Shown piece by piece: positions 1 to 64,000 of a stretch of DNA of 64,000 nt (positions within the stretch are counted from its first letter, which is position 1; each line of letters opens with the position of its first letter). Position numbers and translations under genes: made by a program. Source of the DNA: an uncultured Planctomycetaceae bacterium (lineage in GTDB: Bacteria > Planctomycetota > Planctomycetia > Planctomycetales > Planctomycetaceae); the NCBI GenBank assembly GCA_963815195.1, contig CAWFGE010000007.1, positions 224,001 to 288,000 on the forward strand. The letters are read 5' to 3'. Below the pieces are notes generated by a model. It had not been told where the DNA came from. It did not search any database and saw only the letters and a program-made list of their open reading frames with translations.

Positions 1-731
1 ATGTCGCCAACCGCTTGGACGATTCGATCTCGGTCATCGATCTGAACCGCGGCGAGTTGATGCAGACGATTTCGCTCGGACCGCGGCCGCGATCCACCTC
101 CGAGGAACGCGGCGAACGGCTGTTCTTTAATGCCAAGCTCTCCCACGATGGCTGGCTGAGCTGCCATAGTTGCCACACCGAAGGCCACACGTCGGGCCTG
201 GTGGTGGACACGCTGGGCGATGGCGATTACGGTGCGCCGAAGCTCGTGCCTTCGCTGTTGGGGACGCGGGACACGCAGCCTTGGAGTTGGGACGGGAGTG
301 CCGGCCTCCTCCGCGAGCAGGTGCAAAAGTCGCTCACCACCACGATGCACGGCGAACCCTTGTCCGCGCGGGACATGGAGGACCTGTTCGCGTATCTGAC
401 AAGTCTGGACCCGCCCCCGCCGGCCGGTTCCGCTCCGAAGGAATTGATTCACGAAGGCCAAGGTGTATTTAAGGCCCAAGGCTGTGTGAACTGCCACGCA
501 CCGCCGGCTTTTACGACGCCCGTCACAGTCGATGTCAGCCTGCTGGATGAGCACAAGCGGAGCCGATTCAATCCGCCTTCGCTCCGCGGCGTGAGCCAAC
601 GCCAACGCTATTTCCACGACGGCCGCGCAAACCGTTTGGAAGATGTGCTCCTCAAAGTCCGCCATCAACTCGATGAACCCTTGGGCAAACACGACGCCCA
701 AGCATTGCTCGCGTTCCTGCGGAGCTTGTAG
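1..731 (+). CDS. 5'-truncated YVTN-type beta-propeller / di-heme cytochrome c (cytochrome c peroxidase/MauG-like) protein
   Basis: Frame is open from the window edge (VANRLDDSISVIDL, YVTN-like repeat). Two CXXCH motifs (CHSCH, CVNCH), plus PSLRGV and YFHDGRA, typical of CcP/MauG-like C-termini. Confidence 0.8.
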   Translation, partial: VANRLDDSISVIDLNRGELMQTISLGPRPRSTSEERGERLFFNAKLSHDGWLSCHSCHTEGHTSGLVVDTLGDGDYGAPKLVPSLLGTRDTQPWSWDGSAGLLREQVQKSLTTTMHGEPLSARDMEDLFAYLTSLDPPPPAGSAPKELIHEGQGVFKAQGCVNCHAPPAFTTPVTVDVSLLDEHKRSRFNPPSLRGVSQRQRYFHDGRANRLEDVLLKVRHQLDEPLGKHDAQALLAFLRSL

Positions 732-756
732 TTTCAGTCTTTCCAAATAACTAAAA

Positions 757-1048
757 AGGGCCGAAGGCCTGGTTTTGTTTTCAAGAGCCGCGCACGAAGT
801 AAGCGGTTTTCAGGGACTCAGACAACGCAAGACCGCTTACTTCGTGCGCGGCTCAGGCATTTTTGGAAGTACTGAATTTCGGAAGCTGCGCGAAATGTCA
901 TGGGATGGAACTGGACGAACGATGTGCGTCGGATTGAATCCCCCCTCTCAAAGGCCCGCCCCGTTGGGGCTTGTTTTTCATTCTTCATCCGTACCCAGGG
1001 CGGCGCTGCGGTTGCCCCGGGCTGACATAGAGCCGTGCCTTCGGCCCT
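757..1048. repeat. Palindromic REP-like element (family B) bounded by 12-bp inverted repeats and interrupted by a family A element
   Basis: agggccgaaggc (757-768) is the exact reverse complement of gccttcggccct (1037-1048). Internal small palindromes gccccgttggggc and cccagggc...gccccggg. Confidence 0.6.
785..854. repeat. REP/REPIN-like doublet, family A, copy 1
   Basis: 23-bp perfect inverted repeat gagccgcgcacgaagtaagcggt / accgcttacttcgtgcgcggctc with a 24-nt spacer. Further copies at 11224-11293 and 36976-37160. Confidence 0.9.
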
Positions 1049-1191
1049 AAATCCTTTTGGTGCAGGCATCTCGTCTGCGAATGTCGCGGGCACGGTTGCA
1101 CGACAATCACAGGACAATTGGAACGACTGAATTCCCTTGGCGGCTTGGCGAGAGAATTTTTTTTACCCCTCGACATTTGGAGATCCCTTTG

Positions 1192-2574
1192 ATGCCGACG
1201 CAATCCGATAACAACTTTTTCTCCCGGCGGGATTGGCTGAAGTGGAGTTCGTTGGTGCTCGCGGGCGGGACGTGGAGTGCCGGGGGGCAAACGGCATTCG
1301 CTCAACCCAAGCGGCAGGCGCGGGAGCTGCGGATTACCGAGATCAAGGTGACGCCCGTGGCCCTTCCCGATCCGCCGATTCTCGCGGCCAGCGGATGTCA
1401 CGGGCCGTACTTCTTGCGGAGCATCATCGAACTCAAAACCGATGCGGGCGTCGTCGGCGTCGGCGAGACCTACGGCAATCAAAGCCTGCTGAAAGAGTTG
1501 AATAAGAGCGTCGATTTGTTAAAGGGACGAAGTGCGTTTGCCTATCGCAGCTTCGCGGAACCGCTTGGAAAGTTTCATCCCGGCGTCTATGCGGGCATCG
1601 AGATGGCCTGCCTGGATGCGATCGGCCAGGCGACGAACTGCCGGGTCTGTGACCTTTTGGGCGGGCCGGTTCGCGAGGAAGTCGAGTTCGCCGCGTATCT
1701 GTTTTACCGCTATGCCGCGGACGATCCGCGGGTGCTGTCCGATCCGCGTCTGGTCGATAACCGCGGCAAAGGCGACCGGGCCCTCGATGCCTGGGGCGAA
1801 GTTCGCACCGCGGAAACCATGACCGACATGGCGGCCGCGTTTCGGAAGAAGTGGGGGTTTCGGGTTTTGAAGCTCAAAGCCGGCGTCTTGCCGGTCGATG
1901 AGGAACTCAAAACGATGGCGAGGATGGCCGAGCGGTTCGGCCCGAACGTGCCGCTGCGAATCGATCCCAACGCCCGCTGGACGGTGCCGACGGCAATCAG
2001 CGCCGGGAAGACATTAAAAAATGTCCCGCTGGAATACTACGAAGACCCGGTCTCCGGACAAAAGGGAATGGCGGAAGTCCGGCGGCAAACGGGTCTCAAA
2101 CTCTCGACCAATTCCTGTGTGAGCCGCTGGGAGCACATTGGCCCCGCCGTGAGGATCGAACCGATCGACGTGGTGCTCGGCGACATTTATTGGTTCGGGG
2201 GCCTGACGGGACTTCAAGCCCTGGGCAAAGCCGCCGAGAGTTTGGGCTGGGGTTTAAGCTATCACAGCAACAGTCACGCGGGGATCACGATGGCGGCGAT
2301 GATTCACGCGCTCGCCGCCACGCCGGAACTCGGCTACGCCGCCGACACCCATTACGTCTGGCTCGCCGAGGGCCAGGACATCATCGAAGGCCCGAATCTC
2401 ACGATCCAAAACGCCAGGATGCCGATCCCGGAAGGCCCCGGCTTGGGCGTTCGGCTGGACCCGGACAAACTCGCCAAGGCCCACGAAACCTACCAAAAAT
2501 CCGGCATGCGAGACCGCGACGACGCCAACACGATGCGAGTCTTTCAACCGGGGTGGAAACGGGAGTTGTTTTAA
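1192..2574 (+). CDS. Enolase-superfamily (mandelate racemase/glucarate dehydratase-like) enzyme with Tat signal peptide
   Basis: N-terminal SRRDWLK twin-arginine motif. KLKAG, RIDPN, YYEDP, STN, YHSNSH and GPGLGVRLD motifs match the glucarate dehydratase subgroup. ATG 1192 preferred over the ORF-track start. Confidence 0.85.
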   Translation: MPTQSDNNFFSRRDWLKWSSLVLAGGTWSAGGQTAFAQPKRQARELRITEIKVTPVALPDPPILAASGCHGPYFLRSIIELKTDAGVVGVGETYGNQSLLKELNKSVDLLKGRSAFAYRSFAEPLGKFHPGVYAGIEMACLDAIGQATNCRVCDLLGGPVREEVEFAAYLFYRYAADDPRVLSDPRLVDNRGKGDRALDAWGEVRTAETMTDMAAAFRKKWGFRVLKLKAGVLPVDEELKTMARMAERFGPNVPLRIDPNARWTVPTAISAGKTLKNVPLEYYEDPVSGQKGMAEVRRQTGLKLSTNSCVSRWEHIGPAVRIEPIDVVLGDIYWFGGLTGLQALGKAAESLGWGLSYHSNSHAGITMAAMIHALAATPELGYAADTHYVWLAEGQDIIEGPNLTIQNARMPIPEGPGLGVRLDPDKLAKAHETYQKSGMRDRDDANTMRVFQPGWKRELF

Positions 2575-2601
2575 CTCACTCAATCTTGAATACAATTCAT
2601 C

Positions 2602-2938
2602 ATGTGCACTCAACAAGAAACACGGCCGCCAACGAGAGAACGGCCTTTTCCGCGACGCTGCCGGCAATGCGGAGAGCAGAAAGTCGTCATGGCGACCGCA
2701 TCGTATGAGGCCGAATTTCGCCACGACGGCCGGCTTTAGACCTTCACTGTGCCGAATCTCGAAATCCTGATGTGTCAGGCGTGCGGCGCGAGGGTTTTTA
2801 CGGAACGATCAGATGCTCAAATCAACGATGCGCTTCGCGACCATTTGCATTTGCTCACGCAGGCAGATTCGTGAAGGGATCAAGCGGGTCAGATTATCAC
2901 AGAAAGAAATCGCGAAACGATTGGGGATCGCGTTGTGA
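2602..2938 (+). pseudogene. Degraded MqsA/YgiT-type zinc-finger-HTH antitoxin
   Basis: Manual translation: MCTQQETRPPTRERPFPRRCRQCGEQKVVMATASYEAEFRHDGRL*TFTVPNLEILMCQACGARVFTERSDAQINDALRDHLHLLT, then a frameshift into QIREGIKRVRLSQKEIAKRLGIAL*. Two CxxC pairs and the start of an Xre HTH. TAG at 2737-2739; C-terminally truncated. Confidence 0.8.
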
Positions 2939-2966
2939 AATACAAATATCGCACGATCGGCGGGAT

Positions 2967-4631
2967 TTAGCGTTTTCGCAGCGCCCGGCCTGGGTGTTGG
3001 CCGGTGTGTTGGCCGTTGTCTAACACCAATTGGCCGTTGACGAGGACGTGGCTGATGCCTTCGGGGTATTGGAAGGGGTCGGTGTAGGCGGCGCGGGCCT
3101 GGATGGTTTCGGGATCGAAGATCGTGATGTCGGCGAAGGCGCCTTCCCGCAGGACGCCGCGGTCTTTGAGGCCGACTTTGGTCGCGTTCAGCGAAGTCAT
3201 TTTGCGGACGGCGTCTTCCAGGCGGAGCAGACCCAGCTCGCGGACGTAAACGCCCAGGATGCGGGGGAAGGTGCCGAAGTTTCGCGGGTGCGGATTGCCT
3301 CGCCGGAGCCGGCCGCTGATCGCATAGGCCGATCCGTCCGACCCCACCGAGCACCAGGGCTGCTGGAGCGCGAACGTCATGTCCTTTTCGGTATGGTGGG
3401 CATAGACGGTGCCGACCGAGCCGTTCTGTTCGATGAGGAACTCGAACAATTCATCGAGCGGGTCGGCGGCGGGTTTGTTCTTCAGGCGAATCTCCATCAC
3501 GCGGTCCATCGTCAGGCCTTTGAAGGTGTTGTTCGCGCTTATGAGCATTCGCGACCAGTCCTTGCCGACGGCGGTGTAATGGTTGTACCAGCCGGGCAGG
3601 CCTTCGTTGATGTCGCGTTTGAGCTTCGAGCGCAGGCTGGGAATCTTTGAGGCGTTTGAGGAGTTCCGCCGTGCCGCCTTCGTGGGCCCAAGGCGGGATG
3701 ATGCTCACCAAATTGTTGTTGCCGCGCGTGTAGGGATAGACGTTGGCCTGGACGTTGACGCCTCGTTTGCGGGCGTCTTCGATCAAAGCGACGACTTCGT
3801 TCATTCGGCCCCAATACTGTTGGTCCGCGATTTTGAGATGGATCACATCCACGGGAAGGCCCGCCTTTTCGCCGATCTCGATGGCTTCCTTCACCGACTC
3901 GAACACGCCGGTGCCTTCGTTGCGGATGTGGGTGGAATACAGCCCGCCGTGCCGGGCCGCGACTTTGGCAAGTTGGATGATGTCTTCCGTGGTCGCCAAG
4001 GAACCGGGCGGCATCATCACCTGGCTGGAAAGCCCCAAGGCCCCCTGCTGCATGGCTTCTTCGACCAAGTCTTCCATCTGCTGGAGATCATCCGCGGTCG
4101 GGCGCTCGAACGAGGTGCCCATTACGCTTTCCCAAACGTTATTGAGGCCGACGTAAGACGCGACGTTCGTGCTGATGCCCGGCGCTGGGCGGCGTCGAAG
4201 TAATCGCCCAACGTCGTGAGTCGGACGCTTTCGCCGTTCACATCCACGCGATGGCGAGGCAGCTTGTTCTGATAAGGCCCGGCGGAGTTGCCTTCGCCCA
4301 GGATTTCCGTCGTCACGCCCTGGCGGATTTTGCTCTGGGCGTCGCCGTCTTCCAGGAGCACAAAATCCGAATGCGAATGAATATCAATAAACCCCGGCGA
4401 GACAATCAAACCCTTGGCGTCGATTTCTTTCTTGGCGGTGCCGGGAAGATTTCGCTTCACGGCCACAATGCGATCGCCGTTCACGGCCACGTCCGCATAG
4501 AACCACGGATTCCCAGTCCCATCCACCACCCGGCCGCCCCTGATGATGAGGTCATAAGAATCGGCGGCATTGCCGAAAGCGGAAACGGCCATGAAGAGAA
4601 GAAACGCAATGAAGCGGGTAAGATGATTCAT
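2967..4631 (-). CDS. N-acyl-D-amino-acid deacylase (D-aminoacylase) family amidohydrolase with signal peptide, split by two frameshifts
   Basis: Three consecutive ORFs (4122-4676, 3451-4122, 2967-3548) carry DLIIRGGRVVDGTG, PGFIDIHSHSD, STHIRNE, GSDG, HPRNFGTFPR and RGVLREGAFADITIFDP. Frameshifts near 4185 and 3640. Confidence 0.85.
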
Positions 4632-4750
4632 AACTTTATCCAGGTGAGACAAACATTCCGAACGTTCTGAACGCACCGGATCAGTTTATCACACGTCCGC
4701 CATGAATTTCTTCCTCGCATCGTTGTAATCGAGCAGATTCGTCCTGCGGG

Positions 4751-6307
4751 TCACTTCGCCGATTCGGTCAAAGCGCGTTCGGCATCGGCAGGTTGAAAAT
4801 GATCCAACGGCCGGCCGTGGACGAATTGAGTTTCCTTGAGCAGCGTCCGCACGCCGGGGCGCGGCCGGCATTCCACCAGAAATTGGAACGCGAACAACGA
4901 CGGCCACATCTTCGCAAACAGCGTGCTGATCAAACCAAGGCAGCGTCCCCAGCGGCCGCGGACGACCGCCTCGAACGGCGGCCCCACGGGATGCATTCGC
5001 AGCACATCGTAGCCGCAGTCTTCCAACAGACGCAACAAGCTCTTTTTCGTGAACAGCCTTTTGTGCGTGATGTCGAGAATGCCCCGCTCCGCATAATTGA
5101 ACCGCCCGAAGCACAGGTTCAAGCGGATGCCCGCGAACGCCACGTTCGGCGTGGAGAGCACGAGCCGCCAGGTTCGATTGCGGCAGGACGCATCGAGATG
5201 CTCGTTCCGCAGCGCAATCAGAAAACCTTCGGGATCGCTGAGATGCTCGATGACGTCGAGCATCAAAGCCAGGTCAAACTCAAACGGATTGACGGGCAGC
5301 GGATCCATTTCGAGGTTCGCCGGGTGAAAGCCCGTCATCATGCCGGGCTGCGGCGGTTGGGCGTCGATGCCCGTGACCTGGCAGCCGAGGCGTTCGCATT
5401 TCTGGGCGACATGGCCGGGACCGCAGCCGATGTCGAGCACCCGCCCGGCTTTCTCCCGCTCGACGATGCCCGCGGCGATCGCGTGGGACGTGTAGTCTCC
5501 GAACGTCTTGTCGCGATACCGGCCGTTGTCCAGGTGGCGGAACTTCAGCGAGCAGGCCATGCCCATCTGGTGCATTTTGAACTGCAGCGTGGAGACGACG
5601 ACGTTCCAGGCATACCGCAGCCCGGGCACCCGGCAGACCTCGTCGCCGTAAAATGTGGGAATGGGAATCTCCGCGACCTGGGCTTTCACATAGGCGGCTT
5701 GCAGCAGGATCTCGGTATCGAAGTGGAAATCGTTGGAGTTCACCTCGAACGGAACTTTTTGTAGGAACGATGTGGAGAACGCCCGGTAGCCCGTGTGGTA
5801 TTCTTCAAGATCGAGGCCGGTGATCAGGTTCTGAAACCGGCTGAGAATGCGGTTCCCGGCGATCTTGTAAAGCGGCATTCCGCCCTGCCGGGCGCTTTTG
5901 ACCGAATGCATTCGCGATCCCAAAACCACGTCGGCTCCGGTTTCCTGCCAGGTCTCGATAAACCGCGGGAGCTCTTCGGGGGCGTATTGCCCGTCGCCGT
6001 GCAGCAGAACCACGAAGTCGAATCCGCCGTCGATCGCAATCCGATAGCCGAGCTTCTGGTTCCCGCCGTATCCCTGATTGTCGCTGTGCTGGACAACGGT
6101 GAGATTCGTCATGTTTTCATCGATAGCCCAATGGCGTAACGAGTCGGGGCCCTGATCGGTCGAGGCATCGTCCAGGCAAAGAAAATGCACATCGTCCCGA
6201 TTGAACAGCGACCGGGGCACCCGCGAGAAGACGTCGACCAAATGGCGCTCGGCTTCGTAGGCGACCACCAGAACCAGAATTTTGGAAGTAGGCACGGAAC
6301 AATCCAC
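4751..6307 (-). CDS. Bifunctional GT2 glycosyltransferase / class I SAM-dependent methyltransferase
   Basis: N-terminal GT2 (LDDASTD, NQGYGGNQK, LHGDGQY, HTGYRAF). C-terminal VLDIGCGPG and LDVIEHL methyltransferase motifs. Confidence 0.88.
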   Translation of the reverse strand: MDCSVPTSKILVLVVAYEAERHLVDVFSRVPRSLFNRDDVHFLCLDDASTDQGPDSLRHWAIDENMTNLTVVQHSDNQGYGGNQKLGYRIAIDGGFDFVVLLHGDGQYAPEELPRFIETWQETGADVVLGSRMHSVKSARQGGMPLYKIAGNRILSRFQNLITGLDLEEYHTGYRAFSTSFLQKVPFEVNSNDFHFDTEILLQAAYVKAQVAEIPIPTFYGDEVCRVPGLRYAWNVVVSTLQFKMHQMGMACSLKFRHLDNGRYRDKTFGDYTSHAIAAGIVEREKAGRVLDIGCGPGHVAQKCERLGCQVTGIDAQPPQPGMMTGFHPANLEMDPLPVNPFEFDLALMLDVIEHLSDPEGFLIALRNEHLDASCRNRTWRLVLSTPNVAFAGIRLNLCFGRFNYAERGILDITHKRLFTKKSLLRLLEDCGYDVLRMHPVGPPFEAVVRGRWGRCLGLISTLFAKMWPSLFAFQFLVECRPRPGVRTLLKETQFVHGRPLDHFQPADAERALTESAK

Positions 6308-6358
6308 CCCATCGAAAAATCGGCAATTTGAAACCCGCCTCCTGCGAACGGCGTCGCC

Positions 6359-8023
6359 TCAGTGCATCGCGAGGGAGTTTTTATTTTTTGGCGGCTTTCC
6401 GGAGCACCCGCGAGGCGGCGGGAACTCGATGATCTGATTCATCCCCACCTGCCAATGCTGAAAGGAAGTCACGAGCGGCAAATACGGCCCCACGCGCCTA
6501 AGCGAGAAACTGTCGTCATCGTAACCCAGATAGACGACCCAAAACCGCGGCGCATCCCGGGTCTCGGTGCAGTCCAGAAACTCGCACCAGTTCTCGCGGA
6601 GGCTGTATTCAAAAATGTAGAACTTCGGCAGCACCAACAGCCGATAGCCGCCGATGTGGTATTCCCGAAAACCGCCCGGCAATTCCTTGACGGGGTTCAG
6701 TTCATCGCGGCCCATGTAATAATCCAAGACGTTGCGGGTCGCGTCGTCGACAATCACCACATCCGACGCGGGAATCCGCTTTTTGAAAACTTCGACCGTC
6801 TCGTGCATTCGGGCGATCGACATGGGAGTCTCAAATCGCAGCACGGGCATTACGCTGTGGGACACAATCCAAAACCCCATCATCAGCGTTCCCAGAACCG
6901 CGGTGAGACGCCGCTTGGGCAGATAGCATTGAGCAAGGCTGACGCCAATCGCCAAGGCGACAAACGGAATCACCCAAATGGAATGCCGGGTGGGACCGAA
7001 GGGATAAACCCGGGCACACAACAGCGCATTGGCGATGACGAACGGCAACAGCACAAGGAGCACCCGGCTGAACCGTTCCGAGACCGGCCGATGTTCTTCC
7101 CGCGCCGAGCGAACCAGGATCCAAGAGGCGTACCCCAAAGCCAGGGGCACCAGGAACCAGTAGGTCCCGAAGGTGAAGCTCATAAACTGGATCGTGCGGA
7201 CGAGCATGAGTTTGATTTCTCGTCCGAGGGGGGTCGATGCGTTAATGCCGCGGCTCCAGTAACTCCACATCGCGTCGCGGGTATCGCTTTTGACAAAGCC
7301 CCGCACGTGGCTGAGATAAAGCCACGCGCAAATGCCCAGCACAAACGTTTGGCCCGCCGCCCAACCGAGCGCGATCCGCCGCGGGATCTGCCCGCCCAAC
7401 ACGCGAACGGTGACCACGATCCCCAAGACGAGCGTGAACCACGGGGCGCTGTAATGCGTCAAGTTCGCCAAGGCCAGGCAGAGCGTCAGCCCCAAAACGG
7501 CTCGCAGCGAGGGCTTTTTCACGAGCCGTTCTTGGAAGTAGAGCGCCCCGAAAAACAGGCACAGCAAAAAGGTATAGCTTCGCATCACATGCGACAGGCG
7601 GATCATGGGCGGCGAAAAGGTGAGGAACACTAAACCTAATACCGCTGGCGTCCGCCCCGCGGCTTCGCGAATCCAGAAATACGCGATCAAGAGCGCCAAC
7701 ACGCCAAACACGAGCGAAGGCCACCTCATAAAGGCTTCCGACGTGCCTCCCTTGTTCCAGTAGTGGTAGAACAAAAAGATCAAGGGTGGATGCGTGTGGA
7801 TCTTGCTCGCCTCGTACGCCGACATCAAATCCGGCTCTTTGGCGACCTGGAAATGCATCGACTCGTCGAAGTCCAGATGAAAGGCCTCGAGCATCTGATA
7901 CCGCAGCACCGCGCCGGCCGCGAGGATCGCCACGATCAAAACCCACAGCCATTTCGAGGCGGAGCCATTGGCATCCGATGTTTGCATGCTGTTGAACCTT
8001 GTGGTGGAATCGGTTTCGGTCAT
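6359..8023 (-). CDS. GT-C fold (family 39 / ArnT-PMT-like) membrane glycosyltransferase
   Basis: TM1 followed by LDFDESMH, then HPPL, MRWPS, RSYT and THYS. About 11 hydrophobic segments. ATG 8023 chosen. Confidence 0.8.
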   Translation of the reverse strand: MTETDSTTRFNSMQTSDANGSASKWLWVLIVAILAAGAVLRYQMLEAFHLDFDESMHFQVAKEPDLMSAYEASKIHTHPPLIFLFYHYWNKGGTSEAFMRWPSLVFGVLALLIAYFWIREAAGRTPAVLGLVFLTFSPPMIRLSHVMRSYTFLLCLFFGALYFQERLVKKPSLRAVLGLTLCLALANLTHYSAPWFTLVLGIVVTVRVLGGQIPRRIALGWAAGQTFVLGICAWLYLSHVRGFVKSDTRDAMWSYWSRGINASTPLGREIKLMLVRTIQFMSFTFGTYWFLVPLALGYASWILVRSAREEHRPVSERFSRVLLVLLPFVIANALLCARVYPFGPTRHSIWVIPFVALAIGVSLAQCYLPKRRLTAVLGTLMMGFWIVSHSVMPVLRFETPMSIARMHETVEVFKKRIPASDVVIVDDATRNVLDYYMGRDELNPVKELPGGFREYHIGGYRLLVLPKFYIFEYSLRENWCEFLDCTETRDAPRFWVVYLGYDDDSFSLRRVGPYLPLVTSFQHWQVGMNQIIEFPPPRGCSGKPPKNKNSLAMH

Positions 8024-8044
8024 CTGCTGCTCGGAAAATGGGTA

Positions 8045-8117
8045 ACCACGGAGACACGAAGGACACGGAGAAGTGATTTTTCTCGTTCTACCTCCGTGAC
8101 CTCCGTGTCTCCGTGGT
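8045..8117. repeat. Intergenic palindromic element (family C) built from short acacggag-type units
   Basis: accacggagacacgaaggacacggag ... ctccgtgacctccgtgtctccgtggt form an imperfect inverted repeat of about 26 bp. Confidence 0.8.
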
Positions 8118-8154
8118 AAAACTCGGTTTTCGATCGGGTTACCGACTGAGATGA

Positions 8155-9363
8155 TTAGTTTTTGTTGGTCGAGGCGTGAAACACTTCCGCCGGGAAATGC
8201 CCGCGCCACAGGGCCAGCGCACGGCCGGCGTGGGACAGGAACGTGTAAAACCGCTGCACCTGGCTGGGGCTGAGTTCATCGATCGTCTTCACCAGCCACT
8301 GCCCGGCCCGCACGCGGGTCTCCAACGGCGGCAGGACTTCCGGCGGTGCGAACGCCCACCATTCCAAAGCATGGCCGGTCGCCAGAATTCGATCGGCCAA
8401 CGAACCGAGCGGCGATGTATGATCGGCGGGCTGCGGGCCGTCGGCTTCGTCGCCGGGCCAATCGCCTTCCCAGTAGCCGTCTTGATGCTGGTTCGCCACG
8501 AGCCGGCGGGTGGCATCCTGCAGATGGGCCACGACCCGCAGCCGGGCCTGAGGTGACAGCAAACCGTGCGTTTCATCCACCCGCAACAAGAGCGCGAGCG
8601 CATGCAGCCGATGGTTCCCAAAGCAGACCCCTTGAGCCAGCCGCTGCCGCATCACCCGGTCGGCCAGGCGTTCCCAGGTCATCTCCTGGCCTTCGCTCGT
8701 GTACCAGCGTTTGACGTGCGGCATGTAATGCAAATAGGCGACGAGCGACCATTCATATTCCAGTTGATTCAAGCTGAATCTTCGCAGCGAATCTTCCAAA
8801 GCGCCCCGCAGCGGCATCTCACCCTGGGGCGTGATGACCGGATAATCCAATGGCGTTCCGACTTCCGCCAGTCCCGCCAGGCTGTGATCGACGTGGCTCG
8901 CCGCCGCGTAGCCTTCCCGCGTTCGCATCGCGATCCGCCCCCGCATGTCGGGTATCAGAAACGGCTTCGTCTTCGGCCCCCAAGCCTCGGCAAACCGGCG
9001 ATGATCGAGCAACAACTCCCGCATCTCGATCCCCGAAAGACATTCGGGATCCTCGAACACCGCTTCAACTCCCCAAAATCGGAGCGCGTGATCGACGTGG
9101 TTGATCTTGGGCCGGTTGCCTCTGAGTCGGGGCGTGAGCTTTTCCAAAACCCGCTGAAGCTGCGCGTCCGAAATGATCGCCGGCTCATCATAGAGCGGGC
9201 GAATGCGCACCGGCTTCGTCGCGGGTTCGGGAAGAGTCCGCGGCGCGGTGAAATCCTGATACCGCCACGCCGCGGCTGCGATCAGACTGCCCAGCAACAC
9301 GACCTGCAAAGCACAAAACCCGATCACGTTTCGCCAAGTTGTTTTTTCAAGTGCCATAGTCAT
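8155..9363 (-). CDS. Uncharacterised membrane-anchored protein, probably an alpha-helical toroid
   Basis: 402-aa ORF with one N-terminal TM segment. Motifs HVDH (twice), CFGNHRL, QHQDGYW and TGHALEW. Co-oriented with the flanking GT-C genes. Confidence 0.7.
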   Translation of the reverse strand: MTMALEKTTWRNVIGFCALQVVLLGSLIAAAAWRYQDFTAPRTLPEPATKPVRIRPLYDEPAIISDAQLQRVLEKLTPRLRGNRPKINHVDHALRFWGVEAVFEDPECLSGIEMRELLLDHRRFAEAWGPKTKPFLIPDMRGRIAMRTREGYAAASHVDHSLAGLAEVGTPLDYPVITPQGEMPLRGALEDSLRRFSLNQLEYEWSLVAYLHYMPHVKRWYTSEGQEMTWERLADRVMRQRLAQGVCFGNHRLHALALLLRVDETHGLLSPQARLRVVAHLQDATRRLVANQHQDGYWEGDWPGDEADGPQPADHTSPLGSLADRILATGHALEWWAFAPPEVLPPLETRVRAGQWLVKTIDELSPSQVQRFYTFLSHAGRALALWRGHFPAEVFHASTNKN

Positions 9364-9444
9364 TTCGTTTTAATGAGATGCATGCGCAAACGCGCGAATT
9401 GGTTTTCCATCATGCGGATCGGGTGCCACCCCGTCGCTTCCATA

Positions 9445-11139
9445 TCATTCGCTTTTGTCCAAACTCCGTTTGCGGACCGCGACGAGGGCCAGGTCATCTT
9501 CGTAAACCGTCTTCCAGCCCAGGTGGCCGCGCAGCGCCCGGTGCAGATCCTGTTGCAGTTCTTTGTGGACAATGATCGTGTTGATGCGGTACTTCTCCAA
9601 CAGCGACTCCAGCCGGACATCGCCGCGGGAGATTTTGAGATAGTCCTGCCAGACCCGCGGCGGAACCACGTGCACCGCGTTGGTGGTCATCATCACCTGC
9701 AAGTCCTTTGGCCCGTCCCACACCAGCCAGTCTCCCCACCATTGCGGGTTGGCGACTAAACCTTCCGGCGGATGTTCGCGAAAGTATTTCGTCACGCCCA
9801 ACGGCGTTTGCGAGTGATAAAGCTGATCCGCCGACCGCTCCGGCCCGCCTAGGACAAACCGGCTCGTCGGCGAAAACACAAACGCCAGCCAGATCGCAAG
9901 CCCCCCGAACATCGCCCGCCGGGTCGAGCCGGCACAAGCCCAGCCGCGGTATTTCTCCGCCTGCCGGGAAAACGCCGCCGCGAGCCGGTCCCGCACGTCC
10001 TTCCCATGCGGAGCGAGCACCAGAATCCACACCGGGGCGTACCAGGCGACCATCCGGGTTCGCATGCAAACCGCCAGCGTGAACACCGCCAGGAGAAGCA
10101 CATCCGCCGCGGCGATGCGGGCCCGGCTATGGCGGAAAAGAACCAGCAGCAGAATCCACGAAGCCCCCACGGTGATGCCTTCGAGCGAAATCATCTCCAA
10201 AGAGTACCATTCCATGATGTCCTTCAAGTTGGGATTTGAAGGAAAGAGCGCGGTGTTGATGAGCAGATCCATTCCGTACGGATTGACGAGCGTTGCGAGC
10301 ACCGCGAGTTCCGTCGCCCACAGCCAGCGATGAAATTCGCGATCCCGCAATACCGACATCAAAGACTGCTCGCGCCACAGCACTTCAATCGCCCGCCCCA
10401 ACGCATAACAGCCCAAAACGGCAAAGCCCACGACAAACGAACCGTGCAAGTTGGCCCACGCCGCGAACACGACGGGCACGCCCAGCCAAAACACGAGCTG
10501 ATCCCAGCGGGTCCAGCGCGTGTTTTCGGGAGTGGGTTCGGACGTCATGCGACGCCGGCGGGAGTCGGACCGCACAACCAGCCATAAGACCAAAGCAAAG
10601 CACACGCCCCCGAACATTTCCGGGCGAATCACGGCATGCCGGCCCCAATTCACGCCCCAGGCCAAAAACGAACCGAGAACGCTCAAACCCACGCTGGAGG
10701 TTTGCAGATAGATCACGCGGGCCAGGATCAGATACGTCAACGTCATCGAAATGGCGAATACCGTGGAATAAGCTTCGACGCCGCCCCAGCGGCCGGCTTG
10801 AGCCAACACGACTTGCCCCAGCCATGCCGTGTCCACAACCCGCATACCTTCGGCCAGCGACACAAACGGCTCGTCCGTGGGCAAGACCTGATGATCCAAA
10901 ATCCAATTGCCGTAGGCGATGTGCCCCCAGATGTCCGAATAGAACAAGCGGAGGTAGTTGCAAAACAAGAAGAACAAGCAGAACGCGAGCACCGCCCCCA
11001 GATGCCGCCAGTCCCAAAGGAAAAGCCGCTGCCAACGATTGGGCTGTTCGTCCGAATGCTCCGCGTCGACCGGTTCGGTCGCGGCGGATTCTTCGAGGGT
11101 GCGAGCGTGGACAAGGGGTTCTTCAAGCGTCTGGGACAT
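9445..11139 (-). CDS. Polytopic membrane protein, putative GT-C glycosyltransferase
   Basis: SDIWGHIAYG after TM1, plus RPEMFG, WANLHGSF and NPYG. Many TM segments and a C-terminal soluble domain (WGDWLVW ... LEKYRINTIIV). Confidence 0.72.
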   Translation of the reverse strand: MSQTLEEPLVHARTLEESAATEPVDAEHSDEQPNRWQRLFLWDWRHLGAVLAFCLFFLFCNYLRLFYSDIWGHIAYGNWILDHQVLPTDEPFVSLAEGMRVVDTAWLGQVVLAQAGRWGGVEAYSTVFAISMTLTYLILARVIYLQTSSVGLSVLGSFLAWGVNWGRHAVIRPEMFGGVCFALVLWLVVRSDSRRRRMTSEPTPENTRWTRWDQLVFWLGVPVVFAAWANLHGSFVVGFAVLGCYALGRAIEVLWREQSLMSVLRDREFHRWLWATELAVLATLVNPYGMDLLINTALFPSNPNLKDIMEWYSLEMISLEGITVGASWILLLVLFRHSRARIAAADVLLLAVFTLAVCMRTRMVAWYAPVWILVLAPHGKDVRDRLAAAFSRQAEKYRGWACAGSTRRAMFGGLAIWLAFVFSPTSRFVLGGPERSADQLYHSQTPLGVTKYFREHPPEGLVANPQWWGDWLVWDGPKDLQVMMTTNAVHVVPPRVWQDYLKISRGDVRLESLLEKYRINTIIVHKELQQDLHRALRGHLGWKTVYEDDLALVAVRKRSLDKSE

Positions 11140-11223
11140 AATCAAACTTTCGTCGAATCGCCGTGCGCGATGATGTGGATTTCGCCGGGTTTAAATTCCA
11201 ATGTCAGTCGTTCCAAAAGGCCT

Positions 11224-11293
11224 GAGCCGCGCACGAAGTAAGCGGTCTTGCGTTGTCTGAAGCTCTGAAAACCGCTTACTTCGTGCGCGGCTC
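11224..11293. repeat. REP/REPIN-like doublet, family A, copy 2 (inverted relative to copy 1)
   Basis: Same 23-bp arms. The reverse-complemented spacer tttcagagcttcagacaacgcaag nearly matches copy 1, and the aggc.ttttggaa..actga flank is also shared. Confidence 0.9.
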
Positions 11294-11364
11294 TCGAAGA
11301 CCAAACCAGTTTCTTGAGCTTTTTTGGAAGTGCTGCATGCCGAATTTGCAAATTGGTTCAGTGC

Positions 11365-12399
11365 TTAGGTTTTGAGCATGGGGATTGGGGGCATCGGGGT
11401 TTGTTTCGGATTTCGAGATTCGAATTTCGGATTTTCCTCGCCGAGGTTTCGCGTGCGGTCCACGAGGAATTGCGGGCGGGCGCGGACCTGGTCATAGATT
11501 CGCACCACATATTCGCCGAGGATCGCCACGCCCATCGAATTGATCGCGCCGAAGAACGAGGCGGTGATGAGGCCGGACGTCCAACCGGGGATCGCCTCGT
11601 AGGTGATCCATTTCTTGTAAAGGGCAAAACTGATGACGCCTGCGCAGCACAGCCAGGACACGAGGCCGATGACGTAAAACAGCGTCAACGGCACGCGGGA
11701 AAAGGAGAAGATCGCGGTCTTGGCCAATCGGCACAGGCCCCAGAACGAAACCCGCGGCTGCTCATCGTGCCGGGGCAAGCGTTCGACCTCCACGCCCAAC
11801 TGCCGATAGCCCACCCAACCCCGGAGCCCCGGGAAGAAGCGGTCGGTGTCGGAGAGTTTGAGGATGTCATCCGCGACCCGGCGGTCGATCAGCCCGAAGT
11901 TCCCCGCGTCTTTGGGGATCGGCGTCTCCGCGATAAAGTTGAGCACCCGGTAAAACGCCGAGAACAACCCCCGCTTGACCGCGTTCTCCTTGCGTTTGGT
12001 CCTGACGGCATAGATCACGTCGTATCCCGTTTCCCACAAATCGAGAAACGTGGAAATCGCGCCCGGGTCATCCTGAAAATCGGAATCCATCACGACGATC
12101 GCATCGCCCGATGCATGCGACAGGCCCGCATGGAGCGCCGCCTGATGCCCGAAGTTCCGCGTGAGATGCACGACGGCGACTTCGGGATGCCGGTCGGCGA
12201 GCTCCTCCAGAATGGCTTCGGTCTGATCGGTGGAGCCGTCGTTGACGAAGATGACTTCGTACGAGCCGCCGATGTCTTCCATTTTTTGGCGGAGGGCCTC
12301 GGTCAACCGCTCGAGCACCTGGGCCTCGTTGAAGACCGGCAACACCAGCGACACCAGCGTTTCAAATTGTGAACGAGCATCTCGCGTGGGTGCCAACAT
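11365..12399 (-). CDS. GT2 polyprenol-phosphate glycosyltransferase (ArnC/GtrB/YkoT-like)
   Basis: SLVLPVFNE, VNDGSTD, RNFGHQAA, MDSDFQDDP and RFFPGLRGWVG. Two C-terminal TM helices followed by GEYVVRIYDQVRARP. Confidence 0.9.
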   Translation of the reverse strand: MLAPTRDARSQFETLVSLVLPVFNEAQVLERLTEALRQKMEDIGGSYEVIFVNDGSTDQTEAILEELADRHPEVAVVHLTRNFGHQAALHAGLSHASGDAIVVMDSDFQDDPGAISTFLDLWETGYDVIYAVRTKRKENAVKRGLFSAFYRVLNFIAETPIPKDAGNFGLIDRRVADDILKLSDTDRFFPGLRGWVGYRQLGVEVERLPRHDEQPRVSFWGLCRLAKTAIFSFSRVPLTLFYVIGLVSWLCCAGVISFALYKKWITYEAIPGWTSGLITASFFGAINSMGVAILGEYVVRIYDQVRARPQFLVDRTRNLGEENPKFESRNPKQTPMPPIPMLKT

Positions 12400-12504
12400 C
12401 CCGCTGTCCTGTGTGTCGGGTCAGTTGATGGGAAAGGAAAGGGACGTGTGCCGTGTGATCTTTTGCTACAAACATACCTCAAAAATCACCCGGGAAACCC
12501 GTAG

Positions 12505-12521
12505 CAGCAATCGCTGTTCCA
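12505..12521 (-). promoter_or_regulatory. Putative sigma-54 (-24/-12) promoter for the leftward GT operon
   Basis: Minus strand reads TGGAACAGCGATTGCTG: GG-N10-GC, close to consensus TGGCAC-N5-TTGCW, about 105 bp upstream of the 12399 start. Confidence 0.7.
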
Positions 12522-12574
12522 TTGCATGCTATGCTTGTGCGGAAACGGCCATCAGGGCGTGCGGATTGTGCGGT

Positions 12575-12592
12575 TCGGCACGATCTTCGCAA
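12575..12592 (+). promoter_or_regulatory. Putative sigma-54 promoter for the 12640 gene
   Basis: TCGGCACGATCTTCGCAA: GG-N10-GC with a GGCACG core, about 50 bp upstream of a TTG start preceded by GGAGG. Confidence 0.65.
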
Positions 12593-12639
12593 TTCTTTTT
12601 TCCAAAGGCCGACCGGCGCGCTAATCGGAGGAAACACCG

Positions 12640-14271
12640 TTGAATTCATTCCCACCGCCTGAAGGAGTGCGCAAACGGCACAGCGCGTTGATGGCGGCCG
12701 GGTTTTTGGCGGTCGTCACGTATTCCGTCCCGTTGTTCGTGCGGATGCCGCTGACGAACGACGCCCAAATGTACGATCTCCAGGTGCGGCTCCTCGCCAA
12801 CGGCGGCACGCTGTACCGCGACATTCTCGAACCGAATCTGCCGGGCGTGGTGTGGATTCAATCACTCGTCCGCACCGCCTTGGGCTGGTCGTCCGATGTG
12901 CTCCGGGGGTTTGATCTTTTGGTCTTCGCGGGCGTGCTCTTTCTCGTGGACCGCTGGTTTCGGGCTTTGAATTGGTCCACGGCCGGGCGGTTCGGATTGC
13001 TCACGGTCTGCTGGGTGTTTTACGTTTCGCAGTCGGAATGGTGCCATTGCCAGCGGGATAGCTGGCTGTCGTTGCCCGTCTTGTCCGCCCTCGCCTGCCG
13101 GCGGCATCTGGTGGAAACGATGGAAACGAAAAAATCATCGCGGATTTTCGCCTGTGCGTTCGGCGAGGGGATCTTTTGGGGGCTGGCGGTGTGGCTGAAG
13201 CCGCACATTCTGATTCCCGCCGCGCTGGTTTGGGGCGTGTTTCAATGGCTCAATCGGCCGGGAATGCGGGTTCTTTGGGATCTCGCGGGAATGCTGATTG
13301 GCGGATTGATCGTGGGCGGCTTTGGGAGCCTTTGGATGATTCAAGCCGGCTGTTGGGAACCCTTTTGGCAAACCATGCGGGAGTGGAACCCCCGCTATTT
13401 CGCCGCCGGCCGGGAACATTGGACGCTGCCCCGTCTCGCCGCGATGATCTGGCGGCTGTCGCCTTGGATCTTCGTGCACATTCCCGCGGCGGTGATCGCC
13501 GTGCGGTCGCTGCTAAAGGCCGGGCGATCCGCAAAACCCGATCGGCCCGCGGTTCTCCAAGCCATGCTGGCGGCGTGTTATCTCGGTTGGACCGTCCAGG
13601 CGTTTTTGCTTCAGCACCTGTTCGATTACATCCATGTTCCGCCGATGTTCCTGGCGATTTTGATCGTCGCGGTTCCGCTGCAAAAAACTCTCGGGTCGGC
13701 TTGGGGTCGGCCGCTCGCCGTTTCGCTGGCGGTGTTGATTATTTTGGCTTCGCCGATGTTTCGGCCCGGCCGGGCTGAACTCTGGCAAACCTGCCTGACG
13801 ACCAAAGCGAACCCGCAGCTTTATTCCGAGTTGGCGGTGCTGCCGAATCCCGATTGGCAGGATCTGGATCGGGTGGCGCGGTTTCTCGCGAAGCAAAAGC
13901 CCGCCTCCGGGGACGTGTGCTGTTTTCACAGCGATCTGGTCTCGTTGTACAACCGCTTGGGCCTGTTGCCGCCGACGCGGTTTGTATACGTCCAGGAAAC
14001 GCTGATATTTTTCCCCGACCGCCAGGAGCAAATCCTGGATCGCCTGCGGGCGTCATCGGCTCGGTTTGTGGCGACGGACATGCGGAGCGCCCGCCTGACA
14101 CCGGAGCAAATCGACCGCCTCGTGTCCCCGGCGTACCAACACGCGCTGCAACAGCCGGCCTCGAAGCCGAGGCCTTATCCTTGGGGCGATCCCATTGTGT
14201 TTCGTTCGGGGAACTATCTGGTGCATCGCGTGCGCCGCTTAGAGCCTATCCGAAAACCTCATTCTCCATAG
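12640..14271 (+). CDS. Polytopic membrane protein, putative GT-C glycosyltransferase
   Basis: TNDAQMYD after TM1, plus LYRDILEPNLPG, QRDSW and WLKP. About 11 TM segments and a C-terminal soluble domain. GGAGG RBS. Confidence 0.68.
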   Translation: MNSFPPPEGVRKRHSALMAAGFLAVVTYSVPLFVRMPLTNDAQMYDLQVRLLANGGTLYRDILEPNLPGVVWIQSLVRTALGWSSDVLRGFDLLVFAGVLFLVDRWFRALNWSTAGRFGLLTVCWVFYVSQSEWCHCQRDSWLSLPVLSALACRRHLVETMETKKSSRIFACAFGEGIFWGLAVWLKPHILIPAALVWGVFQWLNRPGMRVLWDLAGMLIGGLIVGGFGSLWMIQAGCWEPFWQTMREWNPRYFAAGREHWTLPRLAAMIWRLSPWIFVHIPAAVIAVRSLLKAGRSAKPDRPAVLQAMLAACYLGWTVQAFLLQHLFDYIHVPPMFLAILIVAVPLQKTLGSAWGRPLAVSLAVLIILASPMFRPGRAELWQTCLTTKANPQLYSELAVLPNPDWQDLDRVARFLAKQKPASGDVCCFHSDLVSLYNRLGLLPPTRFVYVQETLIFFPDRQEQILDRLRASSARFVATDMRSARLTPEQIDRLVSPAYQHALQQPASKPRPYPWGDPIVFRSGNYLVHRVRRLEPIRKPHSP

Positions 14272-14273
14272 TC

Positions 14274-14335
14274 ACCCGAAGCGCCAGCGAGGGAATACAA
14301 AGGTTTTACAAACCCTTGCTTGCGCTGCTGCGGGT
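14274..14335. repeat. Degenerate REP-like doublet (family D)
   Basis: acccgaagcgccagcgaggg ... cccttgcttgcgctgctgcgggt, an imperfect inverted repeat just after the 14271 stop. Confidence 0.6.
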
Positions 14336-14355
14336 TAGTTTTCGAATAAGCACTA

Positions 14356-14421
14356 ATGATTTTGTGCCCCATGAATTTGTTGTTTGGATTTGGACTACAA
14401 AATCATGGGGTACAGAATCAT
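14356..14421. repeat. AT-rich palindromic element (family E)
   Basis: atgattttgtgccccatgaattt ... aaaatcatggggtacagaatcat, an imperfect 23-bp inverted repeat. Confidence 0.7.
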
Positions 14422-14531
14422 GACGCAGCGAAGCCGCAACCGACGTCGCGGCGGCATCTTGCCGCCGTGACTTTACTCAACCTGTAAGCCGTTGGGTGGC
14501 TGGGGCGGAAATTCCCCTTGGAATAAGCCTT

Positions 14532-14803
14532 GAATTGCGAATGCTGGGGCTGTGGCCGGGCGAGAAAAATCTCACACGGCCCCAGCCCTCAAATTCCCTG
14601 TGTCCTTGGAACATTCCTTTGCGCCCCAGCCACCCCCCCCCAGGCATGTGGTCTAGCTGACTTTGGAATTGCGAATGCTGGGGCTGTGGCCGGGCGAGAA
14701 AAATCTCACACGGCCCCAGCCCTCAAATTCCCTGTGTCCTTGGAACATTCCTGTGCGCCCCAGCCACCCCCCGCCCGCCGGCATGTGGTCTAGCTGACTT
14801 TGG
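14532..14803. repeat. Tandem duplication of a ~134-bp unit containing gctggggc/gccccagc palindromes and the activator gene's last codons
   Basis: Units 14532-14665 and 14666-14802 are near identical and both end in ggcatgtggtctagctgactttg. An upstream gggtggctggggcg (14494) pairs with cgccccagccaccc. Confidence 0.9.
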
Positions 14804-16202
14804 CGGGATGGGATTGGAGGATCCCCAGCCGCCGGAGTTTCTTATAAAGACCGACCCGGCTCAAACCCAGCGCTTTCGCGGTGGCGGTGCGGTTGTTGTC
14901 GTGGGCCCTGAGGGCTTCCTGGAGCATTTCCTTTTCGCTTTGGGCCACGCGGTCGGAGAGTGTCCAGCTATTCCGCGAAACGCCCGCGTCGGGGGACTCG
15001 GCCGATTCGCAAAACTGGGCGCGGAGAATGGCGGGCGAGAGATCGTTCATCGTCAGCTCGCCGTTCTCGCAAAACAGCACGGCCCGGCGGATATGGTTTT
15101 TGAGTTCGCGGATGTTGCCCGGCCAGGCATAACGCTTAAGCGCATCCAGAAAACCTTCGTGGACCGTGCGAATCTCGATTTCGTGCTGCCCGCTGAACTC
15201 CTGGACGAAACCCATCGCCAAGGGCACGATGTCGAGCGGCCGGTCCTTGAGGCAAAGCAGCGGGAACTCGAGCACGTTCAGGCGGTAATACAAGTCGGCC
15301 CGGAACTTGGCGTTCTCGGTGAGGCCTTCCAGGTTGACGTTGGACGCCACGACCAGCCGGGCTTCGGAGAATTTCGTTTCCGTCGAGCCGACCATTTCGT
15401 ATTCGCCGGTTTCGATCACGCGGAGCAACTTGGCCTGCTGCTTGGGGTCGAGGACGTCGATTTCATCGAGGAGCAGCGTGCCGTGACCCGCGGCTTGGAA
15501 GCGTCCCATTTTGTTGCGGTCGGCTCCGGTGAAGGCTCCGCGGGCGTGGCCGAAGAGTTCGCTTTCGATGAGGTCCGCCGGGAGTGCGCCGCAAGCCAGA
15601 GTTTGGAACGGCCGGTCGCGGCGGGGCGAGCGATGATGGATGAACTTGGCCAGCGTGGTTTTGCCCGTGCCGGTCGCGCCGATGATGAGCAACGTCACAT
15701 CCCGGTGGGCCACGCGGAGCAAGTTGTCCAGGACGGGAAACATGGCCGGCGTGAACGTCGAGATTTCCACGTCCCCGGCTTCGGTCACAAACCGGCGGGG
15801 CACGGGCTGGGCTCGGCGGGACTCCAAGACCGCTCGGAGCGAATCGATCAGATCTTCGGATTTTTCCCAATCTTCGTCCGCGGGAAGTTTGACCTGCGTC
15901 GTCAAATCCGCGAGCGCCGCCGCCTCGACGGGCAAACTCTGATCCTGCACCGCGAGCACATTCAGGGCGGGGAATTGCTCCTGAATCACCCGGTTCAGAA
16001 ACGCCGCCGGAGCCCGGCAATCCGAACCGGTCCGCAGGTCCAACAGGACGGTGGGTAGGGATTGGCCTGAAATCTGCTTAAAGGCGGTTTCCGAGTCCTC
16101 CGCCCGAACCGTACGGCAATCCAACGAACCCGCGAAAAACTCCTGAATGCGGTCGAACAATTCAACATCATGAGTCAAAACAACGCATTCGTTACCCATC
16201 AA
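14790..16202 (-). CDS. Sigma-54-dependent enhancer-binding protein (AAA+, Fis HTH) with atypical N-terminal receiver-like domain
   Basis: GATGTGKT Walker A, ESELFGH..GAFTGA, LLDEI, FRADLYYRLNV, WPGNIREL and C-terminal TAKALGLSRVGLYKKL. Confidence 0.95.
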   Translation of the reverse strand: MMGNECVVLTHDVELFDRIQEFFAGSLDCRTVRAEDSETAFKQISGQSLPTVLLDLRTGSDCRAPAAFLNRVIQEQFPALNVLAVQDQSLPVEAAALADLTTQVKLPADEDWEKSEDLIDSLRAVLESRRAQPVPRRFVTEAGDVEISTFTPAMFPVLDNLLRVAHRDVTLLIIGATGTGKTTLAKFIHHRSPRRDRPFQTLACGALPADLIESELFGHARGAFTGADRNKMGRFQAAGHGTLLLDEIDVLDPKQQAKLLRVIETGEYEMVGSTETKFSEARLVVASNVNLEGLTENAKFRADLYYRLNVLEFPLLCLKDRPLDIVPLAMGFVQEFSGQHEIEIRTVHEGFLDALKRYAWPGNIRELKNHIRRAVLFCENGELTMNDLSPAILRAQFCESAESPDAGVSRNSWTLSDRVAQSEKEMLQEALRAHDNNRTATAKALGLSRVGLYKKLRRLGILQSHPAKVS

Positions 16203-16292
16203 GACCTGACTCCCACAATTTTACAACGTAGAATTGAACTGGTGCGTTTGTCGTTTCCGCATGGCCCGCGGGGGATCGCGGTGGATGCCCTG

Positions 16293-16310
16293 GGGCAAAT
16301 GCCGAGCCAA
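16293..16310 (-). promoter_or_regulatory. Putative sigma-54 promoter upstream of the activator gene itself
   Basis: Minus strand reads TTGGCTCGGCATTTGCCC: GG-N10-GC with TTGC, about 95 bp upstream of the 16202 start. Confidence 0.62.
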
Positions 16311-16699
16311 TTTCGCGGATGCGGATGGAAACACGACTGATGCCCTGGGGGATCAGCCCGTTTCAGGGTGGTGACAATTCCTAGAATTTCATGATGTTCG
16401 TGGCCCCAGACCGTTTGCAAGAAAATCCTTAATAATTCGTAGGGAAATCCATGGGAGCGTCGCCGGCCGGCGTGATGTTGACCGTTTTCAACACGCAACC
16501 CCCCGACGTTTCGAGATCGAAGCGCTCGCGGGGTTTTCGGGAAGCGATTGCAAAGTCCGCAAATTGTTCCTTTTCGACAAAACCTTTTGTGTGCTCGATG
16601 GTTTGCAGTGGTTATCGATGACAACCGTTAGCGCCATCGCAAGTTGCCACCACCATCCCTGACGTGCCGACCGTTTTGAATCCTTCCGGGAGTTGTTTG

Positions 16700-17862
16700 A
16701 TGCCCGATTTGTCTGTGATCGTCCCCACCTTTTGTGAAGCCGAAAACCTGCCGGAGCTTGTGTCGCGGATCGACGCCGCGTCGCGGGAAGCCGGGATCGA
16801 TGCCGAGATTCTCGTGGTGGACGACAACAGCCCGGATGAAACGCGGGCCGTCTGTGCGGAGCTGGCCGCGCGGTTTCCGCTGCGGTTGATCGTTCGCACC
16901 ACCGAGCGCGGATTGGCCAGTGCCGTGGTCGCGGGGATGAACCAAGCGCGGGGCGAGGTGCTGTTGTGTCTCGACGCCGACTTGTCCCACCCGCCGGAAA
17001 AAATCCCCGAACTTTACCGCGCACTCGCCGATGGCGGCGGTCAGGCGGATTTTGTCATGGGCAGCCGGTATGTCGCGGGCGGCGGCACCGATGAGGATTG
17101 GGGCTGGTTCCGCTGGATCAATTCCCGCGTGGCCACCTGGTTGGCGCGGCCGTTAACCCGCGTCAGCGACCCGATGGCGGGGTTTTTCGCCTTGAAGCGA
17201 ACCGATTTTGAACGCGCGGAGGAACTGGACCCCATCGGCTTCAAAATCGCCTTGGAACTCATCGTCAAATGCCGGTGCCGGCACGTCGCCGAGGTGCCCA
17301 TCCAATTCCACGACCGCAAGCACGGAGAAAGCAAACTCAACCTCCGCGAGCAGGTCAACTATCTTCGGCACCTGAACCGCTTGTACGCCCACCGCTACAA
17401 AAATCTCACGTGGTTCGTGCTGTTCGGTCTTGTGGGGCTGACCGGGTTCGGGATCGACCTGGCGCTGTTTTATTTGCTGCTCCAGGTCCTGCCGGTGGAG
17501 TCGGCCGGGCGCTCGCGATTTGGGGCGCGATGAGTTGGAACTATGTGCTCAACCGCACGATCACGTTTCGCAACACGCCGCGGAAGCCCTGGTTCCGGCA
17601 GTATGTCGCCTTTTGCGGGAGTTGTTTGTTGGGCGGCGTGTTCAATTGGATGACGCGCGTGGGCCTGGTCACGGGCTCGGCGTACTTTGCCGGCCACCAG
17701 CTGCAAGCGGCCGCCGTGGGCGTAGCCGCGGGCATGATCTCGAACTTCCTGCTCTGCCGGTTTTTCGTGTTCTCGTCGCCGGAAGCCGTCTTCGGCCCGC
17801 CGGTCTCAAAACTGTCGGCCCGTCCCACGGAACGCCTCGCCCAAACCGGGAGCCAGCTATAG
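16700..17862 (+). CDS. Dpm1/Ppm1-like polyprenol monophosphomannose synthase-type GT2 fused to a GtrA flippase-like domain (one frameshift near 17503)
   Basis: SVIVPTFCEAENL, VDDNSPD, DADLSHPPE, DPMAGFF and GESKL, then FGLVGLTGFGIDL, continuing in the next frame as NYVLNRTITF ... SNFLLCRFFVF (GtrA). Confidence 0.85.
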
Positions 17863-20008
17863 TGGATCGGGATCCACGAAACTTCGCCCCATCAACGCCA
17901 GCAGAATCAGCAGGCCAATCAGCGACAGACCCGCCCCCAATATGAATCCCGGGGGGTTATAAACGAACTCGACCCGATGCGCACCGGCAGGCAGCGGGAC
18001 CGCGCGAAAGGCGACATTCGCGGGAAGGACTTGAGCGCGCGTTCCATCGACCTTCGCACTCCAACCCGCGGCGAAAATGTCGCTGAGCACCAAATAGCCG
18101 GGCTGTTCCAGATCCGCCTCGACCACGACCCGGTTCGGCGTGTATTCCAGAATGGCCGCGGGCCCAAACGGCTGCCGAGTTCCCGCCGGCAACACATCCT
18201 GATGCACCAACACCTCCCGCCGGGACGACAAGCCGGCGAGTTGCTCCGAAAAGCTGCGGCCGGCTTCCAGCACGCGTGTTTCACCCAGCACAAACGCCCG
18301 CGGGAGAAAGTTTTCGTGCTCGAAGATTTGATAATCCAGCCATTCCGGCGTTTGCCCCGCCAGCGTGACGTCCCGCGGCAATCGCCCGGCGGCGACTTTT
18401 TTCCAACCCGTTTTCGGCAGCGGAATGTTTGCGGGGACGACGGCGTATTTGACGCCCAGGAGCTCCACAAGCTCAGGCCGAAACCGCTGCGGATTCGCCG
18501 GCTGGAGGCCCACGATTTCTTCGCCCGGACTTCGGCCGGGAGCCAGGGCGTCAAACAAAATCGCCGCGCGGGTGAAGGGCACAGGATCATAACCGTGCAC
18601 CTTCGAAATCCGATGTTCCCAGGCTTCGCGGTCGGTGAGCAAATCCTGTTGCACCAGCACCCGTTCTCGATCGGCGTGCTTCGAGAGAAAATCGGTGACG
18701 GAACTGTTTTGACGAATCGCCTCCGCCGGCACCACCGCCAAAATCCGGTCCGCGTTGCGAAACGTTTCTCCGCTTATAATCGCGAGGATGCCGAGAAGCA
18801 TCAGCCCCCGAACCACCTGATTGCGGGAGCGAACCAGCGCTTCGACGCCACCCGCCGCCAGGACCGCCACCGCGAACGAACAGAAAAACAAGCCTCTCGC
18901 CGGCGCGAAACAGCGAAAACCCCGGCACCGTTTGAAACAGCCAGCCGTAGATCGGGGTGCTATTGCCGAAGGCGATCAAGCCCGCGAGAAGGCCCATCGC
19001 CGCGTAGCGCCAAACCGTGCCGGTTTTGGCGCGCAAAAGGAGACCCAGCATCGCCAGGCCCCCCGCCGTCCAGCCAAAATGGAAGAACGTTTCCCAAAAA
19101 AAACCGCCCGGCCCGGCATAATCCGCCGGTCCTCCCAAGGCGAAGGGATCCCACAATTGCCGAAAGTTCGCCGGCCCCAGGCTGATCGCTCCCGCCTGCT
19201 CCAAAGCCAATCCGCCCGAACGAACGGCCTGCTTGGAACACAAATATTGTGGCAACAACTCCACCGCGACCAGAGCCGCCGTCACCAACCCGACCCCCAC
19301 CCACCCCGACGCCAACTTCAGGCGATGGCCGGAAGGCGAATCTTTAGCAGGCGTGATGAGTTCGCCGAACAGCATCAGGCTCAGAAACAGAACGAGATAA
19401 TAAAACTCCTGAACATGCCCGCAGAAAAAGCCCATCGCGAGCACGCCCGCGAGCCAGGGCACCGCCCCGCGATCGCCGGTTCGGAATCGCTCAAACGCGA
19501 AGAACGCCCAGGGGATCCAGGCCGCCAGGCAGATTTGGTTGTAATGCCCCTCGCCGGTTTGGGCCATCAAATACGGAGCCGCCAGGTAAGCACAGCCCCC
19601 GACGATGCCCGCGATCCAGCCCCAACCCAGTCGGCGGACGAGAAAGTAGCCGCCCCAACCGCCCCACCACAGGTGGCCCGCGAGCATCCAACTCGCCAGG
19701 CAGGCGTTTCCGATCAGCAAGAACGTCCAGTTCGGGGGATAGAACAAGCCGCTCTGCGGATTGCCCAGCCAAGCCGTTCCTTCGAGCAAATACGGATTCC
19801 ACAGCGGAATCTGCCCGTCGTTTCGCCAAACCTGCCCGGGCAGCGACCGGAACGCCAAAAACTGAGCGGTGAGATCGTTCCGGCCGCCAAACTGCGGTCC
19901 GACCAACAAACCCGCCGGCCGCAAAACCAGCGGAAACACGGCCAGCAGCACAAATGCTGCCAACAGAAACCCCGCGAGAAGGTGCTGATGAATCTTGGAA
20001 CGGGACAC
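17857..20008 (-). CDS. YfhO-family (GT-C-like) membrane protein, one frameshift near 18895
   Basis: GQIPLWNPY..G..WLGNPQSGLFYPPNW in the N-terminal ORF. HGYDP, PRAF and GYLVLSDIFAAGWSAKVDG...ANVAFRAVPLPAGAHRVEFVY in the C-terminal ORF. Confidence 0.85.
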
Positions 20009-20100
20009 AACGAGACCCTCGGATGCTTTGTGGATAAAGAAGTATAGGTTATGGCTCAAAGTCCGCCTCGGCCGCGTTGATTTTTTGCAGCAACAAAAGG

Positions 20101-20163
20101 GGGAACGTTTCGCCAACGAAAACCCGCGTTAGCGCCGCTCCGTCAACACGAGGGAACGTTTCG
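20101..20163. promoter_or_regulatory. Direct repeat GGGAACGTTTCG (two copies), candidate upstream activator sequence
   Basis: Identical 12-mers at 20101-20112 and 20152-20163, 125-185 bp upstream of the -24/-12 element at 20287. Confidence 0.45.
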
Positions 20164-20284
20164 GCCAAAAGTCGGGCAAAGCTTCTCGCTTGTCCTGCAG
20201 AATATCCCGCCAGTCGTTTCCACCCGACGGACATTCGCGACTTTCCTCAAATCCGTTTCGATTTTTCCGCCCGCGCACGGAATC

Positions 20285-20302
20285 CCGGCACAAGGTATGC
20301 TT
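20285..20302 (+). promoter_or_regulatory. Putative sigma-54 promoter for the GT2-methyltransferase-GT-C operon
   Basis: CCGGCACAAGGTATGCTT: GG-N10-GC with GGCAC and TGCT, about 60 bp upstream of GTG 20362. Confidence 0.68.
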
Positions 20303-20361
20303 TTCCATCACCCTTCCCCGGGATGTTTTCTGCTTTCTCACATCCGACGAGTGTTCGCCTC

Positions 20362-21639
20362 GTGAATCACCCCGTGTTAACCATTGTCATCCCGGCCCTC
20401 AACGAGGAAGAATCGATCGGCATGACGATCGAACGCTGCCTCGCCGCCCGCGCGGGGATTGCCTCCACCGCGGGACTCGAGGACGTGGAAATCATTGTGG
20501 TCAGCGACGGGTCCACCGACCGCACGGCCGAGATCGCCCGCAGCTACGACGAGGTCCGGGTCATCGAGTTTCGCGAAAACCAAGGCTACGGGGCCGCCAT
20601 CAAAACCGGCTGGCAGGCCGGCCGCGGCGATCTGCTCGGATTTCTGGATGCCGACGGCACCTGCGATCCCTGGTATTTCGGGGAACTGTGCGCCGTGACG
20701 GCGATCGGCAAGGCCGACGTCGCGCTCGGTTCCCGCATGGGCCCCGATTCGCAAATGCCCCGCATTCGCCGCCTGGGGAACCGGATGTACGCCCTGATGC
20801 TGGGATTTCTGTGCGGCCGGCACATCACCGACACCGCCAGCGGGATGCGCGTCGTGCGGCGGGAGGTGCTCGAAGATCTCTACCCTCTGCCCGACGGCCT
20901 GCACTTCACGCCCGCGATGAGTTCCCGCGCGCTCCTCAACCATCTCCGCGTCGTGGAAATTCCCATGCGATACGAAGAACGCATCGGAACCAGCAAACTC
21001 AACGTGCTCCGCGACGGCCTGCGATTTGTCAAAGCGATTTTGGAAGGCGTGTTGTGCTATCGCCCGGAGAAAATCTTCCTGTTGGCGTTCGCCTTTTGCA
21101 TGACGCTGACGGTGCTGTTCGCGGCGAGTCCCACGGAGTTCTACATCCAAAACCGCTGGCTCGAGGAGTGGATGATCTACCGCTTTGCGGTGTGCAGTTT
21201 TTTGGGTTCGCTGGGGCTTCTGCTGCTGTTGGCGACGGCGTTGTGCAACCAGATGGCCCGCTTCAGCCGCCGCCGGCCCGATGGGAATTCCTTCTGGGCG
21301 ACCGGGATTCGCTCGCTTGTGTTCGGCTGGAGATTGACGGCCATCCTGGCGGTTTTCACCGGCTGCTCCGTGGGCTTTCTCTGGCCGGGATTGTTGCAAT
21401 GGGTCACGACGGGCCAGGTCACGCTGCATTGGTCCCGGCTGCTCGCGGGGGCGTTCTGCCTCCTGTCCGCATTCCAGACCGGCGTGTTTGCGGTGCTGCT
21501 GCAAATCGTCGAGCTTTGGCTCAGCGAACGATCTCCCTCGTCCCATCGCTGGGACACTTCCCCGGCACGCGCCCGGTCTTCCTCGCCGGCGTTACGATCC
21601 GAAGCCAACGCCCCGGCTGAAACCGTGGAGGCGATTTGA
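20362..21639 (+). CDS. GT2 glycosyltransferase with C-terminal transmembrane region
   Basis: TIVIPALNEE, VSDGSTD, NQGYGAA, LDADGT, DTASGMR and YEERIGTSKL. Four C-terminal hydrophobic segments. Confidence 0.88.
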   Translation: MNHPVLTIVIPALNEEESIGMTIERCLAARAGIASTAGLEDVEIIVVSDGSTDRTAEIARSYDEVRVIEFRENQGYGAAIKTGWQAGRGDLLGFLDADGTCDPWYFGELCAVTAIGKADVALGSRMGPDSQMPRIRRLGNRMYALMLGFLCGRHITDTASGMRVVRREVLEDLYPLPDGLHFTPAMSSRALLNHLRVVEIPMRYEERIGTSKLNVLRDGLRFVKAILEGVLCYRPEKIFLLAFAFCMTLTVLFAASPTEFYIQNRWLEEWMIYRFAVCSFLGSLGLLLLLATALCNQMARFSRRRPDGNSFWATGIRSLVFGWRLTAILAVFTGCSVGFLWPGLLQWVTTGQVTLHWSRLLAGAFCLLSAFQTGVFAVLLQIVELWLSERSPSSHRWDTSPARARSSSPALRSEANAPAETVEAI

Positions 21640-22262
21640 TGAGCACCGATTTGGGGATCGTCGGCCAAATTCATCATCGGAGCGTCCACCGCCGGCGGGT
21701 GCGGGTTTTGGCCCGCCATTTGGCACCCCTGATTCCGCCCGGTTCCAACGTCCTCGACGTCGGCTGCGGAGACGGTCGGCTCGCAAGTCGGCTGATGGAT
21801 TTGGTTCCCGATGTTTCGATCGCGGGGATCGACGTGCTGGTTCGCGAGGAATCGGCCATTCCCGCGAAAGCTTACGACGGCAAAACCATCCCCCACGCCG
21901 ACGGCAGCTTCGATGTCGTGTTGCTTGTCGATGTCCTGCATCATACGGACGACCCCGCGGCATTGCTCGCGGAAGCCAATCGCGTGGCCCGCCGGGCGAT
22001 TGTGATCAAGGACCATTGCCGAAACGGCTTCATGGCCGGCCCCACGTTGCGGTTCATGGACTGGGTGGGAAATGCCGCTCATGGAGTTCGGCTGCCCTAC
22101 AACTATTGGCGCCGGTCCGAGTGGCGGAAGACGATCGCGGAATTGGGGCTGACCATCGAGTGCTGGCAGTCGCAGTTGGAACTCTACCCGTTTCCCACGG
22201 GCCTGTGGTTTGATCGTTCGCTGCACTTCATCGCCCGTTTGACCGCCTCGTCAAACCAATAG
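21636..22262 (+). CDS. Class I SAM-dependent methyltransferase
   Basis: VLDVGCGDG and SFDVVLLVDVLHH. Overlaps the upstream stop codon (translational coupling). Confidence 0.88.
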   Translation: MMSTDLGIVGQIHHRSVHRRRVRVLARHLAPLIPPGSNVLDVGCGDGRLASRLMDLVPDVSIAGIDVLVREESAIPAKAYDGKTIPHADGSFDVVLLVDVLHHTDDPAALLAEANRVARRAIVIKDHCRNGFMAGPTLRFMDWVGNAAHGVRLPYNYWRRSEWRKTIAELGLTIECWQSQLELYPFPTGLWFDRSLHFIARLTASSNQ

Positions 22263-22321
22263 GATGCATTCGTAATCGGACGCCCGCATCACGCGTGCTG
22301 CCCATAAGCCGCCGAGGTTCT

Positions 22322-24122
22322 ATGCTGATCTTTCTGTTGATTGAACTGTCGTTGGCCGCATGGATCGTGCTGATCCTGCCGCGGCTGAGTTTCCTGAAAC
22401 ATCGGCGGCCCAGGCTGTTTCGGCCGCTGTGCCGGAGTTTGCAGGCTCGGCCGTGGTTGGCGACGTGTCTCGTGGCGATGTTTTCGCTTGTCATCAACGC
22501 CGGTCTGACGTTCGTTCAACCGCCCGCCCCAGAAGTGCATGACGAGTTCAGCTATTTGCTCGCGGCGGACACTTTCTCCCACGGCCGATTGACCAATCCC
22601 GCGCATCCGCTGTGGGAACACTTCGAGTCGTTTCACATTATCCACCAACCCACCTATGCCTCCAAATATCCGCCCGGTCAAGGCTTGATGCTCGCCCTCG
22701 GGCAACGCCTGACGGGAAAGCCGATCGCCGGGTCTTGGCTTGGCGTCTGCTTGATGACGGCCGCTGTGAGTTGGATGTTCCAAGGCTGGATGCCGTTCCG
22801 TTGGGCGCTCTTCGGCAGCATCCTCTTCGCCGCGAACGCCGGCATTTACATGTTTTGGGGACAGTTGTATTGGGGAGGGCAGACTGCCTCTTGCCGGAGC
22901 GGCCTTGGCCTTGGGCGCGATGCCGCGACTCGTGCGAACCCGGCAAATCCGCTATGCCCTGATCTTGGCTTCCGGAATTTCCATTCTGGCCGTGACCCGG
23001 CCCTACGAAGGGGCTCTGTTTGCGGGTTTCGTCGGCCTGGCGACCTGCTGGCGGCTCGTTCGTTCGCAGGCTTCGCTTCGCGAAACGTTCACCAAGTTCC
23101 TGCTCCCCAGTGCTGCGGTCCTCTTGGCGACCGTGTCGCTTTTGTTTTATTACAACGCCCAAGTGACCGGCGACTTCAAAACGTTTCCGTACATGCTGCA
23201 TCATCAACAATACGAACTCAGCCCGTTCTTCTTATGGGAAAGTCCGCCCCCGGCGGAAAAGACGTTCCGCCATGCCGTGCTCGACCGCTTCCATCAGCAC
23301 GACATCCTGCTCCTATTTCAAAAGCAGCAAGAGCTCTCCGGATTCTTGCACATCAAACTGGAACACCTGTTTTTTATCTGGTTTCAGTTTGGGAGCGTGC
23401 TGCCGGCCTTCGCGATCCTGTTTTGCTTTCAGCGCGGCGCGTTCCGAAAAACGGCCGCGTGGATGGCGGGATTTGCGTTTTTGTTCGCGGCGGTGCTGGT
23501 GACGCCTTGGCTGCACGCCCATTACTTCGCGGCCGCCGCTCCCTTTTTGCTTCTGGTTTTTGTCACGGGGCTGAGGCATCTTCGCGCGGCATGGAATCGG
23601 CAAGGCCGGTGGGTCCTCGCCGGATTGACTGTGTTCTATCTCGGGGTGAGCGCGTTTCGACTCACGCTCTATGCGGCCGCGGAACCGGGCCAGTGGTATC
23701 AGCATCGCGCCCGGTTGGTTGAAAGACTGAACGAAACGCCCGGCGAGGATCTGGTCGTCGTCCGCTACGCAAAGCAACACAACCCCTCGCACGAATGGGT
23801 CTACAATGGGGCGGACATCGACGGTTCCCCAATCGTGTGGGCCCGCGAGATGGACCCGGAGCGCAATCGCCGGTTGTTGGACTACTACGAAAACCGCCGC
23901 ATCTGGCTGCTCCAGGCCGATGCCGAGCCACCGTGTTTGATCGAACACAACCCGCCGAAAGAGAATGCACCCCAGGCGCCCGTTGCGCCTTCCGCCAAAC
24001 AAGGGACTGCGGTTGTTCAATCGCATTCGAGCCGCAACCGGCTTCGCGAGATAGAGAAATATCCCCGGCAGGATTCGAACCTGCAACCTTTGGCTCCGGA
24101 GGCCAACGATCTATCCAATTGA
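22322..24122 (+). CDS. Polytopic membrane protein, putative GT-C glycosyltransferase (frameshift near 22885; 3' end uncertain)
   Basis: [16 protein letters not shown] and SKYPPG, then [18 protein letters not shown] and [10 protein letters not shown] in the second frame. The last ~60 aa are low-complexity and run into the antisense tRNA. Confidence 0.72.
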
Positions 24123-24133
24123 TCTACGGGGAC
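24060..24133 (-). tRNA. tRNA-Arg (anticodon CCG)
   Basis: Minus strand GTCCCCGTAGATCAATTGGATAGATCGTTGGCCTCCGGAGCCAAAGGTTGCAGGTTCGAATCCTGCCGGGGATA. Acceptor stem GTCCCCG/CGGGGAT, anticodon arm TTGGC-CTCCGGA-GCCAA, T-loop GTTCGAATC. No encoded CCA. Confidence 0.95.
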
Positions 24134-24413
24134 AATTCGATTCCGCGAACAGAGGGTATTATGCCGTCTCCGCCCGTGGATCGTCAAGCAGTGGGCGAAG
24201 TCCGCTTCAATGGACGCCCGAATCGATAAAAAACAAGCCGTTTTCCCAGGGATGCTTTACGAATCAGAAAAAATCGATATTCTGCGGCTGTAATTATCGA
24301 CAATTGTGGGGAGACTATATACAATCTAACCACAACAAACCGCTGATTTTCTCTCAACCACCCCCAATTCCCGCCGAACCTTCCCGCCTGATTTTCTTTT
24401 GGAGTGCCGACGC

Positions 24414-25137
24414 GTGACCGTCGTTCCGGGTGAAAAAACTTGTTCTCCCGCCGTCAACGGCTCCCGCGTGGATCATGGCGGCCGGCGGCGGATGGTCACC
24501 GAATCGCTGCTTGCGGAGATTTTTCAAGGCAAACTGCTCGCGGGCAAGCACCTGGTGATCAAGGACCTCGCCGACCAGTTTGACGTCAGCCCCACGCCGG
24601 TGCGCGAAGCGCTTGTGGCCCTCGAAGGCATCGGCATTGTGGATCTCGTGCCCAACCGCGGGGCCGTCGTCCGCAAAGTCACCGCCGTCGAAGTCAAAGA
24701 GATTTGCCAGGTTCGAAAAGCCCTGGAATGCGAAGCCACCCGCTCGGCGTGCGGGCGAATCGAACTCGCCCAACTCCACGACCTGGCCGAGCAATTCCAG
24801 GAAATGCAGGTCACCACCAACCCCTCCCAAATGTTTTTGGAAACAGCCCGGCAGGCTCGACAGCCGGCTGCACGATTTGATCGCCGAGTCCTGCCCCAAC
24901 CAATTCCTCTGCCGCGAAATCGGCCGGCTGAAATTGTTGTTCCGGGCGTTCCGCGATCTGGCCTGGGAATGGAAACAGGCCAACGACGACTATCACCGCT
25001 ACCGCGAAGAAGCCCGCGAGCATCTGGCGATCGTCGAGGCGCTCATCGCCGGCGAAGCCAAACCCGCCGCCCGCGCCATGGCCCGGCACATTCGTTCCGG
25101 CGTCAAATACTGGAGCCGCGCCCTGCCTGCCTATTAA
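24414..25137 (+). CDS. GntR-family (FCD domain) transcriptional regulator, one frameshift near 24850
   Basis: LADQFDVSPTPVREAL..LEGIGIV..VPNRGAVV winged HTH, then LDSRLHDLI...EHLAIVEAL...AMARHI in the next frame. Confidence 0.88.
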
Positions 25138-25328
25138 AATATGAACCGCGAAGCTCAAGAATTATTGCGAGACCAAAAGAACCACGAAACATACGAAGGA
25201 CGCGAGAGGAATCGCCAAGGCGAGTTGTCCTTCGATAGAACACGGAGATTCCTCCCGCCTAGTCAATATTTTTTAACCGTTCGATATAGACTACTTGAGT
25301 TGCTAAACATTATCGACAGAGGGCAATC

Positions 25329-28300
25329 ATGTCTTGTTTATCGTCTAGGGCTTATCGACAGAATTCCGCCCCGCATTCGTTTCTTTTGCTCGGCCTGTTC
25401 GTGTTCCTCCTCGGACTCTCCGGCGCAAGCCGCGGAGAAAGCCGAACTGGAATACAACCGCGATATCCGCCCGATCCTCGCGGACAAGTGTTTTGCCTGT
25501 CATGGTCCGGACAGCGCGGCTCGCAAGGCCGATTTGCGGCTGGATCAGCGCGAAGTCGCCGTCGAGATGGCAGCCATCATGCCGGGCAAACCGGACGAAA
25601 GCGAAATGATCCGCCGGATTCTTTCGACCGACCCGGGCGAAAGAATGCCCCCCGCCGAAACGAAAAAGTCTCTCACCAAAGAAGAGCAGCAAAAGCTCGC
25701 GGACTGGATCAAACAAGGGGCCAAGTACCAGTTGCATTGGTCCTTCATTCCCCCGAAGCGGCCGGAGCTTCCGAAGGTCAAAAACAAAGGCTGGGTGCGA
25801 AATCCCATCGATGCCTTTGTCCTTGAAAAATTGGAAGCCGCCGGTCTTCAACCCGCCCCGGAAGCGGATCGGCGGACGCTCGCTCGCCGGGCCAGTCTCG
25901 ACATCACCGGCCTGCCGCCGGAACCGAAACTCGTCGAAGCCTTCGTCAACGACCCCTCGCCCAATGCCTACGAGAAGTACGTGGATGAGCTGCTCAAGTC
26001 GCCGCATTGGGGCGAGCACCGCGGCCGGCATTGGCTGGACTATGCCCGCTATGCCGACACTCATGGCATTCATTTCGACAACTTTCGCGAGATGTGGTCC
26101 TATCGAGATTGGGTCATTCAGGCTTTTAACCGCAACATGCCCTATGACGAGTTCACCATCGAAAGCCTCGCCGGCGACCTGCTGCCCGATGCCACGCTGG
26201 CTCAGAAAATCGCTTCGGGGTTTAACCGCTGCAATATGACGACCAACGAAGGCGGGATCATCAACGAGGAATACCTCGTCCTGTATACCCGCGACCGGGT
26301 GGAAACGACATCGCAAGTCTGGATGGGTTTAACGGCCGGTTGCGCGGTGTGCCATAGTCATAAGTTCGATCCGCTCACGCAACGCGAGTTTTATGAGATG
26401 GCGGCGTTCTTTAACAATACAACCCAAGCCGCGAAAGACGGCAACATTAAAGACACGCCGCCCATCGTCCGCGTGCCGCTGCCCCAAGACCGGCCGCGAT
26501 GGAATGAATTAAAGGCACTAGTATCAACAGCCAGGCAGCAAGTCGATACGCGGAGAAAAGAGGCTCGGTCCGATTATCAAAAGTGGTTGGCCGCCGCGAA
26601 GCCGGAGGTTCTAAAGGCGACCGTTCCAAGCGAGGGCCTGTCATTTCATGCCCCCCTCAATGAAGGCGAAGGCGATAAAGTTCACATCGAGATCAACCAC
26701 GAACCGGCGGAAGCCCCCTTGGCAAAAACGACCACGTGGAAAGACGGCCCCGCGGGCACCAAGGCCTTGGCGGTTCAAGGGCAGGCGAGCGAGTTCTCCG
26801 AAGTCGGAAATTTTGAAAGCGATCAGCCTTTCACGCTCGCCGGTTGGATCAATGTGCCCGCGAACGATGGGTTCGGAGCCATCTGCGCCCGCATGGACCG
26901 CGGGAACACATACCGCGGCTGGGACCTGTGGATGCAACGCAGGCAAGTCGGTATGCACATTATCAACTCCTGGCCCGCCGCGGGTCTCAAAGTCGTCAGC
27001 CGGGCCCAGGTCCCCGCGAACCAGTGGGTGCACGTCGCCGTGACTTATGACGGTTCTCAAAAAGCCGCCGGCATTAAGATCTACTATAACGGCAAGCCGC
27101 AACAAACGAATGTCGAAAACGACAAGCTCAAAGGCCCGATCCGCACCGAGGTGCCGTTCAAGATCGGCCAGCGGAGCGACGGCGATCAATTTACGGGAAG
27201 CCTGCAAGATTTACGGATTTACGAGCGCACCTTGACTCCCGCCGACGTCGATGCTCTTGCCGGGCAGAGTCAATATGAAACCATTCTCGCCAAACCGAAC
27301 AAAGACCGCACCGCGAAAGAAAAGCAACTGCTCTACAACTATTGGCTGGAATCATTTGATGCGGACTATCAAAAGTCCAGCCAACAACTCGCCGGCTATG
27401 AGCGCGAGCAAAATGATATTCAAGCCCGAGGCACCGTCGCCCATGTGATGCAGGAACAAGATCAGGAGGCGATGGCCTATGTGCTGTTCCGCGGCGAATA
27501 TGACAAACGCGGCGACGAAGTGTCTCCCGGCACGCCCGCCGTGCTGCCGGCCTTTCCGAAAGACGCCCCGAAAAACCGGCTGGGCTTTGCAAAGTGGCTG
27601 CTGCTTCCCGAGCATCCGTTGACGGCCCGCGTGACCGTCAACCGGTATTGGCAGGAAGTGTTCGGCACCGGGATTGTCAAAACGGCCGGCGACTTCGGGG
27701 TGATGGGCCAGTCTCCGTCCCACCCGGAATTGCTCGATTGGCTTGCGGTCGAGTTTCGCGAGACCGGCTGGGATGTCAAGAAGTTCTTTAAACTGATGGT
27801 GACCTCCGCAACCTATCGGCAATCCGCCGCGACGACGGCCCAAAAACTGGAACTCGACCGCGACAATCGTCTCTTATCGCGCGGGCCGAGGTTCCGCATG
27901 GATGCCGAGATGGTCCGCGACTATGCCCTGGCCGCGAGCGGGCTTTTGGTGCCGAAAATCGGCGGGCCGAGCGTCAAGCCCTATCAACCGCCCGGTGTCT
28001 GGGAAGCGATCGCGATGAATGTCAGCAACACGCGCAGCTACGAGCCAGGCACAGGCGATGAACTCTACCGCCGCAGCCTGTATACGTTCTGGAAGCGGAT
28101 GGCACCGCCGGCTTCGATGGACATCTTTAACGCCCCCAATCGCGAATACTGCGTCGTCAGTCGCGAACGCACGGACACGCCGCTCCAAGCGCTCGTGACA
28201 TTGAACGATGTGCAGTTCGTCGAAGCCGCGAAGCATCTCGCGCAGAAGTCTTTGAAGGAAGGCACAACCTTTTCCGATCATCTGAATTTTATGGGCCTGC

Positions 28301-28518
28301 GCCTGCTCTGCCGGCCGTTCGATGCGAAAGAGACACCGATTATCGAACGGTCTCTCGACAAGCTTTTGGCCTACTATAAAGCGCATCCCGGCGAAGCCGG
28401 CCAGCTTTTGGAAGTCGGCGAATCCCCGGCCGACAAATCGCTCGAACCGGCCACGCTCGCGGCGTGGACGATGCTCACGAACGAGTTGATGAATTTGGAC
28501 GAAGTGCTGAATAAATAG
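25329..28518 (+). CDS. PSD1 / planctomycete cytochrome c protein (DUF1549 + LamG-like + DUF1553)
   Basis: YNRDIRPIL..KCFACHGPD, HWSF.PP, NPIDAF, WLDYARYADTHG, CAVCHSHKFDP, LamG-like WVHVAVTYDG and PSHPELLDWLA. The signal peptide lies in the 25329 frame, implying a frameshift near 25420. Confidence 0.9.
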
Positions 28519-28570
28519 TCCGGATCCTAGAGGCTCTACTTGTGCCGTTTCCTATGACGGAGAAAACTCC

Positions 28571-30028
28571 ATGATTTCGAATGACTTACAACTGGAACTC
28601 ACGCGCCGGCATTTTTTTTCCAAGGGGTCGCATCTCCTGGGAACGGCCGCGCTCGCCTCCTTAATGCCTTCCCAGATGTTCGCGAAGGAAAATAGCAAAA
28701 CCGCGCATCCCGGGGCCGTGCCGACGCACTTCCCGCCCAAGGTCAAGCATATTATCTATTTGCACATGGTCGGCGGGCCGCCGCAGATGGATCTTTATGA
28801 CTATAAGCCCGTGATGAAGGAGTGGTACGATAAAGACCTGCCCGATTCCGTCCGCATGGGGCAGCGGCTGACGACGATGACCTCCGGGCAGAAGCGGTTC
28901 CCGATCGCGCCGTCCATGTTCAAGTTCGAGCAGGCCGGCAAATCGGGGATGTGGGTCAGCGAACTCTTGCCTTGGACGAAAAAAGTTGTGGACGACATGG
29001 TGTTTGTCCGCAGCATGCACACGGAAGCCATCAACCACGAGCCTGCCATTTGTTATATGCAGACCGGAAACCAGATCACGGGCCGGCCCTGCTTGGGGGC
29101 CTGGACGTCTTATGGCCTGGGCTCTTTGAACGAGAACCTGCCCACGTTCGTGGTGATGGTCGCCCGGCCGACGAACACCGAGCAAGTCCAGGCGATCTCG
29201 GCCCGGCTGTGGTCGTCGGGTTATCTCTCCGGGGAACACGCGGCGACCTCGTTTCGCACCAGCGGCGATCCGATCCTGTTTATCAATAACCCCGCGGGCG
29301 TGCCCCAACAGGTCCGCCGCACAACCTTGGACGGCCTTAAGTCCCTCAATGAACTGAACCACGAACGCCTGGGCGACCCGGAAACCGCGACGCGGATTCA
29401 ACAATACGAGTTGGCTTTCCGCATGCAGTCGAGTGTGCCGGAATTGACGGACCTGAGCACCGAATCGGAATCGACCTATCAGCTCTATGGAGACGCCGCC
29501 AAAAAGCCGGGCACGTTTGCCAACACGGTCCTGTTGGCCCGGCGGATGGTGGAGCGAGGCGTGCGGTTCGTCCAGATCTATCACAACAACTGGGACACGC
29601 ACGCCAACGTCGCGGGACGTTTGCCGGACCAGTGCCGGGACGTGGACCAGACGACCTATGCGCTGATCAACGATCTCAAGCAGCGCGGCCTGTTCGATGA
29701 GACCTTGATCATCTGGGGCGGCGAATTCGGGCGGACGATCTATTCGCAAGGCGGCCTTTCGATGAAGAACTACGGCCGCGACCATCACCCGCGCTGCTTT
29801 ACCATGTGGATGGCCGGGGGCGGCACGAAAGCCGGCACCGTCTATGGCGAGACCGACGATTTCTCTTATAACATCGTGAAAGACCCGGTGCATATCCGCG
29901 ACTTTCACGCGACGATTCTGCATCAACTGGGCTACGACCACGAACGCTTCACCTATAAATATCAAGGTCTCGATCAACGGCTCACCGGGGTCTTGCCCGC
30001 GAAGGTCATTCCCGAATTGATTTCTTAA
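28571..30028 (+). CDS. DUF1501 family Tat-exported protein
   Basis: TRRHFF Tat motif, GGPPQMDLYDYKP, ARRMVERGVRFVQ, WDTH, GEFGRT and GRDHH. Confidence 0.92.
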   Translation: MISNDLQLELTRRHFFSKGSHLLGTAALASLMPSQMFAKENSKTAHPGAVPTHFPPKVKHIIYLHMVGGPPQMDLYDYKPVMKEWYDKDLPDSVRMGQRLTTMTSGQKRFPIAPSMFKFEQAGKSGMWVSELLPWTKKVVDDMVFVRSMHTEAINHEPAICYMQTGNQITGRPCLGAWTSYGLGSLNENLPTFVVMVARPTNTEQVQAISARLWSSGYLSGEHAATSFRTSGDPILFINNPAGVPQQVRRTTLDGLKSLNELNHERLGDPETATRIQQYELAFRMQSSVPELTDLSTESESTYQLYGDAAKKPGTFANTVLLARRMVERGVRFVQIYHNNWDTHANVAGRLPDQCRDVDQTTYALINDLKQRGLFDETLIIWGGEFGRTIYSQGGLSMKNYGRDHHPRCFTMWMAGGGTKAGTVYGETDDFSYNIVKDPVHIRDFHATILHQLGYDHERFTYKYQGLDQRLTGVLPAKVIPELIS

Positions 30029-30062
30029 CACCGCCGTTGAAGTTGACTTATCAGGATCACAC

Positions 30063-32435
30063 ATGTCTTTGCCCACGTCTTACTGTCGCCGCTCTACTCT
30101 ATTCATGGTGGGGTTACTAGCACTCAGTCTGCCGCGCGTGATGGCCGCGGACGAGGTGGACTATAACCGCGACATTCGCCCGATTCTTTCGGACAAGTGC
30201 TTTTTCTGCCACGGCCCGGACTCCAAGCACCGCGAAGCCGACTTGCGGCTGGATGTGGAAGAAAGCGCTAAGGACTCGGCCATCGTGGCGGGCAAGCCGA
30301 CGGAAAGCGAACTCATTCGCCGGATCACCAGCGGCGATTCGAGCGAACGGATGCCGCCCGAGGAGTCGGGCAAGACGCTTTCCGCGAAGGAGATCGACAC
30401 GCTCAAGCGGTGGATCGCGCAAGGGGCGAAATACCAGGCGCATTGGGCCTATGTCCCGCCGAAACGCCGGGCGGTGCCTGTGGTCAAGAATCAAGCCTGG
30501 TCGGATCAGTGGATTGATCGCTTCTTAATGGCCCGCTGGGAAAAAGAGGGCCTCGAGCCTTCACCCGACGCCGACGCGGTTACGCTCGTTCGCCGGTTGA
30601 ACTTTGACCTGACTGGCCTGCCGCCCACGCCTGCGGAGGTCGACGCCTTTGTCAAGGATCCGAGCGAACCCGCCTATGAAGCGATCGTCGATCGGCTGTT
30701 AAAGTCCGACCATTATGGAGAGCGGATGGCGGTGTATTGGCTCGACCTGGTTCGCTATGCCGACACCGTCGGCTATCACGGCGATCAGGATCATAATATC
30801 TCCCCCTATCGCGATTATGTGATCGACGCCTTCAACGACAATCTGCCTTTCGACCAGTTTACGAGAGAGCAACTCGCGGGCGATTTGCTGCCGGGTTCGA
30901 CAATCGATCAAAAGATCGCTTCGGGATATAACCGTTTGCTGCAAACGTCGCATGAAGGCGGCGTGCAGCCCAAGGAATACCTGGCGATCTATGCGGCCGA
31001 CCGCGTGCGCAATCTTTCCAACGTCTGGATGGGCGCGACCGTGGGCTGCGCCCAATGCCACGACCATAAATACGACCCCTATACCTCGAAGGATTTCTAT
31101 TCGCTCGCGGCGTTTTTTGCCGACGTGGATGAGGCCAAACACTTTAAGGTGGGAGCGGACAGAGTGCCCACGGCTCGCCCGCCTGAAATTAAGGTTCTGA
31201 CAAAACGCGAGCGGAACCGCATTGCGGAACTAGAAGACCAAGTGCGGTCTCTGAACGAGGAACTCGCGGACGACAACGAGCGCAAAGTGGAAGCGCGCAT
31301 CGCGGAGCGAGAGCAAAAGATCGAAGCGATCCGCAAAAATGCAAGGTTGACGATGATCTCGGTCTCGATCGAGCCGCGCACGATGCGGCTTTTGCCGCGC
31401 GGGAATTGGCTCGACGACAGCGGCCCGATTGTGAAACCGGCGGTGCCGGAATTCCTCGGTCCGATTCAGGCTGGCCATCCGCGGAAGACGCGGCTGGATT
31501 TGGCGAACTGGTTCTGCGACGCCCGGCAGGGCGCGGGCGGCTTGACGGCCCGCGTGTTTGTGAACCGCTTGTGGTTCTTGTTTTTCGGCCAAGGGATTTC
31601 GCGATCGCTCGACGACTTCGGCGGCCAGGGCGAACCGCCGGAGCATCCCGAGCTCTTGGACCAACTGGCCGTCGAGTTTTACGAAAACGGCTGGGATATT
31701 AAGAAGATGGTGAAACAGATCGTAATGAGCCGGGCCTATCGGCAATCCTCGGTGGCCGATCGGGAACTGCTCTTGCAAGATCCCGAAAATCGTCTGTATG
31801 CACGCCAGGCGCGGTTTCGTCTGCCCGCCGAGTTTGTTCGCGACAATGCCCTCGCGATCAGCGGCTTGTTGGATCGTTCGATCGGGGGGCCGAGCGTCAA
31901 GCCCTATCAGCCCGCAGGCTACTATCGGCACTTGAACTTTCCCAAGCGGACTTACCACCACGATACGGATTCGAGGCAGCGGCGGCGGGGCGTGTATGTG
32001 CATTGGCAGCGACAGTTTTTGCATCCGATGCTCAAGGCCTTTGATGCTCCCAGCCGGGAAGAATGCACGGCCCGGCGGCCCCAGTCCAACACACCGCTCG
32101 CCGCGCTCACGCTGTTAAATGACCCAACCTTTGTCGAGGCGTCGCGAGTGCTCGCGGACAGGATATTAAAGGAAGGCGGCGGCACGGATGATTCGCGTCT
32201 CAACTTCGCCTACCGGGAAGCCGTGTCGCGCAAGCCGGACTCGGTAGAACGCAAACTGTTGTTGGATCTTTTAAAGAAAAACCGCAGGCAGTATCAGCAA
32301 CACCCGGAGGCCGCTCAAGAAGTCTTGAGTACCGGTCTCGCGCCGGTTCCGAAAACTCAACTGCCCGAACTCGCCGCGTGGACGAGCGTAGCCCGCGCGA
32401 TATTAAACATGAACGAAACCATCACGCGGAACTGA
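30063..32435 (+). CDS. PSD1 / planctomycete cytochrome c protein (DUF1549 + DUF1553)
   Basis: Signal peptide, CFFCHGPD, WLDLVRYADT, CAQCHDHKYDP, HPELLDQLA and SNTPLAALTLLND. Confidence 0.92.
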   Translation: MSLPTSYCRRSTLFMVGLLALSLPRVMAADEVDYNRDIRPILSDKCFFCHGPDSKHREADLRLDVEESAKDSAIVAGKPTESELIRRITSGDSSERMPPEESGKTLSAKEIDTLKRWIAQGAKYQAHWAYVPPKRRAVPVVKNQAWSDQWIDRFLMARWEKEGLEPSPDADAVTLVRRLNFDLTGLPPTPAEVDAFVKDPSEPAYEAIVDRLLKSDHYGERMAVYWLDLVRYADTVGYHGDQDHNISPYRDYVIDAFNDNLPFDQFTREQLAGDLLPGSTIDQKIASGYNRLLQTSHEGGVQPKEYLAIYAADRVRNLSNVWMGATVGCAQCHDHKYDPYTSKDFYSLAAFFADVDEAKHFKVGADRVPTARPPEIKVLTKRERNRIAELEDQVRSLNEELADDNERKVEARIAEREQKIEAIRKNARLTMISVSIEPRTMRLLPRGNWLDDSGPIVKPAVPEFLGPIQAGHPRKTRLDLANWFCDARQGAGGLTARVFVNRLWFLFFGQGISRSLDDFGGQGEPPEHPELLDQLAVEFYENGWDIKKMVKQIVMSRAYRQSSVADRELLLQDPENRLYARQARFRLPAEFVRDNALAISGLLDRSIGGPSVKPYQPAGYYRHLNFPKRTYHHDTDSRQRRRGVYVHWQRQFLHPMLKAFDAPSREECTARRPQSNTPLAALTLLNDPTFVEASRVLADRILKEGGGTDDSRLNFAYREAVSRKPDSVERKLLLDLLKKNRRQYQQHPEAAQEVLSTGLAPVPKTQLPELAAWTSVARAILNMNETITRN

Positions 32436-32478
32436 TCAGTACCGTAGTCTCCATCGTAATCCAAAGCTTGATAATCCC

Positions 32479-33921
32479 ATGATGACAACGCATCCACCAC
32501 TCGGCTTCACGCACCTCGCGAATCGGCGGACGTTTTTGCGGCAATCGGGCGTCGCTCTCGGTTCAACGGCGCTCGCTTCGCTGTTGAGTCGTGATGGACT
32601 GGCTGCTCGCGTCACGCAAGATTCAGGAACGCCGGGCGGTGCGCATCATTTGCCGAAAGTGAAGCGGGTGATCTTCTTGTGCATGGCGGGCGGGCCGTCG
32701 CATCTGGAGACCTTCGACTATAAGCCCAGGCTCAAAGAACTCGACGGCCAGCCGATGCCGGAGTCTTTCACAAAAGGCCAGCCGATTGCCCAGCTTCAAG
32801 GAAAGCAACTTCGCTGCCAGGGGCCGTTGACGAAGTTTGGTCGCTATGGCGAAAGCGGCCAGGAGATCAGTGACTTTTTGCCCTGGCATGCCAAGATGGC
32901 GGATGACATTTGCATCATCCGCTCGCTTGTCACCGAGCAGATCAACCACGACCCGGCCCACACGTTTATGAACACGGGCACGGCGATCAGCGGCCGGCCG
33001 TCGATGGGGGCTTGGGTGAATTATGGGCTCGGCAGCGAGAGCGAAGACCTGCCGGGCTTTGTCGTGTTGACGAGCGTGGGCGGACGCAATCCGCAGCCGA
33101 TCGCCTCCCGGCAATGGGCCGCGGGCTTTTTGCCGAGCCGGTTTCAAGGGGTGGAGTTCAATTCCAGCGGCGATCCGGTGCATTATGTGCGGAATCCCAA
33201 AGGCGTCGATTCTCATCAACAACAGCAGCTCGTCAACACGATCGCCGCGCTCGACCGCCATCGCAACGAAACCGTCAGGAATCCCGAAATCGATACGCGG
33301 ATCGCCGCTTATGAAATGGCGTTTCGCATGCAGACATCGGTCCCCGAACTGATGGACGTATCGGACGAGCCCAGGCATGTGCTCGACATGTATGGAGCGC
33401 AGCCGGGCGATGGGTCTTATGCTTCCAATTGTCTCTTAGCGCGGCGGCTCGCCGAGCGCGGGGTGCGGTTTATTCATCTCTATCATCGCGGCTGGGATCA
33501 TCACGGCGATTTGGTGAAATATATGAATATCTGCGGCGGCCTCACCGACAAGCCGACCTATGCGCTGATCCAAGACCTGAAACAGCGCGGGCTTTTGGAG
33601 GAGACGCTGATTATCTGGGGCGGAGAGTTCGGGCGGACGCCGATGTTTCAAGGCAAAGGCGGCCCGGGCCGCGATCATCATATCAAGGGGTTTTCGATGT
33701 GGATGGCCGGCGGCGGCGTGAAGGGCGGCATGACCTATGGGGCGACGGACGAACTCGGATACAATTCGGTCGACAACGTGGTCCACGTCCGCGACCTGCA
33801 TGCGACGATGCTCTATCTACTAGGTCTCGACGATCGCCGGCTGAGCGTTAAGCATCAGGGTCTCGACATGCGGCTCACGGGCGTCGAGCCGGCGCGTGTG
33901 CTCCATGACATTCTCAGTTAG
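32479..33921 (+). CDS. DUF1501 family Tat-exported protein
   Basis: NRRTFL Tat motif, GGPSHLETFDYKP, ARRLAERGVRF, WDHH, GEFGRTP and GRDHH. Confidence 0.92.
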   Translation: MMTTHPPLGFTHLANRRTFLRQSGVALGSTALASLLSRDGLAARVTQDSGTPGGAHHLPKVKRVIFLCMAGGPSHLETFDYKPRLKELDGQPMPESFTKGQPIAQLQGKQLRCQGPLTKFGRYGESGQEISDFLPWHAKMADDICIIRSLVTEQINHDPAHTFMNTGTAISGRPSMGAWVNYGLGSESEDLPGFVVLTSVGGRNPQPIASRQWAAGFLPSRFQGVEFNSSGDPVHYVRNPKGVDSHQQQQLVNTIAALDRHRNETVRNPEIDTRIAAYEMAFRMQTSVPELMDVSDEPRHVLDMYGAQPGDGSYASNCLLARRLAERGVRFIHLYHRGWDHHGDLVKYMNICGGLTDKPTYALIQDLKQRGLLEETLIIWGGEFGRTPMFQGKGGPGRDHHIKGFSMWMAGGGVKGGMTYGATDELGYNSVDNVVHVRDLHATMLYLLGLDDRRLSVKHQGLDMRLTGVEPARVLHDILS

Positions 33922-33942
33922 CTCACGCGGTTTTGCGGAGCA

Positions 33943-36051
33943 TCAATCCTCCTCTTCCTCCCGGTGGGCGGCGGCGACAATTTTTTGCTGCTCGTTGGCC
34001 GGGACCATTTCGTAATGGCTCGGCTCCAAGGTGTAGGAACCCTGGCCTCCCGTCATGCTGGAGAGATCGCGGGCGTAGGTCATCACTTCCGCCAAGGGGA
34101 CCTTGGCTTTGACGATCTGAAAGCCCCCCGGCGCGCTTTCCATGCCTTCGGGCCGGCCGCGGCGTGTGCTCAGGTCGCTGTTGATGTCGCCGAGCTTGTC
34201 GTCGGGCACGGTAATTTCGATGGTGACGATCGGTTCCAACAGCGCGGGCTTGGCTTCCTGGAACACGTTTCGAAAGCACATGCTCGCAGCGGTCTTAAAC
34301 GCGGTTTCGTTGCTGTCCACCGGATGGTCCTTGCCGAAGAACAATTCGCAGGTCACATCCTGCACCTGGTAGCCCGCGATCACGCCTTTTTCCATCCGCT
34401 CGCGGATGCCCTTTTCCACCGCGGGGATAAAGTTATTGGGCACCGACCCGCCCGTCACGCGATCGACGAAGGCGTAATTCAAATCGGGATCGTAATGGTA
34501 ATGCCGCATGCTGGCGAAGCGGTCCTTGGTGAAAAACTCTTCGGGATCGACTTCCCGCGGCAAGGCGGCGATGCGGAAATGCACTTCGGCGAACTGCCCC
34601 GAACCGCCCGACTGCTTTTTGTGGCGGTAATGGCCTTCGGCGGCGCCCATCACCGTTTCGCGGTAGGGAATCTTCGGCTGGTGCGTGTTGATGTGCACCT
34701 TGTCCCGGTGGGCGAGGCGTTCCTCGATCAGCTTGAGATGCAACTCGCTCATGCCGTACATCACCATTTCCTTGGTCTGCGAATCGCGGTTGACTTTGAA
34801 GGTGGGATCCTCATCCACGATTTTCTGAAGCGCCCCGGAGATCTTCTGCTGGTCGGCCTGGGTCTTCGGCTCGACGGCGAGTCCGATCATCGGCATGGGG
34901 AAGTTGATGGCAGGCATGGCGAGGTCGCCGTCTTTGGTCAATGTATCGCCGACGTGGAGTTCGTCGATCTTCACCAACGCGCACAAACCTCCCGCCGGGA
35001 TTTCATCGACGGCCGTGTTTTTGCCGCCTTGAACTTCGAGCAGTTGGGAGATTTTGACCGGCCGCGAGTGGCCGGCTTGGGTGAGGGTGGAATCTTTTTT
35101 CATGGTGCCCGAAAACACGCGGACGAAGCTCATCTTCGCCACGAACGGATCGATGCGGGACTTGAACACCTGCGCCACGACCGGCTCGTCCGGCGACTGC
35201 TTGAGCGTGACCTCTTCGCCGTCCTCTTTGGTCGCGGTGCGGGTGAGGTGCGTGGGTGCGAGCGCATAAGCGGCCAGGGCATCCATGAACTCCGTCACCC
35301 CCACATCGGTTTTGGAACTGGTGCAGAACACGGGGATCAACGTGCCCGCCGCGATCGCTTTGGCCACCCCGCCCGCGACTTCTTCGGGGCTGAGCGGCTC
35401 GCCTTCGAGGTAGCGCATCATCAATTCCTCGTCGGCTTCGACGATGGCGTCCATCACGGTCTGGTTGAGTTCCTTGGGATCGGCCTGGGCATCGCCGGGA
35501 ACTTCCGCGGGCACGTTCAACGTGCTGACCACGCCGGAGAATTTGCTGCCCAGGCCCACCGGCACGTTCAGCGGCACGCATTGTTGGCCGAAGGATTCCT
35601 GAATCATGCCCAAGAGGTGATTGAAGTCGAGGTTTTCCTGATCGCATTTGTTGAGCAGCACCATTCGCCCGACGCCGGCGTCTCCCGCGCGGGCGAACGT
35701 CCGGCGAGTGTTGACTTCGATCCCCGCCCCGGCATTGATCATCACGACCGCGGTCTCCACCGCCCGCAGCGCCCCGATCGCGTGGCCGATGAATTCCGGA
35801 TAGCCCGGCGTGTCGATCAGATTGATCCGCTTGCCGTTGTGCTCGATATTCGCGAGGGCCGAGGAGATCGTGTATTTGTGCTCTTTTTCGTCGTCGTCCG
35901 TATCGAGCAGGCTGCTGCCTTCGTCGACCGAACCGGCTCGCGTCGCCACGCCGGTCTTAAACAGCATCAGATCCGCCAAAGTCGTTTTCCCGCTGGCTCC
36001 GTGTCCGACCAATGCCACGTTGCGGATGTCTTCAATTTTGTGCTTGGCCAT
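33943..36051 (-). CDS. fusA: Elongation factor G paralogue (EF-G2 / FusA2 type)
   Basis: Full EF-G domain layout (GHGASGKTT, DTPG, NKCD, GMSELHL, KKQSGGSGQF, VDSNETAF, LLEPI, SMTGGQG), but outside the str operon and with divergent G2 and switch II motifs. Confidence 0.9.
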   Translation of the reverse strand: MAKHKIEDIRNVALVGHGASGKTTLADLMLFKTGVATRAGSVDEGSSLLDTDDDEKEHKYTISSALANIEHNGKRINLIDTPGYPEFIGHAIGALRAVETAVVMINAGAGIEVNTRRTFARAGDAGVGRMVLLNKCDQENLDFNHLLGMIQESFGQQCVPLNVPVGLGSKFSGVVSTLNVPAEVPGDAQADPKELNQTVMDAIVEADEELMMRYLEGEPLSPEEVAGGVAKAIAAGTLIPVFCTSSKTDVGVTEFMDALAAYALAPTHLTRTATKEDGEEVTLKQSPDEPVVAQVFKSRIDPFVAKMSFVRVFSGTMKKDSTLTQAGHSRPVKISQLLEVQGGKNTAVDEIPAGGLCALVKIDELHVGDTLTKDGDLAMPAINFPMPMIGLAVEPKTQADQQKISGALQKIVDEDPTFKVNRDSQTKEMVMYGMSELHLKLIEERLAHRDKVHINTHQPKIPYRETVMGAAEGHYRHKKQSGGSGQFAEVHFRIAALPREVDPEEFFTKDRFASMRHYHYDPDLNYAFVDRVTGGSVPNNFIPAVEKGIRERMEKGVIAGYQVQDVTCELFFGKDHPVDSNETAFKTAASMCFRNVFQEAKPALLEPIVTIEITVPDDKLGDINSDLSTRRGRPEGMESAPGGFQIVKAKVPLAEVMTYARDLSSMTGGQGSYTLEPSHYEMVPANEQQKIVAAAHREEEED

Positions 36052-36431
36052 TGAGTCGCTTATCCTTTTGCTAGAAGTGGTTTCAAAAGTCACCCCAAGC
36101 CGGCGGAGGCGGGAACGCATCGACCGCGTCCTTCCCGGGCCGCTGAGGAGTGATTTTTCGGGTTACAAAACTTCTTGTCGAATCGCAGGGGCCTTCTCCG
36201 GAGAGAATGCCGGCGCGAGGATCACGAACACGCACGTCTAATTGAGAAAACCCGGCGAACGTCGGCAGCGAAGGGAAACTCTGAAAACCCCGGCGCAATT
36301 CGAGGCTCACCGGAAACCGTGGATCTTATGCAATCCGGTGTTTCTTCGCCACTAGACGTGAAGAATTTGCGAAAATCCGGAGGCGAGCGCGAGAGCCTGT
36401 CCACCGCAGAGATAACCGCCGAAAAGGGGGA

Positions 36432-36947
36432 TTATTCGGGGGCCTTCGGGGGAGTCTGTTCGTTGATGGTCCAGCTTCGCTCCTGGATTTCCCGGCGGAA
36501 GGCCCGGCGGCGTTTGGCGGCTTCGTAGTGATGATGATCCGCCGTCGTCTCCAACTTCACCGCGGGCACCGGGACCGGATTGCCTTCGCCATCGACCGCG
36601 ACCATCGTGAAGTAGCAGGAATTGGTGTGCCGGCAGGTGCGGGCTTTGATGTCCTCCGCGATCACCTTGATGCCGACTTCCATCGACGTCCGCCCGGTGA
36701 AGTTCACCTTGGCGAGAAACGTGACCAGTTCCCCCACATGGACCGGCTGCTTGAAGACGACCTGATCCACCGCCAGGGTCACGCAGTATTGGCCGGAATA
36801 CCGCGAGGCGCACGCGAAGGCCACCTCGTCGAGCATCTTCATCATCTCGCCGCCGTGGACGTTGCCGGAAAAGTTGGCCTTGTCCGGCGTCATGAGCACC
36901 GTCATTTCCAAGTGCTTGACCGGTTCGAGGAAATCAGAATCCGCCAT
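36432..36947 (-). CDS. Acyl-CoA thioesterase (HotDog fold, YciA-like)
   Basis: ANFSGNVHGG..MKMLDEVA, FKQPVHVGE, TGRTSMEVG and YFTMVAVD. Confidence 0.92.
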   Translation of the reverse strand: MADSDFLEPVKHLEMTVLMTPDKANFSGNVHGGEMMKMLDEVAFACASRYSGQYCVTLAVDQVVFKQPVHVGELVTFLAKVNFTGRTSMEVGIKVIAEDIKARTCRHTNSCYFTMVAVDGEGNPVPVPAVKLETTADHHHYEAAKRRRAFRREIQERSWTINEQTPPKAPE

Positions 36948-36975
36948 AAGATGCTCCCGCGAAATGCTTCCAAGA

Positions 36976-37199
36976 AGCCGCGCACGAAGTCAGCGGAGTT
37001 CCTTTTCCTTGCGCGTTCGAGAACCGCTTACTTCGTGCGCGGCTCCTTTTCCTTACGGCGTTGTCAACCTGGGAACCGTTTACTTCGTGCGCGGCTCCTT
37101 TTCCTTACGGCGCAATTCCGCCGTTGTCAACCTGGGAACCGCTTACTTCGTGCGCGGCTCCTTTTCCTTACGGCGCAATTCCGCCGTTGTCAACCTGGG
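36976..37199. repeat. Family A REP doublet followed by a tandem array (52, 63, 63 bp) of REP arm + gene 3' end
   Basis: Left arm at 36976-36996. Units start at 37021, 37073 and 37136, each gaaccg(c/t)ttacttcgtgcgcggctccttttccttacggcg[caattccgccg]ttgtcaacctgg. Confidence 0.9.
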
Positions 37200-40100
37200 C
37201 CGGGTCCTGGGATTGCTGCTGCTCTTGATGGCCGCGCTGCCGCTTGAGGATCGGCAGCAATCGCCGGCGGTAAGCCCGGAGCGGATTCACCACGGTCATT
37301 TCCAGAAACCGCCGGCGGGCCTGCCAGTCCTCTGCGTCGATGCCCGCGTCTTCGCGAAGGTGATCCATCGTTTGCATTGCCCGGTTTACGGCGGCCACGG
37401 ACTTTTCCACATCGTTGATCGCGACCTGCGTGGAACTCGGCGTCACGCCGGCCCGCACCGCCCAGCGCTGTTTCATCATCTGCAGCACCGCATTGAGGCG
37501 GTCCCAGCGGTCGAGCGGGTCGGGGGCGGCTTCGGGATGATCGCACAACAGATCGATCGCCGCCGTCACGTTCCGCACCGAACGATCTCCCGGAGCCGAG
37601 TAGAACAGGGAGTAAAACCGATGGGCCAACTCCGCCGGGCAATCGCGGACCGCCGATCGCGAATACAGCTCGGCCACCTCTTGATGCAGGAAAAACGTCA
37701 CGAGCGGATCGTAAGGGTCGGCGAAGGATTCCACGCGGGCGATGTCTTCCGGGCGGTGCGGATAGTGCTTGACCGTGTCGCCCAAGGCGCGGAAATACGC
37801 GAGCCGGCGTTTTTCCTCCTCATGGATTTCGCGCCGGGGCCGCTCGCCTTTGACTTGCACGATGATCGAACGCGGGTTCTTGGTGATCTGCTCCTTGACG
37901 GTCTTGCGATAGACCCAAAACTCGTCGGGATGGCTGGTCATCAGATTTCGCTGCCCGGTGACCTCGGCCAATCGGCGGAGCAAATCGGGATCTTTGGGAT
38001 CGACGCCGCCCCACTGGGCGAAGCGTTCTCCCAGCGGAGCGAGCGCCTCTTGATTCTCGAAGGGCTTCGGTCCCCAGCGCATCATTTCCGCCGGCAGCCG
38101 GAACGCCAGCGTGCCGTTGGAGACGGTGTTGGCCGTCTGGGACCAGCGGGCGTTTTTCGTGGAGAAGGTTTTGAGGGCTTCGTTGTCGAACGCGGCGAGG
38201 TTCAAAGGCACGGACCAGTCCCAGCCCAAGTGCCCCAACTGCCGGCGGACGTGTTCCCGCTGGAGCCGCTCGATCAATCCTTCGCGGGCGACGCCCCGGG
38301 GAGAGTTCGTGCCGATAAGCAGCATCTCCCCGCCGGCCATTTCGAGAAACACCACGTCCCGAAAGGCGCTTTGCATGGTCCGCGCCGCCGCGCGGAGGGC
38401 TTCCGGTCCCAGATCGATAAACGCCAGCCGCTGGCAGAACAGGCCGTCTTCGCTCAACCGCTCGGCGGCGTCATGGTAGAAAGATTGGGTGAAATACGCC
38501 GCGGTCTGAGCGAGGGCCGGCTGATGGGGCAGCGAGACGATCACATCGAACGTCTTCCGCTCGGCCCGCAGGCACAGGGCCGGGTCGATCGGCAGAATCG
38601 TCAGCCGGGAATCCTTCGCGGGGTCGGAGGGCCGCTGTGTCCAGATATGGTCCTTCACCATCGCGATGAGCGCGGGATCGGACTCCGCACAGGTGACTTC
38701 CTGCGTGGGGAACGCCAGCGACGTGGTCACCGGCACGCCGCTGCCGAGGCCGAGAATCAACATCGTCGCGGGGCGTTCGTGCAACACGAGCGGAAAGGCC
38801 GCGGGCAGAAGTTCCGCGGAGAATTCCGGACACATCCGCACATCGCCGCTGGCCATGCCTTTGGGGAGTCCCGATTGGCGGAGTTGCCATTGCACGCCGC
38901 GGTATTTCCAGAGGGTGTAGGTTCCGCCCGGTCCTTCCGCGCGGGCGACGAGCCGGCCTTCATCCAAGACGCGGAGCAGTTCCGGGGCCAGCTTGGCCCG
39001 ATGGGCGTCGAACACCGGAGCCGCGAACAGCAACTTCGCCGAAGTTTCTGGCCGATAATTCCCCGACCACGCCAAGGGGCACACGATCAACAAGCTGCAT
39101 CCGGCAACGAGGCTGCGGGTCCGCCAACCTTCCGGCCATTGCCGTTCCCAAACCAGCCGCACCAAAGCCAATCCCAACACAGCCACGGACAAGCCCACGG
39201 CGATCGCGACCATCGAATTGTTGGTCATCAAAACCCATTGGCTTAATAACCATCCCGTCAAGAACGCCGCTGAATAGAGTGGAACGGCGGATGTCTCGCG
39301 TTTGGACACTTCCAATTGTGAGCCAAGGGCCGAAAACAGCCCCCAGGCAAAACCGAACGGAAGCAGCATGCCGCCGGCAATCGCCAGTCGGCACAGCGTC
39401 AACAAAAAGACCTGGGACACCGACGTCGTGAAACTCAAGCAGACGTTGACGAGCCACGGAAACGAGACGGCGAGCATCACCAGCCACGCCCCGGCGAACA
39501 GCCCCGCCGCCAGACCCCGGCCGCGGGTTTTCATGGCGGAGCTTCGCTGCCCCCAGGCCAATCCCCCCGCCCAGCCCAGCACCAGAAACGCCCATTTCGA
39601 GCACACGATCGCCACGGAGACGGGCATCAATTGATCCACCGCCCGGCTCGCCCAGGCAAACATGCCGCCCAGGCAAACGAGTATCAACCCCGTCCAAACC
39701 TCCCGCCCGGTCTTGTCCCAAAGGCTGCGGTCGGCGGGAGGGGTTGTCGAAATCGATTCCTCGGCGGCATCGGCTGGGGGAGTTTCGCTTGAAGATGGAG
39801 ACCAAACCAAGGCCGCGGCAAGGAACATTGCTCCGAGCAAAGCCCCGCCGAGGGCGGCAGTCGCGACGCCGAACCCTGGAGCGAGCACAAACGCCGAGAG
39901 CAACCCCCCCGCCGCCGTTCCGCCCAGGAACAAGGCCGTGATGCTGCCCGGGGACGAGGGCTTCTCCGCGGCGGCCGATTTCGCGAGCACGCAAAACGGC
40001 ATTCGCGAAAGCGCATAAGCCGGCGGCGTGACCAAGACGAGGGCGATGCCGAACAGCACGGCGAGCGCGAGGCCGGGAACGGCGAGTTGAGTGGGAGAAA

Positions 40101-40428
40101 AGACCTCCAGAAACCCGCTGTGCCAATCGAGCAACCAGGGAAACGCGAGCGTCCAAGCGGCGAGAAATCCCTGCCAACCCAAAGCGGTCCCTAAGGATCG
40201 CGACGCGTTCCCCGATTTGAGCGGCCGCCAACCGAGTTCCAAGGCCAATAACATCGCCAGCACCAGCGCGCTCACGGCGGGTAGCGACGTGCCGAACTGG
40301 GCGGTCCATTCAAAGCACCACGCCAACACCACAAAACCCGCGGCCAATCCGCAAACCGCCGCCTGCATCCGCGGCGAGGAAATCCCGTTGAGAAACCCGC
40401 TCCGCGTTACGCTGAGAATTCGTCGCAT
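37168..40428 (-). CDS. Large membrane protein with spermidine-synthase-like (SAM-fold) domain and long helical C-terminus
   Basis: About 12 N-terminal TM segments, then LILGLGSGV, ESDPAL, FDVIVS and YFTQSFY..AAERLSEDGLFCQ. Confidence 0.78.
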   Translation of the reverse strand: MRRILSVTRSGFLNGISSPRMQAAVCGLAAGFVVLAWCFEWTAQFGTSLPAVSALVLAMLLALELGWRPLKSGNASRSLGTALGWQGFLAAWTLAFPWLLDWHSGFLEVFSPTQLAVPGLALAVLFGIALVLVTPPAYALSRMPFCVLAKSAAAEKPSSPGSITALFLGGTAAGGLLSAFVLAPGFGVATAALGGALLGAMFLAAALVWSPSSSETPPADAAEESISTTPPADRSLWDKTGREVWTGLILVCLGGMFAWASRAVDQLMPVSVAIVCSKWAFLVLGWAGGLAWGQRSSAMKTRGRGLAAGLFAGAWLVMLAVSFPWLVNVCLSFTTSVSQVFLLTLCRLAIAGGMLLPFGFAWGLFSALGSQLEVSKRETSAVPLYSAAFLTGWLLSQWVLMTNNSMVAIAVGLSVAVLGLALVRLVWERQWPEGWRTRSLVAGCSLLIVCPLAWSGNYRPETSAKLLFAAPVFDAHRAKLAPELLRVLDEGRLVARAEGPGGTYTLWKYRGVQWQLRQSGLPKGMASGDVRMCPEFSAELLPAAFPLVLHERPATMLILGLGSGVPVTTSLAFPTQEVTCAESDPALIAMVKDHIWTQRPSDPAKDSRLTILPIDPALCLRAERKTFDVIVSLPHQPALAQTAAYFTQSFYHDAAERLSEDGLFCQRLAFIDLGPEALRAAARTMQSAFRDVVFLEMAGGEMLLIGTNSPRGVAREGLIERLQREHVRRQLGHLGWDWSVPLNLAAFDNEALKTFSTKNARWSQTANTVSNGTLAFRLPAEMMRWGPKPFENQEALAPLGERFAQWGGVDPKDPDLLRRLAEVTGQRNLMTSHPDEFWVYRKTVKEQITKNPRSIIVQVKGERPRREIHEEEKRRLAYFRALGDTVKHYPHRPEDIARVESFADPYDPLVTFFLHQEVAELYSRSAVRDCPAELAHRFYSLFYSAPGDRSVRNVTAAIDLLCDHPEAAPDPLDRWDRLNAVLQMMKQRWAVRAGVTPSSTQVAINDVEKSVAAVNRAMQTMDHLREDAGIDAEDWQARRRFLEMTVVNPLRAYRRRLLPILKRQRGHQEQQQSQDPAQVDNGGIAP

Positions 40429-40712
40429 GACATCCCTGTCTCTGTGCGGTTCATTCGTTAATGTGCCACGATGCCGCGGGCGAGGAATCAAACCCGTTCC
40501 CCTCAAACCCCGCGAGCCCGCGCGTTTTACCTAATCTAGGCAAACCTCAGCAAGAGCAGTCTTTCGCCCAGCCGCAGCTCTTCGTCAAAATCCGCCGCTC
40601 TACACAAGTCGGGGGATTTTTCTCGTCGCGAGCATTCTGCCTTTCGTGCCGCCTTGGGCCGGCCGAAACAGATTGTGATCCGCGCCGGTTTTCTCGCACA
40701 AGGACGGCCTTC

Positions 40713-42545
40713 ATGCCGCGAACGATTCGCTATGGGATTTTGATGTGCGCCGTCTTCGGCGCGGCCGGGCTTCCGCGCACGGGTGGAGCGGAGATTCCAC
40801 CCGCCCCGCAACCGGCGGGCGAAAATCCTTCGGTCCAAAAGGAGGTTCCGCTCACGCCGTGCGCCGCCGGCGGGCCGCGGTATGCAGAGGCGTTTCGGGA
40901 ATTCCAAGCGGGAAACCGGCTCTCGGCGGCGGGCGATGCGGCGAGCGTCGATCGGTTTTTCTCCGCTGCGATTCAATCGTGGAAGGATGTGGAGGAAGGC
41001 CTGGCCGAACAGCCGCCGCGATTGCTTCTCGGTTCACTCAACTTGTACAACTCGGCGGTGTTGTCCACGGTGATTGCCGGGCATCGATTGGGGCGATTGG
41101 ATCCGGCGGCCGGCCTGAAGGTTGTCATCGACGGCCGCTGGCAAATCGTTCCCGTGAGAAGCGTGGGGCTGCCTTGGCGGCTCGATCAGATCGATTGCTT
41201 CCTGCCTCCCGCCACGTGTTATCAGGATCCCACATTCGCGTGCAGCGTGCGGTCCGGCGTGGGGGCTGCGATCCAGGGCGTCCACATCAACCGCCCCAAC
41301 GAGCCGGGCGAAGAATATTATCTCGATCGGCAACCTGTGACGATCACCGCGGTCCTCCGCGAAGTCCCCGCCGCCGGCTGGCGGTTGGAATTCCATAGCC
41401 CGATTTCCCACCGTTCGCTCGCGGTCGCGGGGCGGGAACTGGCGTTGTCGAGCAATATCGCGGCGTCCGTCCAATATGCCGTGCGGCAACTCGAAACCCA
41501 GGTCAATCCGTGGACGGCGTTTTTCGATCCCGAAGTCGCGGTCAATCACGAGGGCCTCTTGTTTTTCCAGCCCTATCAGCCCGGCAAAATCCCGATCGTG
41601 CTCGTGCACGGTTTGCTCTCGAACCCCGCCACGTGGGGGGCGATGATTAACGAACTGCTCAACACGCCCGAGCTCATGGCGAAATATCAAATCTGGGCCT
41701 ATCTCTATCCCACGAGCGTGCCGTTTTTGGAAACCGCGTCGGAGCTTCGCGAGGACCTGCGGAACACGTTGGCTTTTCTCGACCTGAACGGCGAGGACCC
41801 GGCCCTCGAACACATGATCCTCATCGGGCACAGCATGGGCGGCTTGCTATCCCGGCTGCAAGTCACCTGGAGCGGCAACTTTTTGTGGGATGAATTTTCC
41901 CGCGTGCCGTTCGGCCAAATTCAAGGCGATGCGGCGACGCGCCAGAAGCTCGCGGAGATGTATTTCTTCGGTCCGCAGCCGTTTGTAAAGCGGGTGGTGT
42001 TCATGGCCGTGCCTCATCGGGGCTCGATTTTGAGTTCGCGGGTGATCGGCTGTCTCGGACGGATCCTCGCGGGCCGGTTGCCCAGCTTGGAAGACATGTG
42101 GATCGAACTGAGACGGCTCAATCCCGAGGCATTCCCGAGGTGTTGGCGGATAGGGATGCCGAACAGCGTGGACCAGTTGGCCCCCAACAGCCCGGCCATC
42201 CGCGGACTCCAGAAACTTCCCTTTGCCCCGTGGGTGCATTTGCATTCGATCATCGGCACCGGCGGATGCTGCGGGCCCTGCTGTCCCGGCGACGGCGTCG
42301 TGTCCGTCCGGAGTGCCCGCATCGCCGGCGTGGACAGCGAATTCTTCGTCGATGCCCCGCACGCGGAGGTCAACGAAAACCCCCAAGCGATCCGCGAAGT
42401 CGAACGCATCCTCTGGGTGCATTGGGCCGCGTATGAGCAAGAGCTCCCCCCAATCGACCTTCCGTCGCCGGCACCGCTGAGATCTTCGATTCCCTCACAA
42501 ATCGTCCCGGCCCAGCGTGCCCTTGTGGAACGCCGAGGCAATTAA
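40713..42545 (+). CDS. Secreted alpha/beta hydrolase (lipase/esterase, PGAP1-like)
   Basis: Signal peptide, IVLVHGLLS, GHSMGG nucleophile elbow, PHRGS, GDGVV and DAPH. Confidence 0.85.
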   Translation: MPRTIRYGILMCAVFGAAGLPRTGGAEIPPAPQPAGENPSVQKEVPLTPCAAGGPRYAEAFREFQAGNRLSAAGDAASVDRFFSAAIQSWKDVEEGLAEQPPRLLLGSLNLYNSAVLSTVIAGHRLGRLDPAAGLKVVIDGRWQIVPVRSVGLPWRLDQIDCFLPPATCYQDPTFACSVRSGVGAAIQGVHINRPNEPGEEYYLDRQPVTITAVLREVPAAGWRLEFHSPISHRSLAVAGRELALSSNIAASVQYAVRQLETQVNPWTAFFDPEVAVNHEGLLFFQPYQPGKIPIVLVHGLLSNPATWGAMINELLNTPELMAKYQIWAYLYPTSVPFLETASELREDLRNTLAFLDLNGEDPALEHMILIGHSMGGLLSRLQVTWSGNFLWDEFSRVPFGQIQGDAATRQKLAEMYFFGPQPFVKRVVFMAVPHRGSILSSRVIGCLGRILAGRLPSLEDMWIELRRLNPEAFPRCWRIGMPNSVDQLAPNSPAIRGLQKLPFAPWVHLHSIIGTGGCCGPCCPGDGVVSVRSARIAGVDSEFFVDAPHAEVNENPQAIREVERILWVHWAAYEQELPPIDLPSPAPLRSSIPSQIVPAQRALVERRGN

Positions 42546-43214
42546 GGCTCCGTCGATCTCGTGCTCTTGGAATAATGCGAGGTCCGTTGCGCTGCGGATC
42601 CCGCCGCCGGTGAAAACCTGGACCTCCGGGAATTTCGTTTTGATCGCGCGGCACAAGGGCAGCGTGGAAACGCCCGCGGCTTCGCCGACTTGGGCCAGGT
42701 CCAACGCAATCAATGTTCCCGCGCCCGCCGCGATCGCTTCCCCGGCAATTGCCAAAGACGAACTCGACGGCCAGGCTTCGAGATCCCCCAACGGCGTCCC
42801 CGCTTTCAGATCCAGGCTGAACACGACCCGGTCCGCTCCGAACGATTGGACCAATTCCTCCAGCACCTGCGGGCCGGCGAGGGTTTCCAAACCCGCAACC
42901 GCGACGGTGCCCGGGATTTCCAACAGCCAATCTGCGTCGCCAGCCCCGCGAAAGCCTGCATCCACCCATAAGCCGGGAAACTCGCTCGCCAGTCGGCGGA
43001 CGACCGAACTCTGCGGCCGCCCGAAGCGGATCGCATCCAAATCCGCGACGTAAAACTGCGACAGCCCCAACCGCTCGCGAAAGGCCCTCGCAACGGCGAG
43101 CGGTTCGCAACTGGGGGTCAACACGCTTTCGATGGGACGGTATTCCTCCCGCCGGCCGCCCACGCCGCGGACGACGTTCCCCTCCATCAAATCCAACACC
43201 GGCAGGATTTTCAT
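42495..43214 (-). CDS. HisA/HisF-related TIM-barrel protein (type associated with methanopterin/methanofuran C1-cofactor genes)
   Basis: ILPVLDLMEGNVVRGVGGRREEYRPIES, YVADLDAI, WVDAG, GLETL, LDLAQVG and GGGIR. Not flanked by his genes. Confidence 0.8.
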   Translation of the reverse strand: MKILPVLDLMEGNVVRGVGGRREEYRPIESVLTPSCEPLAVARAFRERLGLSQFYVADLDAIRFGRPQSSVVRRLASEFPGLWVDAGFRGAGDADWLLEIPGTVAVAGLETLAGPQVLEELVQSFGADRVVFSLDLKAGTPLGDLEAWPSSSSLAIAGEAIAAGAGTLIALDLAQVGEAAGVSTLPLCRAIKTKFPEVQVFTGGGIRSATDLALFQEHEIDGALIASAFHKGTLGRDDL

Positions 43215-43263
43215 GCTAACTCTGTCGCACCTTTCGAGCTATGATGGATGGTTGAGAATCATC

Positions 43264-43334
43264 GTGGCCCAGACATTCTTGTCTGTGCCGATTCGTTCTT
43301 CAATCCCGGCACAGGCAGGAATGGCTGTGCCGAC
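43264..43334. repeat. Degenerate REP-like doublet (family F)
   Basis: gtggcccagacattcttgtctgtgccg ... cggcacaggcaggaatggctgtgccgac, an imperfect inverted repeat whose arms are themselves palindromic. Confidence 0.7.
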
Positions 43335-43368
43335 TTGGATTTCCAATCACAACTCCCCGCGTGCCGAC

Positions 43369-44370
43369 ATGGAACAGAATGATGAGAGGACAACGGAAAC
43401 CGCGTCCTCGCCTCCCGCACCCGAAACGCCCAAGCCGCTGTGGAAACGTGGCCTGAGGTTTGTGATCCTGCGGGGGGTGTTCTGGTACGCCGTGATCTGC
43501 CTGGTGATGATGTTTTTTCAGCGGAGCCTCATCTACCGCCCGGCCACGACCGAAGCCATCCCGCTGTCCGAAGCCCTTAGGCCGGCTGGGTCCGTGCAAG
43601 AAATCTCCTTCGAGACGGCCGACGGCTTGACGCTCCACGGCTGGCATTACCTGCGAAAGGGGCAGGCGTGCGAAACCCCCGAGGACTGCGAAAAAGTCTT
43701 GGACGCGGCGACGCCTGTGGTGTTGTTTTTTCACGGAAACGGCGGCGACCGGCGCGGGCGGGTGATGTATTATCAGATTCTCAGCCAGTCCGGGGCGGAT
43801 GTGTTTGCGATCGATTACCGTGGCTACGGCGAAAACCCCGGCAGCCCGTCGGAAGCCGGCCTCGCCGAAGACGCCCGCGGCCTCTGGAAATACGCCACCG
43901 AAACCCGCCGGGTCTCGCCGGGGCGGATCGTGCTTTTCGGCGAATCGCTGGGCGGGGGCGTCGCGGTGCGGTTGGCTCAGGAAGTCTGCCAGGCCGGGAC
44001 CCCGCCCGCAGGCCTGATCGTCCGTTCGAGTTTTTCTTCGCTGACCGAGACCGCCGGCTCGCGTTTTCCCTGGCTGCCGGTGCCGATCTTGTTGTGGGAC
44101 CGGTTTCCCTCGGCGGATTGCGTCGGCGATGTGACGTGTCCGATTCTGATGTTCCACGGCACCCGGGATCAGGTCGTGCCTTATGAACTGGGCCAGAAGC
44201 TCTTTGCCGCCGCTCCCGATCGTTCGCAGAACCATCACGCCAAGCAATTCGTGACGCTCGAAGGCGCGGGCCACAATGGGATTCTGTCTTCCCACGAGCC
44301 GGAGTTCGCCGAGGCCATCGGCAAGTTCCTGGCCCAACTCGCGGCCGACGGCGAAAAAGACCGCCATTGA
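43369..44370 (+). CDS. Membrane-anchored alpha/beta hydrolase (ABHD13/BEM46-like)
   Basis: TM then FQRSLIY, FHGNGG, DYRGYG..PGSPSEAGL, GESLGG, HGTRDQVVP and GAGHN. Confidence 0.9.
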   Translation: MEQNDERTTETASSPPAPETPKPLWKRGLRFVILRGVFWYAVICLVMMFFQRSLIYRPATTEAIPLSEALRPAGSVQEISFETADGLTLHGWHYLRKGQACETPEDCEKVLDAATPVVLFFHGNGGDRRGRVMYYQILSQSGADVFAIDYRGYGENPGSPSEAGLAEDARGLWKYATETRRVSPGRIVLFGESLGGGVAVRLAQEVCQAGTPPAGLIVRSSFSSLTETAGSRFPWLPVPILLWDRFPSADCVGDVTCPILMFHGTRDQVVPYELGQKLFAAAPDRSQNHHAKQFVTLEGAGHNGILSSHEPEFAEAIGKFLAQLAADGEKDRH

Positions 44371-44435
44371 CATTCCGGCGCGGAAACGGAAAATTCCCTG
44401 AGTTTTCCCCCTTTCCCCGATCCCGATGAACCAAC

Positions 44436-45669
44436 ATGCGCAGCGAATCCGACGTTCCCTTTGAGGACAACCCGTTTCACATCCCCGTCGCCGACCGCGT
44501 GAAGCGGCTGCCGCCGTACCTGTTCGGCAAGATCAACAAGCTCAAATACCAGAAGCGCGTGGCGGGGGTGGATGTGATCGATCTGGGGATGGGAAACCCC
44601 ACCGACCCGCCGGACCCGCTGATTACGGAAAAACTCGCCGAGGCGTTGAACGATCCCCGCAACCACCGCTATTCCGTCTCGGACGGCCTCGCGAACCTCC
44701 GCCGGGAAGTGGCGGCCCGGTATTTCAAGCTGTACGGCGTGCGGCTGGAGCCTGCGAGCGAAATCATCGCCTGCATCGGCTCGAAGGAAGGTTTTAGCCA
44801 TTTGTGCCTGGCTCTGATGGGACCGGGGGACACCGCAATCGTGCCGGCCCCGTCGTTTCCGGTCCACGTTTATGCCGTGATGCTCGCGGCCGGGAATGTG
44901 ATCGCCCTCGACGTGCAAGAGCCGGACAAATTCCTCACGAACATCGCCTACACCTGCGAGCATCTGTTTCCGCGGCCGAAGCTGGTGGTCGTCAACTTCC
45001 CCCACAACCCGACCACGACGACCGTCGAGCAGGATTTTTACGTCGAACTCGTCCGGCTGGCGAAGAAGTACGAGTTCCTCGTCATCAGCGATTTCGCCTA
45101 TGCGGACATTTGCTTCGACGGCTACAAGGCCCCCAGTTTTCTGTCGGTGCCGGGGGCGCTCGACGTGGGCGTCGAGTTCACCACGATGAGCAAAGGCTAC
45201 AGCATGGCCGGCTGGCGGATCGGTTTCTGCTGCGGGCAATGCGGAGATGGTGCGGGCACTGGCCACGATCAAGGGGTATTACGATTACGGCATTTTCCAG
45301 CCGGTGCAGATCGCGGCGATCGTCGCCATGCGGCATTGCGGGGCGGCGGTGGAAAGCGTGGCCGCCGAGTACCAGCAGCGGCGGGACGTGCTCTGCGACG
45401 GCCTCAACCGCCTGGGCTGGGAAATCACGCCCCCGCGGGCGACGATGTTTGTGTGGGCGAAAATCCCCGAACCCTACGCCCAGATGGGATCGATCGACTT
45501 CGCGATGAAGCTGCTCGACGAAGGCGGCGTCGCCGTCAGCCCGGGGCGGGGCTTCGGCGAAGAAGGCGAAGGCTACCTGCGGCTGGCGGTCGTGGAAAAC
45601 AGCCAACGCCTGCGGCAAGCCGTCCGCCAAATCGGCCGCTGCCTGAAACCCGACGATGCTGAAGATTAA
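44436..45669 (+). CDS. Class I/II PLP-dependent aminotransferase (AlaC / LL-DAP aminotransferase-like), frameshift near 45236
   Basis: RLPPYLF, DLGMGNP, GSKEG, NFPHNPT, SDFAY and [13 protein letters not shown], continuing as KGYYDYG...[17 protein letters not shown]. Confidence 0.9.
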
Positions 45670-46161
45670 CCGAAAAAATGCAGCGGCGGCTCTCCGCCGA
45701 AACCGCTCGCTGAAAATCTTTTTTGCAAAATGCGAAGAATTGGCGAATCTTTTTCACTGCGCTCTTGGTTTGATAGGCATTAGAAGGGAACACACAAGAC
45801 CTTCACACAATCCTCGCCCTCGTGGAGCGAATTGGGAATCGAAAAGTTGTCGTTTGCCGGAGCCCGCTGAGAATTTCCCGCCTCGTCCCTCCCGCCGTTT
45901 GATGCCTGCCTGACTTCTCCCGTCTTGGACGTTACGAACCCGCCCGCGGCCTTCCCGATGAGCCTCATGGCCCCATCGTGAGGACGTTCTCCGTCGCCGC
46001 GCGCTGGGACGGTTCGGACGCTGCCTGAGGCGAAAAGCCTGAGCCGTCATTTTCCTCTTCCCCCGCTGCCCCTTTGACTTTGCGCTTTGTCCGTCGCCGG
46101 CTTTTGCCGCCGTCAGGAATTGCGCCCTCTGTAGACCCTTCTCTTTGGAGAAAACCAACCC

Positions 46162-47102
46162 ATGTCCCGACAGTTTAAGCGAACCGGTTTTACCCTCATC
46201 GAACTTTTGGTGGTGATTGCGATCATCGCCATTTTGATCGCGCTCCTCTTGCCCGCCGTCCAGCAGGCCCGCGAAGCCGCCCGCCGCAGCCAGTGCAAAA
46301 ACAACCTCAAGCAGATCGGCCTGGCGATGCACAACTACCACGAAATCTATCAGACGTTTCCTCCAGGGATCGTGAGTGTGACCAATGCCGCCGGCCCCTG
46401 CGTTTCCAACGGCAACAACACCTGGGGCTGGGGCACGTACCTCTTGCCGCAGATGGACCAGGCGCCGATGTTCCAGCAACTCGCCCCCAACGGCTGCCAA
46501 CTGCCGGCGGCCACCACGGTGTTCGCCTCCTCGAACAGGCGCTCTTGCAGACCCCGCTGCCGGCCTTCGTCTGCCCGTCGGACACAGGCGACCCGATCAA
46601 CCCCTACTACGGCAACTACACGAAGAGCAATTACGTCATCAGCGAAGACATCGGGAACGTGAATACCAGCGTCAAAGTCCGCGACATCACCGACGGCACG
46701 AGCAATACCCTGATGTTCGGCGAACGCGCGTTGAAAACGAACCCCCAAGGGAAGCGGCAAACCGGGGCCATCGTCTGGGGCCGGCACAGCAACTCGGACG
46801 CCGGGTTCAAATTCCGCGTGGCCTGGCCGATCAACACGCCGAACCCCACCACCTCCACGACCAGCCCCGGAACCGGTGACGGCGGTTGCGTCCGCCACGT
46901 CGTGTCCAGCGAACACGTCGGCGGGGCCCAATTCCTGATGTGCGACGGTTCGGTGCGGTTCGTCAGCGAGAACATCAGCCACAACCCGATTGCGGAAACC
47001 ACCACAACCTGCACCGCCACGACCACCGCCATGGCCGGCAACGGCTTCACCTACCAGAACCTCTACTTCCGCGCCGACGGCAATCCGGTGGGCGAGTTTT
47101 AG
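46162..47102 (+). CDS. DUF1559 prepilin-type N-terminal cleavage/methylation protein with H-X9-DG motif (frameshift near 46535)
   Basis: [53 protein letters not shown] and [16 protein letters not shown]. Confidence 0.92.
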
Positions 47103-47285
47103 GTTCCGTTCGCCCCCAAAGGAACAACAGGAGGATTTGGATTTCCTCTCCTCCTGCTTGAAACATGGGTTGGGGAAGCCGCCTGCGGTGAACTGGTTTT
47201 CGCGAGAGAATACACCACCAAAGGCGGCTCCCTTTCGCTGGCTTGGCTTTTATTTTTCCGAATTTCCAAAAAGGTGTTTCATTCC

Positions 47286-47714
47286 ATGAAGACATTGCTG
47301 CGAGCCGGTTGTCTTGCCGGTTTGTGTTTGCTGATTGCGGGCTGCGGCAACCAGCCCGCCTATGAAGGCCAGCCCCGCATGGCGGTGGGCGGACGGGTGA
47401 CGATCGACGGCCAGCCCGTGGACGGCGGCACGATTTCCTTCATTCCCCAATCCGCCGGAAGCCGCGTGACCGGCGGATCCATCGTGGGCGGCGCGTATTT
47501 CATCCCCGAAGAAAAAGGGGCGAACCAAGGCAGCTACCGCGTGGAAATCCACTGGCAAAAGCCCAACGGCAAGAAATTCCACGACCCCGACACCGGCGAA
47601 ATGAAAGACGCCGTCAAGGAAAGCATCCCCGCGCAATACAACACGAAAACGACGCTAAGCGCCAACATCTCGTCGCCGCAACCCAGCCTCGATTTTGACC
47701 TCAAATCGAAATAA
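47286..47714 (+). CDS. Planctomycete lipoprotein (carboxypeptidase-regulatory-like fold), DUF1559 partner
   Basis: Lipobox IAGC, V.G.VT.DGQP..GGTISF.P, G.YRVEI, IPAQYN..T.L and DFDL. Confidence 0.85.
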   Translation: MKTLLRAGCLAGLCLLIAGCGNQPAYEGQPRMAVGGRVTIDGQPVDGGTISFIPQSAGSRVTGGSIVGGAYFIPEEKGANQGSYRVEIHWQKPNGKKFHDPDTGEMKDAVKESIPAQYNTKTTLSANISSPQPSLDFDLKSK

Positions 47715-47735
47715 CGCGGAGCCAAAAGTCGAGTG

Positions 47736-47764
47736 GGAGAGCCGATCGGCAAGATCGGCTCTCC
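47736..47764 (+). terminator. Strong hairpin after the DUF1559/lipoprotein cassette
   Basis: ggagagccgatc-ggcaa-gatcggctctcc, a perfect 12-bp stem with no clear U tract. Confidence 0.5.
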
Positions 47765-47876
47765 GCTCGTTCGCGCTCGCCGGGAAAATTTCGGGACCGG
47801 TTCTTGATTTCGCTGTGCCCCCGTCTATATTTCTGATTGAAGGCTATGACTTCCCGCATCCGTGGGTTGCAAATTG

Positions 47877-48221
47877 ATGTCCCGCCCGATTGCTATCGCC
47901 CTTTGCTCTCTGATCGGCCTCAACATTCTCGCGATCGTTGAATCGGCCGATCCGCCGCGGGCTTCTGTGGCCGGTCGGCCGGAACCATCTCAAAACGAGG
48001 CCAGGCTCGCGTCAGCCGTCAGCCCGTTGTTGCCGCCTCGCGAAACCGCGCTTCAACCGTCGGCCATCGACGTCTCCCTGGCCCGTCCGCATCTCATCGC
48101 CTGGGTTCCTGTGGACCTCGCGTTCCACGTGAGCCAGGAGATCCCCCGCCGCTGGCAGGGCTCCGCTCGCATCTCGCTGGCTCCCGCGTCCATGAGCCGC
48201 TCGCTCCCGCTTCAGCTTTAG
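47877..48221 (+). CDS. Small hypothetical protein with N-terminal hydrophobic segment
   Basis: ORF of about 114 aa with a signal-like N-terminus and no recognisable motif. Confidence 0.35.
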   Translation: MSRPIAIALCSLIGLNILAIVESADPPRASVAGRPEPSQNEARLASAVSPLLPPRETALQPSAIDVSLARPHLIAWVPVDLAFHVSQEIPRRWQGSARISLAPASMSRSLPLQL

Positions 48222-48409
48222 GGTCCCGCTTTGAGGAAACGGCACCGATCGCACCGATTTTTGTGCGACCGCCGCGTCCTTCCGCTCTGATCCGCCGCTG
48301 GCCGCCGCCTTCGGGGAACGCTCTGCGCCGCCCGAATCAAAAGGCGACGGCGAATTCCCCCATTCCTTTCCGCTGTTGATCCCGGCCTTCTGAAGAGGAG
48401 TTTCCTTCC

Positions 48410-48961
48410 ATGCAATATAAAGCCGCTCCCCACAAATCCATTTCCGCTCCCCCGGTTTCCGCCCATGCCGTTTCGGAGCCGATGTCCCGCGATTCCCAGC
48501 CTACGACCGAACCGGCGAATTCCGAGGCGTATGCCAAGGTTCGCCGGCTGATCGAAGCGGGCCGTTTGGACGAAGCCGAGTCTCTGGCCCGGTCGCGGTA
48601 CGATGGCCCGATGAAGAACGCCCTCGGCGTGTGTTTGATGCGGGCCGGAAAAGCCGACGAAGCCGTTCGTGTGTATCGCCCGCTGGTGCTCGATCACACG
48701 GGGCTGTTCCTGCGGGGCCAAGTTCCCGCGGTTTACAAAACGAACTTCGCCTACGCCCTGATGCTCTCCGGCCGCATCAGCGGAGGATTAAACATCGCCA
48801 GAGAACTCGCCGCGGAGGATCATCCCAGCGTCCGGAAGCTGCAATCCGCCATTGAAGTGTGGAAAGCAAACCTGTCCCTCGTTCAAAAACTGGGATTGGC
48901 TTTGGGGCTGGAACCGAAACCGCCGCTGGCTCTCGACTTCCCTCCGGGGGATCTGATTTAA
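48410..48961 (+). CDS. Hypothetical TPR-like protein
   Basis: GAGGAG RBS. NALGVCLMRAGKADEAVRVY resembles a TPR helix pair. Confidence 0.65.
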   Translation: MQYKAAPHKSISAPPVSAHAVSEPMSRDSQPTTEPANSEAYAKVRRLIEAGRLDEAESLARSRYDGPMKNALGVCLMRAGKADEAVRVYRPLVLDHTGLFLRGQVPAVYKTNFAYALMLSGRISGGLNIARELAAEDHPSVRKLQSAIEVWKANLSLVQKLGLALGLEPKPPLALDFPPGDLI

Positions 48962-49115
48962 CGCCTTTCCAAATAGCCCGCACAGAGGCTGGATGATTTT
49001 TCAAATGCCTGGAAGTCGTGCCTCATGGAGGCGAAGGGAAACGTCCAGTCAACCGAGGACGATCGGGATCTGGGAAAGGCATCCGGCGGATTCCGAACGG
49101 GACGGCGAATTTGAG

Positions 49116-50081
49116 TCATCGTTCCAGCCGGCTGCGGCGGTCGCGCCAATCGATTTTGAGGTCTTGAACTTGCTTCTTCAAAAATCCCAGCGTCAAGGCG
49201 TCCGACTTGGGCACCCGGCCCAGCAAATCCGTCCCGCTGAGCGCTGTGGGATAGGAGTCTTTGAAGACCGTGCCGGTCTTCTCGATATTGATCTGCTTAT
49301 ACATGGTGCGGACATCGCGGGCGGAGCTGTCCTTTGTCCCGTTGATGAACAGAAACGAGACCGCGCCGGGGAACTTGGTTCGGAAGAACAGCAGCGGCTT
49401 CGCGGAACTGAGGCCGGGAACATTTTCCTTAGGCGACAAGAGCACGAGGCCGCGAACGGTTTGTCCGCGGGGCGTCATCGCCGCCAGCGCGGGGGCGTCC
49501 TGGTAAGGCTTCTTGGTCCAATCATTGGCGGCCCAGTTCAAGACGACGGGGACCATGTTCTCGGCGGCGACAATGGCCAACTTGGCCATGTTGAGCTTTT
49601 TCGCCTGATGCTCCTTGAACAGGAATCCCTGGATGACTTCGAGTTCGCTGATGTTGCTGGCCGATGCCATCGCTTTGTAATCGATGGCCGTGAGTTCCTT
49701 ATTCGGATCGTCCCGCTGGGGTTTGGCGTTGCCGTGCTTCCGCATATCGCAGGTGATGACGGCGAAGTTCTCCGCCTGCAGCCGCGCGGCCATGCCGTTT
49801 TTCTGCCACACCAATTGGTTCTCGTTCTCGCCGTGCAGCAAAATGACGACCGCGGCATCCTCGCCCGCGGGGGATTCGTAATAGGTGATCGGAATGTTCC
49901 AGCCGTCCGCCGTGCTCAACGTCTCCGTGCGGACGCTGGGGGCGGATTTTTTCGATGCTTGCGCAAAGGCCGATTCAAAGCCGGCGGACAGCACCGCGAA
50001 GGCGGCGGCGAGCCCCAACAGGCCCTTGGAAAACTTTTTGAAATGGGAAAATTGAATTGCCGGGATCCAATGGAATTGCAT
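49116..50081 (-). CDS. Secreted alpha/beta-hydrolase-fold protein with degenerate catalytic elbow
   Basis: Signal peptide, LSTADG..I, VILLHG, DMRKHG and LVLLSP. The elbow position reads AAENM instead of GxSxG. Confidence 0.7.
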   Translation of the reverse strand: MQFHWIPAIQFSHFKKFSKGLLGLAAAFAVLSAGFESAFAQASKKSAPSVRTETLSTADGWNIPITYYESPAGEDAAVVILLHGENENQLVWQKNGMAARLQAENFAVITCDMRKHGNAKPQRDDPNKELTAIDYKAMASASNISELEVIQGFLFKEHQAKKLNMAKLAIVAAENMVPVVLNWAANDWTKKPYQDAPALAAMTPRGQTVRGLVLLSPKENVPGLSSAKPLLFFRTKFPGAVSFLFINGTKDSSARDVRTMYKQINIEKTGTVFKDSYPTALSGTDLLGRVPKSDALTLGFLKKQVQDLKIDWRDRRSRLER

Positions 50082-50426
50082 TTGGCTTCACCTCTGTTTT
50101 TGAACGAAACGTCGGAAGATGCTTCAAATTCCAGTGTACGGTGATCGGGGAGTGGGGTCAATCGGCACGTCCGCGCTGCCGCGCAGCGGCCGGATCCGAA
50201 ACTCATAACCCGCTCAGCCCGGTGCTTGTGAAAATTCGGGATTCGCCGCTCGTGCGGGTTTTGCCGGGGATGCTGGTTCCAGGACGCGGCGCGCTGGCAT
50301 AATCCGCACCCGCCGGACCATCTTCGCCGCCCGGCGGCAATTCCGGTTTGAGATGTTCCCGAACGGAACGTACCATCGAGGAGACACGTTCCCCGTTTGA
50401 CGTTTCCTCTTCCGTGGAGCAGGGCG

Positions 50427-51719
50427 ATGGCGATTGGCGGTTCGGCTGAAAAGCCTGGGTTTTTGGCGGCTTCGATCTTGGTGCTGGCGTTGTTGGCTAC
50501 GGCTTCGGAACGGCCGGCGCCGGCGGCGGACGATCCCGTCCAACCCGCCATTGCCGAGTCGGCCCCCCGCGGGTTCGACCTTCTTGATACTTACCAGGCC
50601 AAACAGAAACGCCTGGACGTATTCCTCAAACAGCACGTTCTAGACAACCTCGCGCCGCTGGACCAGGAAAGTCCCGCCGCCGACGAGGTCGCGCGGCTCA
50701 AGGGAGGGTTGCAACTCTTGATCGACCAAGAGGCCGAACGGCTCTTTCGCGAGGCAATGGGTTCCGGGGATCCCGAAGTTCGCGATGCGATTCTCAAGAA
50801 ACTCCTCGAGGGAAAGTATGCTCCCCATGTCAGCGATCGGGTGAAACAAGAATTTGAAAAACGCACAATCGCGAACGGGAAAGAGCCCTTTCCCACGGTC
50901 GAAGAGGCCCGGGCTGCGGAAAAGCGGCTCAAGGAAAAACAGGCGCAACAGGCGGCCGAACAAGCCCAAAAGGATTTAAAAGACTTGGATCAGTTGAAAG
51001 ACCAACTGATGAGCGAGCGGATTTCCCAAGCCGCTCGAGACTTTGCGGAAACCGAATCGCGGAAGCAATTCACGACCGCCATTCGGCTTGTGCGGACGCA
51101 GCGGCGAGAACACCTGCGGGGTCTCATCGCTCGATACCCGGACACGAAAGCGGCCCACGAAGCCGAGGCGATTTTGGCGGGGAAGAAACAAGAAAACGAA
51201 TGGATCGCGAGCCAAAAGCTGGCGGAGGCGGTTCGTGCTCCGGTGAATTTCGATCAGCGTTGGCGGCGGATGAAAGAACTCATCCGGGAGTTGCCGAACA
51301 CAAAAGCCGCCGAGGAAGCCGCGCGGCTGTTCGACCAACACGCGGCCCAGGTTCCTCCCGCGTCCGTCACCAACGAAACCAGCCACGCCGCCGGATTGAC
51401 CTGGGACGTGCCCTACAGCCGGCTCAATTGGGCCAGCATCGCGGCGGGGGAAACCGAATCGCTCGCGTCGGCGTTTCCCATGCTGGTCCGCGTGCAAATT
51501 GATGACAACCAATGGCAGCCTTACCAGGTGCGTCCCGGCGGCCGGTATTTTCTCCGCACGAGCCCCGCGGGAATCCCGGTCTTGTTTGATGAAAACGGCG
51601 TGCCGGCCGGGAAAACCATCGTCGCTCCCCAATTCGGCCGGCCGCTCCCCAAAGCGCCCCCATTGCCGGTTTGGACCGAGCCGCACTTCTTCGACTGGCC
51701 CTGCCTTTATGGCTATTGA
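50427..51719 (+). CDS. Hypothetical exported protein with coiled-coil and YPDTKAA/LPNTKAA helical repeats
   Basis: Signal-like N-terminus. Internal repeats LIARYPDTKAAHEA and LIRELPNTKAAEEA. Confidence 0.65.
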   Translation: MAIGGSAEKPGFLAASILVLALLATASERPAPAADDPVQPAIAESAPRGFDLLDTYQAKQKRLDVFLKQHVLDNLAPLDQESPAADEVARLKGGLQLLIDQEAERLFREAMGSGDPEVRDAILKKLLEGKYAPHVSDRVKQEFEKRTIANGKEPFPTVEEARAAEKRLKEKQAQQAAEQAQKDLKDLDQLKDQLMSERISQAARDFAETESRKQFTTAIRLVRTQRREHLRGLIARYPDTKAAHEAEAILAGKKQENEWIASQKLAEAVRAPVNFDQRWRRMKELIRELPNTKAAEEAARLFDQHAAQVPPASVTNETSHAAGLTWDVPYSRLNWASIAAGETESLASAFPMLVRVQIDDNQWQPYQVRPGGRYFLRTSPAGIPVLFDENGVPAGKTIVAPQFGRPLPKAPPLPVWTEPHFFDWPCLYGY

Positions 51720-51733
51720 GTCGAAAGCGATTG

Positions 51734-52039
51734 CTAGCGAGACACGGGAATGGACTTTCCATCCCACTTGTGGTTCTCGTCTGGAATAAAGGTCATGGAA
51801 GGGTTTGCCGGGTGCTCGCTTGCGGCGAGCACGACGAGCCATCCTCCCGGCACGGCCGTCCGGTAAATGTTCCCAGGCACTTTGTCCTTGGACACCCATT
51901 GGAAGGACAGATCCACCTGGCGTGGCGCCGGCTGTTTGGCCTGGTCTTGGGCAAAAGCGTCGTTCTCAGGTTCCCTCATGCCGGAGCAAAAACCCCAGAT
52001 GGCAACGAGAACGCATAAGGCGATTGTTGAAGCTTTCAT
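51734..52039 (-). CDS. Small secreted hypothetical protein
   Basis: Signal peptide. C-terminal YRTAVPGGWLV...MTFIPDENHKWDG looks like a conserved small domain. Confidence 0.65.
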   Translation of the reverse strand: MKASTIALCVLVAIWGFCSGMREPENDAFAQDQAKQPAPRQVDLSFQWVSKDKVPGNIYRTAVPGGWLVVLAASEHPANPSMTFIPDENHKWDGKSIPVSR

Positions 52040-52134
52040 AGGTTGACTTTCTGGTTAGACGGTTGGCAGCGAGCTTTGGACGAAAAGGGACGGCTTTTTT
52101 CGCTGTTCCACCCGGCTCACGATAAGCCGGCGGT

Positions 52135-53781
52135 TTACCAGAGATGCCAGCCGATGAAGCCGGCACAGGCGACTCCAAGGAGTGTAAACGTCAACAGCAT
52201 GCCGAACAGGATGGGACGGCGGCGGCACCAGCGTCCGAGCCGGGCCAACATACCGGGCGGCTTGGTTTTAATCGGCTGGTTCTGCAGATAGCGGCGGAGT
52301 TCCGAAACGATCGCCATCCCGGACGGATAGCGGTCGCGGGGATGGACTTCGAGGCACTTCATGCAGATGGCATCGAGCGGTTTGGGGACGGAGGAATTGA
52401 CCGCGCGCGGGCTGGGCGGGCGGCCTTTGGCGATTTGCTTTAAGAGGTCCCTGCCTTTTCCCCGGAAGGGTCTCCGCCCGGTCAAGAGTTCGTACAAAAT
52501 CACGCCGAACGCGAACACGTCCGTCAGCGGGTCCGCAACGCCGCCGGCTTCGGGGAGCTGCTCCGGTGCCAGATAGGCCGCGTCTCCCACGATGTCGCCG
52601 CCCGCGGTGAGGGTTTGCGCGCTGCGGCCCGTGTTGAGCGAGAAGTCCATCAGGTAAGGCTCCAAGTCGGCGCGCAGGCGGATGTTCGTGGGCTTTAAGT
52701 TCCCGTGCACGACGTCAAATTTGTGCGCGTGATTCAACCCGCTCGCGATCCCGGCGCACAGACTTGCGATTTCCCGAAAGGACAACTTCCGCTCGGACGA
52801 CTTGGCAAGGTATTCGGAGAGTTCAACGCTGCCCCTGGCATAATCGCTCACGATATAAATTCTGTCCTCGGCGCGATCCACTTCGTGCAGGGTGACGATG
52901 TTGTCGTGCCGAAGCTGCATGACGGAGCGAAGCCCCGTGAGAAAATCCTCCGTCTTGCGTTCGTCCACGGGATTCGCCCAGGACACTTTGATGGCAATCG
53001 GTTTGCCGGTCTGGCCGTCTTTGGCGCGAAACACCATCCCAAATGGCCCCACGCCCGCGCGGGATTGCTGGGGAAGCGCATACGGGCCGACGTGGGGTGG
53101 CATCGCGATGTCGGCGGCCGCGGTTTCGGGAGGAATCAGACTGAACCGGGTCTGGCAGTCGGGGCAGTTCAGTTCCAGAAGGTCCTCGACCCTTTGAAAC
53201 GGAACCCGCGCGTGGCAGTACGGACACCGGACCGCGTGGCCGCCGAGTTCAAATGAACTATGTAACGAAGAACGAGCGCCCGCCGCCGATCCTTCCGTCG
53301 GTGAATTGGATATCTCCACGTCTTCGAAAAAATCTTCCGGCAGCACAGCGGAATCGTTGGGGTTGCGCATCCGTTCCTGGCGGTCCGACCGCGGGGCCCG
53401 TTCGGCGCTTTTGCCGTTTCGGCGAGGGGGTTCGGTTTCACTCAGCCGCTGGAAATCCGCCGGCGGCGGTTCGGGCACCGGAGCGGGTTCGTATTGAACT
53501 TTCCCGTGCGTTTCGGCCGGCTTCTGCGATTTCCCGGGTCTTGGGGGGGGTGGGGCAGGTTTTGGGGGATTCTCCGGCGGCGACTCGGGAGTCAGAGCCT
53601 TTTCCATTACAAATTTGTAGCTGCACCGTGGGCATTTCCCCTTCCGCCCCAAAAATTCCCGGCTCGGAAGGTGCAAGTGATAATCGCATTGCGGACAGGC
53701 GACGATGATTTCCATGGGAACAGTTTGAGCCGAAGGCCGTCCTTGGGCAAGGGGTGGAAGTTTCTCATTGGGGGCGCTCAT
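52135..53781 (-). CDS. Membrane-anchored Hanks-type Ser/Thr kinase-like protein (probable pseudokinase) with two Zn ribbons
   Basis: CPQC/CPRC and CPYC/CPDC pairs, GVGPFG, AIK, HGNLKPTN, DFS, YLAPEQ, DVFAFGVILYELLTG and a C-terminal TM helix. Confidence 0.88.
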   Translation of the reverse strand: MSAPNEKLPPLAQGRPSAQTVPMEIIVACPQCDYHLHLPSREFLGRKGKCPRCSYKFVMEKALTPESPPENPPKPAPPPPRPGKSQKPAETHGKVQYEPAPVPEPPPADFQRLSETEPPRRNGKSAERAPRSDRQERMRNPNDSAVLPEDFFEDVEISNSPTEGSAAGARSSLHSSFELGGHAVRCPYCHARVPFQRVEDLLELNCPDCQTRFSLIPPETAAADIAMPPHVGPYALPQQSRAGVGPFGMVFRAKDGQTGKPIAIKVSWANPVDERKTEDFLTGLRSVMQLRHDNIVTLHEVDRAEDRIYIVSDYARGSVELSEYLAKSSERKLSFREIASLCAGIASGLNHAHKFDVVHGNLKPTNIRLRADLEPYLMDFSLNTGRSAQTLTAGGDIVGDAAYLAPEQLPEAGGVADPLTDVFAFGVILYELLTGRRPFRGKGRDLLKQIAKGRPPSPRAVNSSVPKPLDAICMKCLEVHPRDRYPSGMAIVSELRRYLQNQPIKTKPPGMLARLGRWCRRRPILFGMLLTFTLLGVACAGFIGWHLW

Positions 53782-54157
53782 CAGTTATATCACCTCTCCG
53801 GGCCGTAAACTATCCCGCGATTTCTGCATGGGGGAGAATCGGGGGATCGTCTCTGTCCCGCCGGCGCAACAAAACGGGGGACTCTCCAGAAGAGGGATAC
53901 CCTTTTCCCTCAGCGCGGCAAAAGGCCGTCGCGCGCCGCGGCCCCTTTGCAACCCGCTGGGTTTGTCAGATTTTTCCCCACACGTCAGTAGGAGAGCGAC
54001 GGGCGGCAAAATCGTGTATCCGTCGGATGCCTTTTCTGTAGGAGCGTGGTAGGAAAGAGAGGGAAGTTTGGTCTTTTTGTTCTACCCTAACAGGAACCCC
54101 GGCCGTTTCGAGAAGAGGGTTCCCTTTCTTGACATCGAATGGAATAGGAAACAATCC

Positions 54158-54844
54158 ATGTTGAAAACCGATGCCCCCCGACAACAGGACACGGCGAAAA
54201 AATCCGTCTTGCTCGTGGACGATCACCCGATCGTCCGAAAGGGCCTCATGATGCTCATTAACACCCAGCCCGATTGGGAGGTGTGCGGCGAAGCAGCGGG
54301 AATGTCGGAAGGGATGAGCTTGTTTTTCGAAAAGCACCCGGAATTCGTGATTGTCGATCTCTCCTTGGAAAATGGCAGCGGGTTGGAGTTGATTCGCGCC
54401 ATCGTCAAGGTGGAACCCAAGACGAAAATCCTGGTGCATTCTCTGCACGATGAGAACCTCTTCGCCGAACGAGCGCTCTGCGCGGGGGCCAAAGGCTATA
54501 TCAACAAAATGGAAGCCACAAACCGCATCGTGGACGCGCTCAAGTGCCTGCAAGCCGGGAATCTGTATCTCAGCGACAAAATGAAGGAACGCATGTTGTC
54601 CCGGTCGGTCGGGGCGGTTCCGGCGGGCACCGACCATTCGCCGGTGGACCGCTTGTCCGACCGCGAGTTTGAAGTATTTGAGTTGATCGGCAAAGGCATG
54701 GCGGTTAAGGAAATCGCCGAGAAACTCTACCTCTCGCCCAAGACCATCGAAACCTACCGCGACAGCATCAAGACCAAGCTCGATTTGAAAAACTCCCGCC
54801 AGGTCGTGCAATATGCGATTCAATGGGTGCTGGAAGAAATGTGA
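54158..54844 (+). CDS. NarL/LuxR-family response regulator
   Basis: LLVDDHPIVR, IVDLSL, GAKGYINK and LSDREFEVF..IGKG...KEIAEKLYLSPKTIETYR. Confidence 0.93.
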   Translation: MLKTDAPRQQDTAKKSVLLVDDHPIVRKGLMMLINTQPDWEVCGEAAGMSEGMSLFFEKHPEFVIVDLSLENGSGLELIRAIVKVEPKTKILVHSLHDENLFAERALCAGAKGYINKMEATNRIVDALKCLQAGNLYLSDKMKERMLSRSVGAVPAGTDHSPVDRLSDREFEVFELIGKGMAVKEIAEKLYLSPKTIETYRDSIKTKLDLKNSRQVVQYAIQWVLEEM

Positions 54845-55272
54845 GGTCCCGGTGTGCGCAGACCAGGCCCGCGCCGCCGCGACGCTTCTCAGGCGGTGTG
54901 CTAAGTGAAAATGGGTTCGTCCGGATCATCAGGGGCAACGACGACGGTGTTAACGAATATCTTGTGCGCGCTCTTGCACCTCCCCAAAGGGCCCAAAGGG
55001 GAGGTGAAATCCATCATTCCTTCCCGCTGCGGATCCGTTTTTCTTTGTCCAATGTGTTGATTCGTCTCCGCACGGGTGCTAATCTGGAGTCATTGGAAGG
55101 CTTTTTTGTAGAGACCGCTACGTATATCCCGCCCAGAATCCTGCCGACTTATCCTGCCGCTGAAAACACTCCCCGTGCTTTTCACTTGTGTACACAAGTC
55201 TGCTGACAACCTCACTCTCGTCTGATCCATTTTTTCCCTTTCTCTCAAACCTTTTCCAAAGGAGGTGTCCTT

Positions 55273-56346
55273 ATGACCCTTTCGCGCCTGCAAATGAAGC
55301 GGAGCCGATCTTCGCGACCGAATCGGCTGGGCTTCACTTTGATCGAACTCTTGGTGGTCATCGCGATTATTGCGATCCTGATCGCGCTTCTGCTGCCGGC
55401 CGTGCAGCAGGCTCGTGAAGCCGCCCGCCGCAGCCAGTGCAAGAACAACCTCAAGCAGTTCGGCATCGCTTTGAGCAACTTTCACGACACGTACAACCGC
55501 TTCCCGGTCGCGATGGCGGACGACGACACGAACAACTGGGGTTGGGGCGTCTATTTGCTGCCCTATCTCGACCAGGCTCCCATGTACCAGCAATTGACCA
55601 AGGGCACGAACAGCACCTCGACGACCTTCACGCCGATCGTGCTCGTCTACCAGCCGGGAAATCACACGTTTCCGAGCGGCACCAACAACATCGACTCCAC
55701 AGGCTCGGGACAAAACGTCAACAGCGGCAACTACCCCGGGATTAAAAACACGCTGAACGCTTTTGTCTGCCCGTCCGACACGTTGCCCCAGACCAACAAC
55801 GCGGGCATCGGCAAGTCCAACTACTGCGCCAATATCGGAGCGATCCTCACCGGCAGCGGAGGCTGGGGCGGTCCCAGCGGCCAGACCATGAACGGCGGGT
55901 TGGCCTGGGACAATTACAACTACGCCAGCTACCATACCGACTTTGCCGCGCTGACAGACGGAGCGAGCAACACGATCATGATCGGCGAAGTCACCCAGTC
56001 CACGTGCGTGCGGAACAGCATCAACAACAATACCTGGTTCCCGGTCTGGACGGGCGGGAACACGCATGGTTCGCAGAGTCCCGGCTTCATCGGCTGGGGC
56101 AGCTTTGCCCGCACCACGAACGCCTCTTATCCGATCAACACGCCGGCCAATCTCTCCTCGACCAGCCCCAGTTGCGGCACCGGCGACAACTCGGACCGCG
56201 CTTTCGGCAGCCAGCACGTCGGCGGAGCCCAATTCGTGTTCGGCGACGGATCGGTCCACTTCCTCAGCCAGAACATCAACGCCCTCGTCTATCAGGGGCT
56301 CGGCACGCGGAACGGCGGAGAAGCCGTCTCCACGCCCGGCGGTTAA
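55273..56346 (+). CDS. DUF1559 prepilin-type N-terminal cleavage/methylation protein with H-X9-DG motif
   Basis: [50 protein letters not shown] and HVGGAQFVFGDGSV. Confidence 0.93.
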   Translation: MTLSRLQMKRSRSSRPNRLGFTLIELLVVIAIIAILIALLLPAVQQAREAARRSQCKNNLKQFGIALSNFHDTYNRFPVAMADDDTNNWGWGVYLLPYLDQAPMYQQLTKGTNSTSTTFTPIVLVYQPGNHTFPSGTNNIDSTGSGQNVNSGNYPGIKNTLNAFVCPSDTLPQTNNAGIGKSNYCANIGAILTGSGGWGGPSGQTMNGGLAWDNYNYASYHTDFAALTDGASNTIMIGEVTQSTCVRNSINNNTWFPVWTGGNTHGSQSPGFIGWGSFARTTNASYPINTPANLSSTSPSCGTGDNSDRAFGSQHVGGAQFVFGDGSVHFLSQNINALVYQGLGTRNGGEAVSTPGG

Positions 56347-56481
56347 TCCGGGCCGGTTTGATCGAATGAGACCTGTGCCGCCGGTGCTTCCGGCGGCCCA
56401 TTTTCCTCCAACACGCGGAGGCTCCGCCGGGAGATTCCGCGGTTCTCGCTTTCACAAAGTTTTGCCCAAAGGACTTTACCC

Positions 56482-56955
56482 ATGAATCATATGAAACGTC
56501 TCCCAGCACGAAAGGCGTTCCCGTGCTGGATCTTTCCCCTGTTGGCCGTGCCGCTGTTGCTGGCGGGATGCGGCGGCGGGGAGGAGCATCCCACGGCCGC
56601 CGTGACCGGCAAAGTGACCTACAAAGGCGACCCCGTCCAAGGCGGCACGCTGATTTTTGCTCCGGTGGCCGAGTCCGACAAATCCAACCCCGGAAAGCCG
56701 GGGATCGCCAACATCAAAGACGACGGCACGTTTACCGTCTCGACTTACGCGCAAGAAGACGGCGCGGTGGTCGGCAAAAACAACTTGACGTTTACGCCGC
56801 CGATTCCGGAGGCCCCGGCCACTCCCGAAGGCGGGCACTCGCAGGAAACGCCGAAGTCGCCTTACGACGGACTGGTTCCCAAGCCGTCGAGCGTCGACGT
56901 CAAATCCGGCGAGACGAACTCGTTCAATATTGAACTGGCTCCCTCCGGTTCGTAA
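56482..56955 (+). CDS. Planctomycete lipoprotein, DUF1559 partner
   Basis: Lipobox LAGC, VTGKVTYKG.PV.GGTLIF.P, DGTF.VSTY..EDGAVVG and N.FNIEL. Confidence 0.85.
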   Translation: MNHMKRLPARKAFPCWIFPLLAVPLLLAGCGGGEEHPTAAVTGKVTYKGDPVQGGTLIFAPVAESDKSNPGKPGIANIKDDGTFTVSTYAQEDGAVVGKNNLTFTPPIPEAPATPEGGHSQETPKSPYDGLVPKPSSVDVKSGETNSFNIELAPSGS

Positions 56956-57004
56956 AGTGGATCCAGAGCATCGCAGGTTCCGCCCGCGATGAAATGAACT
57001 CGAT

Positions 57005-57033
57005 AGGGGCGGCTCGCGGCCGTCCCTTTTTTT
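57005..57033 (+). terminator. Rho-independent terminator
   Basis: ggggcggc-tcgcg-gccgtccc stem followed by T7, 50 bp after the lipoprotein stop. Confidence 0.8.
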
Positions 57034-57104
57034 GCATTTCCCCGTTTGCGTCGTTTCCAATCGGATCAGGCCCGCTCCCCTCGTCGAAACGGTGCCGGCA
57101 ACCA

Positions 57105-58577
57105 ATGGCCTCCACGCCCCGCCCAGCGACGTCCGCCTCCCGAACGCCCGCGCCGTCCGGCCGAGCGGAAACGTGGCTGGCCCGCGCCTGCGCACCCGTG
57201 GACATCGCATCGCTAGTCTTCTTTCGCATCGCATTGGGACTGATCCTGCTGTGGGAGGTGTTCCGGTATTTCGCGAACGATTGGATCGCGTCCCAGTACA
57301 TCGACCCGCCGATTCACTTCATGTATCTCGGTTTCGGCTGGGTTCGCCCCTGGCCGGGCGACGGGATGTTTCTGCACTTTGGGGCCCTCGGCTTTCTGGC
57401 GGTTTGCGTGGTTGTCGGATTGAGATACCGCGCCGCGATGCTCTTGCTCTGGCTGGGATGGACTTACGTCGTGCTGTTGGACAAGGCGATGTATCTGAAC
57501 CATCTGTACCTCGTCTGCCTGATCTGTTTTTTGATGATCTTCGTCCCGGCGCACCGAGCGGGTTCGCTGGACTGCCTGCGAAATCCCGGACTGCGCACGG
57601 ACCACATCCCGGCCTGGGCGTTGTGGCTCATTCGCGGCCAGATCGCCATCCCGTATTTCTTCGGCGGCGTGGCGAAGATCGACGGCGATTGGCTCCACGG
57701 GCAGCCTTTGGAACTCTGGATGTCCCGCATGACTTCGCTCCGGGAAATCGTCCCGTTTTACGGCGAGCGATGGGCGGCTTTGGCTTTCAGCTACGGCGGC
57801 TTGCTGCTGGATTTGTTCGTGGTGCCCTTGCTCTTATGGCGGACGACGCGGCGGTGGGCGTTCGCGGCGGCGGTGACGTTTCACCTTTTGAATGCCGCGA
57901 TGTTCCACATCGGCATCTTTCCGTGGTTTATGATCTGCGCGACGACGTTGTTCCTCTCCCCCGAATGGCCGAGGCGCCTGCTGCGATTGTCCCCGGTGAA
58001 ACCCGCGCCCCCGTCCGTGGATCCCCACCCAATCCTTACGCCCGGGCGGAAACGGGGCATCGGCCTTTTGGCGGTTTGGTTTCTTGTGCAGGGGCTGCTT
58101 CCGTTTCGGCACTTCCTCTATCCGGGCGATGTCAATTGGACGGAAGAAGGCAGCCGATTCGCCTGGCGGATGATGCTTGTGGACAAGACGTCGGCGATGC
58201 AAATTCTCGCGCGGAACCCGCGAACGGGCCAGACCTTTGCCGTGGATCCCCGGCCGTGGCTTACGCCCAAACAGCTCGAACGCACGGGCCAACACCCGGC
58301 CATGGCCTTGGAGTTCAGCCGATTTCTCGCGAGCGAACTCCAGCGCAAGGGTTACGGCGACCTGGAAATCCGCGTGATCGATTTGTGCTCGATGAACGGC
58401 CGGAAGCCGCAGTTGCTCATCGATCCCCATGTCAATCTCGCCGCGGAGCCTCGGACCTGGGGGCATGAATCCTGGATCGTTCCACTCCACGAACCGCTTC
58501 CCGAGAAACCCTGGACCGTCCCGCCGCCCCAGTGGAGCAAATACCTCGACATCCCCCAAATGCTGAAGCGGAAATAG
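57105..58577 (+). CDS. HTTM-domain / vitamin K-dependent gamma-carboxylase-like membrane protein
   Basis: PVDIASLVFFRIALG, YLNHLYL, YFFGGVAKIDGDWL, FHLLN..MFHIGIFP, WTEEG.RFAWRMML and SMNGR.PQLLIDP.VNL. Confidence 0.9.
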   Translation: MASTPRPATSASRTPAPSGRAETWLARACAPVDIASLVFFRIALGLILLWEVFRYFANDWIASQYIDPPIHFMYLGFGWVRPWPGDGMFLHFGALGFLAVCVVVGLRYRAAMLLLWLGWTYVVLLDKAMYLNHLYLVCLICFLMIFVPAHRAGSLDCLRNPGLRTDHIPAWALWLIRGQIAIPYFFGGVAKIDGDWLHGQPLELWMSRMTSLREIVPFYGERWAALAFSYGGLLLDLFVVPLLLWRTTRRWAFAAAVTFHLLNAAMFHIGIFPWFMICATTLFLSPEWPRRLLRLSPVKPAPPSVDPHPILTPGRKRGIGLLAVWFLVQGLLPFRHFLYPGDVNWTEEGSRFAWRMMLVDKTSAMQILARNPRTGQTFAVDPRPWLTPKQLERTGQHPAMALEFSRFLASELQRKGYGDLEIRVIDLCSMNGRKPQLLIDPHVNLAAEPRTWGHESWIVPLHEPLPEKPWTVPPPQWSKYLDIPQMLKRK

Positions 58578-58637
58578 CTCAGACTTTCATCGGACCCTTC
58601 GGCTCCTGGCCCTGGCCATTCCCCTCGCGAATATCTC

Positions 58638-60395
58638 ATGAACATCTTCGGACGGCATCGTTGGCTCATCACATTTCTGTTGCTCCTCGGTCTTGCCTGC
58701 CACGGATGCAGCCGATCGGGATCTATCGAGGATCCCAACGTGGACGCGAAGCGGCCCGGTGACAAAAGCCCGCCGCCCGCGGCCGATCCCTGGTTTGTCG
58801 ATGCGACGAAAGAGTTGGGCTTGGACTTCGTTCACGATCCGGGACCGATCACGAAAGACTACTTCATGCCGCAGAGCATGGGCTCGGGGCTGGCGGTGTT
58901 CGACTTCGACGGCGACGGGAGGCTCGATCTGTATTTTCTGCAAAACGCCGGCCCGAAATCGTCCTCGAAGAACCGGCTCTATCGCCAGACCGCCGAAGGC
59001 CGTTTTGAGGATGTCAGCAAAGGCTCCGGGCTGGACGTGGCGGGGTACGGAATGGGTGTCGCTGCCGGCGATGTCAACAACGACGGCCGGCCCGATGTCT
59101 GCGTGGCGGAATACGGCCGCGTGCGGTTGTTCCTGAACGAGGGCGACGGCAAGTTCCGGGACGTGACGAAAGCGGCGGGAATCTCCAATCCGCAATGGGC
59201 TTCGGTCCCCGGCTTTCTGGATTACGACCGCGACGGGTTTCTCGATCTGGTGATTGTCAACTACATCGAATACGACCCCGCCTGGGATTGCAGCACAAAC
59301 AGCGGAAGGCCCGATTATTGCGCGCCGTACGCCTTCCAGGGCACGGCGAGCCAACTGTTTCATCACCTGGGACCGGGCGATGGCTCGGTGCGATTTGAGG
59401 ATGTGACGGTTTCCTCCGGCGTCGGCACGCGGGCCGGTCCGGGGCTGGGCGTGTTGTGCTCGGATTTCAACCGCGACGGCTGGATCGATATCTTCATCGG
59501 CAACGATGGCAAAGCCAATCACCTGTGGATCAACCGGCAAGACGGCACGTTCGCGGAAGAGGCGATCCTCAGCGGCCTCGCGTATAACGCCGAGGGAAAG
59601 GCCGAGGCCGACATGGGCATCGGCTGGGGCGATGCGAACGGCGACCTTTTGCCCGACCTGTTCGTGACGCACTTGACCGAGGAGACGCACACGTTTTGGG
59701 TCCAGGAAAGCCCGGGCGTCTTCCAAGACCGCACCGCCGCGTCGCATCTGACGGCTGCGGATTGGCATGCGACGGGGTTCGGGGCGACGATGCAGGATTT
59801 CGATCACGACGGGGCCTTGGATATCGCCTCGGTCAGCGGCCGGGTCTCGCAGAACCTGCGGGCGAAGGTCGATCCAAAGTTGGGATCGCATTGGAGCTTT
59901 TACGCCGAGCGAAACCAGTTGTTCGCGGGCGACGGCCGGGGACATTTCCGCGATGTGTCGCGGGCCAACCCGCCGTTTTGCGGAACGCCGAACGTCGCCC
60001 GCGGGCTGGCGTGGGGGGACATCGACGGCGACGGCGATGTGGATCTCGTCATCACGACCGCAGGCGGCAAAGCCCGCATCTTCCGCAACGTCGCCGCCTC
60101 GCGCGGGCATTGGCTGATCGTGCAAGCCCTCGATCCCCAGCTGCACCGCAATGCCTACGGAGCCGAGGTCACGATTGTGGCCGGTGAGCACCGCAAGATC
60201 GGGTACATCAATCCGGGTGGGAGTTTTGGCTCGAGCAGCGATCCGCGGGCCCATTTTGGTTTGGGAAACACAACTCGCATCGACCGCATCGAAGTTCGCT
60301 GGCCGGATGGGACGCTCGAAACCTTCCCCGGCGGCGAGGTCGATCGCATGATGACTTTGAAAGCAGGAACCGGCGATGTCGCGAAAACGGAATGA
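58638..60395 (+). CDS. CRTAC1-family FG-GAP/VCBS repeat protein with C-terminal ASPIC/UnbV domain
   Basis: Repeated DxDxDG motifs (DFDGDG, DVNNDG, DYDRDG, DFNRDG, DANGD, DFDHDG, DIDGDG). C-terminal AYGAEV...GGSFGSSSD.RAHFGLG...IEVRWPDG. Possible lipoprotein signal. Confidence 0.92.
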   Translation: MNIFGRHRWLITFLLLLGLACHGCSRSGSIEDPNVDAKRPGDKSPPPAADPWFVDATKELGLDFVHDPGPITKDYFMPQSMGSGLAVFDFDGDGRLDLYFLQNAGPKSSSKNRLYRQTAEGRFEDVSKGSGLDVAGYGMGVAAGDVNNDGRPDVCVAEYGRVRLFLNEGDGKFRDVTKAAGISNPQWASVPGFLDYDRDGFLDLVIVNYIEYDPAWDCSTNSGRPDYCAPYAFQGTASQLFHHLGPGDGSVRFEDVTVSSGVGTRAGPGLGVLCSDFNRDGWIDIFIGNDGKANHLWINRQDGTFAEEAILSGLAYNAEGKAEADMGIGWGDANGDLLPDLFVTHLTEETHTFWVQESPGVFQDRTAASHLTAADWHATGFGATMQDFDHDGALDIASVSGRVSQNLRAKVDPKLGSHWSFYAERNQLFAGDGRGHFRDVSRANPPFCGTPNVARGLAWGDIDGDGDVDLVITTAGGKARIFRNVAASRGHWLIVQALDPQLHRNAYGAEVTIVAGEHRKIGYINPGGSFGSSSDPRAHFGLGNTTRIDRIEVRWPDGTLETFPGGEVDRMMTLKAGTGDVAKTE

Positions 60396-61818
60396 GTCGG
60401 CAAACGAATCATCGATCGCGGTGACCGACGCCGAGGATCGCTCCGCATCAGCCGGTTCTCGGCGAAAGAGATTTCTCGTCGCGGGTCTGCTGCTGATCTT
60501 GGCGGCGGCCGCGGCGGGGGTTTGGTTCGGACGGAAATCTCCTCCGGCTCCGAGTCTTCCGGTGATTTCCCTGGAAGGCGCGGAACCGGCCGTGGTCGCA
60601 GCCATAAAGGCCGCGATGGAACAGGTTCGGCAACATCCCGAGTCGGCGGAAGATTGGGGCCGATTGGGGGAGGTGCTTCAGGTTCATGCTTACAAAGGTC
60701 CGTCGGATGTTTGCTATGCGGAGGCCGAGCGGCTCGATCCCGGCGATCCGCGCTGGCCCTATTTTCGAGGCGTGCATCGGGCCTTGGAAACGCCCGCGGA
60801 GGCGATCCCCTTTTTCCAAAAAGCCGCCGAACTGGCCCCGCCCGAAACCGAACAACGGACGACGGCGGAATTGCAATGGGCGGAATTGCTGCTCACACAG
60901 GGCCGCATTGATGAAGCGGAACAGGTGCTCAACGAAACACTCCAGGAAGGCCAGGGTCGCAACGCCCGGCTGCAATATGATCTCGGCCTTCTGAAAGTCG
61001 CCCGTGGCGAATGGCAAGCCTCTCACGCGCATTTTCTCGCCTGCGCCCAGTCGCCATTCGCCCGGAAGAAAGCCTGCACGCAAATGGCGTTTGTGTTTCG
61101 GCATCTGGGAGAGATGGACGCGGCTCGCCAGTTGGCCGCCCAAGCCGTGCGCTTCCCCGCGGATCAGGATTGGGCGGATCCGTACAAGGCCGAGTATCAA
61201 AAGCTGGCCGCGACATCGCTCAGCCGCAACACCGCCGCCGACCGGTTGGAGCAACAGGGCCAACTGCGGGAGGCTTTAGAGATTCGCCGGGACCAGGCGA
61301 GCCGCGTCGGCGATGCCCGGTCGTATCTCGCCTTGGGTTGGCTGTTAAGCCGGCTCGGAAAGCATGACGAAGCCCGCACCGCGCTGGAAAAGGCCATCAA
61401 GCTCGACCCCCAACAACCGCAGGCGCACTTTTATCTCAGCCGGGCGTTGTTCGCGGAAGCCGAAGCTTTGGAAGCCGACAAGAGACAACAGGAGAAAGCC
61501 TTGGATCGTTACCGGCAAGCGGCCGCGGCGGCGCAGCGGGCCACGGAACTCCGGCCCGATCATGGAGCGGCGTATCTCTATGAGGGCTGGGCACTGGAGC
61601 GGCTTTCCCGGCTCGATGAAGCCATCGAGGCCTTCCGCGTGGCCGCCAAATGCCGGCCCGAAATCGCCGACACGCACCTTTCCTTGGGAGAGGCCTTGGC
61701 GAAAGACGGCCGGACCGCAGAGGCCATCGAGCAATTGGAGCAGGCCGACCGCGTCTCCGTTCCAAACGACCACCGGGCCAAAGATGCCCTGGCGCGGCTG
61801 AGAGAAAACCACAAGTGA
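60376..61818 (+). CDS. Membrane-anchored tetratricopeptide repeat protein
   Basis: N-terminal TM and many TPR units (WGRLG, AERLDP.DPRWPY, KAIKLDP, RATELRP). Overlaps the CRTAC1 stop. Confidence 0.88.
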   Translation: MSRKRNESANESSIAVTDAEDRSASAGSRRKRFLVAGLLLILAAAAAGVWFGRKSPPAPSLPVISLEGAEPAVVAAIKAAMEQVRQHPESAEDWGRLGEVLQVHAYKGPSDVCYAEAERLDPGDPRWPYFRGVHRALETPAEAIPFFQKAAELAPPETEQRTTAELQWAELLLTQGRIDEAEQVLNETLQEGQGRNARLQYDLGLLKVARGEWQASHAHFLACAQSPFARKKACTQMAFVFRHLGEMDAARQLAAQAVRFPADQDWADPYKAEYQKLAATSLSRNTAADRLEQQGQLREALEIRRDQASRVGDARSYLALGWLLSRLGKHDEARTALEKAIKLDPQQPQAHFYLSRALFAEAEALEADKRQQEKALDRYRQAAAAAQRATELRPDHGAAYLYEGWALERLSRLDEAIEAFRVAAKCRPEIADTHLSLGEALAKDGRTAEAIEQLEQADRVSVPNDHRAKDALARLRENHK

Positions 61819-61847
61819 ATGATGTTGCACCTCGCGTCGGCGGGAAG

Positions 61848-63345
61848 TCAGCGTTCCACCCAGATCGGCGTGAGCCAGGCCCATTGGCCGTTGTGCTGGG
61901 CGACTTGCAAGCGGTAATCATCGCAGCCGCGGTCCGGTTCATCCGCGAGTTCCGCCTGCACCATGCATGCGGATAAGGGAACCAGCGGGCCGATTTTGAC
62001 AGCCTCCGTCAGCCAGCCGCGCAGATAATGCGACCGCCCGCCTTGGAGAAGCTCTTCCAGGGAATGCCGATAACGCTGGCCGCCGGCTTCGAGGAGGACG
62101 TGGGCCGACAACGGGGCATCGATCAACAAGCTTAACCTTTGCATGCGCCGCATGCCGCATGCTGGGATTGCCCGATGTAATCGACCGCCACGCAACCTGC
62201 CGATCGGTTCGTTCCGTGATTTCGTGCGGCAGATCGACATCGTCCGGCGACTCGCCCAGTTCGCCATCGCCCTTGGGTGCCACCACCGCCTGCCCGCTAA
62301 AACAGGACGTCGCCTCGGTGATCGTTCCTTCCGGCAGGCTAATGCGATTCTCCCAAGAGACGAGCCGATCCTTTCGGCCCCAACCCCAGGCGATGTTCAA
62401 CCGAAACGGACCGGCGGGTTCTGTCGCCGGCTCCGGAAAAAAACGCCCAATGACCCGGCCGTTTTTGAGGAGTTCGACTTTGTCGATGGAATCCATCCCC
62501 GCGACTTCGATCTTGAGATGCCGAGTGCCGGGATTGCGAACCGTCTCGCCGATCCAAGCCTCGTCGACAAACAGCCGGGCATCGATCGGGTCGCCGGTGG
62601 CCGCGAAGACCCGCCGAGCGAGAAACGCTTCCCACAACGATTCGCGGGTGAGTTCCTTGGCGAACACGCCCATCCGCCCGTCGCCGTGACTGCCGGGGTA
62701 GGCTCCGTGATGATCCGTCCCGCCGACGATGCCGAACCGGAATCCTCTGTTCCAGCCGGCCTCGGCCGTGGAATCGGCGTCCCGCGGACCCATGTCGTGG
62801 AGCATCGGAAAAGGCGAGCGCTCATCGACCGAACAGCCATGCAGAGAAAACACTTCCACGAACGGCGAACGCTCTTCGCGGTACTCGTCCCAGTTAATAC
62901 CCCGGTAACCCGCGGCATAGCCGATGTGATGCGGAATCGCGATCGCCTTCGCCCGCCGGCAAACCTCCCTGAGGCCCGGCAAATCGGGGGCATCCGCCAG
63001 CGGCAACTCCGGTCCCGCGGCATACACATTGTGATCGCCGAACCGCATCGAATGCCATTCGTAACTGGGCAGCGCGAGGAATTTTCCTTCCTGCGACGCC
63101 TCGGCTTCGGCTTTTAACAAGCGGTCCCAGTTCTTCGCCAGCGTGGCAAAACCCGCGGTGTGGTAATCGATGATGTCCGCATACTGCGCGCGGTCGGTGG
63201 GCATGTCGGGCCAGAACGCGTGGCCGGTGATCGAGCAGAAATCGAGCTGCTGCTTCGCCCGGAGCAAAGCCTGCTCCACGCTGCCGTGGCCGTAGCTGAT
63301 CGAGCAATGGCTGTGCAGATCGCCCCAAAACAATCGGTAGGACAT
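61848..63345 (-). CDS. DUF3604 / PHP-like metallohydrolase (frameshift near 62145)
   Basis: WGDLHSHC, SITGH, SYEW, GDHNV, AIPHH, EVFSLHG, GIVGGTDHH and LWEAF.ARRVFAATG. C-terminal YRLQVAQHNGQWAWLTPIWV lies in another frame. Confidence 0.8.
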
Positions 63346-63355
63346 GGCCACACCC

Positions 63356-64000
63356 CTATGACATCGCCGGTGCCGGCTCTTGGCTTTCGTCCCGAAACAG
63401 GGCGAACAGAATCACCGTGCAAACCCCCGCAATCGCGGCCGCGGTGTACCACATGCCCGTGTAGTTCACAACGCCGCCGTGCTTGAATTGATCTTGCAGC
63501 ACGCTGCTGAGATAGCCGCCCAAGATCGGCCCCACGCCGAGCATCACCAGCGTAAACGCCGTCTGCGCCGAATGCCGGGCATCCCGCGGGGCGATGCGGT
63601 CGATGTAGATGAAGGCCCCGGCGAACGAGCAGGCAAAACAAAACCCGTGCAAGAACTGGCTGGCAATGATGAACTCATGCGGCAGTTCCACGGTGCCGAA
63701 AATCAGAAACCGCAGACAATAACACGCCGCGCCGATGGAGAGCACCATGCGAAATCCCCACGCGGAGAGCATCTTCCCCAACAAGGCCATCACCACGATC
63801 TCGGCAAACTGCCCGATGGACATGGCCGGCAGGATCGAAGCATCGCTGAGCCCAAGCGCCTCTTTGAAAAAGTTGGAGGTCTGCAAAAAATACAGCTTGT
63901 GCGTCGCCGCGAGCAGCACGGACACAAACAGCAGCACGAGCATCGACGGCCGCGCGAAAACCTCCGCCACTTCCGACAAGGCGAACCGCTTCTGCGCGTT
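63356..64000 (-). CDS. MFS transporter, nucleoside:H+ symporter (NupG/XapB-like), 5' part outside window
   Basis: MSIGQFAEI, LHGFCFA, IYIDRIAP.DARHSAQ and regular TM helices. Confidence 0.82.
   Translation of the reverse strand, partial: NAQKRFALSEVAEVFARPSMLVLLFVSVLLAATHKLYFLQTSNFFKEALGLSDASILPAMSIGQFAEIVVMALLGKMLSAWGFRMVLSIGAACYCLRFLIFGTVELPHEFIIASQFLHGFCFACSFAGAFIYIDRIAPRDARHSAQTAFTLVMLGVGPILGGYLSSVLQDQFKHGGVVNYTGMWYTAAAIAGVCTVILFALFRDESQEPAPAMS

Follow-up and report, generated by a model that had tools for sequence, protein, structure and literature searches.

Three-component extracytoplasmic glycosylation is defined by a GT2 synthase, GtrA and a GT-C (PMC11127046). A GT-C that glycosylates a type IVa pilin, TfpW, has been described together with D-Araf genes and the gene order pilA-tfpW-tfpX in Pseudomonas aeruginosa group IV (bioRxiv 10.1101/2020.04.19.049825). 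The known Flp pilins of Tad pili are 40–60 aa long, and no glycan density is seen on the tad pilus of Caulobacter (PMC10710030). RcpC is implicated in Flp glycosylation (PMC12307814). Glycosylation of Flp pilins has been reported, but the literature searched ties no transferase to it. Little is known of what planctomycete pili and fibres consist of, and a search of mostly open-access papers for glycosylated pilins in planctomycetes, glycosyltransferases acting on Flp and regulation of tad by sigma-54 found no description of the system presented here.

The locus lies in a stretch of 64,000 nucleotides (the window) of contig CAWFGE010000007.1 from an uncultured Planctomycetaceae bacterium. On balance, we favor the reading that it is a sugar-coating locus for Tad (Flp-type) pili that has been split from the pilin operon, which is located on another contig. 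As judged by gene neighborhoods, the block is built of variable extra GT2 and GT-C modules around a fixed SDIW-barrel core. Its features are given below by position in the window and strand. The five polytopic proteins are named after a motif, whose start position is included.

4751..6307, minus strand: accessory GT2-methyltransferase fusion (GT2-MT), a GT2 of the polyprenyl-phosphate-sugar synthase type with a SAM methyltransferase (PF00535 and PF13489; best NCBIfam match AglJ/PpgS, under cut-off)
6359..8209, minus strand: accessory FDES, a GT-C of the PMT_2/ArnT kind (PF13231, 36.7 bits with a cut-off of 26.1; weak Agl23 match); motif at 7870; the true start within this ORF is probably near 8020
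8155..9363, minus strand: core gene, barrel protein (EXP) with an N-terminal membrane helix and a predicted periplasmic (alpha/alpha)6 barrel
9445..11139, minus strand: core gene, SDIW, a membrane protein whose AlphaFold model and structure comparison show a GT-C fold and, at the C-terminus, an OST-like domain; motif at 10938
11365..12399, minus strand: GT2b, a GtrB/PgfS/ArnC-like synthase with two C-terminal membrane helices (PF00535; NCBIfam PgfS 196 bits and ArnC 134 bits, each under cut-off)
12506..12521, minus strand: predicted sigma-54 -24/-12 site facing GT2b-SDIW-barrel (10/12 consensus positions)
12576..12591, plus strand: predicted sigma-54 -24/-12 site facing NDAQ (10/12 consensus positions)
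12640..14271, plus strand: NDAQ, polytopic, GT-C-like through Pfam matches of its homologs only; motif at 12757
14790..16202, minus strand: sigma-54 enhancer-binding protein (EBP; PF00158, GAFTGA, HTH_8)
16294..16309, minus strand: predicted sigma-54 site upstream of the EBP gene itself (score 9–10 in 6/6 loci checked)
16664..17862, plus strand: GT2c-GtrA fusion, DPM-synthase/Ppm1-like (PF00535, and PF04138 at 47.8 bits), with one frameshift near 17506; the GT2 ORF spans 16664–17533 and the GtrA ORF, in a different frame, 17269–17862
17857..20116, minus strand: accessory NDLT, a YfhO/PgfM-like GT-C (PF09586 in the C-terminal piece, weak PgfM1/M2 match), with one frameshift near 18884–18903; motif at 19879
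20077..21639, plus strand: accessory GT2d, AglJ-like with C-terminal membrane helices (PF00535; AglJ 92 bits, under cut-off); homology begins near 20374
21636..22262, plus strand: accessory free class I SAM methyltransferase (PF13489/PF08241)
22295..24023, plus strand: accessory HDEF, polytopic, GT-C-like through its homologs, with one frameshift near 22883; motif at 22538

All the parts that a preliminary description had listed for this block (four GT2s, five polytopic proteins, a methyltransferase, an exported protein and an EBP) are present, and the four PF00535 domains all score above the curated Pfam cut-off. As it had stated, Wzx, Wzy, Wza, ABC-exporter and nucleotide-sugar-synthesis families are missing from the Pfam matches of 51 selected ORFs of the window; the five membrane proteins gave no Pfam match to Wzy_C/O-antigen ligase. 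Its count of five GT-C-like enzymes holds for SDIW by fold and for FDES and NDLT by their own Pfam matches, and extends to NDAQ and HDEF through homologs only. NDAQ has no Pfam match of its own and HDEF has none in Pfam or NCBIfam. Seven of the 120 NDAQ matches listed carry PF13231, and one of 13 scanned NDAQ homologs matched PMT_2 at E 1.8e-4, with a score short of the cut-off; among 12 HDEF homologs, one is above the PMT_2 cut-off and two more are below it. Profile searches and PDB sequence searches with NDAQ and HDEF returned nothing significant, and profile-profile comparison revealed no kinship of NDAQ with SDIW or HDEF (probability <1%). The end of the block had been placed at 24122, which runs into a tRNA-Arg gene (24059–24134); HDEF homology stops near 24023.

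SDIW adjoins the barrel gene in 87/90 loci and in 120/123 further loci with enough flank, which partly overlap the 90; these counts overstate independence because many of them come from closely related organisms (Gimesia, Bremerella, Blastopirellula). GT2 and further GT-C genes have repeatedly come to stand beside the pair, directly downstream of it in 17/101 loci. The block had been taken for one co-regulated assembly line, but only SDIW and the barrel are fixed, while FDES, GT2-MT, the YfhO-like NDLT, GT2d, the free methyltransferase and HDEF vary between relatives. The right-hand genes proved not to be syntenic, and the intact 600-aa HDEF ortholog of the same-genus genome G001 is found on a different contig.

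This lack of synteny, together with the frameshifts that split GT2c-GtrA, NDLT and HDEF once each, could indicate an ordinary variable glycosyltransferase island, partly decayed and without a common pathway. However, the shifts at 17506 and 22883 are each absent in one short-read contig from other sequencing runs (depth 2 and 6, respectively), so both are probably assembly errors; for the NDLT shift near 18890, no indel is listed in the comparison with the contigs of other runs. An intact GT2-GtrA fusion in G036 and an intact 799-aa NDLT homolog in G021 each span both window frames, and frameshifts also occur elsewhere, in neighboring unrelated genes and in two same-genus assemblies. With the core order and the promoter sites conserved, a decayed island is very improbable, and for the SDIW-barrel core the sequence comparison largely refutes it.

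The AlphaFold model of SDIW (pLDDT 93) adopts the GT-C fold that had been expected, and its listed structure matches are other GT-Cs. The best VIA match is STT3B (Z 19.3, rmsd 4.3, 444 aligned), followed by PglB, Pmt4, DPY19 (15.6) and ArnT (15.2), and the Foldseek results are concordant. Residues 442–557 match the C-terminal domain of AglB (Z 8.9, rmsd 2.3 across 106 residues). A further match is to GPI transamidase, in its non-catalytic subunit with a GT-C fold (Z 11). With SDIW assigned by fold, all components of the proposed lipid-carrier logic of GT2, GtrA and GT-C are found. SDIW has no Pfam, NCBIfam or PDB sequence match. WWDYG, the sequon-binding motif of STT3, PglB and AglB (GT66), is absent from the window SDIW, where the equivalent place reads PQWWGDW, and from the aligned family. 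SDIW is a candidate for a pilin O-glycosyltransferase. D69 is kept in 24/38 scorable loci of clade A, which contains the window (SH-aLRT 97 in a quick tree of the barrel), in 39/39 scorable loci of the paralog clade B and in 6/7 basal loci. The other 14/38 clade-A loci lack D69 and still keep the SDIW-barrel pair, and one Pirellulaceae-rich clade retains the pair with the putative catalytic residues of SDIW lost.

The barrel, which the preliminary description had listed as an exported protein of unknown kind, is the best-conserved component of the system. Ten residues are near-invariant: H92, H157, E202, E204, C247, H251, H331, E334 and H378 in 90/90 loci and D159 in 89/90. In its AlphaFold model (pLDDT 95.6), GH105, type II terpene cyclases and intrinsic factor tie as fold matches (Z 15–17) and no family stands out; LanC and protein prenyltransferases are not among the best 50 fold matches, which does not exclude either. 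No Pfam or NCBIfam match was obtained, and in the ESM Atlas the protein falls only among unnamed Planctomycetota clusters, with named clusters at 0.79 or below. PDB sequence searches with five family profiles returned only weak or chance hits, the best of which is a QW-type motif of the barrel with E 0.004 to squalene-hopene cyclase. Fusions to GT87 GT-Cs occur in two barrel homologs, and fusions to C39 peptidase domains in six of the long homologs scanned. An AGE-type epimerase was also considered, on account of His motifs. Most likely, the barrel acts in the periplasm as an enzyme that depends on a metal.

CpaB/RcpC, CpaF, TadB/TadC, an A24 prepilin peptidase and a secretin flank the pair in relatives (Pfam/NCBIfam; tblastn in the window's own genome). 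One genome of the same genus has flp-flp-cpaB-cpaF-tadB-tadC following straight on from the barrel gene. No flp or tad gene is present within the window; the corresponding operon of its genome, 82–96% identical to the same-genus one, is on contig C18. The metagenome locus L350 carries nearly the window's gene set, followed by flp-flp-flp-cpaB, and a GT2-MT gene sits between barrel and flp both there and in the genome locus L324. Within clade A (40 rows), a tad gene lies within 10 kb in 25, an flp-like gene within 5 kb in 27 and either in 28, versus no row with tad and two with an flp-like gene, making two with either, in clade B (41 rows). A third SDIW paralog of the window's genome, on contig C13, has no adjoining barrel gene and is followed immediately by a gene for a short Flp of the canonical kind, with a prepilin peptidase close by. 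Long Flp-like genes are found in 65/66 genomes with a strong barrel hit and in 25/135 others (hand count). Because the pair sits directly before pilin genes in most related loci, the block likely adds sugars to pilus subunits of unusual length, probably with the barrel as a helper enzyme.

EBP, NDAQ and GT2 join the SDIW-barrel pair in one subclade (11/12 loci); outside it, clade A has a GT2 within 10 kb in only 3/28 loci. This expanded form, to which the window belongs, is the least linked to flp because few of its 12 loci have flp nearby (3/12 within 5 kb and two more at ~15 kb); tad is within 10 kb in 2/12. The block could instead decorate a non-pilin surface acceptor (LPS or lipid, exported proteins in general, or a holdfast-type adhesin) and merely be co-regulated with the Tad pilus within a single adhesion programme run by sigma-54. 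The detachment of the GT2-rich form from tad at most loci fits such an acceptor, as do the intact pairs of clade B, which never occur at tad loci. The accessory GT-Cs are of the YfhO, PMT_2 and GT87 kinds, whose known acceptors are varied. GtrABC-type systems typically modify polysaccharides, as outlined in PMC11127046. However, three SDIW lineages (clade A, the basal one and the C13 paralog) each lie beside pilin genes, in many cases with nothing in between, genomes with the barrel also tend to have the long pilins, and the closest folds to SDIW are protein glycosyltransferases. We regard a non-pilin acceptor as rather unlikely for the block, and it may still apply to the accessory genes.

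The linked pilins have 84–143 aa when mature (median 100, 76 sequences), with a tail that contains Ser/Thr and Cys. Most have no Tyr6, and six that were tested gave no Pfam Flp match; the label "Flp-like" is based on the prepilin motif and gene position. In the major pilins, a pair of Cys residues is conserved and the C-terminus is acidic. In place of the planctomycete protein, lipid or holdfast polymer that the preliminary description had left open as acceptor, we now lean towards the long Flp-like Tad pilins as a specific candidate. The candidate acceptor residue is the third after a conserved His, Ser58 in the 98-aa mature major pilin. Ser or Thr occupies this position in 47/52 loci with intact SDIW acidic residues versus 4/24 with the residues lost; on the tree, this co-variation comprises two independent SDIW losses with nine changes of Ser/Thr, for which a sign test cannot reach significance. 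The tree test excluded L377 (SDIW columns all gaps), L346 (doubtful motif), truncated and duplicate rows and two "half" rows. In G030, where a dead SDIW is nested among intact ones, no tad-linked pilin was found.

At least two lineages with the operon still in place show decay of the acidic residues of SDIW, while the barrel residues stay invariant, which raises an alternative: the pair may serve to mature or assemble the Tad pilus, with the barrel as the essential catalyst (cross-linking, trimming, lipidating or changing the pilin tail in some other way), the GT-C mainly as a lipid-binding scaffold and sugar transfer as an option. The C39 fusions, the QW motif, the match to the GPI transamidase subunit and the Cys pair and acidic C-terminus of the pilins would also suit a maturation factor. 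We consider it improbable nonetheless: D69 is kept in most loci, barrels occur fused to GT87, and GT2 and GT-C genes insert beside the pair.

The EBP is the best match in the window's genome, which has 13 EBP-like ORFs, for 67/69 EBPs near barrel genes; by this sequence criterion, it is a dedicated ortholog, linked both to the tad operon and to the SDIW-barrel pair. Sigma-54 sites were predicted with a -24/-12 consensus and scored out of 12; a lone 10/12 match is weak, occurring at 0.06 per kb genome-wide. The site facing GT2b-SDIW-barrel scores 10–11 in all four genus genomes and G015, and that facing NDAQ scores 10–11 in all four genus genomes. Two further sigma-54-like sites, at 9428 and 20286, were set aside since conservation was not seen. 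The proposed sigma-54 control is supported for at least the GT2b-SDIW-barrel and NDAQ units, by these conserved divergent predicted sites. Before the first flp, a score of at least 10 occurs in 12/17 loci with an EBP versus 3/15 without (background 1.7%). With predicted sites conserved before both, the pilins and these genes are likely under joint sigma-54 control.

Several observations speak against sugar-coating of pilins: the absence of flp and tad from the window, the D69 losses and the scarcity of neighboring GT2s in clade A, the intact pairs of clade B away from tad, the missing WWDYG and the lack of glycan density on the Caulobacter pilus. In the favored sugar-coating reading, the EBP and sigma-54 would switch on the pilin operon and this block together. 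The GT2s would load sugars, some perhaps methylated, onto polyprenyl phosphate, and GtrA would help to flip them. SDIW would place the first sugar on a Ser/Thr of the Ser/Thr-rich segment that directly follows the hydrophobic helix of the pilin. NDAQ and the variable GT-Cs (FDES, YfhO-like NDLT and HDEF) would lengthen the glycan, add branches to it or serve different surface acceptors, and the barrel would act with SDIW on the extra C-terminal tail of the pilin or on its glycan. Only tentatively do we go further and propose that in Planctomycetia an OST-like GT-C and a membrane-anchored, His/Cys-rich barrel form the two subunits of a machine that modifies a new, long-tailed class of Flp pilins under one sigma-54 activator; the barrel, which stays the same even where the GT-C is dead, would catalyze a periplasmic protein modification that has no described precedent. 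The analysis singles out SDIW, with D69, as an enzyme that can be tested, together with a candidate residue for the acceptor, a regulator and its predicted promoters, and a strictly conserved partner enzyme without a name; cultured Gimesia, Blastopirellula and Bremerella include both intact and naturally dead forms of the GT-C for comparison. Because pilin glycans are described to block phages in Pseudomonas, the variable accessory GT2 and GT-C genes may determine something like a "serotype" of the pilus.

Compared with known systems, the linked pilins do not match canonical Flp (40–60 aa, Glu5-Tyr6). The barrel resembles the (alpha/alpha)6 toroid enzymes (GH105/GH88, terpene cyclases, AGE epimerases and thioester domains) in fold (Z 12–17) and in its QW motif, and differs from them in identity (6–16%), a His-rich predicted active site and a membrane anchor. 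SDIW shares the whole-length fold of STT3/PglB/AglB (GT66), including the C-terminal globular domain; unlike them, it has no WWDYG, no sequence hit and ~9–13% identity, and we do not file it as GT66. As in the three-component systems (GtrA/GtrB/Gtr*, ArnC/ArnT, Ppm1/Pmt and PgfS/PgfM), GT2, GtrA and GT-C are all present, but here with four synthases and five GT-C-like proteins, NCBIfam scores below the cut-offs and a core formed by a GT-C and a barrel. The locus is likened to TfpW, from its published description, in combining a GT-C, a lipid-linked sugar and a GtrA-like component in the periplasm, with a pilin as the acceptor, here as a candidate. While tfpW adjoins its pilin gene, flp is within 5 kb in 27/40 clade-A loci and absent at the window. 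In contrast to TfpW, the locus has no DprE-type hit in the window and would serve a Tad/type IVc pilus, with donors made by GT2s and an obligatory barrel partner.

The gene inventory of the preliminary description holds. The block encodes four GT2 domains, of which one is joined to a methyltransferase (GT2-MT) and another to GtrA; five hydrophobic, polytopic proteins, each bearing the acidic motif that names it (SDIW, FDES, NDAQ, NDLT and HDEF); a free methyltransferase; an exported protein of 402 aa with a single N-terminal membrane helix (the barrel protein); and a central sigma-54 enhancer-binding protein (EBP) carrying GAFTGA. The Pfam scan of 51 window ORFs matched no family of polymerases, exporters or nucleotide-sugar enzymes, as had been claimed.

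The structure of SDIW was predicted from a 133-sequence alignment (pLDDT 93). Its best matches among solved structures are all of the GT-C fold, with STT3B at the top (Z 19.3) and PglB, Pmt4, DPY19 (15.6) and ArnT (15.2) as further matches, and its C-terminal 115 residues match the C-terminal domain of AglB. The proposal that the membrane proteins are GT-C enzymes like ArnT, PglB or PMT is thus borne out by fold, Foldseek included, for SDIW; for FDES and NDLT it stands by Pfam only (PF13231 and PF09586, above cut-off), and for NDAQ and HDEF only through homologs (7 of the 120 listed for NDAQ carry PF13231, and 1 of 12 for HDEF is above cut-off), not through their own matches. D69 of SDIW lies past the first membrane helix and E310 in a later loop; by analogy with GT-C anatomy, both are putative catalytic residues. 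WWDYG is the motif of GT66, and SDIW, in which it was sought and is absent, is therefore not classed as GT66.

With the barrel protein as the starting query, 10–40 kb was fetched around 90 homologous loci, which include many close kin and are not independent counts; SDIW adjoins the barrel gene in 87 of them. A quick tree places the window in clade A (40 rows) and separates it from a paralogous clade B (41 rows); seven further rows form a basal group and two stand alone. Within 10 kb, 25/40 clade A loci, none of clade B and 4 of the basal group have a tad gene; the corresponding counts for a pilin-like gene within 5 kb are 27, 2 and 4. The EBP is present at all seven basal loci. Genes typically run SDIW, barrel, one to four pilins, (peptidase), cpaB, cpaF, tadB and tadC, with the EBP following on the opposite strand. 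In the 12-row subclade of the window, 11 loci contain EBP, NDAQ and GT2. A second set of 160 loci from genomes and metagenomes, partly overlapping the first, places SDIW upstream of the barrel gene in 120 of the 123 with sufficient flank; within 3 kb downstream of the barrel gene, 61/101 have a pilin and 17/101 a glycosylation gene. One locus, L350, reads EBP, NDAQ, GT2, SDIW, barrel, GT2-MT, FDES, GT87, flp, flp, flp, cpaB, which is nearly the left half of the window's block still attached to the pilus operon. The pilus operon of the window's own genome is on contig C18 (157206–163235).

Related genes also occur elsewhere. On contig C13 of the same genome (1005520–1009689), a third SDIW-family gene lies immediately 5´ of genes for a short canonical Flp pilin, two membrane proteins without a name and a prepilin peptidase of the A24 type, and has no barrel gene beside it; the same SDIW-flp pair is found in genome G036 within its own glycosylation cluster (L038:179–2093). 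A clade B copy of the SDIW-barrel pair lies on contig C12 (658325–661952); its residues are intact and no tad genes flank it. Clade B is widespread across Planctomycetaceae. Three records titled Candidatus Kuenenia stuttgartiensis (L324, L328 and L334) have barrel genes ~60% identical to that of the window. The loci are of the Planctomycetaceae type, suggesting that these bins are mislabelled.

The linked pilins have a prepilin-type leader and a hydrophobic helix followed by a tail, with a mature length of 84–143 aa (median 100, n=76 sequences); known Flp pilins are given as 40–60 aa in an excerpt of PMC10710030. By hand count from search tables of 201 genomes of the class, long pilin genes occur in 65/66 genomes with a strong barrel match versus 25/135 others. 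Planctomycetaceae genomes contain several scattered long Flp-like genes, up to ~20 each. In the major pilin, a Ser/Thr-rich segment comes after a His. His+3 is Ser/Thr in 47/52 loci that keep D69 and E310 of SDIW versus 4/24 that have lost both, a co-variation that is not significant in a tree test with only two independent pairs; the tree shows two losses of the SDIW residues and nine changes of the Ser/Thr. This position is a candidate acceptor site, a lead rather than proof.

With moderate confidence, we propose that the GT2s would synthesize polyprenyl-phosphate sugars, SDIW would transfer the first sugar onto the tail of the pilin, NDAQ together with the variable GT-Cs would extend or diversify the glycan, and the barrel protein would act beside SDIW, on the tail or the glycan. 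The barrel model shows an N-terminal helix and an (alpha/alpha)6 toroid (pLDDT 95.6); its matches to GH105, type II terpene cyclases and cobalamin carriers are tied (Z 15–17), so the fold points to no particular function. All 90 loci share nine invariant His/Glu/Cys residues, and 89/90 have D159; residues of these types may form a metal site, and they are kept even in the 14 of 38 clade A loci in which D69 of SDIW is gone. The SDIW-barrel pair could instead be a maturation machine with the barrel protein as chief catalyst, which we consider unlikely. The barrel family comprises 2176 representatives at E 0.001; its close members, found in 18/251 genomes of the phylum, are confined to two families. 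The 13 long homologs scanned include two GT87, six C39 peptidase and one YHS fusion; the C39 fusions hint that some family members modify peptides. The C39 domain is N-terminal in the distant homologs P0169, P0170, P0172, P0206, P0211 and P0231.

Against the 13 EBPs of its own genome, the window's EBP is the best match for 67 of 69 EBPs near barrel genes, a set that includes duplicates and itself. The gap between NDAQ and GT2b, the GT2 upstream of SDIW-barrel, contains two back-to-back -24/-12 matches (10–11 of 12) in 4/4 genomes of the genus. Of 32 gaps of this kind, a set in which the same locus is sometimes seen more than once, 21 score at least 9 towards SDIW and 15 towards NDAQ; among random windows of 350 bases, 8% reach 9 and 1.7% reach 10 or more. 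Before the first pilin, a score of at least 10 is found in 12/17 loci with the EBP versus 3/15 without (background 1.7%). Upstream of flp1, the block best conserved in the genus is a weaker -24/-12 match, which scores 8 in the window's genome and 9 in G003; in both G001 and G002 it is short by two bases. Ortholog matching and these predicted sites indicate that the EBP likely serves both pilins and glycosylation genes. An acceptor other than pilin, a surface molecule co-regulated with Tad, is improbable in our judgement; glycosylation of the pilin tail is the reading retained here. Upstream of 60 long Flp-like genes from ten genomes (L201–L260), 44 score at least 9 and 21 at least 10, above the 8% and 1.7% backgrounds, which suggests a large sigma-54 pilin regulon.

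Three block genes each contain one frameshift. Contigs of other runs, a single one per shift at depth 2 and 6, lack two of the three, and in two assemblies from the same genus the shifts fall at different positions, so these two are probably assembly errors. It is very improbable that the block is an unrelated, decaying island. The assembly is 8.87 Mb in 25 contigs. The flanking amidohydrolase gene (2967–4676), spread over three frames, and an apparently broken GntR gene (24399–25238) are in line with assembly indels. The accessory genes end on the right at a possible integration site:

24059–24134, tRNA-Arg(CCG) gene

A near-perfect ~127-base tandem duplication past the EBP stop codon (14527–14790) and a REP-like palindromic repeat between SDIW and GT2b (11215–11300) have ~100 and ~218 BLAST matches across the genome, respectively. 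Further along the window, an HTTM/vitamin K-dependent gamma-carboxylase-like gene adjoins FG-GAP/ASPIC and TPR genes (56994–61815), with DUF1559 pilin-like genes nearby at 46293 and 55273.

The literature searched on planctomycete pilin glycosylation, Flp glycosyltransferases and sigma-54 control of tad gave no account of this system, and nothing resembling it is described in the available portions of a Tad pilus review (PMC13721041) and a Pseudomonas RpoN study (PMC9207406); an excerpt of PMC12307814 mentions Flp glycosylation in connection with RcpC. SDIW falls outside the definition of GT66, and the linked pilins outside that of canonical Flp. As far as excerpts of their descriptions go, the locus would work like TfpW and the three-component glycosylation systems (PMC11127046).
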